A stretch of DNA of 63,978 nt, the filler included, from Octopus bimaculoides (lineage: Eukaryota): NCBI RefSeq assembly GCF_001194135.2. It is 8 parts of 8 records of this genome, joined end to end, with 100 filler letters (N's around TTAATTAATTAA, not from the genome) between each part and the next. Parts side by side here need not be neighbours in the genome. Positions count along the whole stretch, not along the records: positions 1 to 12,526 come from NC_068981.1; positions 12,627 to 17,998 come from NC_069008.1; positions 18,099 to 22,480 come from NC_069002.1; positions 22,581 to 28,276 come from NC_068996.1; positions 28,377 to 43,432 come from NC_069005.1; positions 43,533 to 47,446 come from NC_069006.1; positions 47,547 to 56,672 come from NC_068991.1; positions 56,773 to 63,978 come from NW_026391934.1. One strand, written 5' to 3'. This document shows, piece after piece, positions 1 through 63,978 of the stretch; position 1 is the stretch's first letter; the number at the start of each line of letters is the position of its first letter. Below the pieces are notes generated by a model. The model did not search any database. It saw nothing but the letters and a program-made list of their open reading frames with translations, and was not told the origin of the DNA. Both the position numbers and the translations under genes were made by a program.

Positions 1-99
1 AACAGTCTCTAAGAGATCTGAACAGAGACGAATTTGCCGGGTATAATTTGGTCTATTTATAGTTGATAGTAGGCTCCCAAGGCATCAGAAAAATACTCT

Positions 100-283
100 A
101 TCACGTGACCTTATTAGGGGCCATGATTGGTCAGTTTGCGTTCTGGCGGGAACGGTTCGAAGCAGTTGCCGCTTCAAATAATAATCAGTCACGTGATGAC
201 AGGGAAAGATGTTTTCCACTACGCCCGCGCTTGTTTATATTTAACAGCGGGGAAGATGGCTTCTTTGTGTATAATGGCGATAG
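100..283 (+). promoter_or_regulatory. CpG-rich promoter-like segment with an inverted pair of E-box/CLEAR-type motifs and a CCAAT box, followed by a candidate first coding exon (256-283)
   Basis: ATCACGTGAC at 100-109 and its exact reverse complement GTCACGTGAT at 188-197. ATTGG at 126-130. CpG density is locally high. AAG-ATG-G start at 256 reads MASLCIMAI+G and is followed by GTAGTT, a weak phase-1 donor at 284. Confidence 0.4.
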
Positions 284-629
284 GTAGTTTCACTACATAT
301 ATATACAGTAAAAATCCCATTCGGAAAAATGAAGTAAAAATGTAAATATCTTTAATTTTTATTTTCGTTCTCTAAGTTTGGCCACTCCTATATGTGTGTG
401 TGTGTGTGTGTGTACAAGAGTTAAGGAATGGAGTAGATAAGTTCCGGGCTACATATATTTTATAGCGAGCAGAACCTCAGAAGTGGTAAATATCCAAGCG
501 ATGTGTACACCGCAGGCTACTCTTCTGGCCAAGAGTATTTTCATTAAATGAAAGTTTACACTCTCGCAAGGAGAAACATGTTAACACATGGAAGATCCGA
601 TCAGAATTTTAGTCAAATGGTCTGACACC

Positions 630-882
630 TGTACTTATTTTTTTTTAAAGCCTGGCACTTTTCTATCGGTCACTTCTGCTAAACGACTAAGTTACGGGGA
701 CGTAAACACACCAACATGGGTAGCGACGATTTTTTTCAGTTTTCGTCTACCAAATCCATTCACACGGCTTTGGTCAGCCCGGGATTATAATAGGAGGCAC
801 GTACCTAAGGTGCCATGCAGTCGGATTAAACCATGTGGTTGGGAAGCAAACTTCTTACCACACAGCCACACCTACACCTATA
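630..882 (-). mobile_element. tRNA-derived SINE, family B (head, internal microsatellite, tail), partial
   Basis: Matches the family copies at 53605-54650 and 60276-60610 (ctaagttacggggacgtaaacacacc; ccaaatccattcac...cccaaggtgcc-like; cttaccacacagccac). Confidence 0.8.
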
Positions 883-898
883 TGTATGACTTATTGAA

Positions 899-932
<34 letters not shown>

Positions 933-985
933 TAAAATATTTATGAATTCCATCCAAAGGTTATTGTTATTACTGTGGAGGCGCA

Positions 986-1410
986 ATGGCAAATGCTCTT
1001 ATACAGACAGGAATTGCAGCTGGTAATTGGGAGAGGGAGGCACAAGACCGTGACGGATGGTGGAAGATTGTGCATGATGGTTGTTCAAGGTTTGAGCGGG
1101 AGAGAGTGAAGTATGAGAGAATTAGAAGGGGGGCTGTTGAAAGTGAGAGAGTGTTGCTTTTTATGTGTGTGGTTTGTGGGCAGATGTGTTTGAGTTGTGC
1201 AGGCCTGGTGAGCCATCAAAATTCTAATAGAAATCAACCCATGATAAACAATGATGTTACTATTAAAATTCATAACAGAACATGTGTAAGATGTGGAAGC
1301 GTGTGCCTCTCAGTTGGAGGTCTAAAAAGACATGTTAAGAGAGTGCATGTGGTGGCACCTGTTTCTCCTGCTAGCCAGCACAGTTGTCTAGTATGTAATA
1401 AAAACATAGG
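986..1410 (+). mobile_element. RTE-clade LINE ORF2 C-terminal fragment with tandem C2H2-like zinc fingers
   Basis: The ORF at 986-1492 reads WEREAQDRDGWWKIVHDGCSRFERER...FMCVVCGQMCLSCAGLVSH...CVRCGSVCLSVGGLKRHVKRVH...CLVCNK. This fits the WE..A.DR..W...V..G...FE and CxxC...GL.SH pattern that ends RTE/BovB-like ORF2. Confidence 0.75.
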
Positions 1411-1737
1411 ACTCCAAAATTTCAGCATTGCAGGTCCATATTTGGCCTGGAATGTTTTTAATTTACTCACAGTATTAGCTTTTAGATTATAAAAATTGTT
1501 ATCGTACAAAAACATTTGTCGCAAAAAAGTCACGTAAAAAATTCGCTGGAAACTTGGGAATCCAAAATTTCAGGATTGTGGGTCCAGATTCGGCCTAGAA
1601 TGTTTTTGATTTACTCACGGAGTCAGTCTGATTCCAAAGTGGCATGATATGTTGGGCTACCGCCTCTAGGAGTAAAGCTGGAAAAGTGTGACACACTGAC
1701 ATTCACATTTATTATATTATATTATAATATTGCGCTA

Positions 1738-1860
1738 AGGCGCCGAGGTGGCAGAATCATTAGCATGCCGGGCGAAATGCCGGGGGAAATACTTGGCGGT
1801 ATTTCATCTACCGTTAGGTTCTGCGTTCAAATTCCACCGAGGTTGACATTTTTAATCTGC
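1738..1860 (+). mobile_element. tRNA-derived SINE, family A, 5' part
   Basis: ggtggcagaatcattagcatgccgggcgaaatg...gttcaaattccaccgaggttgac matches the full copy at 55375-55606. Confidence 0.75.
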
Positions 1861-2337
1861 AAGTAAAATGGGGAGGGTTTTTGTAGATGTGATCAAATAT
1901 TTCGGTGTTCCTCGGATTGAAGGTTGACATGACTGGTAAGACATTTTTGCTTCTTGTTTTCCTAAGTTCATTGATATTCATTTGTTTCGTCTTGTTTATT
2001 CTGTTGGTGATTATGCCAGCAGGGAAGGCTCATTGGATAAATGTGTCCTTCAGTTCCTCTAGGGAAAAGCTCTTTGGATAAGAGTGTCCTTCATTTCCAC
2101 ACACACACATACACACAGGTGGACATAAAACCCATTCAATAAATGCTTTTTAGCCACTCCCCTGATAGAAACCTCCAAAGATTTCTTTTAGACAATAGAC
2201 ATTCGATCTATCACTTTCTAATACTGAACTCTACACCAAACTATATCTAAAGAAGACTTCAAAGAAAATTCTCCAGACATGTTCTTGAAGATAGACAGTT
2301 TTTACATCAAATTTTTCAAATTTTTATAAATTTTCAC

Positions 2338-2379
2338 TAATATTTGATAAGATGAAATGCATCGAAACTGGTAATATTG
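2338..2379 (+). ncRNA. Decayed type I hammerhead ribozyme motif
   Basis: (T)AATAT / TTGATAA (core CTGATGA with 2 transitions) / GATG-AAATG-CATC / GAAA / CTGG / TA / ATATT(G). Stems I and II still pair. Confidence 0.5.
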
Positions 2380-2730
2380 ATATTTTTATTCATATATTTT
2401 ATTAAATTCCCGCTTAAGCTGAAATGTCTTAGACTTAATTATGTGTTATTTACACCCACTTCTTTTTTATATATAAAAATTTGATTTGTAAAGATCTCTA
2501 ATCTTTTTTCAACTATATATATATATATATNNNNNNNNNNNNNNNNNNNNNNNNNNNNNNNNNNNNNNNNNNNNNNNNNNNNNNNNNNNNNNNNNNNNNN
2601 NNNNNNNNNNNNNNNNNNNNNNNNNNNNNNNNNNNNNNNNNNNNNNNNNNNNNNNNNNNNNNNNNNNNNNNNNNNNNNNNNNNNNNNNNNNNNNNNNNNN
2701 NNNNNNNNNNNNNNNNNNNNNAATAAGACG

Positions 2731-3318
2731 ATGACCAGCAAAATTGGACTCCTATATGCTAGAAATAGATGCCGAATCATCTAACCACGAAAAAAATATA
2801 TGTTCTCAGTAAAAATTCAGCGGCACTACAGATTGTAAAAGGGCAAGACAAATGAAAAAATACTAAATAAAAAAAACGATTAACCTACGTACCATGGTTT
2901 CACCTGTTAAAATTTACATAAGTAAATATCTGCAGGATCGTCAGCGTAGTCCGTCGATTAGCAATGCAATTTCCAGAACTAGACACAAGACGTCCACCCG
3001 AAAGGGAGCACGTGTAGAGTTCTACAAATTACATACAGTGTATCATTTCAAATTTCCTCAATCTGGCGCAATCCGGAAATAATTCTGCAGTTAATAAATT
3101 TTTGCAGCTAATTTACCGGTATGAGAACATTATTATATAAAATTTATTAATGAGGGTAGAAATTGATATTAATCAATTAAAACCAGTGGTCTAGCATATT
3201 AAAAAAATACGAAGATTAAAATTATATTACATACAAAAATAAGAGGAATGACCAGCAAAAGTGGACTCCTATATGCTAGAAATAGATGCCGAATCATTTA
3301 ACCACGAAAAAAATATAT
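2731..3318. repeat. 71-bp direct repeat pair (2731-2801 and 3248-3318) bracketing a hammerhead; resembles a partial tandem pLTR
   Basis: atgaccagcaaaa(t/g)tggactcctatatgctagaaatagatgccgaatcat(c/t)taaccacgaaaaaaatatat occurs twice with 2 mismatches. Confidence 0.8.
2885..2949 (-). ncRNA. Near-intact type I hammerhead ribozyme
   Basis: Minus strand: CTACG / CTGACGA / T-CCTG...ATTTAC-TTAT-GTAAAT...CAGG-T / GAAA / CCATGG / TA / CGTAG. Stem I is a perfect 5 bp and the core is canonical. The only defect is a U-U mismatch at the base of stem II. Confidence 0.75.
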
Positions 3319-3413
3319 TCATATTTGGGGGTATCTTTTCAAATGTCTTTATTTTGGCGCGCTGAGTCCGGAAATAACTATGCTGATGAGTTATATCTTC
3401 TATAATAATAACT

Positions 3414-3500
3414 ACTGAATCTCTTAACTCTTTGGATCCTCCTGGAATACCTTCTCAAAAACTGACACTGAAGAAAGGAGTTCCAATCATGCTTTTGATG
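3414..3500 (+). mobile_element. Helitron PIF1-like helicase fragment
   Basis: Translates TESLNSLDPPGIPSQKLTLKKGVPIMLL, matching the conserved Helitron/PIF1 motif EFLNSL.P.GLP.H.L.LK.G.PIMLL. Confidence 0.75.
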
Positions 3501-3713
3501 GCGGAAGAGGAGAAAGAGAAAAGACAGAGAGAAAAAAAAGAGTTTTTTTCACAATTTCTATCTTCGTGCAAAAAATTGTGGAAACTGGTTTAGTATTTGA
3601 ATAAATCTGTTTGCAAAATTTTAAAACGACTACTCGTTTTAAGATTCATGTACATTTTCAAACCCCAAAACAAATTCTCCGATATTTTTTGCTGCGTGGG
3701 AATATACTTCTCT

Positions 3714-3792
<79 letters not shown>

Positions 3793-4384
3793 AGACAGAC
3801 ACACACACACATATATATATTATATGTGTGTATATATGCTCATGCACACATACACACGCTCGCAAACACAGATGTTCAAATAAAAACAAAGAGCACTCAA
3901 CACTTACAAATTTTAAATATTCGAATTAAGAGTTTGACCGGGAGGTTCAAAACTTGAAGTTTCAAGAAAAACTCGCTTGATAGTCCTGACATACATAGAT
4001 AAAGTCTCACATATGTAGTATCGTGATCTAAAACTGAAACAATCATGAACTGCGATTATTCAAGTGATTAATAGGGAAAAGCTCTCTTTATAAATGTTTA
4101 AAATACAAACACAAGCAGGAAAGTCAACTCTTGTAAAGTTAGCTGACCAAAATTTGGGGTAAAAAAAAAAGACATTGTATGAATTTCGTCCAGAAACCAT
4201 GTCATTGAAGATATTTATGTAAATAAATCAATATGTAATTGAATGATTTTGTATATATCTAAAAAAATTTCGTACATAGTTTTGTCAGTATTAATTTAAT
4301 GTATTAAACAACAGAGAGAAAATTTACAAAATTTTTCAAATTTCATTTTTTTTTTCTTGTATTTTCTTTATAAAATTCATATAG

Positions 4385-4561
4385 ACTTAGACGAATGTTC
4401 TGAAGGAATCCATAATTGCCCTCCTCATATGATATGTCAAAATACAATTGGTAGTTTCAATTGTCTTTGTTCCTGGGGATATCGTTGGAATGGTGAAACT
4501 TGTACCGATATACCAATACCACACCTAAAACCGGATGATGCACTGCCAGTAAAGGTATCGT
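4385..4561 (+). CDS. Internal exon encoding a calcium-binding EGF-like domain plus a short stalk
   Basis: (D)LDECSEGIHNCPPHMICQNTIGSFNCLCSWGYRWNGETCT has six Cys with the cbEGF consensus D-x-D-E-C and C-x-N-x-x-G-S-F-x-C. Acceptor AG at 4383-4384 and donor GTAAGT at 4562. It is a symmetric phase 1-1 exon, as is typical of EGF modules. An alternative phase-0 donor is possible at 4555. Confidence 0.85.
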
Positions 4562-5439
4562 GTAAGTATTTGAGTCGTTGTGAAAACATCTTTGTGTTTT
4601 TGTCATTATCTTGTTCATTATTTTACTGACATTTGACGTTTGAGTGGCTTACACATCAGAGCTTCGAAATTTACGGTCCTCTACTTTCTGTGTTCAGTTC
4701 CATCTCTGTGACGTCAGGTATATATTTTCTCTTTTCAAGATCTATAAAGTATAGTATCTGTCAATTACTGGAGCCGATTTAATCGACAATACTCAACCAC
4801 TAAATTTGTAGACTTGTACACAATTTTCGAAGTTAATATTTCACTGTATTAAGAAGTTATTTGAGAAACAAAAGTTTCGTTTTATTTTATTCTCTGTAAA
4901 TATCGTCTAAATCGTATTTTTCAGTTTTCGCACATCAAAGACTCACAAAAAACATTACTTTAAAAGGTGTCATGGTTATTTAATAGTGGAAGCTTTTAAG
5001 GTCAAATCAAGGAAAGCTACTGTGATAGTTTCAATCTCATACTAGGGTGAATTCAACAAGAGTGAAAGCGGGAGGCCTCAATGATAACTTTATCTTTATG
5101 TAATATATTTAGGCAAGTCAAATTGGCAGCAGAGCTTATCCTTCTCCAAACTACATTCGTAGGAGCTGAAGTCTTTGTGTAACCTAAAGGAAAAATCGTC
5201 AATTTTTACAATACAGCTGCTACTGAGAGTAGTGAGTCGCTTCTACCATACGGTAGACTGGGTTACTTGAAAGCAAAATGTCTTGGTGAGGCACATTTGT
5301 GACTATATATGAATCAACGTCCTCTTGGTCAGTTGTCCGATAACTAGTCCATAACCTAGCCATAAACATTTCCCTTGTACATGATACAGAAGGACAGAAA
5401 TGGCCTACTTTTTTTTTTATCTAGAAAAATAAGTGGCAA

Positions 5440-5925
5440 GTTTGTGTGTTTGTTAATTTGTTACTTTAACTCCTCTGAGACTATCTAACAGACCTTGATG
5501 AAACTTGACACGTGTGGTGGGGCTTATGCCCATGCGGTCGCTTACGCACTTGCAATTTTTTAAAAATCAATTTTTAATCAGCATCGATTTTTCAAAAATC
5601 GTAAAATTTCGGCATTTTTCGCACGAGCCATCATGACATCAATTTGACGAAAAATGCCGAAATTTGACGAAAAATGTTTCATGGGTATAAGCAGACAGCT
5701 TATTAACAGTAATCTATTTAGCATTTGCTAATTCTTCATTTCAATGCAAATTGTTTTGATTTGCTAAAACTTATTATTTCAATTCGTTGTTTTGATTCCA
5801 TAGCGTTTCAGGTTTTGATTAGGTAAGAGCATTTTATTTCTCAAGCAAAATTCAGGCATTTTGCGCACTAGCCGTCGTGACGTCAATTTGATGAAATCTG
5901 CCCCAAAGCGTAAAATTTCGCCATT
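5440..5925. mobile_element. Unclassified non-autonomous repeat, possibly Helitron/DINE-like
   Basis: gtttgtgtgtttgtt...taactcctctgagactatctaacagaccttgatgaaacttgacac motif and internal short duplications (gtaaaatttcg, tcaatttga). The classification rests on resemblance only. Confidence 0.3.
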
Positions 5926-6437
5926 NNNNNNNNNNNNNNNNNNNNNNNNNNNNNNNNNNNNNNNNNNNNNNNNNNNNNNNNNNNNNNNNNNNNNNNNNNN
6001 NNNNNNNNNNNNNNNNNNNNNNNNNNNNNNNNNNNNNNNNNNNNNNNNNNNNNNNNNNNNNNNNNNNNNNNNNNNNNNNNNNNNNNNNNNNNNNNNNNNN
6101 NNNNNNNNNNNNNNNNNNNNNNNNNNNNNNNNNNNNNNNNNNNNNNNNNNNNNNNNNNNNNNNNNNNNNNNNNNNNNNNNNNNNNNNNNNNNNNNNNNNN
6201 NNNNNNNNNNNNNNNNNNNNNNNNNNNNNNNNNNNNNNNNNNNNNNNNNNNNNNNNNNNNNNNNNNNNNNNNNNNNNNNNNNNNNNNNNNNNNNNNNNNN
6301 NNNNNNNNNNNNNNNNNNNNNNNNNNNNNNNNNNNNNNNNNNNNNNNNNNNNNNNCTTACATACAGTAATTTAAGTGAATTATTATTTTTTTCTATCTCA
6401 GAATTCAAGTGTTTTTATTCTCAAAATTATACATCCT

Positions 6438-6514
<77 letters not shown>

Positions 6515-6539
6515 TAGACAGACAGACAAACAGACAGAC

Positions 6540-6573
<34 letters not shown>

Positions 6574-6974
6574 GGGCGGTCAGAAAGACTGAGCAAACAT
6601 TTATTTCTGGATGATGGAGGAAAGCAATGCTGAAATATTTCCCCAATTTACAATGGGTTCCCATCCTTTTCACAGGCAGATGGAGTATAAGGATTGGCGA
6701 CGTTGAAATGGGAAGTTAAAACATTCATATGTTTCCGATAAATATAAGTGGTGCAAAGGAAGAGAATTGGATATCATTGCAAAGTTTGTCTGTAATAATG
6801 GGTTTTCTATCTGCTTTGCATTTTTATTTCGCCATCCTACTTTTAAATATTCTTGAATGCAATATTTACCAGTTTGCCGATTTCTCGATTAAATCTATGT
6901 ATTCTTTTGTTTCTTTTCTTTTTTTTAGGTATCAGATTTACAATTCTCAATTCTAAACTTTTTCACTATTTTAT

Positions 6975-7905
6975 GATAGAAAATAAGTGTGGAAAGTCAC
7001 AGGTAAAGTAAATGATGTTTTAAGCCTGATTAAAGTAGAAAACATCAGTGAAATAAACCAGCTAATCTTAGCTTCTGCTAATGTGGTAGCTGACATAGTA
7101 GGCTACAAGCAAAAAACTGAAGATATAAAAGCAAATAAAAAGAAAGAACCAAAGTGGAAGAAGAAAATACGAATGAAGCTGGAAAATATACAGAGAGAAC
7201 TGGAGTTATTGAGTAGGGTAATGAGAAGAGAGCTCAAGAATAAGGTAGTAACCTGAAAGCTGAATGGACAGTACAGGTTAGAAGAAATAGGACAAACAGT
7301 GCATGAATTAACACAAAAGGTAACAACATTAAAAGCCAAATTGAAAAGTTATGATGCTAGACGCAAAGGTTTCGAACAGAATAGGTGTCTATTGAGGGAA
7401 TCAAATAGAAGGCGTCTATTTTAGGAAATAGAGGGAGGCCAACACCAAGGACTGATTCCAGATGCGAAAGAAAGTAAAGAATTTTGGGGAAGGCTGTGGA
7501 AGAGGCCGGTGAAACATAAAGAAAACGCAAAGTGGCTAACAAAGTTGGAAAAACTACTTGCAACTGTATCAAGACAAAACGATGTCAGAATTAATCTATA
7601 TACAGTGAGACAGAGGATAAGAAAATAGAAGATTAGAAAGGACCAGGCCCAGATGGAGTACAAGGGTATTGGCTAAAGAACTTTACACAGCTGCATAAAG
7701 GGATCGCTGCAGCAAGATCACGTCCCTGCCTGGATGACAAATGGACGAACGCTGCTATGCCTCAAGGATCCATTGAAAGGAACTTGGCATCAAATTTTTT
7801 TTATCTATAACCTGTTTACCACTGATGTGGAGACTTATGACCGGTGTCTTGGTGGAAGAGTTATACAGCCATCTAGAAAGTAACAATCTACTTCCAGAAG
7901 AAGAG
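6975..7905 (+). mobile_element. R4/Dong-clade non-LTR retrotransposon, degenerate N-terminal RT region
   Basis: Across frameshifts: EPKWKKKI, SKEFWGRLW, GPGPDGVQGYWLKNF, PAWMTNGRTLL.LKD, ITCLPLMWRLMTGVL.EELYSHLESNNLLPEE. Confidence 0.85.
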
Positions 7906-7957
7906 TTGTACCCCAGTGTCACTTGGGTGGCATGCACTGCTCTCTCATTCAATAATA

Positions 7958-8750
7958 TTAGGTTGTCAAGAAAGTTCTTGCGGTTTTTAACCTTTAAATT
8001 CAGATGCACATATCTCGGCTCAAACAAAACTTTATTAATCGAAGTAAACACCATTAGAATCAACACACTTTTGCCAACGCGAAACAAGTTTATTTATGCC
8101 AGTAGTGTAAAAATCCTGCGTTCTGGTGGCGATGAAGTCGTGTTTGGTATCATCTTGATTTTTGAAGCATTTCTCACGCAGGAAGTTGTCGAGATGCTTG
8201 AAAAAGTGGTAGACGGTAGGCGAGAGGTCTGGTGAGTATGGTGGATGAGGCAGAGTTTCGTAGCCCAAGTCGTTCAACTTCTGCAGGGTCAGTTGTGTGA
8301 CGTGCGGCCGAGTGTTGTCGTGGAGAAGAATTGGTCCTTTTCTATTGACTAATGCTGGCTGTTGTTGTCGGAGTTTCTTATGCATTTCATCCATTTGCTG
8401 ACAGTACTTCTCCGCCGTAATGGTTTCGCCTGGATCCAAAAAGCTGTGATGGATGAGACCGGCCGCAGACTACAAAACAGTCACCATGACCTTCTTTTGG
8501 CGCAACTTCGGCCTAGCTTGAACTGGAATAAGAAAATTGTGCTAATTTGCTTTTTGTCCATGTTGTATTCAACGTTCCTGAAAAAATGGTCTAATTACTC
8601 AAAAAGAAAATGAGTGACACGATTAGATAGAGCGAAAAACGGGCTTTAAAATGATATATAACGTCAAAGTAATTTAACGAAAATTAATTTGAAAATACAT
8701 CATTTAAAACCAAAATTTAAAATTCCGCAAGAACTTTCTTGACAATCTAA
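7958..8750 (-). mobile_element. Internally deleted mariner (Hsmar1/cecropia-like), 793 bp, with both TIRs and a TA TSD
   Basis: TIRs ttaggttgtcaagaaagttcttgcgg (7958-7983) and ccgcaagaactttcttgacaatctaa (8725-8750) match at 25/26. TA at 7956-7957 and 8751-8752. The ATG at 8561 (MDKKQISTIFLFQFKLGR) is joined to the C-terminal part KKVMVTV...LLHDNTRPH...HPPYSPDLSPT.YHFFKHL. Confidence 0.92.
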
Positions 8751-9024
8751 TACAAATCTTTTGATACTTCCTCTTATCCCTATGGTGCTAAGCATCGACT
8801 CCACAGAGCAACAGACTAATACTGTATAGGCTTTAACAATGCATGAAATTATACATACGTAAACGCTCAATGAATTATGTAGTTCACCTTTATAATAGAC
8901 AGACGCCGTGTGTTTGTTCTCTTTTGCATTTTGTTTCATACAAGATTTGGAAATATTATTCGTCTGACTGTCTAAAGCTAACAAAAATATTATATGTATG
9001 CTTTTTATTTGCTTCTGTTTTCAG

Positions 9025-9167
9025 ATGAAATGCAGCAGAATAAACAGTATCAAACTTCTGGCGAACAAAACATAAAAAATCAACACTATTTGAAAACAAC
9101 AATTCATATTTTTATTTATCTTACTGGGATAGGATATATAGTGTCTAAAATAAGTGTGATATTATAG
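9025..9167 (+). CDS. Candidate terminal exon with a hydrophobic C-terminus (TM or GPI-signal-like), in phase with the EGF exon
   Basis: Strong acceptor tgctttttatttgcttctgttttcAG (AG at 9023-9024). The phase-1 frame is open for 46 codons in AT-rich DNA: EMQQNKQYQTSGEQNIKNQHYLKTTIHIFIYLTGIGYIVSKISVIL*. Confidence 0.4.
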
Positions 9168-9263
9168 CATGAAAATATTTGAAAGAAATTGATATATCAT
9201 CTATTTACAATGAATATGTTATTATGTTCGTCCTTGTTGCTATTGTGGTTCATTAAGAAAACA

Positions 9264-9384
9264 AGATGCTTGAAAAACTGGTAGTCGGTAGGCGAGAGGT
9301 CTGGTGAGTATGGCAGATGAGGCAGAGTTTCGTAGCCCAATTCGTTCAACTTCTGCAGGGTCAGTTGTGTGACGTGCGGCCGAG
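9264..9384 (-). mobile_element. Second fragment of the same Hsmar1-like mariner family
   Basis: RPHVTQLTLQKLNELGYETLPHLPYSPDLSPTDYQFFKHL is nearly identical to about 8200-8310 and retains the third catalytic Asp. Confidence 0.85.
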
Positions 9385-9769
9385 ATTTACAGACAAAAGT
9401 CATTTGTTGTTCATAAGCTCCAGGCCAGATATTGTAAAGCAGAACAACAGTCAAAAGAGTACTTGCTGGGACCATCCATCTTTCCCCCCAGGCAGTGTAT
9501 TCAGAAGTACATTATCAAACGTATCGTTCCTTTTTTAATATATTAAGTAGAGTGTGATTTGAGGAAAGTTTGACCGTAATTTCTGGTAAGACGCACGACC
9601 ACAAAGAGGATTCCTCTTTAGCTTACAGCTCTTGCTTTATTCCCTTCGTTACTGATTGATCTGAATGACTAAAGTGCACGCTTGAAAAGGAGTATAATGA
9701 CAATAGAATCTCTAGAGCGACAGTCTGATTTGCTTAAAAATAAACGATTAAAGACAGAAAAATCTTGAA

Positions 9770-9867
<98 letters not shown>

Positions 9868-12570
9868 GAAAGAGAGAGATAGAGAGTGAGAGTTGTCCTA
9901 AAAAATTAGACTGGCTCATTACTGGAACTAATGCAACATGTGTGATGATATAACAACTCTTAACTACGGCTAACCGAATAAATAGTATGTCACTTCATGT
10001 ACCTTGCCTACAGGCGTCGACAACGATTGGAGCTTCATGCCCAAACCGAAAGATTTATCATTTTTCTTGGTTAAAGCTACAGTTGTGGTTTCTCGTTGCC
10101 TTCTGCCAGTTTATATGCATTTTATTCGACTAATCTGTTGTCACAAGACTCAGAGCTTATTTAACAGTTAGAGATGAGATTAGTTCACATGACATTAAAG
10201 CATGTCCACATTCTCTGCTGGGTCTATGTGACACATGTCTAAGGGATAATCCTTCTCCGAATCCTGCAAGTTTGAGCCAAATATCAGGGACCATCTGCTA
10301 TTTGGCTCAAACCTGGACCCCTTCTTTAGTACTATCACCCCTGGCCAGAGCGTGTTTCGAAGCAGCGGTAACTAAGGAATAATTTTGTACTCCTCCAAAC
10401 TTCTGAACTCCACAGCTAGAAATCTCATCACTGGATACAGTTTAATGTATTGTTCAGGACAAGATAAATAATGTTCTATATATTTAATAAGTGAGCTAGA
10501 TTAGGTTAGATTGGCCTGGAAACAATACCTGATTCAGGACCGACTCTTTGGTTGGCAGAACAGCATTTTCTCGGCTGGGCTAAATACCGTTTTTTTTTTA
10601 AATATTATTTTTGATGTCTGGTCAAAGGAAGAACGGCAACATCCAAGACCTTTTTGCAAGGGATCTCTGGTATTGAAAAAAGAAGGCAATACGACACATG
10701 GGTTGCTGCAGGTGAAGTAATGCATCAAAATATCGAATCATCCTTAAACTGGAAATCAGGCTCGAAGGTTTGCACAGTTTAGAATCTGTTTAAGGAACTA
10801 AAGAACCGAGGTAGTATTGTAAACCCCCGGGTGACGGATTTTGTCTACCATGTCTATTGACTGGTACAATCTATCCGAAGGGCATCCACACAGATTGTGT
10901 TAATCCAGTTTCACCAATAATCTTTAGTCAACCTGAAGCTGTAGAAAAAGACATTTGTCCAAAGTGCCGTAGAAAGGGGGCGAATCTAGGGCGATATGAT
11001 TGCACTGTAAATGTAATTACACGGCTTTGCCTACACCTGGTTTTTATTGTTTAAAGTTATAACAGTTGGGTTCGACCCCACGTTTGGCATGAAAATCACA
11101 TGTTGATCATGCGTGCTAATACAATTTCCATCCAGTCAACGACGACTTTCGTTCACGTGATAGTCTGGCGGCATGACGAGGACTTTCTGTGAACAGAGTC
11201 AACAAATACAGCTTATTTTAGCGCGAAAAGAGTAGAGTGTTTAGGTCCTTGGTGGAGCTTTCTTTCGACTCATAGCTGTCTTCACAGCTACATATTCAAG
11301 CACGATAGATGAAGAAACATACCGCGGCAACATGGCAACAAAAATATGCATTGATGTGTAAAAATTAGCCTAAATATTGAATTTCTGACAGAGATCTCCC
11401 ATGCTTGTAACATACGTCGTTTCATATAAAATGCACTCTTGTTTTAACCTTCTGTATTAATGTAGCAGTAAATGATGTATATGTATATTTAAAACAAGCC
11501 TTTCTTCATACCCACGCTACAGTATATTACTTGTAATCACCAATAAAAGAAACGTGTTAAGAAACATTATGATGTAGAGTAAAAATATACATAACAGTTT
11601 CAGTCAAAATAAGATCTGCGGCTTTTTGGAACAACAAACCTGACTAAATAAACGTTTCTTTCTTTCTCTTGTTAAGTGTATACTTAAGTGCTACGGCAAA
11701 GTTTTCATGCTTTTCAATGTCCTTGCTTAGTTATCTAATTAACGAGCTGTTTTATTTTATGCCGTTCCACTTGTATCTCACTAACAGATGTCAACAAGAT
11801 GAACGTGAATCCAGCATTATATTCTTATCTTACAAAATTACGCTGCTATACTCCAGTGTCAATATGTGTTATCAAGTTATTTCATTTAACATACTTCCAC
11901 TACTCTCTGTTGAAATTACTGTTTTATCACGCATGTTATTGTTAAATAGGAGGTTTTTCTTTTAATCACTTCAAATTTGTAAGTCAACCTCACTCTATTT
12001 CCATTGCCACAAATGCAAGGGAAGTACAATAATTGCCATGCTGAATTTGACATATATGTAACGACCGTGCGAAGCGAGGTGACAAGAATGGCTCCTTAGT
12101 ACATCGCACCGTCGATACAATAAATATAAAAAGAATATATGCGTATATTTACCAGAGGCAGTGGCCCGGGAACAAAATTTGCTTAGGGGGTGCAAACTCA
12201 GTTCCAAAATTTGGCACTACTGGAGAAGTGTGGATCCAAGTTCTGGGAGTGTGCATGTCACAAATTTGCGCATGCGCATGCGTTATTCGTAAGTAGTCGA
12301 ATTTAGCACACAGGTAAAAAAACGAGACGCTCGCGACTTGCTGTAAATGGAGGGTTGGTTATCCATCTAATACAAGAAGAAAATTGCAGATAAATTGAAT
12401 AAAAACATGAAAAATAACAAAATGATATTTCATTGAAAAGTAAACCATTCTGAAAGATAGTTCAGAATGTTTTCAAAACATTTATCTCCAGCTTTTCCCA
12501 TATTTTATTAAGGGTTAGGGATTATGNNNNNNNNNNNNNNNNNNNNNNNNNNNNNNNNNNNNNNNNNNNN

Positions 12571-12582
12571 TTAATTAATTAA
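12571..12582. other. Artificial gap linker TTAATTAATTAA (also at 18043, 22525, 28321, 43477, 47491, 56717)
   Basis: The identical 12-mer sits between 44-N runs at 12527-12626 and between N runs at the six other sites. It gives stops in all six frames. Confidence 0.95.
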
Positions 12583-12626
12583 NNNNNNNNNNNNNNNNNN
12601 NNNNNNNNNNNNNNNNNNNNNNNNNN

Positions 12627-12915
12627 ATAATAATAATAATGATAATAATAATGATAATAATAATGATAATAGTAATGATAATAATGATGATGATGATGAT
12701 GATGATGAATAGCAACAAACATTAACAAATGATGATAAGGTGGAGGAGGAGGTGGAGGAGTGGGAGGAGGAGGAGTGGGAGGAGGAGGAGTGGGAGGAGG
12801 AATGGCAACAGACAATAACAAATAATAATGATGATGATGATGACGATGATGATAATGATGAATAGCAACAAACAATAACAGATGATGATGATTATGATGA
12901 TGATGATGATGATGA
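12627..12915. repeat. Compound (TAA)/(TGA)/(GGA) trinucleotide microsatellite
   Basis: Direct reading of the sequence. Confidence 0.9.
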
Positions 12916-13284
12916 TTGCTAAAATAGTGAGAAGACCACAGATTCCAGGAGAGGAGAAAATTTGAGTTGCAAAAGAAAAAAAGGAAAAAAAAAATCGGGT
13001 AGTATGAGCCCTGGAAGAAAGAAAGGCGATGTACAACTCGTAAGGAATTGAACCCAGAATATAAAAGGACATACTAGAAAGACATCCGGTCTGATGCTCT
13101 ACCAATTCTGGCAAAAAGAATCTCATAACATATTATAAGAAGGGTTACATAGTTTGGCAAAAAGCCAGCAATTTTATTGGCAAGGGGTCAGTCAATTACA
13201 TCGACCCCTCAGTATGCAGCTGGTATTTTTTTATCAGCCCTATAATGATACAATGCAAAAGTTGACCTCAGGAGAATTTGAAGT

Positions 13285-13360
13285 AATAATAGTAGTAGTA
13301 ATAATAATAATAATAATAATAATAATAGTAATAGTAATAATAACAATCGTAGTAGTAGTA

Positions 13361-13396
<36 letters not shown>

Positions 13397-13478
13397 GTAA
13401 TAATAATGATAATAATAATAATTCTTTCTACTGGAGCACAAAGCCCGAAATTTGTTGGGAGGGGACTAGTCAGTTATG

Positions 13479-13533
<55 letters not shown>

Positions 13534-13545
13534 TGATGATGATAA
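13285..13545. repeat. (TAA/TAG)n microsatellite arrays
   Basis: Direct reading of the sequence. Confidence 0.9.
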
Positions 13546-13977
13546 TAATCCTTTCTATTATAGGCACAAGGCCAGAAATTTGGTGGGAAGGATGAATGGC
13601 AAAGATGCCCTCAGAACCATTTGAACTGAGAATTCAAAGAACCAGTACAAACACCACGAGAAATATTTCGTCAGATGCTCAAACCATTCTGCTAATCGAC
13701 TAATCTACAAATGGAAGTGATACAATTTATTGGGTTGGCACCAGTGCTGGATTAACCATTAAGGAAAATTAGCATGTGCTAAGAGCATCAAGGGAGGGGA
13801 GGGGTACCACAGAAATGGTAAATGGTTTACGGTTTACAATTAAAAAAAGGAGAAAACCTTTCAAATATAAATAAAGTGGAAGTATACAAAAATAAACATT
13901 ATTTTCCCTGTTTTGTTTTGTTTTGAAAAATAAAAAATTTATTTTATGGTTTATGAATTAGTTACATTTTGAATTAC

Positions 13978-14014
<37 letters not shown>

Positions 14015-14439
14015 NNNNNNNNNNNNNNNNNNNNNNNNNNNNNNNNNNNNNNNNNNNNNNNNNNNNNNNNNNNNNNNNNNNNNNNNNNNNNNNNNNNNNN
14101 NNNNNNNNNNNNNNNNNNNNNNNNNNNNNNNNNNNNNNNNNNNNNNNNNNNNNNNNNNNNNNNNNNNNNNNNNNNNNNNNNNNNNNNNNNNNNNNNNNNN
14201 NNNNNNNNNNNNNNNNNNNNNNNNNNNNNNNNNNNNNNNNNNNNNNNNNNNNNNNNNNNNNNNNNNNNNNNNNNNNNNNNNNNNNNNNNNNNNNNNNNNN
14301 NNNNNNNNNNNNNNNNNNNNNNNNNNNNNNNNNNNNNNNNNNNNNNNNNNNNNNNNNNNNNNNNNNNNNNNNNNNNNNNNNNNNNNNNNNNNNNNNNNNN
14401 NNNNNNNNNNNNNNNNNNNNNNNNNNNNNNNNNNNNNNN

Positions 14440-14745
14440 TGTGAGTGTTTATTGAGCAAAAACACCTAAAGCTCCACGAGGCTCCGGCAGGGGATGGTGG
14501 CGAACCCTGCTGTACTTTTTCACCACAGCTTTCTCTCACTCTTTCTTCCTGTTTCTGTTGTACCTGTAATTCAAAGGGGCCAGCCTTGTCACACTCTGTG
14601 TCACTCTGAATCTTCCCAAGAACTACGTTAAGGGGACACATGTCTTTGGAGTGCTCAGCCACTTGCACGTTAATTTCACGAGCAGGCTGTTCTGTTGATT
14701 GGATCAAGTGGAACCCTCATCATCATAACCAACAGAGTGGCCATA
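14440..14745 (+). mobile_element. tRNA-derived SINE, family C (5' end lost in a gap)
   Basis: Colinear with the full copy at 57956-58325 (aacacctaaagctccacgaggctcc...gagtgctcagccacttgcacgttaatttcacg). Confidence 0.85.
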
Positions 14746-16757
14746 GTATATATATTCAGGTAAAAGAGCAGCAGGGACAAAATTAGCCTATGAGAGGCCA
14801 AATTTTGCATCTAGGAGTCGGGGTGAATTTTGAAGAGTGTTTTGGAAAGACAGTGCATCTGATATGCCATCAAATATAGCAGATCCTAGCAGACTCCTTA
14901 TTTCTAGATTCCACAAGTTCTACATATTTCTATGGCATAGATAGTGAATAACCATGACAACGATCATTTTGTTGAGCACCCATATCAAGGACAGGGTAAC
15001 AGAACAAGAAAACAAAAACATAATAATTTCTGAGTTTGTTACAGCAAGAAGCAATTTTAGATGGGAGACATGTGCTCCATCAATTTCAGTAATGTTTATT
15101 TTATTTCATTTCTGTTGAGTTGTAGGGGTCATAATACCAGTTAGCCAGTACCCAAGGTGTATAAGTGACCGAGATAACGATTCTCTACCCACTTCAAGGT
15201 GACACTGGTCTTTTGCAGGGTTCCAGACCTGTAATTTTGAGGGGAAAAGATAAGTGAATCACATCAGCCCCACTACATCCCTGCTACTTTATTTTATTGA
15301 CCCTCAAATGGATTAACATGAAAGGCATAGTTGACCTCATTGTGATTCGGATTCAGAAGGTAAAGGGCTGGAATTCTTCTATATTTATTAAGCCTTAGGA
15401 CCCCAAAGGGCCAGTTACCTGCTTTCCATGGTGCATTAGCAACTGAGATCACAACAGACTCCCTGAACAGGGTGCCAGCCGATTGTGGGGTTGAAAAACA
15501 GCACATTTGAGGCAGGAAGGGGCAAGGTGACTACATCGACCCTAGTGTTTGACTGGCACTTAGTTATATCACTCACCACCATACACACACACACACACAC
15601 ACACACGCTCAAAAAAAAAAAAGGAAAGAAACGGCGAAAGACAAAATGGGCCTCAGCAGAATTTGAACTGAGATTCCAAAGAGCTGGAAAAAGTGTTTTG
15701 TCTGATGTGCTGCTAATGATTCTACCAGCAGACCACCTTAACAATACTGGCAATTGACTAGTAATTATTTGATCAACCTGGTTAATGTTGAGAGATAACG
15801 TGTTTATGTTTGTTTGGATTTTGACATGAATTGTACAGTCATTCAACTAAATAAGGCAAAGCATTTGGGATGGCATACTTATTAGTTCTGCATGTTTACA
15901 AAATAATATCAATGATTTCGTTTCTTTGTACATAGGGGCAGCAGATGATGGAGGCATTACAAGGACAAGTTAGAATTTGCAGGAGGGTTTAAATAAAAGA
16001 TGAGGAGAAAGTGAAATCAGATAAAATTATACATAGTATAGCATTCATTGTTGATGTCTGTGAAGATGACAAGATAAGCAGGTTTAGAGTTTGTGGTTCG
16101 TCAGATGGCTTATTAGGCTGATATTAACACGGAGGACTCAGATACACTGGGAGCATGTAATAGCAGGGTGAGGGCATGGTAGGAAAGACTGTGGCTTTCC
16201 ATGTGATCCTTCTCTCCAGTTTCTCTGATCCTTTCTCATTGTCACTACTACACTCCAGAGTACAGAGTACTCTATCCTCCAGGGGAGCATAAATATGTGA
16301 ACACATTTGTGATGCAGTCCTCCTCATGGAGGAGAAGAACCTCCAATGAGGGCCAATCAACAAACCTCACAGACCCAGGATCACTCCGGCCATCAAATGC
16401 ACAAGCCCTCAACCAACAGTTGTTCTCCAAGAGGAAGGTGGGGGCCACGATGCAGTTAACTACAACGAATACCACTAGTCCACTGGTACTTTATTTCATT
16501 GGTCCCCTTCAAGAACGAAAGACAAGACTGGAACCCAAAAATGAAAAGAACCGGAACAAATGGCACAAGAAGTTTTTGGCAATATTCCAGTGAAACTCTT
16601 AGCTGACTGCATTTAATAATAATACTAATACTACTACTAATAATAACATTGATAATAATAATAACAACAACAACAATAATAATAATGATAACAATAATAA
16701 TATATTACATGTTTACATTTACAAATATATGCATATGCATATAACAAGGTGTGCATG

Positions 16758-16789
<32 letters not shown>

Positions 16790-18098
16790 NNNNNNNNNNN
16801 NNNNNNNNNNNNNNNNNNNNNNNNNNNNNNNNNNNNNNNNNNNNNNNNNNNNNNNNNNNNNNNNNNNNNNNNNNNNNNNNNNNNNNNNNNNNNNNNNNNN
16901 NNNNNNNNNNNNNNNNNNNNNNNNNNNNNNNNNNNNNNNNNNNNNNNNNNNNNNNNNNNNNNNNNNNNNNNNNNNNNNNNNNNNNNNNNNNNNNNNNNNN
17001 NNNNNNNNNNNNNNNNNNNNNNNNNNNNNNNNNNNNNNNNNNNNNNNNNNNNNNNNNNNNNNNNNNNNNNNNNNNNNNNNNNNNNNNNNNNNNNNNNNNN
17101 NNNNNNNNNNNNNNNNNNNNNNNNNNNNNNNNNNNNNNNNNNNNNNNNNNNNNNNNNNNNNNNNNNNNNNNNNNNNNNNNNNNNNNNNNNNNNNNNNNNN
17201 NNNNNNNNNNNNNNNNNNNNNNNNNNNNNNNNNNNNNNNNNNNNNNNNNNNNNNNNNNNNNNNNNNNNNNNNNNNNNNNNNNNNNNNNNNNNNNNNNNNN
17301 NNNNNNNNNNNNNNNNNNNNNNNNNNNNNNNNNNNNNNNNNNNNNNNNNNNNNNNNNNNNNNNNNNNNNNNNNNNNNNNNNNNNNNNNNNNNNNNNNNNN
17401 NNNNNNNNNNNNNNNNNNNNNNNNNNNNNNNNNNNNNNNNNNNNNNNNNNNNNNTTGATAATAATAATAACAACAACAACAATAATAATAATGATAACAA
17501 TAATAACATATTACATGTTTACATTTACAAATATATGCATATGCATATAACAAGGTGTGCATGTATATATATATATATACATGTATAGATATATACATAA
17601 ATACGTATACATACCTATAGATAATTCAATATAAATCCAACATGTCATTAAAAGCTTATAAAATACGAAATATGAAAGTACCAAAGCTATATATCACATA
17701 ATACATACATAGGTACAGATAAACACACACACACATACACACAAGCGCATGCACACACACACAAACACACGCACGCCCATGCAAGCATATACATACATAT
17801 ATACACATATACAAATATGTATGTAAATATGCATAAATATGCATGTGTGTGTGTGTGTGTGTGTTTGTGCATAAGTTGCATCATTATATACTTGGTTTTT
17901 AACTGAAACAAAATGGGGTATAAACACATATGAGTAAATATGGTGTGTGTATATCTATCTATCTATCTATCTATCTAACTATCTATCTATTTAATCTANN
18001 NNNNNNNNNNNNNNNNNNNNNNNNNNNNNNNNNNNNNNNNNNTTAATTAATTAANNNNNNNNNNNNNNNNNNNNNNNNNNNNNNNNNNNNNNNNNNNN

Positions 18099-18240
18099 TC
18101 CTGTTTCTCGCGTTCAGCTCTGTCTTCAGTATTGCTCTCACCCTGCGATAACATTCTCTTCTGATCCTTTCCCTCATCACTGAATGCTTGATATTGTCCC
18201 CTTCAATTACCCCTAGGTATTTGTAGCTCTCCGCTGGTTC
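18099..18240 (-). mobile_element. R4/Dong RT C-terminal (thumb) fragment
   Basis: Minus strand reads EPAESYKYLGVIEGDNIKHSVMREK(I)RRECYRRVRAILKTELNARN. Confidence 0.8.
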
Positions 18241-18242
18241 TA

Positions 18243-18309
<67 letters not shown>

Positions 18310-18310
<1 letters not shown>

Positions 18311-19045
18311 GTTTAACTTTTGCTTTGTATTTTTACAAGTTGTCTCCAAGTTTCACTCAGAGACCTCAAGAGACAACAAGTTAGAAGTTCACGTAAGCGT
18401 TATGCTTAGGGTGTCATATATTTGGTTTCATACATAGTATTGTTCTAGAGAATGTTTAAGAAACCATGAGTACTATCTTTTGAATTTCTGCCATTTTGGG
18501 GGTTTCCTAGTATCTGAGCTAGGTAGCATTCTACCCCTTTTGCTATCATTCCTAGGGCACCTATGACAACAGGTATTGTTTTAATCTTCAGGTTCCACAT
18601 GTTGCCAATTTCTATTTGAAGATCTTTATACTTGCTCAGTTTTTTGGCAGGTCTTGACAAATACGTTTATACTGATTAGAACAGCCATATCAATGAGGAG
18701 GCATGATTTTTGTCTGAAGTCTTTCAACATAATGTCTGGCTTTTTGCATCTATCTTACTGTCAGTTTGAATGGTGAAGTGCCAGAGGAGTGAGATGTGAT
18801 CATTTTTAAGCACTGGAGGTGGTTTGTATTCCCACTAGTTTTTATCATGGGGCAGGTCTAGGTTTTTTACAAATTACCCAGTGAATATATTGTGCAGGTC
18901 TATCATGCCTGTTGAGATACTCTTTAGGTGCAAGAAGACTGCACATGGAGACAACATGATCAATGGTTTCAGTTTGTTGTTGACATATACATGTTGGGCA
19001 GCTGCCGTTCTTTAAAAGTGGTGAATGCAAATCTGTTTGCAATAT
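18310..19045 (-). mobile_element. R4/Dong 3' end: zinc-knuckle region, restriction-like endonuclease and 3' UTR running into (TAA)n
   Basis: CPTCICQQQTETIDHVVSMCSLLAPKEYLNRHD..AQYIHW and KLSKYKDLQIEIGNMWNLKIKTIPVVIGALG. The 3' UTR at 18361-18391 is the exact reverse complement of 35841-35871. It abuts (TTA)n at 18244-18308. Confidence 0.88.
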
Positions 19046-20899
19046 CGTAGTTAATATATAAATGATGTCAAATTCTTGTGGTGTAGAACAATATACGTTT
19101 TCGACATTGTAACTTTCCTGAATCCTATAATTATGGATTCTAATTTATCCGGACATTGAATATGTAAAGTCATACACTGACTTATAGTTTATCCAGTCAA
19201 ACGCGGTGGCAGAATCGTTAGCACGCCGGAGAAAATGATGAGTGGCATTTCGTTCCTCTTCACGTACTGGGTTCAAATTCTACTGAGATCGACTTTGCTT
19301 TCCATTCTTTGAGATAATTGTTGTACCAGTCTGATATTGGGGGACGACTGAGCCACATCCCCACAATCTTTTGTAGGAAAAGAAATCACTTTTCGGCTTT
19401 TTTTGGTCGAGATTAACGTATAGTATGTAACTTCTTCCGTGTCTGTCCGATGTAATCTTATATTGTCTTGTTTTTCCTCCTTTAAAAGTCATGAAAGACT
19501 CCCCTACAAATCTGATGCCCTTCAGGTAGGAAATGATATCTTTTGGGGGGGTGTTGCTGTGCCTTCTTAGTGTTAATGTTAAGATTTTCTAGAAGTTATA
19601 AAGACTTATGGTTGGTCTATACTTTTCGCGAGTCATTTTATCTTATGTCTTTGGCTAGAGGAATGTTTATCATTTCTTCAGCTACTTTGATATCTGGAAT
19701 AGGCATCAGTAAAGCTGGAGGTGTTCCATCGAGAAATAATTCAACGTTACTTCTTGAGGCGATTTCCCATATCTGTTTCCCAAAATGGTTTTCTCCTATA
19801 ATACCTTCCAATCCTTCATCTGCCACATAAAACTCTTTTTGTTTTCTAATTACTCCACAAAGTCCTTCTCTTTAAACATTTTTGCGTATTTGTTTCATTT
19901 GTTTGTGTGAAATTTTCCATTCGCAACTTTTTCTGTCTACCTCTAGACATAGCTTTTGTTATGTCCACCTCTAGACATAGCTTTCGTTATGCTTTTTGTG
20001 GGGGAGATCAAAATTCTGCTAGCTATATCTTGTGTGGAATAATTTCTTCCAAAACAAGATAGGTTTATCTTCTATAACGTGCCTCATTTGAAATCTAACA
20101 TTCTATTTCTGCTACACTCACCGTTATAAGTATGTCATTTATTAGCTCCTTAACAACTTCCTAACGTATGATGCGCTTGTTTAGTTAAGGCCCCGATCCC
20201 ATGTTGAATGTCATCTTGGTAAATCGTACATTATTACATTTGTATTTTGATTCAAAAGTTTATCTTTTTCTGAACGCTATGTTGTGTCGACTGTTATAGT
20301 TTGAAGACTTCCGCACCCAGATACACGACGGAGAACACTCAATTGCATTGGTGTTACAGAACAAGAAATTGTGGACCTACCGTAGCTAATTGAGGGCAGA
20401 GATATTGAGGCATCATTATGAGATGCATCTTGGTTGTGGCTGCTTGAAACTGATAATGATCTGTAAAGAATATTTATAAAACTTTAATTATTATATCTAT
20501 TATTCTAGAATTGCACAAATCTTTCCAGGTCATTGATCACTATATTTTGTCACTAGTTTGAACAGACGATCCATAAAACTAAAGTAAGCACAGAGCAATG
20601 TTACACAATTAATATCATGATCAAACTGTAGCTTTGGTTAGGACAAAATCATTGTGAATCTGCCCAAAATTTATTTCTTTAAATAAAATTTCTGTACATA
20701 ACAATCTTTCCCCGAATGCGTGATATATTTAAAATAATCAATATCAATATCGGGGTCAAGGGCACTATTTTAAAATGTTTATTTTCGTATTCATTCATTA
20801 TTTTTCTTGGAATAATTTCCGTTGCACTTTCTGCTATAACATTTCTTATTAGAGGGTTTTATTATTTTTGTTTTATCTTGTTTAATTTTTACTGTTAAA

Positions 20900-21700
20900 T
20901 TGTTTCTCTTAATTTTTAAGTTTTTATTATCTTGGACATTAAAAGCTGCGGATGTTTACGGAGACCTTTATAACCGAACGGACACAATCGTTTGTGCGTC
21001 GGACATAGTGTTTAGCGCAATGAACGAAGTGTGAAAATGTTGATAGAAAGAAGGAAAAAAAATGAAACAATAGAAAGAATAATACAGTCGTACAAAATTT
21101 AGATATATATATATACTTACATATAAGACACCAAATTGTACGTACGCCGCTATATTTTATATATGAAAAAATATAAAATGGGACAAGAACGCAAAACATC
21201 CAGACAGTTAGGTGATACAAAAAAAGGGACAACAAAGCATCCAGATAGACGATACAAAGAAAAGAAGGACGGGTCATTTGGAGTTTTCATTCTTCAGTCG
21301 AGTAACAGATTATCTTTGTAGTTTCTGGTTATACTCGAGATTGCTCCAATCTGGCCAGCCCCAAGGAAAAACTAAGCTAAGAGCATTAGATTCCTTGGAA
21401 GAAAGCAGCGAATGTATTCGAAAACAAGGACGGAAAGAAACAGAGAAATGTTACACAAATACAAAAGCAATTAACAGGTCGTAACAACAGGTGTCTTTCG
21501 ACTAAGGACGAATTAAATTAAGCTGGCGTGTGTGGAAGTAAAGCCTTAAGGCATGGACAACAGATTTAACAGGCACGGGAAGGAATATAGATGTTGCACG
21601 GATGGTAGTCGAACGAAGAAAGGTTAGGCCTGGCCGAACACCGGTCACTTGGAGAAAGAAGAGAGAGAAGTAGAGGAAGAGAGATAGACGAATGTATACT
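20900..21700. repeat. Unclassified interspersed-repeat-like segment
   Basis: Complex sequence richer in CpG than its flanks and bounded by microsatellites. It resembles a remembered cephalopod repeat; no ORF was recognised. Confidence 0.3.
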
Positions 21701-21913
21701 ATTTATATTATACATATATGTGTGTGTGTATGTATATTATTATTGTTAACTATTCTATTCATAATTAAAACAGAACAAGGTAAGTTGGCCTTTTCCAAGG
21801 CCAAGGTCTCTCGTTGGCCGCTCGTAGTAGTAAACACATTTGACCTCAGATGACTGCAATGCTGTGACGCTTCTTTTGCTCCTTGTTCGCATTACTACTG
21901 CTTGGTACTGTTG

Positions 21914-21973
<60 letters not shown>

Positions 21974-22039
21974 ATAATAATAATAATAATAATAATGATA
22001 ATGTAGAAAATGTAGAAAACGCTAACATCTGTCTTGACT

Positions 22040-22150
22040 GAATATACCTATCATTTTTTAATAGAAAGTGGCATATTCCCTAATGAGCAAAATGGATGTA
22101 AACGTGGTTTCTATGGTTGTAAAGATCAGCTACTCATCAATAAGATGATC
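22040..22150 (+). mobile_element. R4/Dong RT fragment
   Basis: IESGIFPNEQNGCKRGFYGCKDQLLINKMI matches the EQKGC...G.KDQLLIDK motif. Confidence 0.8.
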
Positions 22151-22374
22151 TCTCCCACTACTCATCTTCGTGATCAGAGATGAATAATCATCAGCCACCG
22201 AGGGACATGCTGAACTGGTTATGGTCAAACAACTGACAAGCAAACATGTGGTATTTTGTAGAATATTTGCTGTAGCCCATCTTTTATACCAAGACAAAAC
22301 AATGTACATGATAACACTTCCAATCACTTAAGATCAGAAACCATGAGAGCCAGTGCTTGCTACTGCATCAGGGC
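22150..22374 (-). mobile_element. Repeat module starting directly after (TAA)n; candidate 5' end of the Dong-like family
   Basis: Minus strand gccctgatgcagtagcaagcactggctctcatggtttctgatcttaagtgattggaagtg matches 37196-37260 (+). Both copies follow TAA arrays. Confidence 0.5.
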
Positions 22375-22480
<106 letters not shown>

Positions 22481-23878
22481 NNNNNNNNNNNNNNNNNNNN
22501 NNNNNNNNNNNNNNNNNNNNNNNNTTAATTAATTAANNNNNNNNNNNNNNNNNNNNNNNNNNNNNNNNNNNNNNNNNNNNAACACTATAAAGGAGTAAAA
22601 AAAATCCAGACAAAAAACAAAAAGGCAAAAGGGAGTCACTTACTGTTATAGTTTCTGCAATAACAATATTGACCAAGGTTACCGTGGTCTTTTCCGTAGG
22701 CTTTTCTTTCCACGGTTAAACCTAAACTGTCCTCCCCTCTTTTTACACCAGAACATTACTGTGATACACGATCCCTATTGATCGCTTTTTTTTTCTTCGG
22801 TCCCTTTTGATCGAACTCCCCCCTTTTTTCCTTTCTACGATCCCTTTTGATCGACACCCACCCCTACTTTTTTTCTCTTCCTTCCCCCTCCCCAAAAGAA
22901 AAGCTCTACATTGTATTCGTCCTATATTTACCTATAGTATTCTCCATGAGCGCCTACATAGATGTAGTGTGTGTGTGTATATATATATATGCGTGTGTGT
23001 GTATGCATACGTAAACGTATAGGTTACAGTCATTTAGTTAAACATTTTGGAATCAGAGATGGAGACATGAGTTTCTGTAGTTATAGCCAATGTTGTACTA
23101 TGACTATCATAAATTTCCGCTTTTTTTTTAAAAAAAAAAGAAGAAAGCTTTTTATCTTATAATCAAAAAGAAACTCGATATTTAGTCTGTAGTAAAGATA
23201 TATTTAAAGCATTAATATTAGTGAAACATAAATTAACTTTGAGCTAACCAAATCCAACAAACCATCTGCTGGGCGAAGCTGAGAGAGGAACAGTGTCGCT
23301 TGTTAAGACTGCTTTTATGAGGTGATATCAAAGCTATAACCAAACTTGAACCTTTCGATATGCTGGTTTTTCTATGTATTACATAAATCTTCAACATATT
23401 TATCTTCAAACAGAACGGTGCTATGAAGCCGGACTTCAGTTTGCAAACAAACGCCAAGCAAAGAAAAACCGGATTCATCCTTATAATATTAGATACACTC
23501 ACAAAATCTACCCGCATGGAGATCATGTGGATTCAATCAATACAAATAGTAGAGGTTGATCGATTCTTCACTTCAAAGGAATAGTTGACACGCTACTAAA
23601 AATGTGTTGCTAATACGACTCCAAGAAAGAAACGATAAACTATTCAGTCAAGTTCAGCTAATATACGCAATAAATGTTATTACAAAAGCAATAAATAATA
23701 TATAACATGAAACTACTAAAGGATAAAGTTATATTAAAGGATAAAGTTAGATACATTAAAAGGCAAAGTGAAAGTGTAAAAGAATATGCAGAACAGAAGT
23801 GTGCTTGAATAAAGAAAATGAAATGCTTCCATTCACGACGCATAATTGAAATGAAGAATATTCGAACATAGAAAAAAG

Positions 23879-23955
<77 letters not shown>

Positions 23956-24863
23956 NNNNNNNNNNNNNNNNNNNNNNNNNNNNNNNNNNNNNNNNNNNNN
24001 NNNNNNNNNNNNNNNNNNNNNNNNNNNNNNNNNNNNNNNNNNNNNNNNNNNNNNNNNNNNNNNNNNNNNNNNNNNNNNNNNNNNNNNNNNNNNNNNNNNN
24101 NNNNNNNNNNNNNNNNNNNNNNNNNNNNNNNNNNNNNNNNNNNNNNNNNNNNNNNNNNNNNNNNNNNNNNNNNNNNNNNNNNNNNNNNNNNNNNNNNNNN
24201 NNNNNNNNNNNNNNNNNNNNNNNNNNNNNNNNNNNNNNNNNNNNNNNNNNNNNNNNNNNNNNNNNNNTATATATATATTAACATGATATTATGTATTTGT
24301 TGTGCTACAAATCAATTTTAAGAAAACTGATGATTGCAAATATCTCAGCCATGAAAGCTCCGTCCATTGGGGGAAAAAACAGGACGACAGAACCTGGTGT
24401 TTCTTTCATTTTTTATCGTGGCTTTAGAGGATGATTTTAGGGAGATTTGACTGCTTATTCTAACAGCTTAAGCGGAATTATAGAGGATTCGATTTTCCAT
24501 TGTTATGCCATCAGTTAAAAATACTACTACGAGTGCAAAATATATTTCTTAAAATGAGAAAATGGGTTTATCATATTCGTTAGTAGAAAAGTAGTGAACC
24601 GACTGAAGATAAAGAGAAAAGTGAATTTGTATAACAGAAACTGAAAGGGCAGTTGTTTTCTGGTCGTCTCATTCCCTGTTGTACCACTGGTGTAGTAGGT
24701 GATTCCGCTAAAATGTAGGTTCAGTGGTGTGCAGCCCTTAATCTAGTAAAAACAAATTCACTCACAGGAAATTCTGCACACTTCGAACGTTTAGAGAGTC
24801 ACCTTACTCGGTGACGAGTTGATTACTACCTCATATATGTATGTGTATATACATATATAATAC

Positions 24864-24902
<39 letters not shown>

Positions 24903-25676
24903 NNNNNNNNNNNNNNNNNNNNNNNNNNNNNNNNNNNNNNNNNNNNNNNNNNNNNNNNNNNNNNNNNNNNNNNNNNNNNNNNNNNNNNNNNNNNNNNNNN
25001 NNNNNNNNNNNNNNNNNNNNNNNNNNNNNNNNNNNNNNNNNNNNNNNNNNNNNNNNNNNNNNNNNNNNNNNNNNNNNNNNNNNNNNNNNNNNNNNNNNNN
25101 NNNNNNNNNNNNNNNNNNNNNNNNNNNNNNNNNNNNNNNNNNNNNNNNNNNNNNNNNNNNNNNNNNNNNNNNNNNNNNNNNNNNNNNNNNNNNNNNNNNN
25201 NNNNNNNNNNNNNNNNNNNNNNNNNNNNNNNNNNNNNNNNNNNNNNNNNNNNNNNNNNNNNNNNNNNNNNNNNNNNNNNNNNNNNNNNNNNNNNNNNNNN
25301 NNNNNNNNNNNNNNNNNNNNNNNNNNNNNNNNNNNNNNNNNNNNNNNNNNNNNNNNNNNNNNNNNNNNNNNNNNNNNNNNNNNNNNNNNNNNNNNNNNNN
25401 NNNNNNNNNNNNNNNNNNNNNNNNNNNNNNNNNNNNNNNNNNNNNNNNNNNNNNNNNNNNNNNNNNNNNNNNNNNNNNNNNNNNNNNNNNNNNNNNNNNN
25501 NNNNNNNNNNNNNNNNNNNNNNNNNNNNNNNNNNNNNNNNNNNNNNNNNNNNNNNNNNNNNNNNNNNNNNNNNNNNNNNNNNNNNNNNNNNNNNNNNNNN
25601 NNNNNNNNNNNNNNNNNNNNNNNNNNNNATATATATGTATGTATATATATATATATGTATATATATGTATGCATAT

Positions 25677-25736
<60 letters not shown>

Positions 25737-27429
25737 CTTTGAAAATAATAGTATTAACGATATCTTCGACGTTTTGGCCACCAAAGCCATCATCATCTCA
25801 TGCGGGTTCAACTGAGGGACACTTCGGAGTCACTGCCAATAGTATTCTAGTTGCAGAATAATACATTTTGCTCTCCTGAGATCTATTGAATAATCCTTCA
25901 ATTTAGTGTAAAATTGTGCTTATTTTAACATTAAAACAAATATCTATTTATGTCTATACTTTTATTCATATAAGCAGATATGCTAGTTCCAAAATTTTTC
26001 TAAGAGTTCAACGCAGTAGTTGTACTAACACGTAATGTTCGTAGCCACTTCAACATGGCTGTCCGTTCTAACGGATTTTGCTGCAATATTTCAATCCCAA
26101 GAGAACATCTCTAGCTGGTTAATGATGCACAGCTGCATCCGAGATATTGCGAGCAAGGGAGTGAACCCTTACCATCTTGTAGAGACGAGACCGTCAGACC
26201 GGCCTGGTTTCGGTTTATTTCTCTCCCTCTTCAAGCGACTGTATATCGCTTGAAGCTATATATATTGCGAGTAGAAGCAAGTTACTGCCATCTCTATAAG
26301 ACGAGATGTCCAGTACTGAAGAGCCCCTATCTGAGGGTTCGGCCTTTAGAAATAATAGTCAAATTTCATTTAACTCTTGTTATATTTCGAGATGGTCATT
26401 CTTTTTCTTGCCAAATAAGCACACGCACAATAGATTCGTTCTTCACTTCAGATATATTATTGTTCTTATTTTATGTCTATTGTCTAGAAATCTTCCGTCA
26501 CACATATTGTGACCTCATCAGCGACTCTGCATCCCACGTATCTCCTCATTTAAATGTTTGAAGAATATATAGACACATCGATTATTATAATCTGAGATAC
26601 ACGTCTGGAAAACAAAACGAATGAAAATATCTAGAATGTCCTTTTACCATACCTCTGATTAGAATTGACTTGGGTTTAAACAACTACGATTATAACAACA
26701 ACAATTTTGAGACGGCGGAGATATCATTAATCAAAAGCGAAGGGGTTATGTAAATGTGAAAGAAAATATATCCAAGTAGACAGTAATTGTTCAATAGGAT
26801 AGAATAAATTCACTGTATTTAATTTCTCCCAAACACCATCTGCATGAAAATATTTAAATTGCATTCAGTAATACGAAATGCTGATGCAGTAATGAATTAA
26901 AATCTAATTCAATTTAACTCAATGACAACTATTGCTTCAATCATTTCAACATGTCCGAGACTTGAACATGTTTCAATTTTACTAAATTTCTCTAGAGAAC
27001 CATATGCTTCACTGCAGTAGCCGTAGTAGCATTCATCATAAAGCATATGCATAATAGCGCATACCATTAGCCGTAAAAAATATGACCATATCTAAAACAA
27101 ATATCTTTAAATCTATAATGTTAATTACTTAGAAATGTGACTAGCACAAAAAACCTAAAGTGGAACTAGTTCCAAAATACTTAACATCACTATATTAAAT
27201 ACTACCACTGTAGTTGCATCACTACATTAAATATGCTAGCATTGGATTACTTTTCGGATTGATAGCTTGACTTCTTTGTTATTCGAGAGAGGCATAATAG
27301 CTTCAAAACTGCTGTTAAGAATGGTAAGTGATGGATATATTATTAAACATAGGCAGAATGATGTAAATCCTTTTCTCAATATTTGTGTCTTGAAACTCTT
27401 TTAGAAGAAAGGTGACCCCATAAAGCATT

Positions 27430-27800
27430 TGCCTACATCAAAGAATGGACTTAACGAAGATTGTGCGATGGGATTTAAAGTTAAAAGGTGTGTAAACGAA
27501 AAATATAATGCAATGTAATTAGATAAGATCATTAGATGATGAAATGATAAAAGACAATGGGTTCTGCAAACAGGAGGTTATATAAACACTCAGGCTTTAG
27601 AAAGATAGGTAAGCTAAAAGCAAATGACATGAAGGAGCGTTTTGGGAAGGAATACATCAGTAGGTTAAAATTAAAGCTAACATCAAAGATAAATGGTTAA
27701 TACAAGGATTTGACCATTAAAAGCTGAATGGTAATGCTTTTGAGAGAATGGTGTATAAAGAAGAGATTAACTTAGAATAGCAATATCCTAAAAATGACAA
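27430..27800 (+). mobile_element. Highly decayed R4/Dong RT fragment
   Basis: KANDMKERFGKEYISRLKLKLTSKING resembles MKEKI.KEY.RRLR.ILKSKLNG, with GYK.LG-like remnants upstream. Confidence 0.5.
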
Positions 27801-28221
27801 TATTTGCAGAACTTCACTTGTTTCATATATTCCGTAAAATGTAAGTAATGGATTAATTTAGGTGTGAAGAATGAATTTGCAAATTAAAATAGTATATAAA
27901 AGTGTGTTGATGTTTTAATTATTTTTCTTTTTGTATATAGTTGGATGGAGAAAGTTGTTGAATTGCTTGTACAAGTCCACCAGGACCGTTTTGGTCGATT
28001 CGAAAACAATTACATAAAAACAAAACTCTACAACAAAAAACCCCAAAAGAACATATAAAAGGAGGGAATTTTAAAGATTAGATATTATTGGGGCAAACAA
28101 TGGCCATTGAGGTTAGTATGGTTTCTGGAGCATCAATAGAATATGAATAACTCTAGATAAGACAAGAAGAATACATTTTCGAACGGGTATTTGGAATGTG
28201 TTGGTGGTGATATGCAAATAT

Positions 28222-28276
<55 letters not shown>

Positions 28277-29155
28277 NNNNNNNNNNNNNNNNNNNNNNNN
28301 NNNNNNNNNNNNNNNNNNNNTTAATTAATTAANNNNNNNNNNNNNNNNNNNNNNNNNNNNNNNNNNNNNNNNNNNNATATATATATATATATATATATAT
28401 ACAATGGGCTTCTTTCAGTTTCCGTCTGGTAAATTCACTCAAAACCTCCGTTCGAGGCTATAGTAGCAGACACTTGCCCAAGGTATCACACAGTGCAATT
28501 GAACTCAGAACAATGTGGTTGGAAACAACCTTCTTACCACACATCCACCCCTACATCAAGGGACCTCCGCTGCTGAATTTTTTGTAGCTTTTGTTCGTGT
28601 TGTTGTCGATAAATTTCCAATCAGATTTATGCCATCACCCCAATCTCCCCACTAACCTACAGATAAGTTCTGCAGATTATCCTATATTTGTGCTGTATCG
28701 ACTTTAATCGATTGCCGATCCCAAAGTTCGTTGTTACACTCTCCCGTAATTTGAGGTGGCATAACGAATAAGGTTTTACCTACCATAAATATGTATATAC
28801 ACAAAAATTCACGCCCATACATAAATGCATATATACATATGTATGCATACATACACATATGCGTGTTTGTGTGTTTTTGTGTGTGTACGTGTGTGTGTGT
28901 ATGTCTGTGTGTCTGTGTGTGTGCGTGCATTTATATACGAATACGTTTGAATTTATATATGCATTTCTCTCTTTTTCTACATAATTATTTGTGTGTATAG
29001 ATAGCTAGACAGAGAGAAATGTGTATATGTGTATGTGTATATGTGTATGTGTATATGTGTATAGATATATGTACATATATATGCATGTATATATATATAT
29101 ATGCATATGCATATATGCATACATATATATATATATATATGCATATGCATACATG

Positions 29156-29215
<60 letters not shown>

Positions 29216-29747
29216 NNNNNNNNNNNNNNNNNNNNNNNNNNNNNNNNNNNNNNNNNNNNNNNNNNNNNNNNNNNNNNNNNNNNNNNNNNNNNNNNNNNNN
29301 NNNNNNNNNNNNNNNNNNNNNNNNNNNNNNNNNNNNNNNNNNNNNNNNNNNNNNNNNNNNNNNNNNNNNNNNNNNNNNNNNNNNNNNNNNNNNNNNNNNN
29401 NNNNNNNNNNNNNNNNNNNNNNNNNNNNNNNNNNNNNNNNNNNNNNNNNNNNNNNNNNNNNNNNNNNNNNNNNNNNNNNNNNNNNNNNNNNNNNNNNNNN
29501 NNNNNNNNNNNNNNNNNNNNNNNNNNNNNNNNNNNNNNNNNNNNNNNNNNNNNNNNNNNNNNNNNNNNNNNNNNNNNNNNNNNNNNNNNNNNNNNNNNNN
29601 NNNNNNNNNNNNNNNNNNNNNNNNNNNNNNNNNNNNNNNNNNNNNNNNNNNNNNNNNNNNNNNNNNNNNNNNNNNNNNNNNNNNNNNNNNNNNNNNNNNN
29701 NNNTATATATATACATGCAGACAGACAGACATACATACATACAGACA

Positions 29748-29787
<40 letters not shown>

Positions 29788-29793
29788 GACATA

Positions 29794-31113
29794 CGAGGGG
29801 TGCTTAAAAGAAACCTGAATTTTGTAATATTATCTTACTTATTTAGTTTTACTTCTTTACACTTGTATCACCTTCACAGTATTCTCCATTTGAAGCAATG
29901 TATCGGTCCAGACATATTTTCCACTGTTGGAAGATGTGTTGGAACTCTTGAAAAATGATGCCTTTTAACTCCTCCGCCGCTTTTTTCTTCATTTGTTCTA
30001 CATGTACAGAACGTTTTCCTTTGAGGTCTTTTTTCATTCGGGGGAACAAAAGATATTGCAGAGAGCAAGGTAGGGTGAATAGCGAGGGAGGATAAGCGGG
30101 GTCCATGTGATCTTTTGGTCAAAAACTACCTCACACTCAAGGTGATGTGCGAAAGTGTATTGTCGTAATGAAACCACCACTTTCCACTTGGCCATTGGTC
30201 GGGGATTTTCGTCACGTCGCGTCTCGCAAACGCTTCAGAACTGCCAAGTAAAATGTCTGGTTAACAATTTGACCAGGAGGAACAAATTCTGTGCAGACAA
30301 TTCCTTTTGCATCAATAAAACAAACCAGCATCGTCTTGACATTGGACTTCACTTGACGCACTTCAGTGGGGCGTAGTGACATTGAATGCTTCCATTGACT
30401 TGATTGCTGCTTCGTTTCCGGGTCGCAGCCGTAGTACCAACTTTCGTCCCCAGTGACGACCTTTGAAAAAGGTTCGGATCAACTTCCAGCTGTTCTTTCA
30501 GTTCATGACACGCATTCAGTCGAGACTGCTTTTGATCTACCATGAGCATGTGAGACACAAATTTTGCTGCAACTTTTTTCATTCGCAACTCCTCGTTCAA
30601 AATTCGTTGGCAGGCGCTCCAAGACACACCAGTCATATCAACAAGTTTGTCAGTTGTTCGGTAACCGTCCTATAAGATAACTTCATGAATTTTCGTGATG
30701 TTCCCAATCGTTTGGGAGGTCGACGGCCACCCTGAACGAGGTTAGTATTCAGCGACAAGTGACCATTCCTAAAGTGTGGAAATTACTTGTAAACTTGTGT
30801 TTTGCCCATGGCAGCGTCCTTGTATACTGTTTGAAGCGTGGCAACTGTTTCGGCCACCATTTCCCCCAGCAGAAAACAGAAATTCACGGAAGCACGCTGT
30901 CCCTTCGTTTCAGCTATCGCAAAAAATCGACGAACAGGGGAGAAGCACTGCAAGACAAAGACGCACCACGTGGCAGTACGATCTCACTAAACGACACTAG
31001 TCGGCAGATTGATGCCAGAGGGTCGCACTGAATGGTTTCTAACGGCGGAAGCCTGAACTATGATGGGCTTCTCTCATAAAGAAAGTTTCCAGTTACTTTT
31101 GGGTACGCCATCG
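29794..31113 (-). mobile_element. Full-length decayed mariner (Hsmar2/irritans-like termini), 1320 bp
   Basis: Termini TA|CGAGGGGTGCTTAAAAG and, reverse-complemented, TA|CGATGGCGTACCCAAAAG. Transposase motifs across frameshifts: KKVAAKFVSH.L, VVTGDESWYYGCDPETKQQSSQWK, KSNVKTMLVCFIDAKGIV, LFPRMKKDLKGKR, QWKICLDRYIASNGEYCEG. Confidence 0.9.
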
Positions 31114-32019
31114 TATATATATACGTCGTTTTTTATATCCAGTTTGCAGGATTCTTCATATGAATTCGTGTGCTGAAATAAATTTTGTTGTGTCTAAGGA
31201 GAGTAATTATACCAATATTATTAACACACGCACTGGCTCAGTTGATGTAATTAATTGTTTTCTATCGAAGTCACTTTTCGAAAAACAATTTCTCAAAATA
31301 TCGTTTATAACACATTTCACTCATTTCGAAAAAAGTAATACACGTGTAAGCGTCTGCGTAAATTGTAAGTGAATTTCAACAAAATGGAAAAATAACGTTA
31401 GTTAAATTAATTTAAGATTAATTAGCTACTTCTGAAATAACAAATATAATATAGATATAATATTTTTGTTTTCAGAACACTCCAAAAATATAATAGTGCA
31501 AACAGATGTTTTGGATAAAAAATTCAAACTAACCGCCAGGCTGTTCCAAGAATTATGGCTAATTATAGCAGTTCTTGAGAACTGCTCTAGTTCCAGTCAA
31601 AAAGTGAAACCAGCTTAGCAACAATTCTGCACTAACAAAGAGACAGAGAGGGGGTGTCATGCAATTATCTCAAAGCATGACTTGCTACGATAAATTTGTC
31701 GAGTCACTGACAGAGAGAGGAAGGTGGTACAAAACACGTTTTAACAGGTCACTAAGAGAGAGAGAGGGGGGGGGAAGGAAGAACAAACTAACAGAGACAG
31801 ATAGGGAGTGTCTACATGCGGGTCTTCTCTAAGTATGCCTTCTCAAAGCAAAAGTGCTAGTCACTGAGTGAGGGGAAGGGGAGACAGAATATTTCGAAAA
31901 CAACTGGACGGATTTTCTTTGAAACAAAGTAAATATTTTATCTAATTTTCCGATGATATCGATAAAAATCACAGATCATGCAGCGCATACCTTGCATGCC
32001 TGAGAGTGCACGCCCCTGA

Positions 32020-32222
32020 TAATACTCTTTTACTCCTTTACTTGTTTCAGTCATTTAACTGCGGCCATGCTGGAGCACCGAGAAAATCGACCCCAGGACT
32101 TATTCTTTGTAAGCCTAGTATCTTATTCTATCGGTCTCTTTTTGCCGAACTGCTAAGTTACGGGGACGTAAACACACCAGCATCGGTTGTCAAGCGATGG
32201 TGGGGGGACATACACAGACACA

Positions 32223-32250
<28 letters not shown>
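32020..32250 (-). mobile_element. SINE family B tail (gap in the internal microsatellite)
   Basis: actcttttact...cagtcatttaactgcggccatgctggagcacc...taagttacggggacgtaaacacacc. Confidence 0.85.
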
Positions 32251-32254
<4 letters not shown>

Positions 32255-33675
32255 NNNNNNNNNNNNNNNNNNNNNNNNNNNNNNNNNNNNNNNNNNNNNN
32301 NNNNNNNNNNNNNNNNNNNNNNNNNNNNNNNNNNNNNNNNNNNNNNNNNNNNNNNNNNNNNNNNNNNNNNNNNNNNNNNNNNNNNNNNNNNNNNNNNNNN
32401 NNNNNNNNNNNNNNNNNNNNNNNNNNNNNNNNNNNNNNNNNNNNNNNNNNNNNNNNNNNNNNNNNNNNNNNNNNNNNNNNNNNNNNNNNNNNNNNNNNNN
32501 NNNNNNNNNNNNNNNNNNNNNNNNNNNNNNNNNNNNNNNNNNNNNNNNNNNNNNNNNNNNNNNNNNNNNNNNNNNNNNNNNNNNNNNNNNNNNNNNNNNN
32601 NNNNNNNNNNNNNNNNNNNNNNNNNNNNNNNNNNNNNNNNNNNNNNNNNNNNNNNNNNNNNNNNNNNNNNNNNNNNNNNNNNNNNNNNNNNNNNNNNNNN
32701 NNNNNNNNNNNNNNNNNNNNNNNNNNNNNNNNNNNNNNNNNNNNNNNNNNNNNNNNNNNNNNNNNNNNNNNNNNNNNNNNNNNNNNNNNNNNNNNNNNNN
32801 NNNNNNNNNNNNNNNNNNNNNNNNNNNNNNNNNNNNNNNNNNNNNNNNNNNNNNNNNNNNNNNNNNNNNNNNNNNNNNNNNNNNNNNNNNNNNNNNNNNN
32901 NNNNNNNNNNNNNNNNNNNNNNNNNNNNNNNNNNNNNNNNNNNNNNNNNNNNNNNNNNNNNNNNNNNNNNNNNNNNNNNNGTGTGTGTGTTTGCGTAAGT
33001 GGGTGTGAGTATATATATATATGTGTGTGTATGTTTGTGTGGGTGACTACATGCGTGCGTAAGTGCGTGTGTGTGTGCATGCACTCCCACACACATACAT
33101 ACATACAAGCACATATACGCTCACACAAATACACATTCACACACACCCCCGCACGCACAAGCACACACACGTGCACACATGCGTGCACAGACACACATAT
33201 ATACACACACACATTCACACGTACTTAGACAGAGATGAAAAAATAAGAGTTGAAGAATTTCCACAAACGAAGGAAAGTAGAAGGGAATATGAAATTTTGG
33301 ACCAATTCCAGATGATAATATTCTGTCAGAATTTTTCCAGACAGACATAGTTCAATGCTAACCTTAGAGTGTTAAGGTGACGAGTTCGAGCCCACCTTTC
33401 AGAGCAAACAAATCAGAGAAAATAGGTAAAAGAGCGGAAAGAAATGTAAAATGTAAACATAATAATGATTTATAAGTTAGACGAGAAATTCCAAATTTTG
33501 AGAAGTTTTAAGAAAACGGAAGGTTATATAGCAAGCTATGTATCATGCATAATGTATACACTCTCACGATGCACCAATTATTGTTGTTCATGTTATCAGA
33601 TAGCGTCTCTTTTGGACTTGTGTTAAAAACAAAATAAATATAAGATGATAATTCGTTCTAGTAGCGACGGTGTGC

Positions 33676-33718
33676 GCGCCAGATGCATTTCGGCTTTTAT
33701 GAGCCTTTTCAATTACGC
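33676..33718 (-). ncRNA. Decayed type I hammerhead ribozyme motif
   Basis: Minus strand: GCGTAA / TTGAAAA (core CTGAAGA with 2 transitions) / GGCT-CATAAA-AGCC / GAAA / TGCA / TC / TGGCGC. Stem II is perfect and stem III is the palindrome ATGCAT. Confidence 0.5.
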
Positions 33719-33999
33719 ATAATTACAACTATCCACAAGCTCGGACGAGAATTCGCTGCCTCTGATGTAGGAAAAACTGAATAAGATACTCACTGATGTT
33801 GCAAATAGCCGTCCGGCTGATTAGAAATCTGCTATATATATTTGAAGCAATATTTAAGTATAATAGCGATATATGTATCATACTTAATGTATACACATTG
33901 TCGATAGGACTTTGTCGATTAATTTTTTATCTTTAGAAGGATGAATGGTATACGGTACACTGATGGTGGGATTCGAAACTAAAAACTAATAGTATAAAG

Positions 34000-34328
34000 C
34001 AGTGGTTCTCAACCGGGTTCCATGTGAGATTTTTGATGGTCCACTCAAGTAAAATGGTAAACTGAGTACCCACAGTAGTAAGTTAAGGGTCCATGAAAAA
34101 AGTTTTGCTTTAATTGTATTTATTGCCAGAAAAAGTTAAATTTCTTTTTCTAACGTATTATTACATAGTTCTACCTCCGCAAGCTAATGTAGGAAAAATA
34201 AAGTAGGAATTTTGAAAGAAGTATCTATGAAACTAGTTTAAGAATATCGAATGGTTATGAGAGTCCACTATAGAACAGGATAGTAACCAAAAGCGATCCA
34301 TGGAGGAAAAAATGGTTGAGAATCACTG
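34000..34328. mobile_element. hAT (Charlie-like) MITE, 329 bp, with an 8-bp TSD
   Basis: TIRs CAGTGGTTCTCAACC (34000-34014) and GGTTGAGAATCACTG (34314-34328) match at 14/15. Flanks gtataaag (33992-33999) and gtataaaa (34329-34336) match at 7/8. Confidence 0.85.
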
Positions 34329-34435
34329 GTATAAAAGAATATTATTAAATAACACAATCTGTACTATCTGTGCTTACATTTCTTCGTCCTGTTAACATCA
34401 ACAGCAACAACAACGACAAAATAATAATAATAATG

Positions 34436-34514
<79 letters not shown>

Positions 34515-34689
34515 TGATGATGATGATGATGACGATGATGATGATGATGATGATGATGATGAGGTTAATTTATTTGCCTCAAGGGTGAAGGATGAGGGTG
34601 ACAATACAAAGACAGGCATAAAGTGTTCGGTTTTACATATAATAATGAAATGATAAAAAGAAAAAGACCACAATGACCAATACAAATAT

Positions 34690-35925
34690 CTCTGAAGAGA
34701 CGAATTGGCTAAAATACAACACAGAGAAATGAAAGAGGAAATTAAGAGAGAGTTTTACAGAAGAGTTAGACTAACATTATACACTGAACTCAGGGCTAAA
34801 AATAAGATAATAAGGGATAAAGACGGTAACCATAACAGTCATAAATTACAGCTTTAACATGATAAACTGGAAGATGAGTGAATTGAGAAACTTTGAAGAA
34901 TAACCAGAAAACTATTAACAGCCACTAAAGTCACAGCCCCAAAGCAGACACAGACAGAATATATCTACCCGGCTCAGAAGGAGGCCGCGGCTTGACACAG
35001 AGAGAGAACTACTATAATATAACAACAGTGGGACTAGGAAAGTGCTGAGAATCAAAAGGTGTAAGACTACTACATGTAATAAAGCAACACAAGAAAAACA
35101 TCGCTTTTTTTCTATGCACAAAGAAGCGACAAAATACAGAATAGAAACATACGACACTGATACATTGATCTCAGATGACAACAGAGTAGAAATGGTCAAA
35201 GAGACACAAAACAATATGGAAAGAGAACTACAAAACATACCAAAGAAGAAATGGAGAAAAATGCACTCCACGGTCAATATCCTACAAGGCTGGTAATTTG
35301 CAAAAACCTGGACCTGCCCCATGATAAAAACTAGTGGGAACAGAAACCACCTCCAGTGCTTGAAAATGATCACATCTCACTTCTCTGGAACTTCACCATT
35401 CAAACTGACAGAAAGATAGATGCAAATAGGCCAGACATTACATTGAAAGACTCCAGACAAAAATCATGCCTCTTCCTTGATATGACTGTCCCAATCGATA
35501 TAAATGTATCTTTCAAGACCTACCAGAAACTGAGCAAGTATAAAGATCTTGAAATGGAAATTAGCAAACTGTGGAACCTGAAGACTAAACCAATACTTGT
35601 TGTCATAGATGCCCTAGGAATGATAGCAAAAGGGGCTGATTGCTACCAGCTCAGATGTCAAAATGGCAGAAATTCAAAAGATAGTGCTCATGGGAACTGC
35701 CCATATCCTACGTAAAATACTGTCTATGTAATCTCAAGTTTTAAAACAAACTCATAATTTTTTTATGGTTTCTTAAACATTCTCTAGAACAACACTATGT
35801 ACTAAACTAAATATATGACACCCTAATCATAACACCAACATGAACTTCTAACTTGTTGTCTCTTGAGGTCTCTGGGTGAGACTTCGAGTCAACTTGTACA
35901 AATATAAAGCAGAAAGCAAACAAAT
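34690..35925 (+). mobile_element. 5'-truncated, internally deleted R4/Dong element ending in (TAA)n
   Basis: EMKEEIKREFYRRVRLTLYTEL; PKADTDRIYLP.SEGGRGL; LWNFTIQTDRKIDANRPDITLKD...FLDMTVP...KLSKYKDLEMEI..LW (PD-D/ExK endonuclease). The 3' UTR is followed by TAA repeats at 35923-35945. Confidence 0.9.
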
Positions 35926-35947
35926 AATAATAATAATAATAATAACA

Positions 35948-37190
35948 TCAGGTTGAGTAAAAAGTAAGCAGCGTTTTGAACCATAAAGAATTTGTACCGG
36001 ATTTCTGCAGTTTCCAATTTTTTAAAAAACGCTTTTTTTTTTAATTATCTGGTAATAAAGACATAAACTTGCCCAAATGCATCCATGAATTAACATAGGT
36101 ATATTTTTTTCACCGTTGTTGCAATCGTCAGAAATAGAACTGTCAAAATGCAATATTCGAGGAATTTTGTTATTCAACTTCAAAAAATGACGTAAAGCAG
36201 CTGAAACTGCTCGTGATATCAACGAAATGTTTGGTGAGGAAATGACCAGTGAGTGGTCAGCTCGAAAATGGTTTAAACGACTCCGTAGTGGAGACCTGAG
36301 CGTTGAAGATCGTGAGCGTAGTGGACGCCCATTTTTCATCGATGAAGGTCAATTAAAGACCGTTATTGAGAAAGATCCACGTAAAACTACTAGAGAACTG
36401 GCAAAAGATCTTCAAGTTAGCCAGAAAACTGTCGGCAACCATTTGCATGCGATCGAAAAATCAAAGAAGCTCGACAAATGGGTACCACACGATTTGAATG
36501 AAAATCAGAAAAGCGCAGATATGAAATTCGCTCGTCGCTTCTTCTCTGTAACCAGACCGATCCATTTCTCGACCGTAATGTAACTTGCGATGAAAAGTTG
36601 ATTCTGTACAATAATAAAAAACGTTCTTCGCAGTGATTGGACCGAAAATGAACCACCGAAAACCTTCCTTGAACCCGAGCACTTCAAAAAGGTTATGGGG
36701 ACTGGTGGTGTACTGCTGGACTCATCCAGTATCACTTCTTAAAATTCGGAAAAACATATTGCCTTGAAATTGCCAAAATGAGTGAAAAGCTGCTACTCCT
36801 CCGTCCCAGACTGGTCGGCAGAAGAGGGCCAATCATTGTTCATGACAATACTCGATCACATTAATGAAGCTCCAGAAGCTGAGATAACTTGGCTACGAAG
36901 TTTTTCCCTGCTTTACATATTCCCCAGATCTTTCTCCTACCGACTCCCACTTTTTCCACTATTTGATGGCTTCCTGCGATAGAAGGAGTTCAAAAATCGA
37001 ACCGATGCTGAAAGTGCATTCAAAGAGTTCATCAGCTCCAGAACTCTACATTTTGTGAACTTGTAACTCGTTCACAAAAATAAGTTGATTGTAATGGTAC
37101 TTACTTTGATGAATAAAATTCCCGCACTGCTGAAATATGTTGTAATGAATTTCATGTTTCAAAACGTTGCTTATTTTCTACTCAGTCAGA
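35948..37190 (+). mobile_element. Near full-length decayed mariner, 1243 bp
   Basis: Degenerate TIRs tcaggttgagtaaaaagtaagcagcgttttgaa and ttcaaaacgttgcttattttctactcagtcaga. CA/TA flanks. Motifs KAAETARDINEMFG, WFKRLRSGDLSVEDRERSGRP, WVPHDLNENQK, VTCDEK, SPDLSPTDSHFF. Confidence 0.9.
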
Positions 37191-37787
37191 TAAATGCCCT
37201 GGTGCAGTACCAGGCAGTGGCTCACATAGCTTCTGATCTTAACTGATTGGAAGTGCTGCCATGTAGGAGGAGAGGGAGGAGGACGACGATGATGACGACG
37301 ACGATAATGATGATGATGACGATGATGACGATGACGAGGATGATGATGACGATGATGATGATGACGAGGATGATGATGATGATAATGATGATTTTTCTTA
37401 TAGGCTACAAAGGCTCAAAGCATTGAGGATAATGCAAGGACGAAAAAAGAAATACACAAAAATGGGTTTTACATAAAAAAAAAATAATAAAATCGAAGAC
37501 AAGCTGCAGAAATAGGTGCGACACGAACGGTGCTTGACATGGACACGAACGGTCCCGATATTTCTCCGGATGTGTCAACTCCAGAAGTTGGTTATTGATC
37601 GTCAGCGACGGCATCTCGAAGCCCCCACAGAGCGGGTGTTTGGTAACAGAAAGATTTCCTTACCAACAAAACAAGTCACTTCCATAAAATGGTGAAAAGC
37701 GTGCGCTCTAGTCTGGTCAAGAAGAACGTTCAGTAGTACACAAGCGAAGGCGATGTTCGTGATGTTAACGATGATGATGATAATGAC

Positions 37788-37833
<46 letters not shown>

Positions 37834-38080
37834 GTGACGACGATGATAAGGACGAATATGACGGTGTTGCTGTTATCGCTGGTGGTGATGGTCGCCAGCA
37901 AGTGTATGTTTTTGTTGTTGTTGTCGTCGTTGTTGCTGTTGTGATAATTGGAGCTGCGTAGGTTTCGTTGTGATAATAACAGCGGTTGATTTGGTTAGCA
38001 TCTAATAGCAGAGGCCGCTTCTGATAATAGCCGATATGTGGATAGCTTTTTTTTCTAGTTTGGCATTGGTGACGACGGTT

Positions 38081-38168
38081 GCAGCGGCGTCAGCGGCGGC
38101 AGCGGCGTCAGCGGCGGCAGCGGCGGCAGCGGCGGCAGCGGCGTCAGCGGCGGCAGCGGCGGCGGCAA
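38081..38168. repeat. GC-rich 9-bp minisatellite (GCAGCGGCG / TCAGCGGCG)
   Basis: Direct reading; about 9-10 units. Confidence 0.9.
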
Positions 38169-39169
38169 TGGTGGCTGTTGGTGGTGGCGTGCTTTGTCAA
38201 TCGTTGCTGATTATACTGGTACAGTGTCCTCTGTTAAGAACAATTATTAAAGAAGCTTTATTGTTCTTTTATTATTACATTCCTTGGTTTATAAAACAAT
38301 TGATTGCAAAAATACGTGTCGGACTAAATATTATGATGTATTTGTTCCGCCACTTTACGTTCTGAGTTCAAATCCCGCTGAGGTGAACTTTGCCCTTCAT
38401 ACTTTCGGAGGTTCGTAAAATAAGAGCTCGTTTAGTGCAATGGATCACTAGAATTGCTGGAGTGTTGGATTAGTTCTGTTTCAGTACATTTTGAGTTCAG
38501 ATCCTGCTGTGGCCAAAATTTGCTTTCCAAAATTCCGGGATCAATTTTAAACTGTGAATTTGCAGACTTGTTAGAGCACTCAACGAAATGCTTTCTGGTA
38601 TTTAGTTACAAATCTTTGTATTCTGAACTCAAAACCCACCGATATCAACTTTGTCTTTCTTCTTTACGGAATCTATATTATGAAGCCTGGTCACTGTAGA
38701 GCAATGTCTTTCAAATAACAAAAGCTGGTTGTTGAGATAGCGTAGAAAATATGTAAATGAAAATAAAGTTTATTTGGTAGCCGAAAGATTACTGAATCTT
38801 TTGATATCTCATGCATCAAAATCGGCAACTCAGCTTTCGAAGGCATAAGGAACATACGCAGAGACATACACACATACAAACTCTCTTTTATATACAGATA
38901 TATTTGTGTTTACGTATGTATGTATGTATGTATGTATGTATGTATGTATGTTATAGTTCAGTTTTATTTCAAGATTTCTTGCCAATAGAGAAAGAGCAGG
39001 TTTCTAACCTAGAACCAAGGCTCCTTCATTGGAATTTCAACATCAACAACAGGTTATTTTTGTTTGTATGTATGTATGTATGTATGTATGTATGTATGTA
39101 TGTGCAAATTTGTACGTTTTGCTTTATGTGTGTATTCTCATGCTCATATATGTTTAAATGATAAACTAG

Positions 39170-39620
39170 AATGTTTTACTGATTTTTTACAGTTTCAGTG
39201 ATGGACTGGGTCTGTAGTCTTCGAATTAGCTTTCTCCTGTCTGGTTTTGAGAAGCCTAATTTCTCAAGATTGGTATTTAGGCAGTGTGTTACACATCCCA
39301 GTGTCCCAATAATTACAGGTATGAACCTGAACTTGTAATCAGGATAGAGTAACTGCAGATTTCTCAGTAGTTCAGCATAGGTGTTCTCATTTTCATTGAT
39401 CTTCTTCTTTATGTTAACATCCGCTGGGCAGTTAATTTCCACAACTATACACAGTTTCTCTTTTATGTCCCAAATCATTATGCAGAGGTTTGTTGTGCTT
39501 ACATTTTATTGAGGTCTTCACTGGAACATTCCACCAGTATTCCTTTTTATTAGAAGTGGCTATGGCTTCTCCCATACTGTGGGTTCTTATTTCTTTGTCC
39601 TCGTGGTTATCCTTCCGGTG
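39170..39620 (-). mobile_element. Restriction-like endonuclease fragment of a second R4-clade subfamily
   Basis: YWWNVPVKTSIKCKHNKP..MIWDIKEKLCIVVEINCPADVNI.KKINE.ENTYAELLRNLQLLYPDYKFRFIPVIIGTLG. Confidence 0.8.
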
Positions 39621-39714
39621 GATCTCATTATAGAGCGTCCTAGCTACAACGCATTACTGATCCCAATCGGCTGTTCTGTCCATTTCTATGTTTAGCCCCC
39701 TGTAGGCAATAAAG

Positions 39715-40090
39715 AAATTGGTATTTCGTCTGCCTATACGCTCTGAGTTCAAATTCCGCCGCGGTCGACTTTGCATTTCATCCTTTTGAGCTTGATAAAA
39801 TAAGTATCAGTTGAGCACTGGGGTCGAGGTAATCGATTTATCCCTTTCCGGAACTTGCAGGACTTGTGGCATAATTTGAAATCAATATTTATAGAATCGT
39901 TAGCACGCCGGTCAAAATGCTTAGAGGCGTTTCGTCCGTGTTTACGTTCAGAGCTCAAATTCGGCCGAAGTCGACTTTGTTTCCATCCTTTCAGAATCGA
40001 TCAAATAAGTATCAGTTGAGTCCTGGGGTCGCTGTAATCGGCTGGTCCCCTACCCCGAAATTGCTAGCTCTGTGCCTAAATTTGAAGCCA
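39715..40090 (+). mobile_element. Two adjacent SINE family A copies
   Basis: ctgagttcaaattccgccgcggtcgactttgc...ttcatcc... occurs at about 39740 and again at about 39950. Confidence 0.8.
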
Positions 40091-40189
40091 TTATTAATTT
40101 CGGAACAAAATAAACCAAGAAACCATAAATTTTGAAACGTCTTGAATTCTCTTGAACGCTGCCAGCGACGATGACGATAGCGTTGGTAG

Positions 40190-40780
40190 GAGAGAGATGG
40201 AGAGCGAGAGAGAGAGTAAGTGAGTGAGTGAGTGAGTGAGAAAGGAAGAGAGGGGGAGGAAAAGCTAGAAGGTGAAAGAATGAGAGCGAATGAGAAAGTG
40301 AAAAAGAGAGAGAGAAAAAGCTAGAGAGTTGGAGGATAGAGTGAGTGACTGAATGAATGATAAAGAGAAAGAGGGGGAGATTAATTAGAGAATGAAACAG
40401 AGAGAGAGAGAGACAAAGAGAGGGAGAGCGATAGAGAGAGTGATAGAGAGGGCGGGGGAGAAAGAATGAGTGAGTGAGTGAGTGAGTGAGTGAGTGAACG
40501 AGCGAGCGAGAGAGTGGGTGAGAAAGAGAAAAACAGAGAAAGAGTTAGGGAGAAGGAGAGAGAGGGGGGGTATTTGAACCGACATCCAGGCTTCAGCGAT
40601 GTCTGTCTTTCCATTCAACGGCCGAGAAGAGGAGGAGAAAGGAAAGACAGAAGAAAGGATAACAGCAACAGTAATAACAAGAATCGGGAGGACAAAAAAT
40701 CACAAATAGCATCGACTGGAAAAAGGAGAGAAAAGAAATCAAAGAGAGAGAGAGAGAGAAAGAGGGAGAAGAGAGAGTTT
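40190..40780. repeat. About 600-bp polypurine (GA/GAGT) tract upstream of the coiled-coil ORF
   Basis: Direct reading of the sequence. Confidence 0.85.
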
Positions 40781-41424
40781 GGATTTATAGAATTTATTAC
40801 AGTATTTTGTTTCAATATATTTCTCGACCAACAATTAAGAGAGCTGCCACCTACTTCGACAAGGATTGAACTAACAAACGCTTGTATTACACACACAGAC
40901 ACGCATACACACACTCATAAAGAAATTTAGTGTGCGGTTATATTGAAGGAAAGCTTTGCAATTGTCCATCTAAACAATCCGTCACGATTTTTTGTTTGTT
41001 TGTAATTTAAATCTTCAATTATAATCAACTGACTCACAAATAATATCATCAACAAATAACTACAAAATCAACAACAATATCGAAGACAACTACACGAGGA
41101 ACAAATCGATAAAACAAGGATAAGGAATAAGCATTTGAAAAGAATGAAACGAAATGAAATCCAAGGTTTTTTATAAATATGAAATGTAACGGAAAAAAAT
41201 AAACGAAACGAAATAATAAACACAGGAAGGAGATCAAAAACCGAAATAAATTTTAAAAAACAAGAAAGAAAATAGAAAAATTAAACAGATGCGAAATATT
41301 TTAACAAAAATTGTGACTAATGTGTTGATAAAGTGATTAATTTTCGAGCCGTTTTGGGTGTCTTTGTTTAGTTGTTTTGTTTGGTTTTTGTTGGAGTGAT
41401 TGTGGCGAAGTAAAAGAAGCTAAG

Positions 41425-42156
41425 ATGGAGGACACAGCAAAAGTTAAAGAGGACTTTAGTAAACATCCGTGGGTCTTGAAACTAATGACTGATCAAAAGA
41501 GAAGACGTCGGGATTTAAATCAAATCCTGGAAGATGTCACACTTGCGCAGCAGATCGAAAATATTAAATCGATCAGCAAGAAACACGAACGTATCTCACG
41601 GCAGCTAGAGAGCGAACTCGAAGAAAACAAAAACTTGACGATGAAAACAACGAAAATGGAAGTGGATTTCGAACGACTTCGTTGGGCGTTAGAAGAAAGC
41701 AACGCCCGAAATGAATCGCTCAAGAAAGAATTGTCGTTTAATAAAGAACAATTGGACAAGGAAACGAAGAAAATCCTGGTAGAAGCGCAGCGAAAAATCT
41801 CTCGTTACAAGACGGAATTTTACAGAATGCAAGATGAATACGAACGAAAGCGAGAAAATTTGCGGAAGAGCAGTACCGAATGTCAAAATGCTAAGAAAAA
41901 ATACGAGGCCCTTTTAAATGCATCAACTTTAAATCAAAATGAATTGAGTAACATTGAACACGAGGCGGCACATCTACAGCTGTTGTTGAATGACTCTAAT
42001 AATTTGTTGGCCTCAAATGGCAACGACTGTAATAAAGAATCGTCAATGAGTCAGCAAAATAACGGGATCGAACCTCGAAAACTTTTGACCGAAATTAATA
42101 CTGAAATGGAAACTCTTATCAAACAATGGAAATCGGAAAAATGTATTAAAAAATAA
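41425..42156 (+). CDS. Intronless 243-aa predicted coiled-coil protein, no family recognised
   Basis: Uninterrupted ORF of complex sequence with an AAG-ATG-G start context and an in-frame upstream stop at 41338-41340. It has an E/K/L-rich heptad-like helix (RISRQLESELEENKNL...FERLRWALEESNARNESLKKEL) and no TE motifs. AATAAA at 42152-42157 overlaps the stop. Confidence 0.7.
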   Translation: MEDTAKVKEDFSKHPWVLKLMTDQKRRRRDLNQILEDVTLAQQIENIKSISKKHERISRQLESELEENKNLTMKTTKMEVDFERLRWALEESNARNESLKKELSFNKEQLDKETKKILVEAQRKISRYKTEFYRMQDEYERKRENLRKSSTECQNAKKKYEALLNASTLNQNELSNIEHEAAHLQLLLNDSNNLLASNGNDCNKESSMSQQNNGIEPRKLLTEINTEMETLIKQWKSEKCIKK

Positions 42157-43200
42157 ACCGGAAGTAACTACTTAATTACATTATGCTTGTTAGCTCGTTT
42201 GTTTTAAATATTTAGTGCGAAGGTGGCGAAGGTAGGGGCAACACCCTTCCGTGAACATTATTATGCTGAGCCTCTAAAGAGGTTGTGTTGCTGATGGTGG
42301 TGGTAACGAGGAAAGGGAAATTACGTTTCATGTTGTCGTGGTGGTTGCGATGACAATGGGCGATGGTTGTTGTTCTTGTCAATATTGTTGCTTTTTGCTA
42401 TGGAGTCTCAGGTCAGTCCTTGATATAATACTCCAGATACTCTACGCCAAAGACCACAGCTTCCATTGCGTCCCAGCTTTTTAAAACAATAGGGGGATGA
42501 GTGCCCATAGTTCTCTGCAGTAGGAAACAATTTATCCTCAGACAGGGTCACAGTTTGAGTACTTGTCGTCACGCCGCCACCACGATCGGCGTAGTTTTCT
42601 TCTTCTCAATTTCTTCTTCTTCTTCTTCTTCTTCTTCTTCTTCTTCTTCTTCTTCTTCTTCTTCTTCTACTAGGACTTCTTTTTCTTAAATCTCACATTT
42701 GTTTTCATCTTCATCTTCTTCTAATTCATCTTCATCCTGCTCTTCATCCTTTCCTGTTATATTTTCTTTTTCTTTTACCTCCTGCTTTTATCTTCTCTCT
42801 TTCCTCTTCTTTTTATCTTCATCTCCTTCAACTTGTTTTGTATTCTACTTCTTCTTTCTCCTCTTGTTTCTCTTCCGATTTCTTCTTTATCAAATACCAC
42901 CATTCTGAGGGTCAATAAAATAAAAACACTATCCAAGTAATTGGATCGATTTATTGAGGAATGACTCGATTAACACTCGGAGTTTCACAGTAGTCGGATG
43001 CTTTCATTAAACTTTTGCCGACGAATCGGCCGAGTAATAAGCGTGCGGGAAACTCTGCGTAAAAGAATGACAAAGGAGTGAGTCATCATCTGGAAGGAAC
43101 GTATGCAATCACGTACATACATGTATATATATATGTAACATATGGTTTAATTATAAACAGCGCAAGTTTTAGCCATTTCTCCGCAGACTGAAAAAATGAC

Positions 43201-43252
43201 GAACAACCTTAATCGATTTTCAAACCTTGTCGGGTTCTCATCAGAGGCGTCC
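43201..43252 (-). ncRNA. Near-intact type I hammerhead ribozyme (solo pLTR-like fragment)
   Basis: Minus strand: GACGCCT / CTGATGA / GAACC-CGACAA-GGTTT / GAAA / ATCGAT / TA / AGGT. The core is canonical. The stem II base pair is G-U, likely a CpG decay of G-C. Stem I is 4 bp. Confidence 0.7.
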
Positions 43253-43289
43253 ACACACACACACACAGACACACACACACACACGCACG

Positions 43290-43334
<45 letters not shown>

Positions 43335-43532
43335 TCTCTTTTACTCTTTACTCTTTTACTTGTTTCAGTCATTTGACTGTGGCCATGTTGGAGCACCGCC
43401 TTTTAGTCGAGCTAATCGACCCCAGAACTTATNNNNNNNNNNNNNNNNNNNNNNNNNNNNNNNNNNNNNNNNNNNNTTAATTAATTAANNNNNNNNNNNN
43501 NNNNNNNNNNNNNNNNNNNNNNNNNNNNNNNN

Positions 43533-43900
43533 AAAAATTTTAGTGGGGTTACAAACAGCACCACACACAGGTTGATACATTACAACTGTTTTTTTCAGAT
43601 TGATGGTCAGGCCAAAATCATCACAAGCTGCGTCAAATGCAGATACAAGGGATTGCAGACCCGATTCAGAACGACTAACCAGATCGCAATCGTCAGCATA
43701 CAAAAGTTCCCTAATAAGTGAAGTAAAAACCTTCGTTTTAAACTTCAGTCGGGTCAAATTAAAAACATTCCCTGTTGTTCGATATTTTATGTAGATATCC
43801 TCCTCAGAGTTTTGAAAGGAATGTGACACCACAACGGCAAAGTATATTGCAAAGAGGGTGGGTGCATCAAGGTCTCCCTGCTTTACTCCATTTTCCACAG
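43533..43900 (-). mobile_element. RTE-clade (BovB-like) reverse transcriptase fragment
   Basis: NGVKQGDLDAPTLFAIYF...FNLTRLKFKTKV...IRELLYADDCDLV...LQSLVSAF..ACDDFGLTINLKKTVVMYQP. Confidence 0.92.
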
Positions 43901-44454
43901 CAAAAGATTCAGAAAGCCTACCACCAAAATTAACCCTAACTCATACATAAATACATACATACATGTATACACATTTACACACACACACACACATACATGC
44001 ACATACATATTAACACATGTATATCGCTGACCACAACATTCAGTTTTTTTCTCCGTGTTTTTCTCCTTGTTTTCTCCTTATTCTTTCTGTTGAAGAGCGT
44101 AGCTGGAAACGTTAAAGACTTTCTCTATTCCCGAGCATTAAACTAATACATCCTTTTGTTGTTTACACCACCTGTCCTCGTCTGTTGTTGTTTTTTTCGT
44201 AAATTCTCCCATATGTACATATATACATACATAGAGACAGACAGACATTTATGCGCACATACATGCATATATACATATATAGAAACACACATATATATAT
44301 ACATATCTACATACCTACATATATGAAGACATCTTGGATAAGTGTACTTTGCTCTAGCCTTGGGCTGACCAAAGCCTTGTGAATGGATTTGGTAGACAGA
44401 AACTGAAAGGATCTCACACATTTTCCAGTATATATACCTATATATATCTATAGG

Positions 44455-44900
44455 GCGGCGAGCTGGCAGAATTGTTAGCATGCCGGACGAAATACTTAGC
44501 GTTATTTCATTTGCCATCATGTTCTGAGTTCAAACTCCACCGAGGTCAACTTTGCCTTTCATCCTTTCGGGGTTGATTAAATAAGTACCAGTTAAGCACT
44601 GGGGTTGATGGAATCAACTTAAACTGTTTGTCTGTTCTTGTTTGTTCCCTCTATTTTTAGCCCCCTGTGGGCAATAAAGAAATAAATATATATATATGTT
44701 TGTGTGTCTGTGTTTGTGCCCCCCACCATCACTTGACAACCAATGTTGGTGTGTTTACATCTCCGTAACTTAGTGGTTTGGCAAAAGAGACTGATAGAAT
44801 AAGTACTAGGCTTACAAAGAATAAGTCTTGGGTCGATTTGTTCGACTAAAGGCGGTGCTCCAGCATGGCTGCAGTCAAATGACTGAAACAGGTAAAAGAA
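44455..44900 (+). mobile_element. SINE family A copy followed by a SINE family B tail
   Basis: A-box tggcagaattgttag and B-box gagttcaaactcc, then the family B tail ending gcagtcaaatgactgaaacaggtaaaagaataaaaga. Confidence 0.85.
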
Positions 44901-44910
44901 TAAAAGAATA

Positions 44911-44944
<34 letters not shown>

Positions 44945-45095
44945 CACACACACACACACACACACAGACGGCATTCTGTTTTTCTTACATTTCTTTATCC
45001 AACTGAAAAGATCTGACCTGGACCCAATGCACCAATGGATTGCTGACTGGCAATTGAAGCTGGTGGTAGACAAGTGTACCACTATGCATTTTAGA

Positions 45096-45147
<52 letters not shown>

Positions 45148-45164
45148 GACCTACTCACTCCACA

Positions 45165-45171
45165 ACACCAT

Positions 45172-45212
<41 letters not shown>

Positions 45213-45448
45213 GTGGTATCATTGGCATCATCATCACTGTTGCCATTCTTGTCATTGTCTTCGTTATCATCATCGCCATCATCATTGTCGTCGTCGTCGT
45301 CATCATCATCACCACCACCACCATCATCATGATCATGATCATGATCATCATCGTCATCATCACCATCATCATCATCACCACCACCACTACCACCCTCATC
45401 ATCATCATCGTCGTCATCATCATCATCATCATCACCATCATCATCATC

Positions 45449-45502
<54 letters not shown>

Positions 45503-45541
45503 GTCGTCATCATCATCATCATCATCACCATCATCATCATC

Positions 45542-45586
<45 letters not shown>

Positions 45587-45680
45587 GTCATCATCATCAT
45601 CATCATCATCACCATCACCACCATCACCACCACCATGATCATGATCATGATCATGATCATGATGATGATCATCATCATCA
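45165..45680. repeat. About 520-bp imperfect (CAT)n array with CAC/CGT/GAT variants
   Basis: Direct reading. It forms the tail of the adjacent minus-strand repeat. Confidence 0.95.
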
Positions 45681-46150
45681 TCTCCATTTAACGTCTGTTT
45701 TCCCATGCTGTCATGGGTTGGGCAGTTCGACAGGAACTGGTGAACCAGAGGACTGTACTGAACTTTAACATTTGCTTTCGCATGATTCTCTACAGCTGGA
45801 TGCTCTTCCTGCCACCAACCACATCACTGAGTGTACTAATTGCTTTGTGCATGGAATTGGCTCAGGTGAGGTCACCGAGTGACTCACAGGACAAGAAACC
45901 TTGACTGAGTGGGGGAGTAGCAGTGAGGGAGGTGTCTTTATGGCATGTGATGAGAGGTTAAAATATGATAAACGGACAGGAAGAGGTGTCTTGGCATGGA
46001 GAAAGTACATGGTTGCCCCAGAGAGAAAAGAGAAAACATAGTGGTAAACGAGTGTCAGAGCATACCCTGAAGATACAGAAAGATGAACCCAAGAGAATTT
46101 GTAGGGGTCGATATGTAGGTTCACTGCTGGTGTATGTGACCCAGGCATGT
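45680..46150 (-). mobile_element. SINE-like repeat with a ...ttaaa(t)gg-(GAT)n tail
   Basis: catttaacgtctgttttcccatgctgtcatgggttgg...acagctggatgctcttcctgccaccaacc directly abuts the CAT array and resembles a remembered cephalopod SINE 3' end. Confidence 0.55.
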
Positions 46151-46239
46151 CAACAATGAGCTGTGTTGGAAATCCTCTTAGCCCCTTGTGGAGCATAGGG
46201 CCGGTTTCCCGGTTTCCATGGCATATGTGTTCCCCCCTA

Positions 46240-46470
46240 GCTGGACAGGACGTCAGTCCATTGCAGCATTTTACTCAAGAAACAGGAAGAAAGAGTGAGA
46301 GAAAATTGGGGCGAAAGATTACAACAGGGGTCGCCACCACTCTCTGCCAGAGCCTCGTGGAACTTTAGGTGTTTTCACTCAATAAACACACAACGCCCAG
46401 TCTGGGAATCGAAACCGTGATACTCTGACTGTGAGTCCGCTGCCCTAACCACTGGTCCATTGCGCCCCCA
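46240..46470 (-). mobile_element. SINE family C, 5' part
   Basis: The reverse complement reads gggggcgcaatggaccagtggttagggcagcggactc...gtttcgattcccagactgggcgttg. Confidence 0.85.
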
Positions 46471-47546
46471 CAATGAGCTGTGTTGAACGAACCATATTTC
46501 TAAAATCATTAAAATGTCTGAAGATATATTAGCATCTCTCAGTGAGATGTTTGTGTCAGCAGCTAGCTCTTTATTTAAAGCTATATATATGGCTGTGCTC
46601 TGTCCACATTTAGAGTTTACATCTCCTGTTAGGAACCCCCTTCAGAATATTGATTTAGTGAAAGCTGTACTGAAATGTGTAACCAGAAAAATATCTGCCA
46701 TCAGTCATTTACCATATCTTGAATGTATTGCTTCTCTGAGCATTGATACAATAAAGCTTGGACATCTTACAGCTTACTTGGTAGACGCCTACAAGATTAT
46801 CTGCCATCATTTTTAACAACTTTGGCCATTTTTTTCAATTCAATGCTTCTATCACTTTGGAGCGTGTTTATAAAATCAAAAAAAAAAAAAAAAGAAATGG
46901 TGCAGCATCCATGACTTTTGGCAATATTTTTTTAACAATCATAATTATCAAAGTGTGGAATAAGCTACCAGCATCCAATGCTAGCTGTCCAGACATACCA
47001 TCTTTGAGAAATTCCATGTTTCCCAAAGCTCACCAACATTACTCCTGCTGTGCTTATGCACTCTCTCTATCTTTCTATCTCTCTTTCTTTCTATCTCTCT
47101 CACTCTCTCTCTATCCATCTGTCTGTCTGTTCGTCTTTCTGTTCATCTGTCTGTCTGTCCTTCTGTCAGTCTATCCATCCATCAATCCGTCTGTCCATCC
47201 ACCTGCCTGTCTGCCTGTCCGTCCGTCTGTCCGTCTGTCCGTCTGTCTGTCCGCCTGCCTGTCCGTCCATCCATCCATCCATCCATCTGTCCGCCTGTCT
47301 GCCCATCCATCCGTCCATCTGTCTGTCCGTCCATCCACCCGCCCGCCAGCCCATCTGTCCGTCTGTCCGTCTGCGTGCCCGTCTGCCTATCACTCTGTCT
47401 GTATATATGCCTTGGGTGTGATTTTAAATCGCATCCAATAACAGGGNNNNNNNNNNNNNNNNNNNNNNNNNNNNNNNNNNNNNNNNNNNNTTAATTAATT
47501 AANNNNNNNNNNNNNNNNNNNNNNNNNNNNNNNNNNNNNNNNNNNN

Positions 47547-47785
47547 CTGTACTCTTTCACCACAACTTTCTCTCACTCTTACTTCCTGTTTCTGTTGTGC
47601 CTGTAATTCAAAGGGGCCAGCCTTGTTACACTGTGTCACGCTGAATATCCCCGAGAACTACGTTAAGGGTACACGTGTCTGTGGAGTGCTCAGCCACTTG
47701 CACGTTAATTTCACGAGCAGACTGTTCCGTTGATCGGATCAACTGGAACCCTCGACGTCGTAAGCGACGGAGTGCCAACAAACAA
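47547..47785 (+). mobile_element. SINE family C, 3' part
   Basis: Colinear with 58105-58325. Confidence 0.85.
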
Positions 47786-47924
47786 ACATACAACAATTCA
47801 CGTGTGTATAAGTCGCAATATTTAGTCCTTGATTTTAGCTGAAAAAACTGGGGCGAGATTTGTACAAGGGACAAAGGGGCAAAATATACAAAGAAGAAGT
47901 TTCGTACTAAGATTTTACATTAGA

Positions 47925-47957
47925 TTTGGTGTGCCACTTACGCTCGAGTATATACGG
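47925..47957 (-). mobile_element. Possible pogo/Tigger-type transposon terminus
   Basis: The reverse complement TA|CCGTATATACTCGAGCGTAAG resembles remembered pogo-family TIR starts. No partner TIR was found. Confidence 0.3.
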
Positions 47958-48085
47958 TACTCAAGAACTCCAGCAGCGTATCACCAGTGTCTGTAGGCGC
48001 AAATCGAATCAAATACTGCAAGGCATCGATTTGGATGATCTAACATTCGCCCCACCCATCACCCTCAGGGAGTGTCTGCACGATG

Positions 48086-48140
<55 letters not shown>

Positions 48141-48149
48141 ATCTATCTA

Positions 48150-48356
48150 CAGGGTGCGGCAGAAATACCTCCCACATTTGAAAAGTTGACAAAAGGAAAA
48201 AGAAACAACATTTATGAAAAATTAATTTTGCTGTAGTTTAAACAAAGGGTCACAGTTTTTGTTCATTAGCTAAATGAAAACATCATTGCCACTTGCCTAA
48301 GTTCATTAGCAACACACAGGTGAAAGTTGAAAATGTGGGAGGTATTTCTGCAGCAT

Positions 48357-48360
<4 letters not shown>
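48150..48360. mobile_element. Tc1/mariner-type MITE, 211 bp, inserted in a microsatellite
   Basis: TIRs CAGGGTGCGGCAGAAATACCTCCCACATTT and AAATGTGGGAGGTATTTCTGCAGCATCCTG match at 28/30. TA at 48148-48149. Confidence 0.88.
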
Positions 48361-48401
<41 letters not shown>

Positions 48402-49051
48402 GTGTCTATCTATCTGTGTCTATCTATCTGTGTCTATCTATCTGTGTCTATCTATCTGTGTCTATCTATCTGTCTATCTGTGTCTGTCTATGTTGGATTC
48501 ATCACTGGATCATAGTCTAATTGCAGTCGTAGTGGTGTTGGTGGAAGTAACACATGCATTACCAGCAATACCAGCAACAGCAGCAGCAGCAGTTGTAATA
48601 GTAGTAGTAGTAGTAGTAGTAGCAGTAGCAGTAGCAGTAGTAGTAGTAGTATCAGTAGTACCGATATTGTTTGAAGTAGCAGTGGTGATGATGGTGATGG
48701 CGGTTAGTGGTTGTGATGTGCATGGAATTTGTACTTTAAGAATAACCGAGGTGAAGTCATTGGCAGCATACATACATACATACATACATGTGTGTGTGTA
48801 TATGTATATGTGTGTGTTTGCGCGTGTGTATACGTATATGTATGTCTGTTATTTTGTTGTTACTCTTCGTCTTTGCGTGTAAACAAGGAATTTATCAATC
48901 GACACGTGACTGTCTCAAAATGGCGGAAAAGTTTGTCCTTATTTCTGTATTTTTTTCCACCAGGAAGTAAAATCTTAAGGACGAAACCTAATTTACTCGT
49001 TGTCTATATTTCATTCCAGAGAAAAATAATGGTGATTAAGGCACTAGTGGT

Positions 49052-49086
<35 letters not shown>

Positions 49087-49194
49087 NNNNNNNNNNNNNN
49101 NNNNNNNNNNNNNNNNNNNNNNNNNNNNNNNNNNNNNNNNNNNNNNNNNNNNNNNNNNNNNNNNNNNNNNNNNNNNNNNNNNNNNNNNNNNNNN

Positions 49195-49245
<51 letters not shown>

Positions 49246-49293
49246 CATATGCATATATATGAATATGCATGTACATGTGCATATATGTATATA

Positions 49294-49326
<33 letters not shown>

Positions 49327-49445
49327 CATATGTTTGTATATATATTATCTTGACAAAACGTTTCGCGTTTCGGAAGAAACAGCTGTAGCGTGATTGATAT
49401 CATGTCAGTGTATGTACATGTGTGCATGCATTTACATGTGCGTGC

Positions 49446-49476
<31 letters not shown>

Positions 49477-50440
49477 CACATGTATTAATTATACTTAAAC
49501 ATTTAAAGAAGGGTTTGTGAAACGGGTTTCCTTTTGAGTTATATCCAATTTTTCAATCGCACATTTTTTTTAGCATACTGTAGTTGACTTTGTGTAATGT
49601 TATTTTGCGTACGCGTGTGAAGGTGTATATAAATGTATGACCACGTATATGTATGTTTAATGTGTGTGTATACATGTAAATATATATATATATACTTATG
49701 CACAATTCACAGGAACATTAATCAAGTTAGTAGTTGGTAAAATTAATAGTCTATTGTAATTAATTGTTTTCGCGCAAATCGCGAAAAGTATTACATTTGG
49801 CGACAAGTCTGTCCCTCCCTTCCCCTCCCTCTGTCCCTCCCCTCCCTCCCTCTGTCCCTCTCTATCTCTTTGACTCTCTCTCTCCTTCTCTCCCGCTCTC
49901 TCTCTTTGTTTCTCTCTCTCTATCTCTCTGTCTCTCTCACACACGTACATACATATGTACATAAACACCCACATACATATATATGTGTGACAAACACATT
50001 TCAACTAACCTAACTTGTGATTATACGTAAACACTGTTTNNNNNNNNNNNNNNNNNNNNNNNNNNNNNNNNNNNNNNNNNNNNNNNNNNNNNNNNNNNNN
50101 NNNNNNNNNNNNNNNNNNNNNNNNNNNNNNNNNNNNNNNNNNNNNNNNNNNNNNNNNNNNNNNNNNNNNNNNNNNNNNNNNNNNNNNNNNNNNNNNNNNN
50201 NNNNNNNNNNNNNNNNNNNNNNNNNNNNNNNNNNNNNNNNNNNNNNNNNNNNNNNNNNNNNNNNNNNNNNNNNNNNNNNNNNNNNNNNNNNNNNNNNNNN
50301 NNNNNNNNNNNNNNNNNNNNNNNNNNNNNNNNNNNNNNNNNNNNNNNNNNNNNNNNNNNNNNNNNNNNNNNNNNNNNNNNNNACATACTTAATCATATAT
50401 ATATGAAAATGTATATATTTGTAAAAATATGCGGGGAAAT

Positions 50441-50496
<56 letters not shown>

Positions 50497-51089
50497 GTTA
50501 TACGACGAGTTCCTTTCAGTTTCTCTCCCCCCCAAATCCACTCACAAAGCTTAAAGCTTTGGTCGGCCCGGAGTGAGAGTAGAAAGCAGCTGTCATAGAT
50601 CCCATGCAGTGGGATGGAACCCAGAACCATGTAGTTAGAAAGCTAATTTCTTAGCCCACACTCACCCCTGAAAATACATACATCACTCTAATCGTGTTGA
50701 GTGCACTCTGATTCCACAGACTTCTCTCAACGCTTCCTGGTGCCCCATAATCCCTACGATGCCTGGAAAATTGTCTCAAGGTTTGTATATTTCAGCAACT
50801 GTTGCTCGTATGTTCGACAATGTTTCTTCTTCGTATATCGATTCTGATAGTTATACGTGACGTATAGCCTTTTCTTTTCCTGTAGTGTCTCAGACAACAT
50901 TCTTAAGATTGCATTGTTTGATATTTTTTCTAAATAAAGGTATATTTCTATATGATACATTGTTCTGTAAGTATTGTTTCCAAGAAACGTTCTTCAACTG
51001 CCTTAACATCTTGGTAAATGTTGAATTTAGTCTGCTTTCTTCGATTTTCGCATGTCTCTAGCATTTAGATTCATATATCAATATGCTTG

Positions 51090-51425
51090 AGGTGGCGAGC
51101 TGGCAGAAACTTTAGCACGCTGGGCGAAATTCTTAGCAGTAGTTCGTCTGGCAGGGGTCGGTAAATTAAGTACCAGTTACGCACTGGAGTCGATGTAATC
51201 GACTTAATCCCTTTGTCTGTCCTTGTTTGTCCCCTCTATGTGGGTAATAAAGAAATAAGAAACGTTAGCACGCCAGGCGAAATGCTTAGCGGTATTTCGT
51301 CTGCCCGGAGTCGGTAAATTAAGTACCAGTTACGCACTGGGGTCGATGTAATCGACTTAATCCGTTTGTCTGTCCTTGATTGTCCCCTCTGTGTGTAGCC
51401 CCTTGTGGGCAGTGAAGAAATAACA
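51090..51425 (+). mobile_element. Tandem pair of internally deleted SINE family A copies
   Basis: Both copies lack the same central segment (ttcgtctg...ggtcggtaaattaagtaccagttacgcactgg). Confidence 0.8.
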
Positions 51426-52349
51426 CACATACTTAGAGAGAGANNNNNNNNNNNNNNNNNNNNNNNNNNNNNNNNNNNNNNNNNNNNNNNNNNNNNNNNN
51501 NNNNNNNNNNNNNNNNNNNNNNNNNNNNNNNNNNNNNNNNNNNNNNNNNNNNNNNNNNNNNNNNNNNNNNNNNNNNNNNNNNNNNNNNNNNNNNNNNNNN
51601 NNNNNNNNNNNNNNNNNNNNNNNNNNNNNNNNNNNNNNNNNNNNNNNNNNNNNNNNNNNNNNNNNNNNNNNNNNNNNNNNNATATATATACATAAATACA
51701 TACATACATACATGCATACATAATACATATATACAAAAATCGAGCATAAATGTAAATCCTTTGATTAGGCGACTGGCAAAAGAACCATATTGTAAAAAAA
51801 AACACCTTCCATCCACGAACTCACCCATAAAAAAAAAATACATTAAAAAGAATCAATAACAAAACTAACAATAAATACAACAACAATAACAACAACAACA
51901 ATAACGAAATGCAACACAAAGTACGTCGTCTGCCCCTTCGCCTTAAAAAAATATGAAAGATTCTCCAATCGACAAAATGGCGTCACTATTAAGACAAAGC
52001 CAAACTGTTCGCTGGATTATTTAAATTGCAGAACAGTTCGTTTGAACCCTATTCAGACCAGCTTGTGATATAAGCTGCGCGTTGGCTTTTATTACCAATA
52101 ATCTGATGATCGAACTCTTCGTTTTGTAATGGCTGCCAAGTTGTTCTGTGAAACTCCTTTAACAGATCAATCATATAACGTCCGGAAGGTTGTCTTTGTA
52201 ACCGCCATTGCTTTTTATCTCCGTTGCTCTTTTTAATCTTTCCGAGTTTATGGTGACCCTTTGGAGATAGCCAAGTACAGTAGATTGAATAGATTGATAG
52301 CGAAAGTGAAGAAATACGTGCCTCTATGTGTGTGTGTGTGTGTGTGTGA

Positions 52350-52381
<32 letters not shown>

Positions 52382-52540
52382 TTCTGTGTATGTGTGTGTA
52401 TGTGTGCTCAAGCGTCGTGCTCTTCTGTGTACGCTGATAGACAGATCTATCTATCTATCTATCTATCTACTATTCTGTCTCTCTTACTCTGATTCTGATT
52501 CTGTCTATCTGTCTATCTGTCTGTCCGTCTCTCTCTCCCT

Positions 52541-52648
<108 letters not shown>

Positions 52649-52874
52649 TGAGAGTGAGAGAGAGAGAGAGAGAGAAAGGTAGACGGCTTAGTGGCTAACT
52701 AGACTCTTAGATGGATAGATAGCTGGGTAGTAAGCTATACACATACATACATACATACATACATACATACAAACACAAACATGTATATATCCATACATGC
52801 ATACATATATACTATATATATATAAACATGCATATAAACATATGCATATATATATAAACATGCATATAAACATA

Positions 52875-52931
<57 letters not shown>

Positions 52932-53143
52932 ATGTATATATATATATATATATATGCATATATGTATAAGTAAAATATTACATATATAGATATATAGATA
53001 TATGAATAGATTGACAGAATGAGTAAGTTGGACGCGTAAATCTATGCAAAATGTTACACACACACACACACACACATTAGGAAAGAAGAATGAAGGAGGT
53101 AGGTAGCTAGGTAGATAAAACAATCGAATTATTATAGATTCAA

Positions 53144-53435
53144 TGACGTCAGCTAATATTTCTCTGCAAGCTACACTTTCTTCTATCGAATGCCAAAACG
53201 AGGTTACTATGAATTCGTTACGCCATCTTACACATGAATGTATTATTGCTTGGTTATCATTTCGCCCCCGAAATATATTTGCAACTCAATATATCTGACG
53301 TCATCACACCTCCGCTTTTAGTGTATCATCAGCTAAACTGTGCTTTGAGAAGGACAATAGCACCCATAATTTTCCCGCTTACATACGGAAGATACACGGG
53401 GAAATCCGAATGGATTGCTGATAGGAATGACGTCA
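53144..53435. promoter_or_regulatory. Cluster of three perfect CRE palindromes plus a YY1-like motif
   Basis: TGACGTCA at 53144-53151, 53296-53303 and 53428-53435. CGCCATCTT at 53221-53229. Confidence 0.35.
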
Positions 53436-53604
53436 TCATAATACTTGTTGATCCGACGAAATTACGAATGTGGCTCTGTGTGGTCGTTCAGTCTGCTAGA
53501 AATAGCAACGAATATACTTTATAATGTTACTCTTACTTTATAAAATAAATCGATGAATATGATTGATAAATTAGTCCGGTAGGCAACATGTTGCATCGTT
53601 TATA

Positions 53605-54650
53605 TTTCATCTTTTACTTGTTTCCGTCATTCTACTGCGGCAATGCTGGGGCATCGTCTTGAAAAGTTTAGTCGAGAAAATCGACCCCAAGACTTATTCT
53701 TTGTAAGCCTAGTACTTATTCTATCGGTCTCTTTTGCCGAACCACTAGGTTACGGGAACGTAAACACACCAACATCGATTGTCAAGCGATGGTAGGGGCA
53801 GGGGGACAAACACAGACACATAAACATGTATATATATGCATATATATATATANNNNNNNNNNNNNNNNNNNNNNNNNNNNNNNNNNNNNNNNNNNNNNNN
53901 NNNNNNNNNNNNNNNNNNNNNNNNNNNNNNNNNNNNNNNNNNNNNNNNNNNNNNNNNNNNNNNNNNNNNNNNNNNNNNNNNNNNNNNNNNNNNNNNNNNN
54001 NNNNNNNNNNNNNNNNNNNNNNNNNNNNNNNNNNNNNNNNNNNNNNNNNNNNNNNNNNNNNNNNNNNNNNNNNNNNNNNNNNNNNNNNNNNNNNNNNNNN
54101 NNNNNNNNNNNNNNNNNNNNNNNNNNNNNNNNNNNNNNNNNNNNNNNNNNNNNNNNNNNNNNNNNNNNNNNNNNNNNNNNNNNNNNNNNNNNNNNNNNNN
54201 NNNNNNNNNNNNNNNNNNNNNNNNNNNNNNNNNNNNNNNNNNNNNNNNNNNNNNNNNNNNNNNNNNNNNNNNNNNNNNNNNNNNNNNNNNNNNNNNNNNN
54301 GTTTAGTCGAGAAAATCGACCCCAAGACTTATTCTTTGTAAGCCTAGTACTTATTCTATCGATCTCTTTTGCCGAACCGCTAAGTTACGGGGACGTAAAC
54401 ACACCACCATTGGTTGTCAAGCAATGATGGGGAGACACACACAGACATGCAAACACACATACATACATATATATACATATATACGACGGGCTTCTTTCAG
54501 TTTCCGTCTACCAAATCCACTCAAAAGGCTTTGGTCGGCCCGAGGCTATAGTAGAAGACACTTGCCCAAGGTGCCACGCAGTGGGACTGAACCCGGAACC
54601 ATGTGGTTGGTAAGCAAGCTACTTACCACACAGCCAATCCTGCGCCTATA
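53605..54650 (-). mobile_element. SINE family B (tail duplicated across a gap, complete head at 54490-54650)
   Basis: The minus-strand head ataggcgcaggattggctgtgtggtaagtagc...gggttcagtcccactgcg has A-box- and B-box-like motifs. Confidence 0.85.
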
Positions 54651-55287
54651 TACATATATACATATATTATGCGAATTGACCGCAATATCTGACGATCACG
54701 CCATTATATCTACATCCTGAAAAGGCCATTATAACCAGTCACAGTAGCTGATAAATTCACTTTTTATTTATTTCTTATGGGTGTCAATTGTCCCACCACA
54801 ACGATCTGAAATATTCGTGTCGTAAAATGTTGAAAACGATAATGACATTCCAGTAGTTTGCGGTGTTGTGAAGAAAAAAATTCCTGGCTAAATAATGTGT
54901 TGTTTAATAAAATTTAACATAGACGACCCTACTATTATCGTTATTATTAGTACCCCTATTCTGCTACCGAGGGTTTTATGCTAATATTAGCATCCATAAA
55001 GGGCTTAGCCCCATGGATATCTCGTCACACTCTAAAGACGAAGACAAATGTAACTCTTCAGCTCTGAGAGGCAGGAATCCGTTACGGTCATTTGGTCAGT
55101 AAGCCACCAAAGAATAAATACTCTGGGATCAGCGAGTGAGTTAAGCCATCCTTTATGGATGCGAAACCATTGGTCACTCAATGACCAGACATTGACTTAA
55201 CTACATATAAATAAATATATATGTATAGTCCCTCGACTATCGCGGGTGTTACGCCCCCCCCCCCNNNNNNNNNNNAAATATATATGT

Positions 55288-55370
55288 ATAGTCCCTCGAC
55301 TATCGCGGGTGTTACGCCCCCCCCCCCACCGCCACCGCGATAGATGAAAATCCGCGAAGTAGAAACAGTA
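55288..55370 (+). mobile_element. Tigger/pogo-like MITE terminus
   Basis: tagtccctcgactatcgcgggtgttacg...ccgcgatagatgaaaatccgcgaagtag shows the internal hairpin organisation remembered for Tigger-type ends. A SINE A copy follows directly. Confidence 0.5.
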
Positions 55371-55374
55371 CAGT

Positions 55375-55606
55375 AAGGCGGCGAGCTGGCAGAAACGTTA
55401 GCATGCCGGGCGAATTGCTTAGCGGTATTTCGTCTGCCGCTACGTTCTGAGTTCAAATTCCGCCGAGGTCGACTTTGCCTTTCATCCTTTCGGGGTCGAT
55501 TAAATAGGTACCAGTTACGCACTGGAGTCGATATAATCGACTTAATCCGTTTGTCTGTCCTTGTTTGTCCCTTCTTTGTGTAGCCCCTTCTGGGTAGTAA
55601 AGAAAT
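55375..55606 (+). mobile_element. SINE family A, full-length reference copy
   Basis: A-box TGGCAGAAACGTTAG, B-box GAGTTCAAATTCC, central gcctttcatcctttcggggtcgat, tail tagccccttctgggtagtaaagaaata. Confidence 0.9.
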
Positions 55607-56364
55607 ACCACGTATACTTACATACATACATATATACATATATATATACACGACGTTTCCAATAACCAAATACACTAACAAGTCTTTTGTCGGCCCGAAG
55701 CTATATTAAAAACACTTGCCCAAGGTTCCGCATTGAACCTTGATATTTTTTACTCTTCGGATTTACCAAACGATATTTTGTTTTGTTATACTTTGAATTA
55801 GAGTTGCGCTTAAACACGATTTTTTCAATTTATTTCCTTTCGTCGAAATTGGGTGGGTCTTAGGCGGTATGAAAAAAATGTTGTGGATTGTAACAGGAAA
55901 GAAAAAAAAAACCCAAAAGAAACCCGTTTTAGTGGTTTACATCGTGAGTGAACACTCAAGGCGTGACTAGGATGCATGAATAGTTAAGAATGAGTAACTG
56001 TGTTAAAACTAACTGTTGGTGCTACTTTGCAGCGTTAAAAGCTATTAAATATTTTCCTACCCCTAACGTGAGTAGGCATATATAACAATGAAGATCTCTT
56101 AATCTTGGTTCATGTAATAATAACAGCAATGAAGCAATACATGTAATTTACGTCAAAGATAACCGATTTTATAACAAGTCAAACAGGATCTGGTTAAATC
56201 TATAAAAGATTATAACGGGCCAGCGAGGTAGCCTCCATGTACATGTTGTTATTCTAGGCGTGGTTATATGGTTAAATTGCTCGCTTTCATATCTTTACTG
56301 TTTAATCAGAAGAATGCCAGCGCCCCTATAACTTATTCAAGTGTTTCAATAGCTAGCAGGAAGT

Positions 56365-56672
56365 TTTTGTTGGCACTCCGTCGCTTACGACGTCGAGGGT
56401 TCCAGTTGATCCGATCAACGGAACAGCCTGCTCGTGAAATTAACGTGCAAGTGGCTGAGCACTCCACAGACACGTGTACCCTTAACGTAGTTCTCGGGGA
56501 TATTCAGCGTGACACAGTGTGACAAGGCTGACCCTTTGAATTACAGGAACAACAGAACCAGGAAGTAAGAGTGAGAGAAAGTTGTGGTGAAAGAGTACAG
56601 CAGGGTTCGCCACCATCCTCTGCCGGAGCCTCGTGGTGCTTTAGATGTTTTCGCTCAATAAACACTCACAAC
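56365..56672 (-). mobile_element. SINE family C
   Basis: Reverse complement of the 57956-58325 body. Confidence 0.88.
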
Positions 56673-56859
56673 NNNNNNNNNNNNNNNNNNNNNNNNNNNN
56701 NNNNNNNNNNNNNNNNTTAATTAATTAANNNNNNNNNNNNNNNNNNNNNNNNNNNNNNNNNNNNNNNNNNNNGAAATAAATAAAGCGTAAGAAATAAATA
56801 AAGCTGATTAAATGATTCGGACCGATTCATTATTTTACTCGCTCAGTCAGGAGTACTAC

Positions 56860-57080
56860 AGACATGTAGTGAGAATATCGAAGGAAAGAATCGCAAGTCA
56901 AATTCTTCGAGCCGAGCCAATCGGCAGGAGACGTAGGGATAGACCAAGCGCAAGATAACTGGATAATATCCATAGCCGCAGTTGGTTACGCTTGGGAATT
57001 CAGCCGGATTTTGATTGGACCCTATTCCCTTCCAGGAATAGAGGACGGAGATGGATGGAGAGTCAGAAGAAGGATAGTAG
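56860..57080 (+). mobile_element. RTE-like LINE ORF2 3' fragment
   Basis: HVVRISKERIASQILRAEPIGRRRRDRPSAR*LDNI matches the HV.RM...RI..QIL...P.G.R..GRP..RW.DNI consensus. Confidence 0.7.
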
Positions 57081-57885
57081 CGATCCTGACCGTTTTGGAG
57101 TCTCAGAGATTGGTGGAAGGCGAAACAGAAATCACCCTCGAATCGGAGATGTGATCTGATTGTTTGCATCAGACTTGACTCCGATGAAGGTTCCCCAAAA
57201 TTAAGTAACGGTGTTAAAGGACACGATTGAAGTGTGCCCAGTAAGCCACGGTAGGATTTGAACTTAGGACCTATAGAACCGGAATATACACCGCAAGGTA
57301 TTTTGTCCGACCTGTTAACGATTCTACCACTCTAGACTGAGATCCCGAGGGGGAGGTGAAAGACAAAGTTGACATGTATTGAACTCAGAATATAAGAAGT
57401 CAGAAAACCTAACTCAAGACATTTCATTTCGTTCGACGCTCTGTCGATACCACCACTTATCTTTCTGACCGCTAGCTCAAGCTGGAGCAGTTTCAGCAAC
57501 ACAGTCTCTTGGTGTTTAAGTTCAGATCAATCGTTTTTTTTATTAGACCTATGATGGAAATTATTCCAACCGTCTGATATAATGAGTCTAATAACACATT
57601 ACATCAGACTACATTATCAAATGTGTCCTACACCACAATGAAAACGAATGGGGCAAGCACTGGGGCATTCCACTACATTTCAGCAGACATAAGAGTTATA
57701 GGCTCTAATTCGATCACTTCCTCCTCAATATCAGCTTCATAGACCTTAATGTGCCCCCTACTACCTTATATAAGCTAATATGTGTGTGTTTGGTGGTAGA
57801 AAACATCTCTCTATATTTATATGTTTGTATTACGTGTGTGTGTGTGTGTGCGCGCGCGCATACATGCATGTATAAATGCATGTAT

Positions 57886-57925
<40 letters not shown>

Positions 57926-57955
57926 NNNNNNNNNNTACACACACACACACACACA

Positions 57956-58325
57956 GTGGAGGCGCAATGGCCCAGTAGTTAGGGCAGCGGACTCGCAGTC
58001 ATCGGATCGCTGTTTCGTTTTCCCAGACCGGGCGTTGTGAGTGTTTATTGAGCGAAAACACCTAAAGCTCCATGAGGCTCCGACAGAGGGTTGTGGAGAA
58101 CCCTGCTGTACTCTTTCACGACAACTTTCTCTCACTCCTTGTTTCTGTTGTACCTGTATTTCAAAGGGGTTAGCCTTGTCATACTCTGTGTCACGCTGAA
58201 TCTCCCCGAGAACTACGTTAATGGAACACGTGTCTGTGGAGTGCTCAGCCACTTGCTAGTTAATTTCACGGATAGGCTGTTCCGTTGATCGGATCAACTG
58301 GAACCGTCGTCGTCGTAAATGATGA
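57956..58325 (+). mobile_element. SINE family C, full-length reference copy
   Basis: tRNA-like head gtggaggcgcaatggcccagtagttagggcagcggactc...gtttcgttttcccagacc, followed by the body. Confidence 0.9.
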
Positions 58326-59115
58326 ATGCCACGAATATATACACATACCAAACTGAGAAAAAAAACTTGTTTAGGGGGATTTGGGATTTTTAAATTTTAT
58401 TTTAAGCTATAATAGTTCAAACAAATTACGCGTTTATTTATCAGAATGTATCCCATCATATTCTATTGTCTGTTTCCATCGTTGTGCCAGAAGCTCAATT
58501 CCACGTTTATACCATTTGGCTGGTTTCAAAGCAAAAGACTCTCTGCGCCCATTCTGAACCACATCCACATTGTTGAACCTCCGTCCGTGCAGGAAATGGG
58601 ACCATGGCTAGGAAAAGGTGTTAATTTGATGATACAAGGTCTGGGCTGTAGACTGAGTGAGGCAACACTCTCAGCCCCTCGAGTTCCTCAAGTATGGCGC
58701 TTGGTTACATTGACAGTGTCTGCTTGGTATTGTCATGAATGTCATCGATTGACCAATACCGGCTAGCAGGTTTTCATAACATCATATACTCACTGTGATT
58801 GTTGAGTTTGTATGTGTGTGCGTGTGTACGCGCGCCGAAGGGCGAGCAATCGCATATATATTCTTTGAGACAGAATGGAAGAAATGGAGAAGAATTTCGA
58901 TTTACCATCACGTACTACTACGTTCAATCCCATTGCAAGTCATATTGTCTTTACCTTGAATAAGTTTTCTCAGAAATTTAAGAGTGTTTGTGGACTATTT
59001 GGCCACTTACAGGCTAAATCAATGAACGGTTAATAATTCATTATAAGGAACAAATAATTACACGGCTTTCAAACATATGGAGATCCATTTACAAGACATA
59101 GAATACCCTTCCCCC

Positions 59116-59149
<34 letters not shown>

Positions 59150-59195
59150 ATGGATGTATTTTGTATAGATTTCTGAAACATACACTATTTATATG

Positions 59196-59252
<57 letters not shown>

Positions 59253-59432
59253 ACAAATCTACATGTAAACATATAATATATATATATAGGCTCAGGAACA
59301 CGGTGTGCAGGGGTGCCAACGTGCCCCCCTAACATTTTTGAAGAGCAGTGAAAACGCTTTGAACATCCTCTTAAAAATCTGAGTTTGCACCAACCCCCAT
59401 CCCCAAGCAGATTTCGTTCTCGCACTTGTGAC

Positions 59433-59518
<86 letters not shown>

Positions 59519-60275
59519 TACACCTTTCTGTTAGGTTTAGTATGTTTGTACATCCACACATTTTTATATCACTAAAGACATTTTTTAAGTCCTTGACCAT
59601 CGTCCACTGGTCATTTGGAACATCTCGCACCGAACAGGAGCCAAGGATGATCTGCAAGTGGTAAGGACAACGCGACTGAAGAAAAATCCAATTGCCCATA
59701 AATTCTCAAACATGGCAGTGTNNNNNNNNNNNNNNNNNNNNNNNNNNNNNNNNNNNNNNNNNNNNNNNNNNNNNNNNNNNNNNNNNNNNNNNNNNNNNNN
59801 NNNNNNNNNNNNNNNNNNNNNNNNNNNNNNNNNNNNNNNNNNNNNNNNNNNNNNNNNNNNNNNNNNNNNNNNNNNNNNNNNNNNNNNNNNNNNNNNNNNN
59901 NNNNNNNNNNNNNNNNNNNNNNNNNNNNNNNNNNNNNNNNNNNNNNNNNNNNNNNNNNNNNNNNNNNNNNNNNNNNNNNNNNNNNNNNNNNNNNNNNNNN
60001 NNNNNNNNNNNNNNNNNNNNNNNNNNNNNNNNNNNNNNNNNNNNNNNNNNNNNNNNNNNNNNNNNNNNNNNNNNNNNNNNNNNNNNNNNNNNNNNNNNNN
60101 NNNNNNNNNNNNNNNNNNNNNNNNNNNNNNNNNNNNNNNNNNNNNNNNNNNNNNNNNNNNNNNNNNNNNNNNNNNNNNNNNNNNNNNNNNNNNNNNNNNN
60201 NNNNNNNNNNNNNNNNNNNNNNNNNNNNNNNNNNNNNNNNNNNNNNNNNNNNNNNNNNNNNNNNNNNNNNNNNNN

Positions 60276-60610
60276 TGTGGTAAGTAGCTTGTTTACTAAC
60301 CACATGGTTCTGGGTTCAGTCCTACTGCGTGGCACCTTGGGCAAATGTCTTCTACTATAGCCTCGGGCCGACCAAAGCCTTGTGAGTGGATTTGGTAAAC
60401 GGAAACTGAAAGAAGCCCGTCGTATATATATATATATGTGTGTTTGTGTGTCTGTGTTTCTCCCCCCACCATCGCTTGACAACCGATGCTGGTGTGTTTA
60501 CGTCCCCGTAACTTAGCGGCTCGGCAAAAAGTGACCGATCGAATAAGTACTAGGCTTACAAAGAATAAGTCCTGGGGTCGATTTTCTCGACTAAAGGCGA
60601 TGCTCCAGCA
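60276..60610 (+). mobile_element. SINE family B, near full-length
   Basis: Head tgtggtaagtagc...gggttcagtcctactgcg, internal (TA)(TG) microsatellite, tail ...gcagtcaaatgactgaaacaggtaaaagag. Confidence 0.9.
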
Positions 60611-60781
60611 TGGCCGCAGTCAAATGACTGAAACAGGTAAAAGAGTATAGGTATAAATATTTAAATTGAAATGTCTATAAATATATGGATACAAATGTGT
60701 ATATAGATTTATATGTGCGTATATATGCTATATACTCTTACGTTGGGTGTGCGTGTGTATATATATATATATATAAATATA

Positions 60782-63700
60782 TATAAGTATAAGTTAGGAA
60801 TGTTTAAACATTCAACTGATAGGCTTGAAGTGTTTAAGCAACTAAGGGATAATTAAATCCCAAGGTGCTCCTGGAGATTACCTGTGTGGGTACCGTCTTT
60901 GTTAGAAGGTATCTAGAGACAGGTAATTTATCGTGTAAACCGCAGTTTATAAGTATAATCATGTAGAGAATGGAGAAACAAACACAGGAAGAAGCAGGTC
61001 GATTGCGCTAGTTAGCCATTAATTTAATCAATTAGGTAGAGATTGTGTAATGTTACATTTACGATCGTTTCGATTTGCCAATTTAAATTGGCAGATCTCT
61101 TCAGAATGTAGAGAAGTATGTTTACATGCATGGGTTGAGAGATGTGCTAATGTACAGGAATGCATATAGTGGTTTGAGAATAGAGGTAAGGTATAGTGAG
61201 TCTTACATTTTAGTCGAAGTCAGAGTTAATATTTCTGCGAAGGAGAGGTAGGGCGGGTGCTTTTTAAGTCCGTAATTTCAATCTTCGTCAAGCGCATTAC
61301 TCACGTGGCTGTTGTTAAATCAAGCAAATGTTGTGTTTCATTTGAACCGGCGGTCTAAGTAAAGGGAGTAACTCTAAGTTTTGGTGAAGAGGGAGCTAAC
61401 TCTGTCCTAGTAAATATTTAATTATACTTAGAAAATGAAAATTCTGTAGTGTATAGACAAACTATGTTATTTTCGTATTTTTTGTTTAGAAGATGTGTTG
61501 TAGCGTTAGGATTTCGAGGCGTTCAGTTAGGCAAAGGTCACAACGTCTGTTAATTGAGTTATAAGAATTTGCTGTTCTGAGTATATGCCATTTTAGTTTG
61601 TATGCTATATTATTGTCCTTTAATTCCCAGGTATAGTCCTGTTGAGTTTGCCTTCTTTCTATTTCTAAAGCTAGACTGGTGTTTATTGTATCTAAGTCGT
61701 ATTTAATTTTTCGTGGTCCCAATGTATGATCTTATATGGCTGTTTGTGTGTACGTCGCATTGGTAAACTACATTTTCAGTCTTACATCTATTGGAGAAAT
61801 TGCCTTTATTCCTATCCCTACAGCTACATAAATTATAAGGGGTGTCTGTGTCGGTGTGTTGTTGTGCGGCCCTATTGTTCTTTTGATGTGTGTCTCTGTT
61901 AGCAAGGGGCGTTAGATTAGAGTTGGGGTTTGTTGTATTTGTCGGACGGCTGCTAGTTTGGTTGTTCATGGTCTTTCTAGCTGCATAGAATGCGTCAATT
62001 TTTTTATTATTAATAGAGGCTATGATGGTAGCTAAGTTACATGTCAGGCTGTGGCCGATTCTAATTTTGTTCTTAAATATTGCTGCATATTTATTATTTA
62101 CATTTAGATGTTTATCTATTATGTTCATTAATGAATGGACTATGTTGGATTTGAGGTTCATGGTGAAGGGGATAATTAACCAGATCGTATCATTATTGCG
62201 CATATTGTTATTACGGTTATGCCTGGTATAGAACCTGCCATCATAGCTGGAAAGGCTAATGAATTTGCCTTTGTGGCTATCTAATTTGTTTCTATGGTTA
62301 GGTTTATTATTAGTATGTGTCTTATCAGTGTTAGCTGGGTTAATATTGTTTGTTTTTTGTGGGCCCGGCGTCAAGGGTTTAAGGTTTATAACAGGGTTTA
62401 TTTTAGTTCGCTGTTATTAATAATATTCTTATCTTTGCGTGGCTTAATGTTGATTATGTTCTGGTTGTTATTGTATTCCCGTTTCATTATGTTATTAGTT
62501 TTATTAATGTTAATCGTATCATTGGTATTGGTGTTTACGCTGTTGTTGATATTTTTGGTGTTATGTGGGTTGGCTTTGGGATCCTTTGTATAATTATTAT
62601 TATTTTTATTATGTTTAATTGTGTCCTTCTTATTCTTGGTGTGGTTTGCAGTAGGGTTTGGTGTGTTATTATTGTATGTGTTAATATCATTTAGATTCCC
62701 TTTATTTCGGTCATTTGTATGGTTATTGGGGGCTAGGTATTTAATTTTATGGTTGAATCCTGCTTTATGTAGTGCGATATTATAGATATCCTTATGCTTA
62801 TTAAAAATATCCTGGTTAGAGGAGAGGCGTATATATTCTATTGTTTATGCTATGTACTAAGCCTCTCTTAAGGAATAGCAGCTGGTTACTGGATGTGTTT
62901 ATGTATTTGAGGTTAGTGTTTGGTTTTATGTAAGGTTCATGGAGTCCTGTGGCTAGGTTGCAGTTTGCGCCGAAGTAATTTATGGAGGTGTGTTCATTTT
63001 CTATGGAAATGGCTAGTCCGAATCTTTTAAAGAATTTGTGTAGGTTTTTCTTGATGAGTTCAAGTTTCTTGTTTGAGGGATTATTAATTACGAAAAGCGC
63101 GTCGTCCCTGTATAAGCCTCCCTTGAGATCTGGGAATTCATCCTGTATGTATGAAGACAAATATATGCCCACTAAGTCAGTTATCTGAGTTAAATCCGGG
63201 GATCCCATGGTGATGTCGAAATAGTTTGGAGAGTCCTTCCGGACCCAGATTTTGTTATCAAAGCTTATAACTGATTTCCTTGCTTCTAGTATTACTTTTA
63301 TTTCTTTCATAGTTAGATGTGAGTGGTTTTTGGCGAATATTAGGGCACTATTTAGGATCGTGGGGTTAATTCAGGAGTAGTAATCTACTATGTCTATCTC
63401 TATGAATTTATAGTTTTCAGTGTTCGGTATTTTGGAGAACCAATTTAGGGCTTCGTATGTGTTGGACAATAATTCAAGGATGAGTCTACTTTTTAGTTTA
63501 GGGATGTACTTATTTAGTATTAGCTTACTTAATTTACATAGGTCTGACTTATTTGGGAATATTAATCTAACTTTAGAGTCTGTTAGGAAGTTAGGTTTAT
63601 GGTCTTTTAGTGTGATTCTAGGTCTAAGTGGTAGAAATGGCTCAGTTTTTTCACCTAAGTTATAGTCTAACATGATGTCCTTGGCTGCTAAGTTCATGGA

Positions 63701-63900
63701 TTGTAAGGTGCTATCTGGTGCTATTTTATTTTTTTTTTGTAATTTCTTTGTGTAGCAGTTGGTGGTATAAGTTAATATTAATAGTGTAAGAATTCCCTTT
63801 TTTGTCCGAGTGGACAATAATTCCGTTCTGGGATTTTAGCTTGTGCAGGAGGTCTTTAAGGTACTTTTGGTAACTACTGTTCCTTAGTGGGTGTCGCTTG
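60782..63900 (-). mobile_element. 5'-truncated Penelope-like retroelement (Naiad-type RT plus C-terminal GIY-YIG endonuclease) with a 3' pseudo-LTR; decayed
   Basis: IVHSDKKGNSY; RITLKDHKPNF...KVRLIFPNKSDL; FIEIDIVDYY; FDITMGS.D..QITDLVGIYL; GGLYRDDAL; YIKPNTNLKYINTSSN; IW..PF..N.KSNI; CSCR...RC..ENVVYQC...YIGTT; WELKD.NI.Y.LKW.IL...Y....RRCDLCLTER. It carries several stops and frameshifts. The pLTR is about 60782-61480. Confidence 0.92.
61054..61110 (-). ncRNA. Intact type I hammerhead ribozyme in the pLTR
   Basis: Minus strand: TACATT / CTGAAGA / GATCTGCCAATTTAAATTGGCAAATC / GAAA / CGATCG / TA / AATGTA. Stem I is a perfect 6 bp, the core is canonical, stem II is long and near-palindromic, and stem III is minimal and palindromic. 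Predicted cleavage after GUA, between 61060 and 61059. Confidence 0.9.
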
Positions 63901-63978
63901 AATTTAACATTACATAATCTCTACCTAACTAGCACAATCGACCTGCTTTTTCGTGTATTTGTTTCTCCATTCTCTACA
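63901..63978 (+). mobile_element. Inverted copy of the pLTR joined to the truncated 5' end of the Penelope ORF (runs off the window)
   Basis: aatttaacattacataatctctacc-taactagcacaatcgacctgc...gtttctccattctctaca aligns to the minus strand of 61059 to about 60962, apart from an indel of about 20 bp. Confidence 0.88.

What the first reader, a model, noticed from the sequence alone, without database searches (positions are those of the whole stretch)
2338..61110. Hammerheads of unrelated families, each with its own short stem III sequence (mostly palindromic)
Seen: three near-intact and about six decayed hammerhead folds in 64 kb, with unrelated stems I and II. Stem III including the A-U pair reads ACGATCGT (61 kb), ACCATGGT (2.9 kb), AATCGATT (43 kb), ACTGGT probably from ACCGGT (2.3 kb), ATGCAT (33.7 kb), ACGT (44 kb) and ACCATTGGT (55 kb). 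Inference: if cleavage needs dimerisation through stem III, each family's palindrome could act as an address favouring homo-pairing and avoiding cross-family cleavage. The density also suggests that this genome holds a very large, mostly unannotated ribozyme population, many copies detached from any ORF (solo pLTRs or retrozyme-like RNAs).
Basis: partly seen in the sequence, partly recalled or inferred. Interest (0 to 1): 0.75.

Follow-up and report, generated by a model that had tools for sequence, protein, structure and literature searches.

The report
Dimer-type hammerheads of octopus Penelope elements
These nine motifs are hammerhead (self-cutting RNA) sequences from several jumping-gene families, with at least 26,000 such motifs in what is likely an octopus genome; their short palindrome likely lets two copies pair up to cut, a known arrangement, but it is not a unique family address because unrelated families share it and one family changes it.

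Summary
Three near-intact type I hammerheads with palindromic stem III are present (0 in 12 shuffles), plus six variant, split or decayed ones. All seven named motifs belong to repeat families of 100 to 2,000+ candidate copies, and stem III is linked to family. Two 'decayed' cores are the known U3-A8 variant, and one carries a family-wide A6U change. The 61-kb motif ends a broken Hydra-type Penelope-like element; the others are short, 3'-anchored repeats, two with retrozyme-like tandem units. Pattern counts give at least about 26,000 motifs genome-wide; the window is about four times denser than average.

The address idea is not supported as stated. Unrelated families share palindromes (7 shared pairs, 2.9 expected). 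One clan moves between TCGA, TCGG and CCGG through the G-U wobble (19:1 over the mismatch form), so selection likely keeps self-pairing, not identity. In a double hammerhead stem I also pairs between partners, and it alone separates all seven named families. Palindromic stem III, dimer cleavage and thousands of copies per genome are published for Penelope elements. This scan noted such motifs before in other octopus-like DNA. Cleavage was not shown.

The parts
61054..61110 (-). Family A type I hammerhead, intact core, 6-bp stem I, long stem II, stem III ACGATCGT; predicted cut between 61060 and 61059; lies in the 3' pLTR of the element upstream
   Evidence: 23 of 30 copies keep the palindrome
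61492..63908 (-). Broken, 5'-truncated RT plus C-terminal GIY-YIG ORF of a Penelope-like element, most like the Hydra clade
63901..63978 (+). Inverted copy of the family A pLTR that begins at the first base 3' of the predicted cut site
2885..2949 (-). Family B hammerhead, intact core, U-U mismatch at the base of stem II (family-wide), stem III ACCATGGT
   Evidence: 34 of 34 copies keep the palindrome
2722..3318 (-). Family B repeat, more than one unit of about 516 nt (partial tandem, cut by an assembly gap), no PLE ORF found nearby; retrozyme-like
43201..43252 (-). Family C hammerhead, intact core, stem III AATCGATT; family has tandem units of about 300 nt
   Evidence: 25 of 35
2338..2379 (+). 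Family D hammerhead with U3-A8 core; family stem III ACCGGT, here ACTGGT
   Evidence: 12 of 27 ACCGGT, 6 ACTGGT
33676..33719 (-). Family E hammerhead with U3-A8 core, stem III ATGCAT; old family (69-77% identity), stem I decayed here
   Evidence: 20 of 24
44082..44118 (+). Family G minimal hammerhead-like motif with family-wide A6U, stem III ACGT; window copy has lost the stem II closing pair
   Evidence: 25 of 25
55138..55200 (+). 3' half of a family F hammerhead (stem III ACCATTGGT, odd-length near-palindrome); CUGANGA missing in this copy
54991..55037 (-). Inverted 5' half of a family F hammerhead
26473..26528 (-). Decayed hammerhead of a further family (GAAA read as GGAA; stem III AGATTT)
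   Evidence: 82% to L290
425..552 (-). Strongly decayed hammerhead of the ACATATGT type seen in L046
   Evidence: two weak pieces (E about 1e-4)

Best explanation
These motifs are type I hammerhead sequences carried by several independent repeat families, one of them a Penelope-like retrotransposon end and the rest likely Penelope ends or retrozyme-like derivatives, and their palindromic stem III likely serves to let two copies on a tandem transcript fold into a double hammerhead that would cut the RNA into unit lengths. Shown: the motifs, their families, the ORF link for family A, fixed 3' and staggered 5' ends, and two-sided changes that keep stem III self-complementary. Predicted by energy calculation: stem III is unstable as a monomer hairpin and stable as a duplex of two copies. 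Inferred: cleavage, ligation into circles and reverse transcription by a Penelope RT. Families differ in palindrome because each drifts among self-complementary sequences through G-U intermediates. Family specificity is a likely by-product of both substrate arms, mainly stem I, not a selected stem III address. Most dispersed single copies are likely inert.
For: 3 strict hits vs 0 in 12 shuffles. Seven families with 106-2,146 first-look candidates. Hydra-like ORF within 1.5 kb in 13 of 30 family A loci. Fixed 3' ends and staggered 5' ends in 8 of 8 families examined. With the inner four bases left free, 52 of 100 listed matches are palindromic against 1 in 16 by chance, using 11 of 16 possible tetramers (counted by eye). 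Those inner bases would be loop in a monomer. One clan: TCGA 34, CCGG 27, wobble TCGG 19, mismatch CCGA 1 of 100 listed (by eye). Monomer stem III hairpin +0.4 to +6.0 kcal/mol vs homoduplex -4.7 to -11.2 for families A-F. Seven pairs share stem III yet form only 0-3 stem I pairs across families; among the 42 ordered pairs of the seven named families the maximum is 3. Published model: PMC4209133, PMC6765202, PMC7229834.
Against: No cleavage was shown. Two RNA-seq runs (about 6% of each read) gave reads in both orientations and no pile-up of ends at the predicted cut of family B or A; such libraries may not show it. Genomic 5' ends do not cluster at the cut site (3 of 283 alignments within 4 nt, biased sample). 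No Hydra-like ORF was found near families B, C, D or E (0 of 30, 30, 25, 25 loci), so their Penelope origin is inferred. Family G spread with A6U, and a change at A6 is reported to slow cleavage (A6C, PMC3088659). Published in vitro activity of such motifs is low, and 8 of 9 Xenopus dimers did not cleave (10.64898/2026.07.22.740005). For ACGT the homoduplex is only -1.7 kcal/mol.
Confidence: 0.82

Rival explanations
1. Stem III palindromes are selected addresses that keep co-expressed families from cutting each other.
For: Stem III is family-linked. Among the seven named palindromes the homoduplex is the most stable in each row. None of the 16 of 506 ordered cross-family pairs with 4 or more stem I pairs shares an identical stem III, but about 0.4 were expected, so this is not significant.
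Against: Sharing is at or above chance (7 vs 2.9, or 4 vs 2.0). ACGT is used by the largest families. ACGATCGT and ACCATGGT each recur with three unlike stem II groups among 100 listed matches. One stem II sequence occurs with TCGA, TCGG and CCGG, and the wobble form pairs fully with both others. B and F cross-pair at -7.4 kcal/mol. Published dimers form in cis on tandem repeats, where no address is needed.
Confidence: 0.08
2. In some families the fold is kept mainly as a structural signal for the Penelope RT or endonuclease, and cleavage is slow or dispensable.
For: About 8,000 copies carry A6U across several subfamilies while N7 varies freely (89 of 100 listed read U6). Inserted copies run through the cut site. 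No end pile-up in RNA-seq. Naiad elements spread without canonical hammerheads (PMC8557442).
Against: The rest of the core and the C3-G8/U3-A8 covariation are kept in all families, which fits selection on the active site. Copies made from re-ligated circles would also run through the site.
Confidence: 0.08
3. The motifs are chance matches in AT-rich, repeat-rich DNA.
For: A relaxed descriptor gives 0-2 hits per shuffle against 3 observed; one sample hit (L193) lies in what looks like a mariner-type ORF.
Against: 0 of 12 shuffles at strict level; 9,105 vs 356, 841 vs 0 and 9,019 vs 0 against reversed-pattern controls; family-wide conservation with compensatory changes.
Confidence: 0.02

Closest known systems
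Minimal type I hammerheads of metazoan Penelope-like elements (Cervera and de la Pena 2014, PMC4209133; abstract, results, discussion and part of methods read, parts 1-2 of 4)
   Same: Type I fold in pLTRs, small palindromic helix III, predicted dimers, several unlike families per genome, thousands of mostly single copies, inverted pairs, U3-A8 core variant, extra base before stem II.
   Different: The counts given there are 2,000-9,000 per genome, lower than here. The parts read give no octopus data, no A6U family and no tally of palindromes across families.
Hydra-clade Penelope-like elements, including Hydra-1_Obim (Craig et al. 2021, PMC8557442; section 11, passages and two File S1 places seen)
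   Same: C-terminal GIY-YIG after RT, CxC linker, CxxC before the conserved E, canonical hammerhead in the pLTR, TA-rich 3' flank; intact homologs show RWK, ADKT/S and CxCX5C.
   Different: The window copy is 5'-truncated and broken (DKK for DKT, third linker Cys missing). Whether it is Hydra-1_Obim itself was not tested; File S2 with the hammerheads was not among the files held.
Metazoan non-LTR retrozymes (Cervera and de la Pena 2020, PMC7229834, passages; Li et al. preprint 10.64898/2026.07.22.740005, parts 1-3 of 5 read)
   Same: Short non-coding units with one type I hammerhead each, tandem and many solo copies, derived from pLTRs; a U-U mismatch at the base of stem II as in axolotl HHR_Amex2 (family B).
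   Different: No long arrays and no abundant circular RNA were seen here; family B (about 515-540 nt) is longer than the usual 150-450 nt but within the 51-972 nt range of the preprint.
Double hammerheads of ASBVd, newt satellite 2 and PLEs (Forster 1988 and Lunse 2016, not held; seen only as cited in PMC6765202 and PMC6466107, passages; Aedes palindromes in the Fig. S8 legend of PMC3088659)
   Same: Unstable stem III with palindromic loop that pairs fully only between two copies; varied palindromes already listed for Aedes.
   Different: The wobble path between palindromes within one clan and the across-family sharing test were not found in the searches made.

Membership tests
Type I hammerhead ribozyme | Core CUGANGA ... 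GAAA ... UH | tested here: met
   Exact in families A, B, C, F; U3-A8 covariant in D, E. Family G departs at A6 (next row).
Type I hammerhead ribozyme | A6 in the core (family G, 44 kb) | tested here: not met
   U6 in 89 of 100 listed matches, A6 in 9, C6 in 2 (by eye). G works like a hammerhead variant; membership rests on an activity test.
Type I hammerhead ribozyme | Three stems around the core, stem I open | tested here: met
   Stem I 4-8 bp in chosen members of A-G and stem II of 4 bp or more
Type I hammerhead ribozyme | Site-specific self-cleavage after H17 | not testable with these tools
   No assay; RNA-seq ends uninformative
Dimer-type (double) hammerhead of PLEs | Short stem III with palindromic loop | tested here: met
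   6 of 7 family forms are perfect palindromes, F is an odd-length near-palindrome; 52 of 100 free tetramers palindromic
Dimer-type (double) hammerhead of PLEs | Two copies in tandem on one strand | tested here: inconclusive
   Seen for A (L002/L004), B (L035, L034/L048) and C (L067/L073, L089); most copies, including those in the window, are single
Hydra-clade Penelope-like element (family A) | RT followed by C-terminal GIY-YIG endonuclease, hammerhead in 3' pLTR | tested here: met
   YRDD-type RT piece, ENVVY...YIG piece and CxxC-E upstream of the motif on the same strand. Pfam gave no RT or GIY-YIG hit on the pieces or on five homologs.
Hydra-clade Penelope-like element (family A) | DKT motif and CxCX5C linker | tested here: inconclusive
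   Window reads DKK and CxC without the third Cys; three intact homologs show DKT/DKS and the linker
Hydra-clade Penelope-like element (family A) | N-terminal RWK motif | not testable with these tools
   The window copy is 5'-truncated; RWK is present in the homologs
Hydra-clade Penelope-like element (family A) | Placement in the clade by RT phylogeny; absence of CCHH | not tested
   No tree was built
Non-LTR retrozyme (families B, C) | Short non-coding unit with one hammerhead, found in tandem | tested here: met
   Units of about 515-540 nt (B) and 300 nt (C) with two-unit tandems; no Hydra-like ORF in 0 of 30 and 0 of 30 loci
Non-LTR retrozyme (families B, C) | Abundant linear and circular unit-length RNA | tested here: inconclusive
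   Family B: 270 and 217 reads, both orientations; joints that go back 513-515 nt fit either a circle or a genomic tandem.

The most novel reading that the evidence does not exclude
Co-expressed Penelope RNAs dimerise in trans, and the two substrate arms together (stem I plus the stem III palindrome) form a selected self/non-self code that keeps dozens of families, and sister subfamilies, from cutting each other; only 5 of 506 ordered cross-family pairs have 4 or more pairs in both arms. The octopus genome, with its wobble-linked palindrome series and a successful A6U variant, would be a natural library for reading that code.
Probability: 0.1. Interest if true: 0.65.

Novelty: new member of a known kind. 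Interest (0 to 1): 0.3.

Why it matters
The kind is known, so the finding mainly adds numbers for one animal. Two results are of modest use to ribozyme specialists. First, the 19:1 excess of the G-U over the C-A intermediate is sequence evidence that the dimer helix is under selection at the RNA level in vivo, although these ribozymes cut poorly in vitro. Second, an A6U core has spread to about 8,000 copies, which makes it possible to test whether cleavage is needed for Penelope retrotransposition at all. If the two-arm code were selected, it would be a rare case of self-recognition among selfish RNAs.

Tried and rejected
Rfam scan at E up to 10: no hammerhead among the 150 rows shown of 189; the rows were almost all microsatellite-driven miRNA-like matches. 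Repeat finder: swamped by N runs and microsatellites. Pfam: no RT or GIY-YIG hit on the three PLE pieces or five homologs; the Atlas gave only HTH_animal and low-share RVT_1 leads. 'Decayed core' for the 2.3, 33.7 and 44 kb motifs: rejected, these are family forms. Pile-up of genomic 5' ends at the cut site, suggested by the inverted copy at 63901: not seen, 3 of 283 alignments within 4 nt (query-selected loci are biased against it). Run search: no RNA holder listed on record; laid RNA-seq showed no end pile-up at the cut. U3-A8 hits in the systematic sample were not clearly above shuffles (8 vs 4-9), so that class is counted from the genome pattern only. Sample hit L193 looks like a mariner ORF match and was left out of the family table. 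Lunse et al. 2016 is not held, so whether it tested heterodimers is unknown. Searches for an address or heterodimer idea, for A6U and for cephalopod hammerheads found nothing beyond the papers cited; most subscription papers are outside the library. Stem I of the clan was not examined beyond two loci.
Full report
Setting. The window is a pack of 8 unlinked stretches of a 2.34-Gb animal genome. It is likely an octopus: the three nearest proteins to an ORF piece carry Octopus names. The motifs map to different contigs (C1, C25, C26, C11, C97077), so '64 kb' is not one locus.

Observation. All seven named stem III sequences are present. A type I descriptor with exact core and no palindrome requirement gave 3 hits (-61104, -43244, -2944), all palindromic, and 0 in each of 12 local dinucleotide shuffles. 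Own-genome searches made each named motif a family: A 490, B 994, C 1,361, D 367, E 106, F 679 and G 2,146 first-look candidates, 40 scored each. The family form of stem III was kept in 23 of 30, 34 of 34, 25 of 35, 12 of 27, 20 of 24, 24 of 34 and 25 of 25 aligned copies; these are the copies closest to the window's. Alignments correct the word 'decayed'. D and E have a U3-A8 core, a published natural covariant (PMC4209133, PMC3088659). G has U at position 6 throughout. The F copy lacks its 5' half, and a 5' half lies inverted beside it. Two more decayed copies were found at -26473..26528 and -425..552, making nine. A relaxed descriptor alone was near chance (3 vs 0-2 in 8 shuffles).

Abundance. 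Whole-genome pattern counts against reversed-pattern controls were 9,105 vs 356 (canonical core, ACGT), 8,593 vs 1,235 (8-nt stem III closed by C-G), 3,638 vs 1,451 (U3-A8, 6-nt) and 9,019 vs 0 (family G clan). Net of controls and of about 9% overlap between this is about 26,000, a lower bound. A systematic sample of 140 stretches (1.196 Mb without N) gave 14 canonical hits against 0-2 in 5 shuffles. That is 11.7 per Mb against 52 per Mb in the window (P=0.03).

What carries them. Upstream of motif A on the same strand lies a broken RT and GIY-YIG ORF (61492-63908). Its intact homologs show the RWK, DKT/DKS and CxCX5C marks given for the Hydra clade; the window copy shows DKK and only CxC. Using 9 of the 34 homologs as queries, such ORF pieces lay in 13 of 30 A loci, 4 of 25 F loci, 1 of 25 G loci and none of the B, C, D or E loci; other Penelope clades were not used as queries. 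B has a unit of about 515-540 nt and C of about 300 nt, with some two-unit tandems. All 8 families examined have clustered 3' ends and staggered 5' ends, the pattern expected of target-primed retrotransposition (established knowledge).

Selection on the palindrome. With the four inner bases of an 8-nt stem III left free, 52 of the first 100 matches were palindromic against 1 in 16 by chance, using 11 of the 16 possible tetramers (counted by eye; copies are not independent and about 14% of matches are noise). These bases would be loop in a monomer. For families A-F the monomer hairpin is predicted at +0.4 to +6.0 kcal/mol and the homoduplex at -4.7 to -11.2; for ACGT only -1.7. In one clan (841 vs 0 control) the first 100 matches held TCGA 34, CCGG 27, TCGG 19 and CCGA 1, with 19 others (by eye). 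Strand-symmetric DNA decay would give TCGG and CCGA equally. TCGG is the G-U wobble form that keeps the duplex (-8.9 vs -1.3 kcal/mol), and it recurs with at least two stem II subtypes. This is the classic compensatory path, so selection likely acts on self-pairing in RNA. A-to-I editing of the template is an alternative source of the asymmetry (own knowledge; untested). The nominal P (4e-5) overstates the case because copies share descent.

The address idea. I took one member each of 23 motif types, chosen by hand from the hits; 7 were single copies in that call. Seven pairs share an identical stem III against 2.9 expected under uniform choice; after merging two possibly related pairs, 4 against 2.0. 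An address predicts a deficit. The two largest families both use ACGT. ACGATCGT and ACCATGGT each occur with three unlike stem II groups. One stem II sequence occurs with TCGA, TCGG and CCGG, and the stem II of L111 (ACATATGT) is identical to that of a match with ACCATGGT. By the geometry of a type I double hammerhead, the core of one copy uses U16.1-H17 of the other, so stem I also pairs between partners (inference from the fold). The seven pairs that share stem III form only 0-3 stem I pairs across families. Among the seven named families no ordered pair of 42 exceeds 3. Overall 16 of 506 ordered pairs reach 4 in stem I and 5 of 506 reach 4 in both arms. Families are thus predicted to be largely unable to cut each other, but through ordinary divergence of both arms. 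In favour of the idea: stem III is family-linked, each named palindrome pairs best with itself, and none of the 16 stem I-compatible pairs shares stem III, though only about 0.4 were expected.

Activity. Nothing here shows cleavage. Two raw RNA-seq runs (about 6% of each read) gave 270 and 217 reads on B and 340 and 234 on A, in both orientations, mostly under 95% alike and so from other copies, with no pile-up at the predicted cut. Joints that go back 513-515 nt fit a circle or a genomic tandem equally. Genomic 5' ends lay within 4 nt of the cut in 3 of 283 alignments, although the inverted pLTR at 63901 begins exactly there.

Known work. Palindromic helix III, dimers, several families and thousands of mostly single copies per genome are described for Penelope-like elements (PMC4209133, parts 1-2 of 4 read; PMC6765202 and PMC6466107, passages). 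Varied palindromes are listed for Aedes (PMC3088659, passages and a supplementary legend). Retrozymes and their pLTR origin are covered by PMC7229834 (passages) and 10.64898/2026.07.22.740005 (parts 1-3 of 5). Octopus Hydra elements are in PMC8557442 (section 11, passages, File S1 rows; File S2 not held). Lunse et al. 2016 was not held and may bear on variants and heterodimers. Searches found no address, heterodimer or hammerhead A6U report in the held library. Earlier notes of this scan describe the same kind in other octopus-like DNA and gave the Hydra lead.

Verdict. Real, abundant and of a known kind; the stem III address is not supported, while selection for self-pairing is. Interest 0.3; new member of a known kind.

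Noticed in passing
window 44082-44118 and G000 genome-wide: A6U core variant in about 8,000 copies, fixed across subfamilies while N7 takes all four bases; a minority sister form keeps A6.
   Followed up: partly
window 63901-63978 (+); also G000:C54676:239-337: Inverted family A pLTR copies begin at, or one base after, the predicted cut site; no general pile-up was found.
   Followed up: partly
G000, listing: An abundant U3-A8 family (stem II GGTTGC...GCAAC) reads AATTTT or AATT at stem III depending on the parse; flanks not seen.
   Followed up: no
L054, L125, L018: Hammerheads with long palindromic stem III (10-14 nt), some predicted to be stable as monomers.
   Followed up: no
window 8035-8469 (-), 9197-9511 (-), 30349-30669 (-), 36191-36583 (+): Pieces that read like mariner-type transposases (recognised from recall, not searched).
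   Followed up: no
window 43533-43937 (-); 35335-35715 (+); 39176-39505 (-): LINE-type fragments; the first hits Pfam RVT_1 at 5.6e-10, the other two had no Pfam hit.
   Followed up: partly
window 4300-4629 (+) and 41341-42156 (+): A likely exon with an EGF-like Cys pattern, and a 271-aa open frame rich in coiled-coil-like sequence; likely host genes.
   Followed up: no
RNA runs X23/X24 on window 60986-61055: One or two host transcripts carry a short family A pLTR fragment with constant unrelated flanks (22-62 reads per end).
   Followed up: no

What the first reader, a model, noticed from the sequence alone, without database searches (positions are those of the whole stretch)
63880..63978. 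Inverted pLTR begins exactly at the hammerhead self-cleavage site
Seen: the Penelope ORF is truncated at 63900 and joined to an inverted pLTR copy starting AATTTAACATTACATAATC. The predicted 3' cleavage product of the ribozyme at 61054-61110 starts AATGTAACATTACACAATC (17/19 identical). Similarity stops at the scissile bond: upstream the pLTR reads ...GATCGTA, whereas the inverted copy is preceded by ...CGCTTG. Established: Penelope-like elements often carry inverted 5' pLTRs and encode hammerheads. Inference: the junction records reverse transcriptase acting at a ribozyme-generated RNA end. This would be a genomic trace showing that self-cleavage occurred in vivo and shaped the insertion.
Basis: partly seen in the sequence, partly recalled or inferred. 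Interest (0 to 1): 0.85.

Follow-up and report, generated by a model that had tools for sequence, protein, structure and literature searches.

The report
Retrotransposon copy starting at ribozyme cut site
In an octopus Penelope-like retrotransposon, a second, oppositely oriented copy begins at the exact base where the element's hammerhead ribozyme would cut its RNA, which fits copying of a self-cleaved RNA but is a single case that related elements do not repeat.

Summary
The piece resembles Octopus bimaculoides DNA. Its minus strand carries a decayed, 5'-truncated Penelope-like element (PLE) with a reverse transcriptase and a GIY-YIG endonuclease. A complete type-I minimal hammerhead sits at 61110..61054, with its scissile bond between 61060 and 61059. 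At 63901-63978 a plus-strand segment matches the post-cleavage sequence (about 91% identity, one 20-nt indel). The similarity ends exactly at +1; the six bases beyond it do not match.

The layout is head-to-head. This is the known PLE "inverted 5'-truncated copy", and it has the same topology as a twin-priming inversion. The base at the junction therefore marks where a second cDNA stopped. Run-off on a hammerhead-cleaved RNA explains that most simply, but this is one locus.

In about 90 related PLE loci I found four inverted junctions and about a dozen copy 5' ends. None lies at +1. They fall inside ORFs, or at -44, +30, +102 to +130 relative to cleavage. Two independent full-length copies start at the first base of the hammerhead, so their RNA was not cut there.

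The piece ends 78 nt past the junction, and no other copy of this family with a pLTR could be reached. The inference is plausible but unproven. The decisive test is a genome-wide census.

The parts
63901..63978 (+). 5' end of an oppositely oriented PLE segment. It begins at the base equivalent to hammerhead +1 and is cut off by the end of the piece.
   Evidence: Inverted-repeat arms I1 and I2; alignment A1; 71/78 identical plus a 20-nt indel relative to 61059..60962.
61486..63900 (-). Decayed, 5'-truncated PLE ORF with several stops and frameshifts. It shows a DKG-like motif (DKKGNS), an RT with FIEIDIVDYYS and GLYRDDALF, a low-complexity N-rich linker, a CX..C linker, and a GIY-YIG-like VVYQC...SYIGTT. 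About 90 N-terminal codons are missing.
   Evidence: Translations. 39 homologues at E down to 1e-75, with 87% identity to an O. bimaculoides protein. tblastn of P0001 and P0006. No Pfam hit for this copy or its relatives.
61111..61485 (-). 3' untranslated region between the ORF end and the hammerhead.
   Evidence: Sequence. The exact ORF end is uncertain because of decay.
61054..61110 (-). Type-I minimal hammerhead ribozyme. Helix I is 6 bp and helix II is 11 bp with one mismatch. Helix III is 2 bp with loop GAUC, inside the 8-nt palindrome ACGAUCGU typical of dimer-acting PLE hammerheads. Predicted cleavage lies between 61060 and 61059.
   Evidence: Motif scans; simulation; Rfam sub-threshold; custom model R1, 22.6 bits, E 6e-5.
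60792..61059 (-). Post-cleavage part of the 3' pLTR. It has an ATG at 60964-60962 and weak similarity to the N-terminal coding region of related PLEs.
   Evidence: Homology to the inverted segment up to 60962. Similarity of IPSNKD..EHL to L004's IPLPSEKD..EHL is only suggestive. The end of the element is inferred from the adjacent microsatellite.
60758..60791 (.). TA-rich microsatellite abutting the 3' end of the minus-strand copy; the likely insertion target.
   Evidence: Tandem Repeats Finder. Related copies also abut (TA)n: L001 12651, L004, L008, L010, L029.

Best explanation
Two copies of one Penelope-like retrotransposon family are joined head to head.

The minus-strand copy was made by target-primed reverse transcription. 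Synthesis started in the pLTR downstream of the hammerhead, next to a (TA)n target, and stopped about 390 nt short of the RNA 5' end.

The plus-strand segment was made from the opposite DNA strand. It is either a second cDNA on the same RNA (a twin-priming-like 5' inversion) or a cDNA on another RNA of the family. Its synthesis ended at the 5' end of an RNA that the hammerhead had already cut, so the cDNA ran off at +1. The two cDNA ends were then joined.

Shown: the anatomy, the intact hammerhead core, and the exact coincidence of the end of homology with the predicted scissile bond.

Inferred: that the RNA was cleaved, that the end is a run-off product, and that both halves arose in one event.
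For: The repeat arm ends exactly at +1.

The hammerhead has a complete catalytic core and all three helices. It matches a model built only from other PLE hammerheads.

The junction topology, rc(+1) joined to an internal ORF position, is the same as in L008. There the first ~125 nt of the element are inverted in place with AGCTG microhomology. It is also the topology of the inverted copies in L004 and L009.

A purified PLE protein cleaves and extends both DNA strands, starts reverse transcription inside the pLTR downstream of the hammerhead, and stimulates hammerhead cleavage (PMC11167929). Together these predict short cDNAs that end at +1.

The arms are 91% identical with an indel, so the junction is not a fold-back sequencing artefact of one locus.

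The chance of an exact hit is about 1/3400 if truncation points are uniform and about 1/180 if the end is a near-full-length one.
Against: This is a single junction, flagged after the fact.

The piece ends 78 nt past the junction, so the length and far end of the plus-strand segment and any target duplication cannot be seen.

In related PLE families no copy begins at +1 and none ends at -1. That covers about 12 same-family boundaries around 28 hammerhead sites. Two independent full-length copies (L034, L035) begin at the first base of the hammerhead, so those RNAs were not cut.

In vitro, hammerhead mutants do not change insertion by the Anolis PLE, and no RNA-seq reads start or end at its cleavage site (PMC11167929).

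Minimal PLE hammerheads cleave poorly in vitro (PMC4209133).

A real boundary at +5 cannot be fully excluded.
Confidence: 0.42

Rival explanations
1. Coincidence. The plus-strand segment is an ordinary 5'-truncated or near-full-length copy. Its end was set by random termination of reverse transcription or by end joining, and it happens to fall at +1.
For: Inverted junctions and 5' ends in related families are scattered: inside ORFs, and at -215, -44, +30, +102, +124, +130. Ends of near-full-length copies concentrate within about 180 nt of the hammerhead, which raises the chance of a hit. The finding was selected because of the coincidence. The first four bases include a mismatch, which loosens the exactness.
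Against: Even under the generous model the probability of an exact hit is below 1%. The position is the one base that a specific published hypothesis predicts (PMC4209133, PMC6431247).
Confidence: 0.35
2. Reverse transcriptase stalled at the folded hammerhead without any cleavage. The block would be the base of helix III (possibly an intermolecular 8-bp ACGAUCGU duplex) or of helix II. The cDNA was then joined there.
For: The palindrome ACGAUCGU ends one base before the cleavage site, and an 11-bp helix II follows. Structure-induced stops would fall within a base or two of +1.
Against: The minus-strand copy in the same locus, and L004, L009, L034 and L035, were all copied straight through their hammerheads.
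Confidence: 0.1
3. The base is the family's normal transcription start, so full-length cDNAs end there irrespective of the ribozyme.
For: Related families have family-specific, reproducible 5' ends near the hammerhead: -44/-42 in L034 and L035, and about +106 to +108 in L008 and L010.
Against: The context GTA|AAT has a purine at -1 and no initiator-like motif (my reading of the sequence). An exact match to the scissile bond would still be a coincidence.
Confidence: 0.06
4. The junction is not an original insertion junction. It is either an assembly mis-join in a gapped short-read scaffold or a later DNA rearrangement or nested insertion.
For: The scaffold has N gaps at 57926-57938 and 59722-60275. 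PLE inverted structures are known to trouble short-read assemblies (PMC8557442). The sequence stops 78 nt after the junction.
Against: The junction lies inside 3.7 kb of contiguous sequence. The two sides share no repeat that could cause a mis-join at that base. The arms are diverged, not identical. No hammerhead half is found on the far side of the minus-strand copy (60640-60790), as a nested insertion into the site would require.
Confidence: 0.07

Closest known systems
Canonical EN+ Penelope-like elements with pLTRs, an inverted 5'-truncated upstream copy and a minimal type-I hammerhead (Penelope/Poseidon/Neptune-type; PMC8557442, PMC4209133)
   Same: RT followed by a C-terminal GIY-YIG-like endonuclease with a Cys linker. 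A hammerhead with a short helix III and a palindromic loop in the terminal repeat. A head-to-head inverted copy at the 5' side. A 3' end next to (TA)n.
   Different: In published descriptions the inverted copy is truncated at variable positions. No link between its end and the ribozyme cleavage site was found in the papers searched. Clade assignment was not tested, and Pfam models do not recognise this lineage.
Poseidon element PAc of Anolis carolinensis, reconstituted in vitro (PMC11167929)
   Same: The hammerhead sits close to the ORF start inside the pLTR. Reverse transcription starts internally, downstream of the hammerhead. The protein cuts and extends both DNA strands, which gives a route to head-to-head copies. 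Hammerhead cleavage is assisted by the protein.
   Different: For PAc, cleavage was dispensable for insertion, and no RNA ends were seen at the cleavage site. Here the evidence is a genomic junction at that site, with no biochemistry.
L1 twin-priming 5' inversions (my own knowledge: Ostertag and Kazazian 2001)
   Same: The inverted segment's 5'-most base abuts an internal position of the direct segment. L008 shows a clear PLE example with microhomology.
   Different: Contiguity of the inverted and direct segments cannot be checked here because the piece ends. PLE endonuclease and priming rules differ from those of L1.
R2 elements, whose 5' end is made by an HDV-like ribozyme (PMC3774820)
   Same: A self-cleaving ribozyme defines the RNA 5' end, and so the 5' junction of new insertions.
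   Different: R2 uses a different ribozyme class, and the effect is seen at most R2 junctions. Here it is one copy, and related PLE families do not show it.
Metazoan non-LTR retrozymes (PMC7229834; bioRxiv 10.64898/2026.07.22.740005)
   Same: Type-I hammerheads related to PLE pLTRs that do self-cleave in vivo, giving circular RNAs. They are probably mobilised by PLEs.
   Different: Retrozymes are short non-coding tandem repeats with canonical hammerheads. This is an autonomous-type element with a minimal hammerhead and no tandem array in view.

Membership tests
Penelope-like element (EN+) | Reverse transcriptase domain of the PLE type | tested here: inconclusive
   RT motifs are readable (FIEIDIVDYYS, GLYRDDALF, a DKG-like DKKGNS). 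There is strong homology to a family of 500-630 aa proteins (E to 1e-75). No Pfam RVT hit for this copy or six relatives. No phylogeny against named PLE clades was made.
Penelope-like element (EN+) | C-terminal GIY-YIG endonuclease after a Cys-rich linker | tested here: inconclusive
   CSCRDRNKGNFSNRC, then VVYQC...SYIGTT...RYNKH, in the window. These are collinear with CNCR..CP..G.C and SVVYQA..YVGLT..F..H in P0006 and P0011. No Pfam GIY-YIG hit.
Penelope-like element (EN+) | Terminal repeats (pLTR), direct or inverted, with an adjacent inverted 5'-truncated copy | tested here: met
   An inverted repeat of at least 78 nt at the 5' side of the truncated ORF. The same architecture occurs in relatives L004, L008 and L009.
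Penelope-like element (EN+) | Hammerhead motif inside the terminal repeat | tested here: met
   61110..61054 on the element's strand, about 375 nt after the ORF. Relatives carry one 100-240 nt after the ORF.
Hammerhead ribozyme, type I (Rfam RF00163 / PLE minimal variant) | Conserved core CUGANGA ... GAAA ... UH and three helices in type-I order | tested here: met
   CUGAAGA, GAAA, GUA. Helix I is 6 bp, helix II is 11 bp with 1 mismatch, helix III is 2 bp. Expected by chance 0.001 per piece.
Hammerhead ribozyme, type I (Rfam RF00163 / PLE minimal variant) | Score at or above Rfam's gathering threshold | tested here: not met
   13.5 bits against 34, E 1.7 on a 171-nt search, and not listed in the 7.2-kb search. 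The long helix II and minimal helix III depart from the Rfam model, as the minimal PLE hammerheads described in the literature also do (PMC4209133).
Hammerhead ribozyme, type I (Rfam RF00163 / PLE minimal variant) | Match to a model of hammerheads from related PLEs, with helices supported by covariation | tested here: met
   Model R1 was built from 19 sequences without this one. 92% of cells are paired, 13 of 17 pairs change on both sides, and 0 of 500 shuffles do as well. The sequences were picked by a scan that required pairing, so part of this is circular. The window scores 22.6 bits, E 6e-5, full length, and is the top hit.
Hammerhead ribozyme, type I (Rfam RF00163 / PLE minimal variant) | Self-cleavage at the predicted bond | not testable with these tools
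   Needs in vitro transcription of monomer and dimer constructs, with and without the element's protein.
Twin-priming-type 5' inversion | The 5'-most base of the inverted segment abuts an internal position of the direct segment | tested here: met
   rc(+1) is joined to ORF codon ~90 at 63900|63901.
Twin-priming-type 5' inversion | Inverted and direct segments are contiguous in the element, and target-site duplications flank the whole | not testable with these tools
   The piece ends at 63978. Exact-sequence look-ups of ten ORFs from this locus found no other assembly of it.
Ribozyme-defined 5' ends of retrotransposon insertions (as in R2) | Many independent copies share a 5' end at the cleavage site | tested here: not met
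   The same family could not be sampled. The only other copy, L001 9827-11916, is a plain truncation, and its pLTR lies in an N gap. In related families, 0 of about 12 boundaries lie at +1. This test is weak: run-off products there would be only 38-52 nt long, and the loci were chosen for having ORFs.

The most novel reading that the evidence does not exclude
Hammerhead self-cleavage of PLE RNA happens in vivo. It sets the end of a class of cDNAs: short or inverted copies that begin at +1. Genomic junctions would then be a fossil record of ribozyme activity, and the ribozyme would help generate the inverted pLTR structures typical of PLEs.
Probability: 0.3. Interest if true: 0.7.

Novelty: new member of a known kind. 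Interest (0 to 1): 0.4.

Why it matters
What hammerheads do in autonomous Penelope-like elements is still open. Processing of precursor RNA has been proposed (PMC4209133, PMC6431247). However, in vitro cleavage is weak, it is dispensable for insertion by the one reconstituted element, and no RNA ends were found at the site (PMC11167929, PMC8557442).

A reproducible pile-up of copy ends at +1 would be the first in vivo evidence that cleaved RNA serves as a template. It would parallel the role of the HDV-like ribozyme in R2.

One junction cannot carry that weight. It does give a sharp test that can be run on any PLE-rich genome assembly.

Tried and rejected
1. Rfam search of the whole piece. The hammerhead was not listed, and the only hits were microsatellite-driven miRNA look-alikes.

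2. Pfam on the window ORF and six relatives. No hits.

3. Extending the locus beyond 63978 by exact look-up of ten ORFs. None is on record.

4. Looking for other pLTR copies of this family in three octopus loci.
- L001-L003 contain none.
- The closest copy (L001, 79% nt identity) loses its pLTR in an N gap.
- The Logan contigs L006 and L007 are a 58%-identical family that stops 118 nt before the ATG. The resemblance of the L006 start to the +1 sequence is too weak to use.

5. Nested insertion into the hammerhead site. Rejected: no hammerhead half lies beyond the other end of the minus-strand copy.

6. Palindrome-mediated DNA inversion. Rejected: the ACGATCGT centre is 5 nt from the junction.

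7. Protein-level proof that the post-cleavage region encodes the N terminus. Only suggestive.

8. RNAcofold of two hammerheads. It preferred intermolecular helix II pairing and said nothing about the helix III dimer.

9. P0017 contig look-up. Not on record.

Full report
**What is in the piece**

The 7.2-kb piece (56773-63978) is animal DNA rich in microsatellites, with two N gaps. Its RT-like ORF is 87% identical to an annotated Octopus bimaculoides protein (P0002).

The element lies on the minus strand. Translations show a decayed ORF running from the junction at 63900 down to about 61486. Its readable features, in order:
- a DKG-like motif (IIVHSDKKGNS)
- RT motifs (FIEIDIVDYYS, GLYRDDALF)
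- an asparagine-rich low-complexity stretch
- a Cys linker (CSCRDRNKGNFSNRC)
- a GIY-YIG-like block (VVYQC...SYIGTT...RYNKH)

It has several stops and frameshifts. tblastn with two fuller relatives aligns the ORF up to about 63908 and shows that roughly 90 N-terminal codons are missing. Pfam recognises neither this copy nor six relatives. The assignment to Penelope-like elements therefore rests on motif order, on the homologues' RT, Cys-linker and GIY-YIG layout, and on the terminal repeat with a hammerhead.

**The hammerhead**

On the minus strand, 61110..61054 reads UACAUU CUGAAGA GAUCUGCCAAUU-UA-AAUUGGCAAAUC GAAA C GAUC G UA | AAUGUA.
- All core bases are present.
- Helix I has 6 bp.
- Helix II has 11 bp with one mismatch.
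- Helix III is two pairs closing GAUC, inside the 8-nt palindrome ACGAUCGU. This is the dimer-type arrangement described for PLE hammerheads (PMC4209133).

My descriptor scan finds it as the only hit in the piece. Simulated sequence gives 0.001 hits per piece. Rfam's type-I model gives only 13.5 bits, below its threshold of 34.

I then built a covariance model from 19 hammerheads found next to related PLE ORFs, leaving this one out. It scores the window motif at 22.6 bits, E about 6e-5, over its full length, as the best hit in the piece. Cleavage is therefore predicted after A61060, and +1 is 61059.

**The junction**

The repeat finder gives two inverted arms: 61032-61059 with 63901-63928, and 60962-61015 with 63925-63978. 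Both are 93% complementary, and a 20-nt indel separates them (alignment). The arm ends at 61059, which is exactly +1.

Beyond it, the six bases on each side agree at 2 of 6. The only looseness is a mismatch at base 4. If the first three bases matched by chance, the true boundary would be +5; I put that at a few per cent.

**What the topology means**

Read along the element's sense strand, the order is rc(+98)...rc(+1) | ORF codon ~90 ... stop ... hammerhead ... +1 ... (TA)n. Two copies meet at their 5' ends, with their 3' ends pointing outwards. This is the "inverted 5'-truncated copy" drawn for PLEs (PMC8557442). It is also the topology of a twin-priming inversion, where the base at the internal junction is where the second cDNA stopped.

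A purified PLE protein cuts and extends both DNA strands and starts reverse transcription inside the pLTR downstream of the hammerhead (PMC11167929). That gives a concrete route to such pairs.

The post-cleavage region of the 3' pLTR has an ATG 98 nt after +1. It also shows weak, collinear similarity to the N-terminal coding region of relatives (IPSNKD..EHL against IPLPSEKD..EHL). This is only suggestive.

If that similarity is real, the plus-strand segment could be one of three things:
- a short copy from +1 to the priming site
- the inverted first ~390 nt of the same element
- a whole second copy

The piece ends 78 nt past the junction, just before that ATG, so this cannot be settled. In each case the plus-strand copy's 5' end is at +1.

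**Is it general?**

I could not sample this family further.
- The three octopus loci reached through annotated proteins hold no pLTR of the family.
- The closest copy (L001 9827-11916, 79% nt identity) is a plain truncation. Its 3' region falls in an N gap that is followed by (TA)n.

I therefore looked at related PLEs: six loci from assemblies (L004-L010) and 80 from a metagenome scan.

*Inverted junctions*
- L004 2945|2946: a 897-nt, 100% identical inverted copy, truncated inside the ORF and including its hammerhead.
- L009 9849|9850: truncated inside the ORF.
- L009 12452-15162: a 1351-nt perfect palindrome with a 9-nt spacer, both arms cut at the same codon.
- L008 9713-9835: an in-place inversion of the first ~125 nt with AGCTG microhomology.

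*Copy 5' ends relative to cleavage*
- -44/-42: L034 and L035, two independent full-length copies with different flanks, both starting at the first base of the hammerhead.
- About +30 to +39: L029, at an ATATAT next to a (TA)n target.
- +102: L022.
- +124: L030.
- About +106 to +130: L004, L008, L010.
- -215: L003.

In a census of same-family homology boundaries within 250 nt of 28 hammerhead sites, none starts at +1 and none ends at -1.

*Limits of this test*
- It concerns other families.
- The loci were chosen for having ORFs.
- In those families the element ends only 38-52 nt (or about 102 nt) after the hammerhead, so run-off copies would be too short to detect.

The census does show two things. 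Ribozyme-defined ends are not the rule in this clade. Full-length 5' ends cluster within about 180 nt of the hammerhead, which raises the chance probability of an exact hit from about 1/3400 to about 1/180.

**Weighing**

Run-off on a cleaved RNA predicts exactly this base, and it fits what is known of PLE priming and of protein-assisted cleavage. Against it stand the sample size of one, selection after the fact, the negative pattern in relatives, and published in vitro and RNA-seq data that found no role or trace of cleavage (PMC11167929).

- Cleaved-template run-off: about 0.4.
- Plain coincidence: about 0.35.
- The remainder goes to structure-induced stalling, a transcription start at that base, and an artefact or later rearrangement.

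A fold-back artefact is unlikely because the arms are diverged and differ by an indel. A nested insertion into the site is unlikely because no hammerhead half lies beyond the other end of the minus-strand copy.

**Comparison with the literature**

The element and its architecture are of a known kind. I found no report linking PLE inversion junctions or copy ends to the hammerhead cleavage site in the papers searched.

The closest established parallel is R2, whose HDV-like ribozyme cuts at the precise 5' junction (PMC3774820). Hammerheads related to PLE pLTRs do cleave in vivo in retrozymes (PMC7229834).

The finding is best treated as a sharp hypothesis that is cheap to test, not as evidence. 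The test is a census of copy ends in the octopus genome.

Noticed in passing
L034 2280 and L035 1426: Two independent full-length PLE copies (99.7% identical, with unrelated flanks, one a (CATA)n microsatellite) both begin at the first base of the hammerhead. Both end 38 nt after the next hammerhead, which gives an 83-nt terminal direct repeat. This suggests that this family's RNA starts exactly at the ribozyme and is copied uncleaved.
   Followed up: partly
L009 12452-15162: A perfect palindrome: two 1351-nt PLE arms, 100% complementary, separated by 9 nt, both truncated at the same ORF codon. It looks like a snap-back or hairpin product of reverse transcription.
   Followed up: no
L008 9713-9835: In-place inversion of the first ~125 nt of a PLE (5' UTR plus 26 codons), with 5-nt AGCTG microhomology at the junction. 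This is a twin-priming-like signature in a PLE.
   Followed up: partly
L029 981 and 3378: A unit-length PLE copy that begins and ends in the element's own ATATAT stretch (+31 to +39 after the hammerhead). It is inserted in a (TA)n microsatellite, as if both priming and 5' joining used TA microhomology.
   Followed up: no
L004 1-566: Hammerhead-bearing 253-bp tandem repeats (99% identical units) lie next to PLE copies, with an inverted hammerhead at the contig edge. They are retrozyme-like. A stretch adjoining (TA)n, TAGTTGATTTGCAGAACTGCTGTCAGAGTGCTCAAT, recurs in L004 and L008 and in diverged form in L010. It may be the PLE 'tail'.
   Followed up: partly
L001 17385-17426 and L003 9500-9541: A second octopus PLE family carries a hammerhead-like motif with the core CCGACGA instead of CUGAUGA. 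It is the same in O. bimaculoides and O. sinensis, and in L001 lies 176 nt upstream of the ORF start. It is either an inactivated ribozyme kept in two species or a core variant.
   Followed up: no
window 58450-58600, minus strand: The translation ...HGRRFNNVDVVQNGRRESFALKPAKWYKRGIELLAQRWKQTIEYDGIHSDK* looks to me like the C-terminal end of a mariner-type transposase. This is a recollection, not a test.
   Followed up: no
window 57957-58060 and 60276-60400: Stretches with tRNA-like boxes (for example GGCGCAATGGCCCAGTAGTTAGGGCAGCGGACTCGCAGTC) look like SINE copies. ARAGORN calls no tRNA.
   Followed up: partly
window 59433-59518, 59198-59250, 57889-57925: Long microsatellites, (GACA/GATA)n, (TG)n and (TA)n, account for the sub-threshold miRNA look-alike hits in Rfam.
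   Followed up: yes
window 61900-62700, minus strand; also P0002, P0003, P0034: The octopus members of this PLE lineage carry a long asparagine- and threonine-rich low-complexity insert between the RT and the endonuclease. The non-octopus relatives lack it.
   Followed up: no
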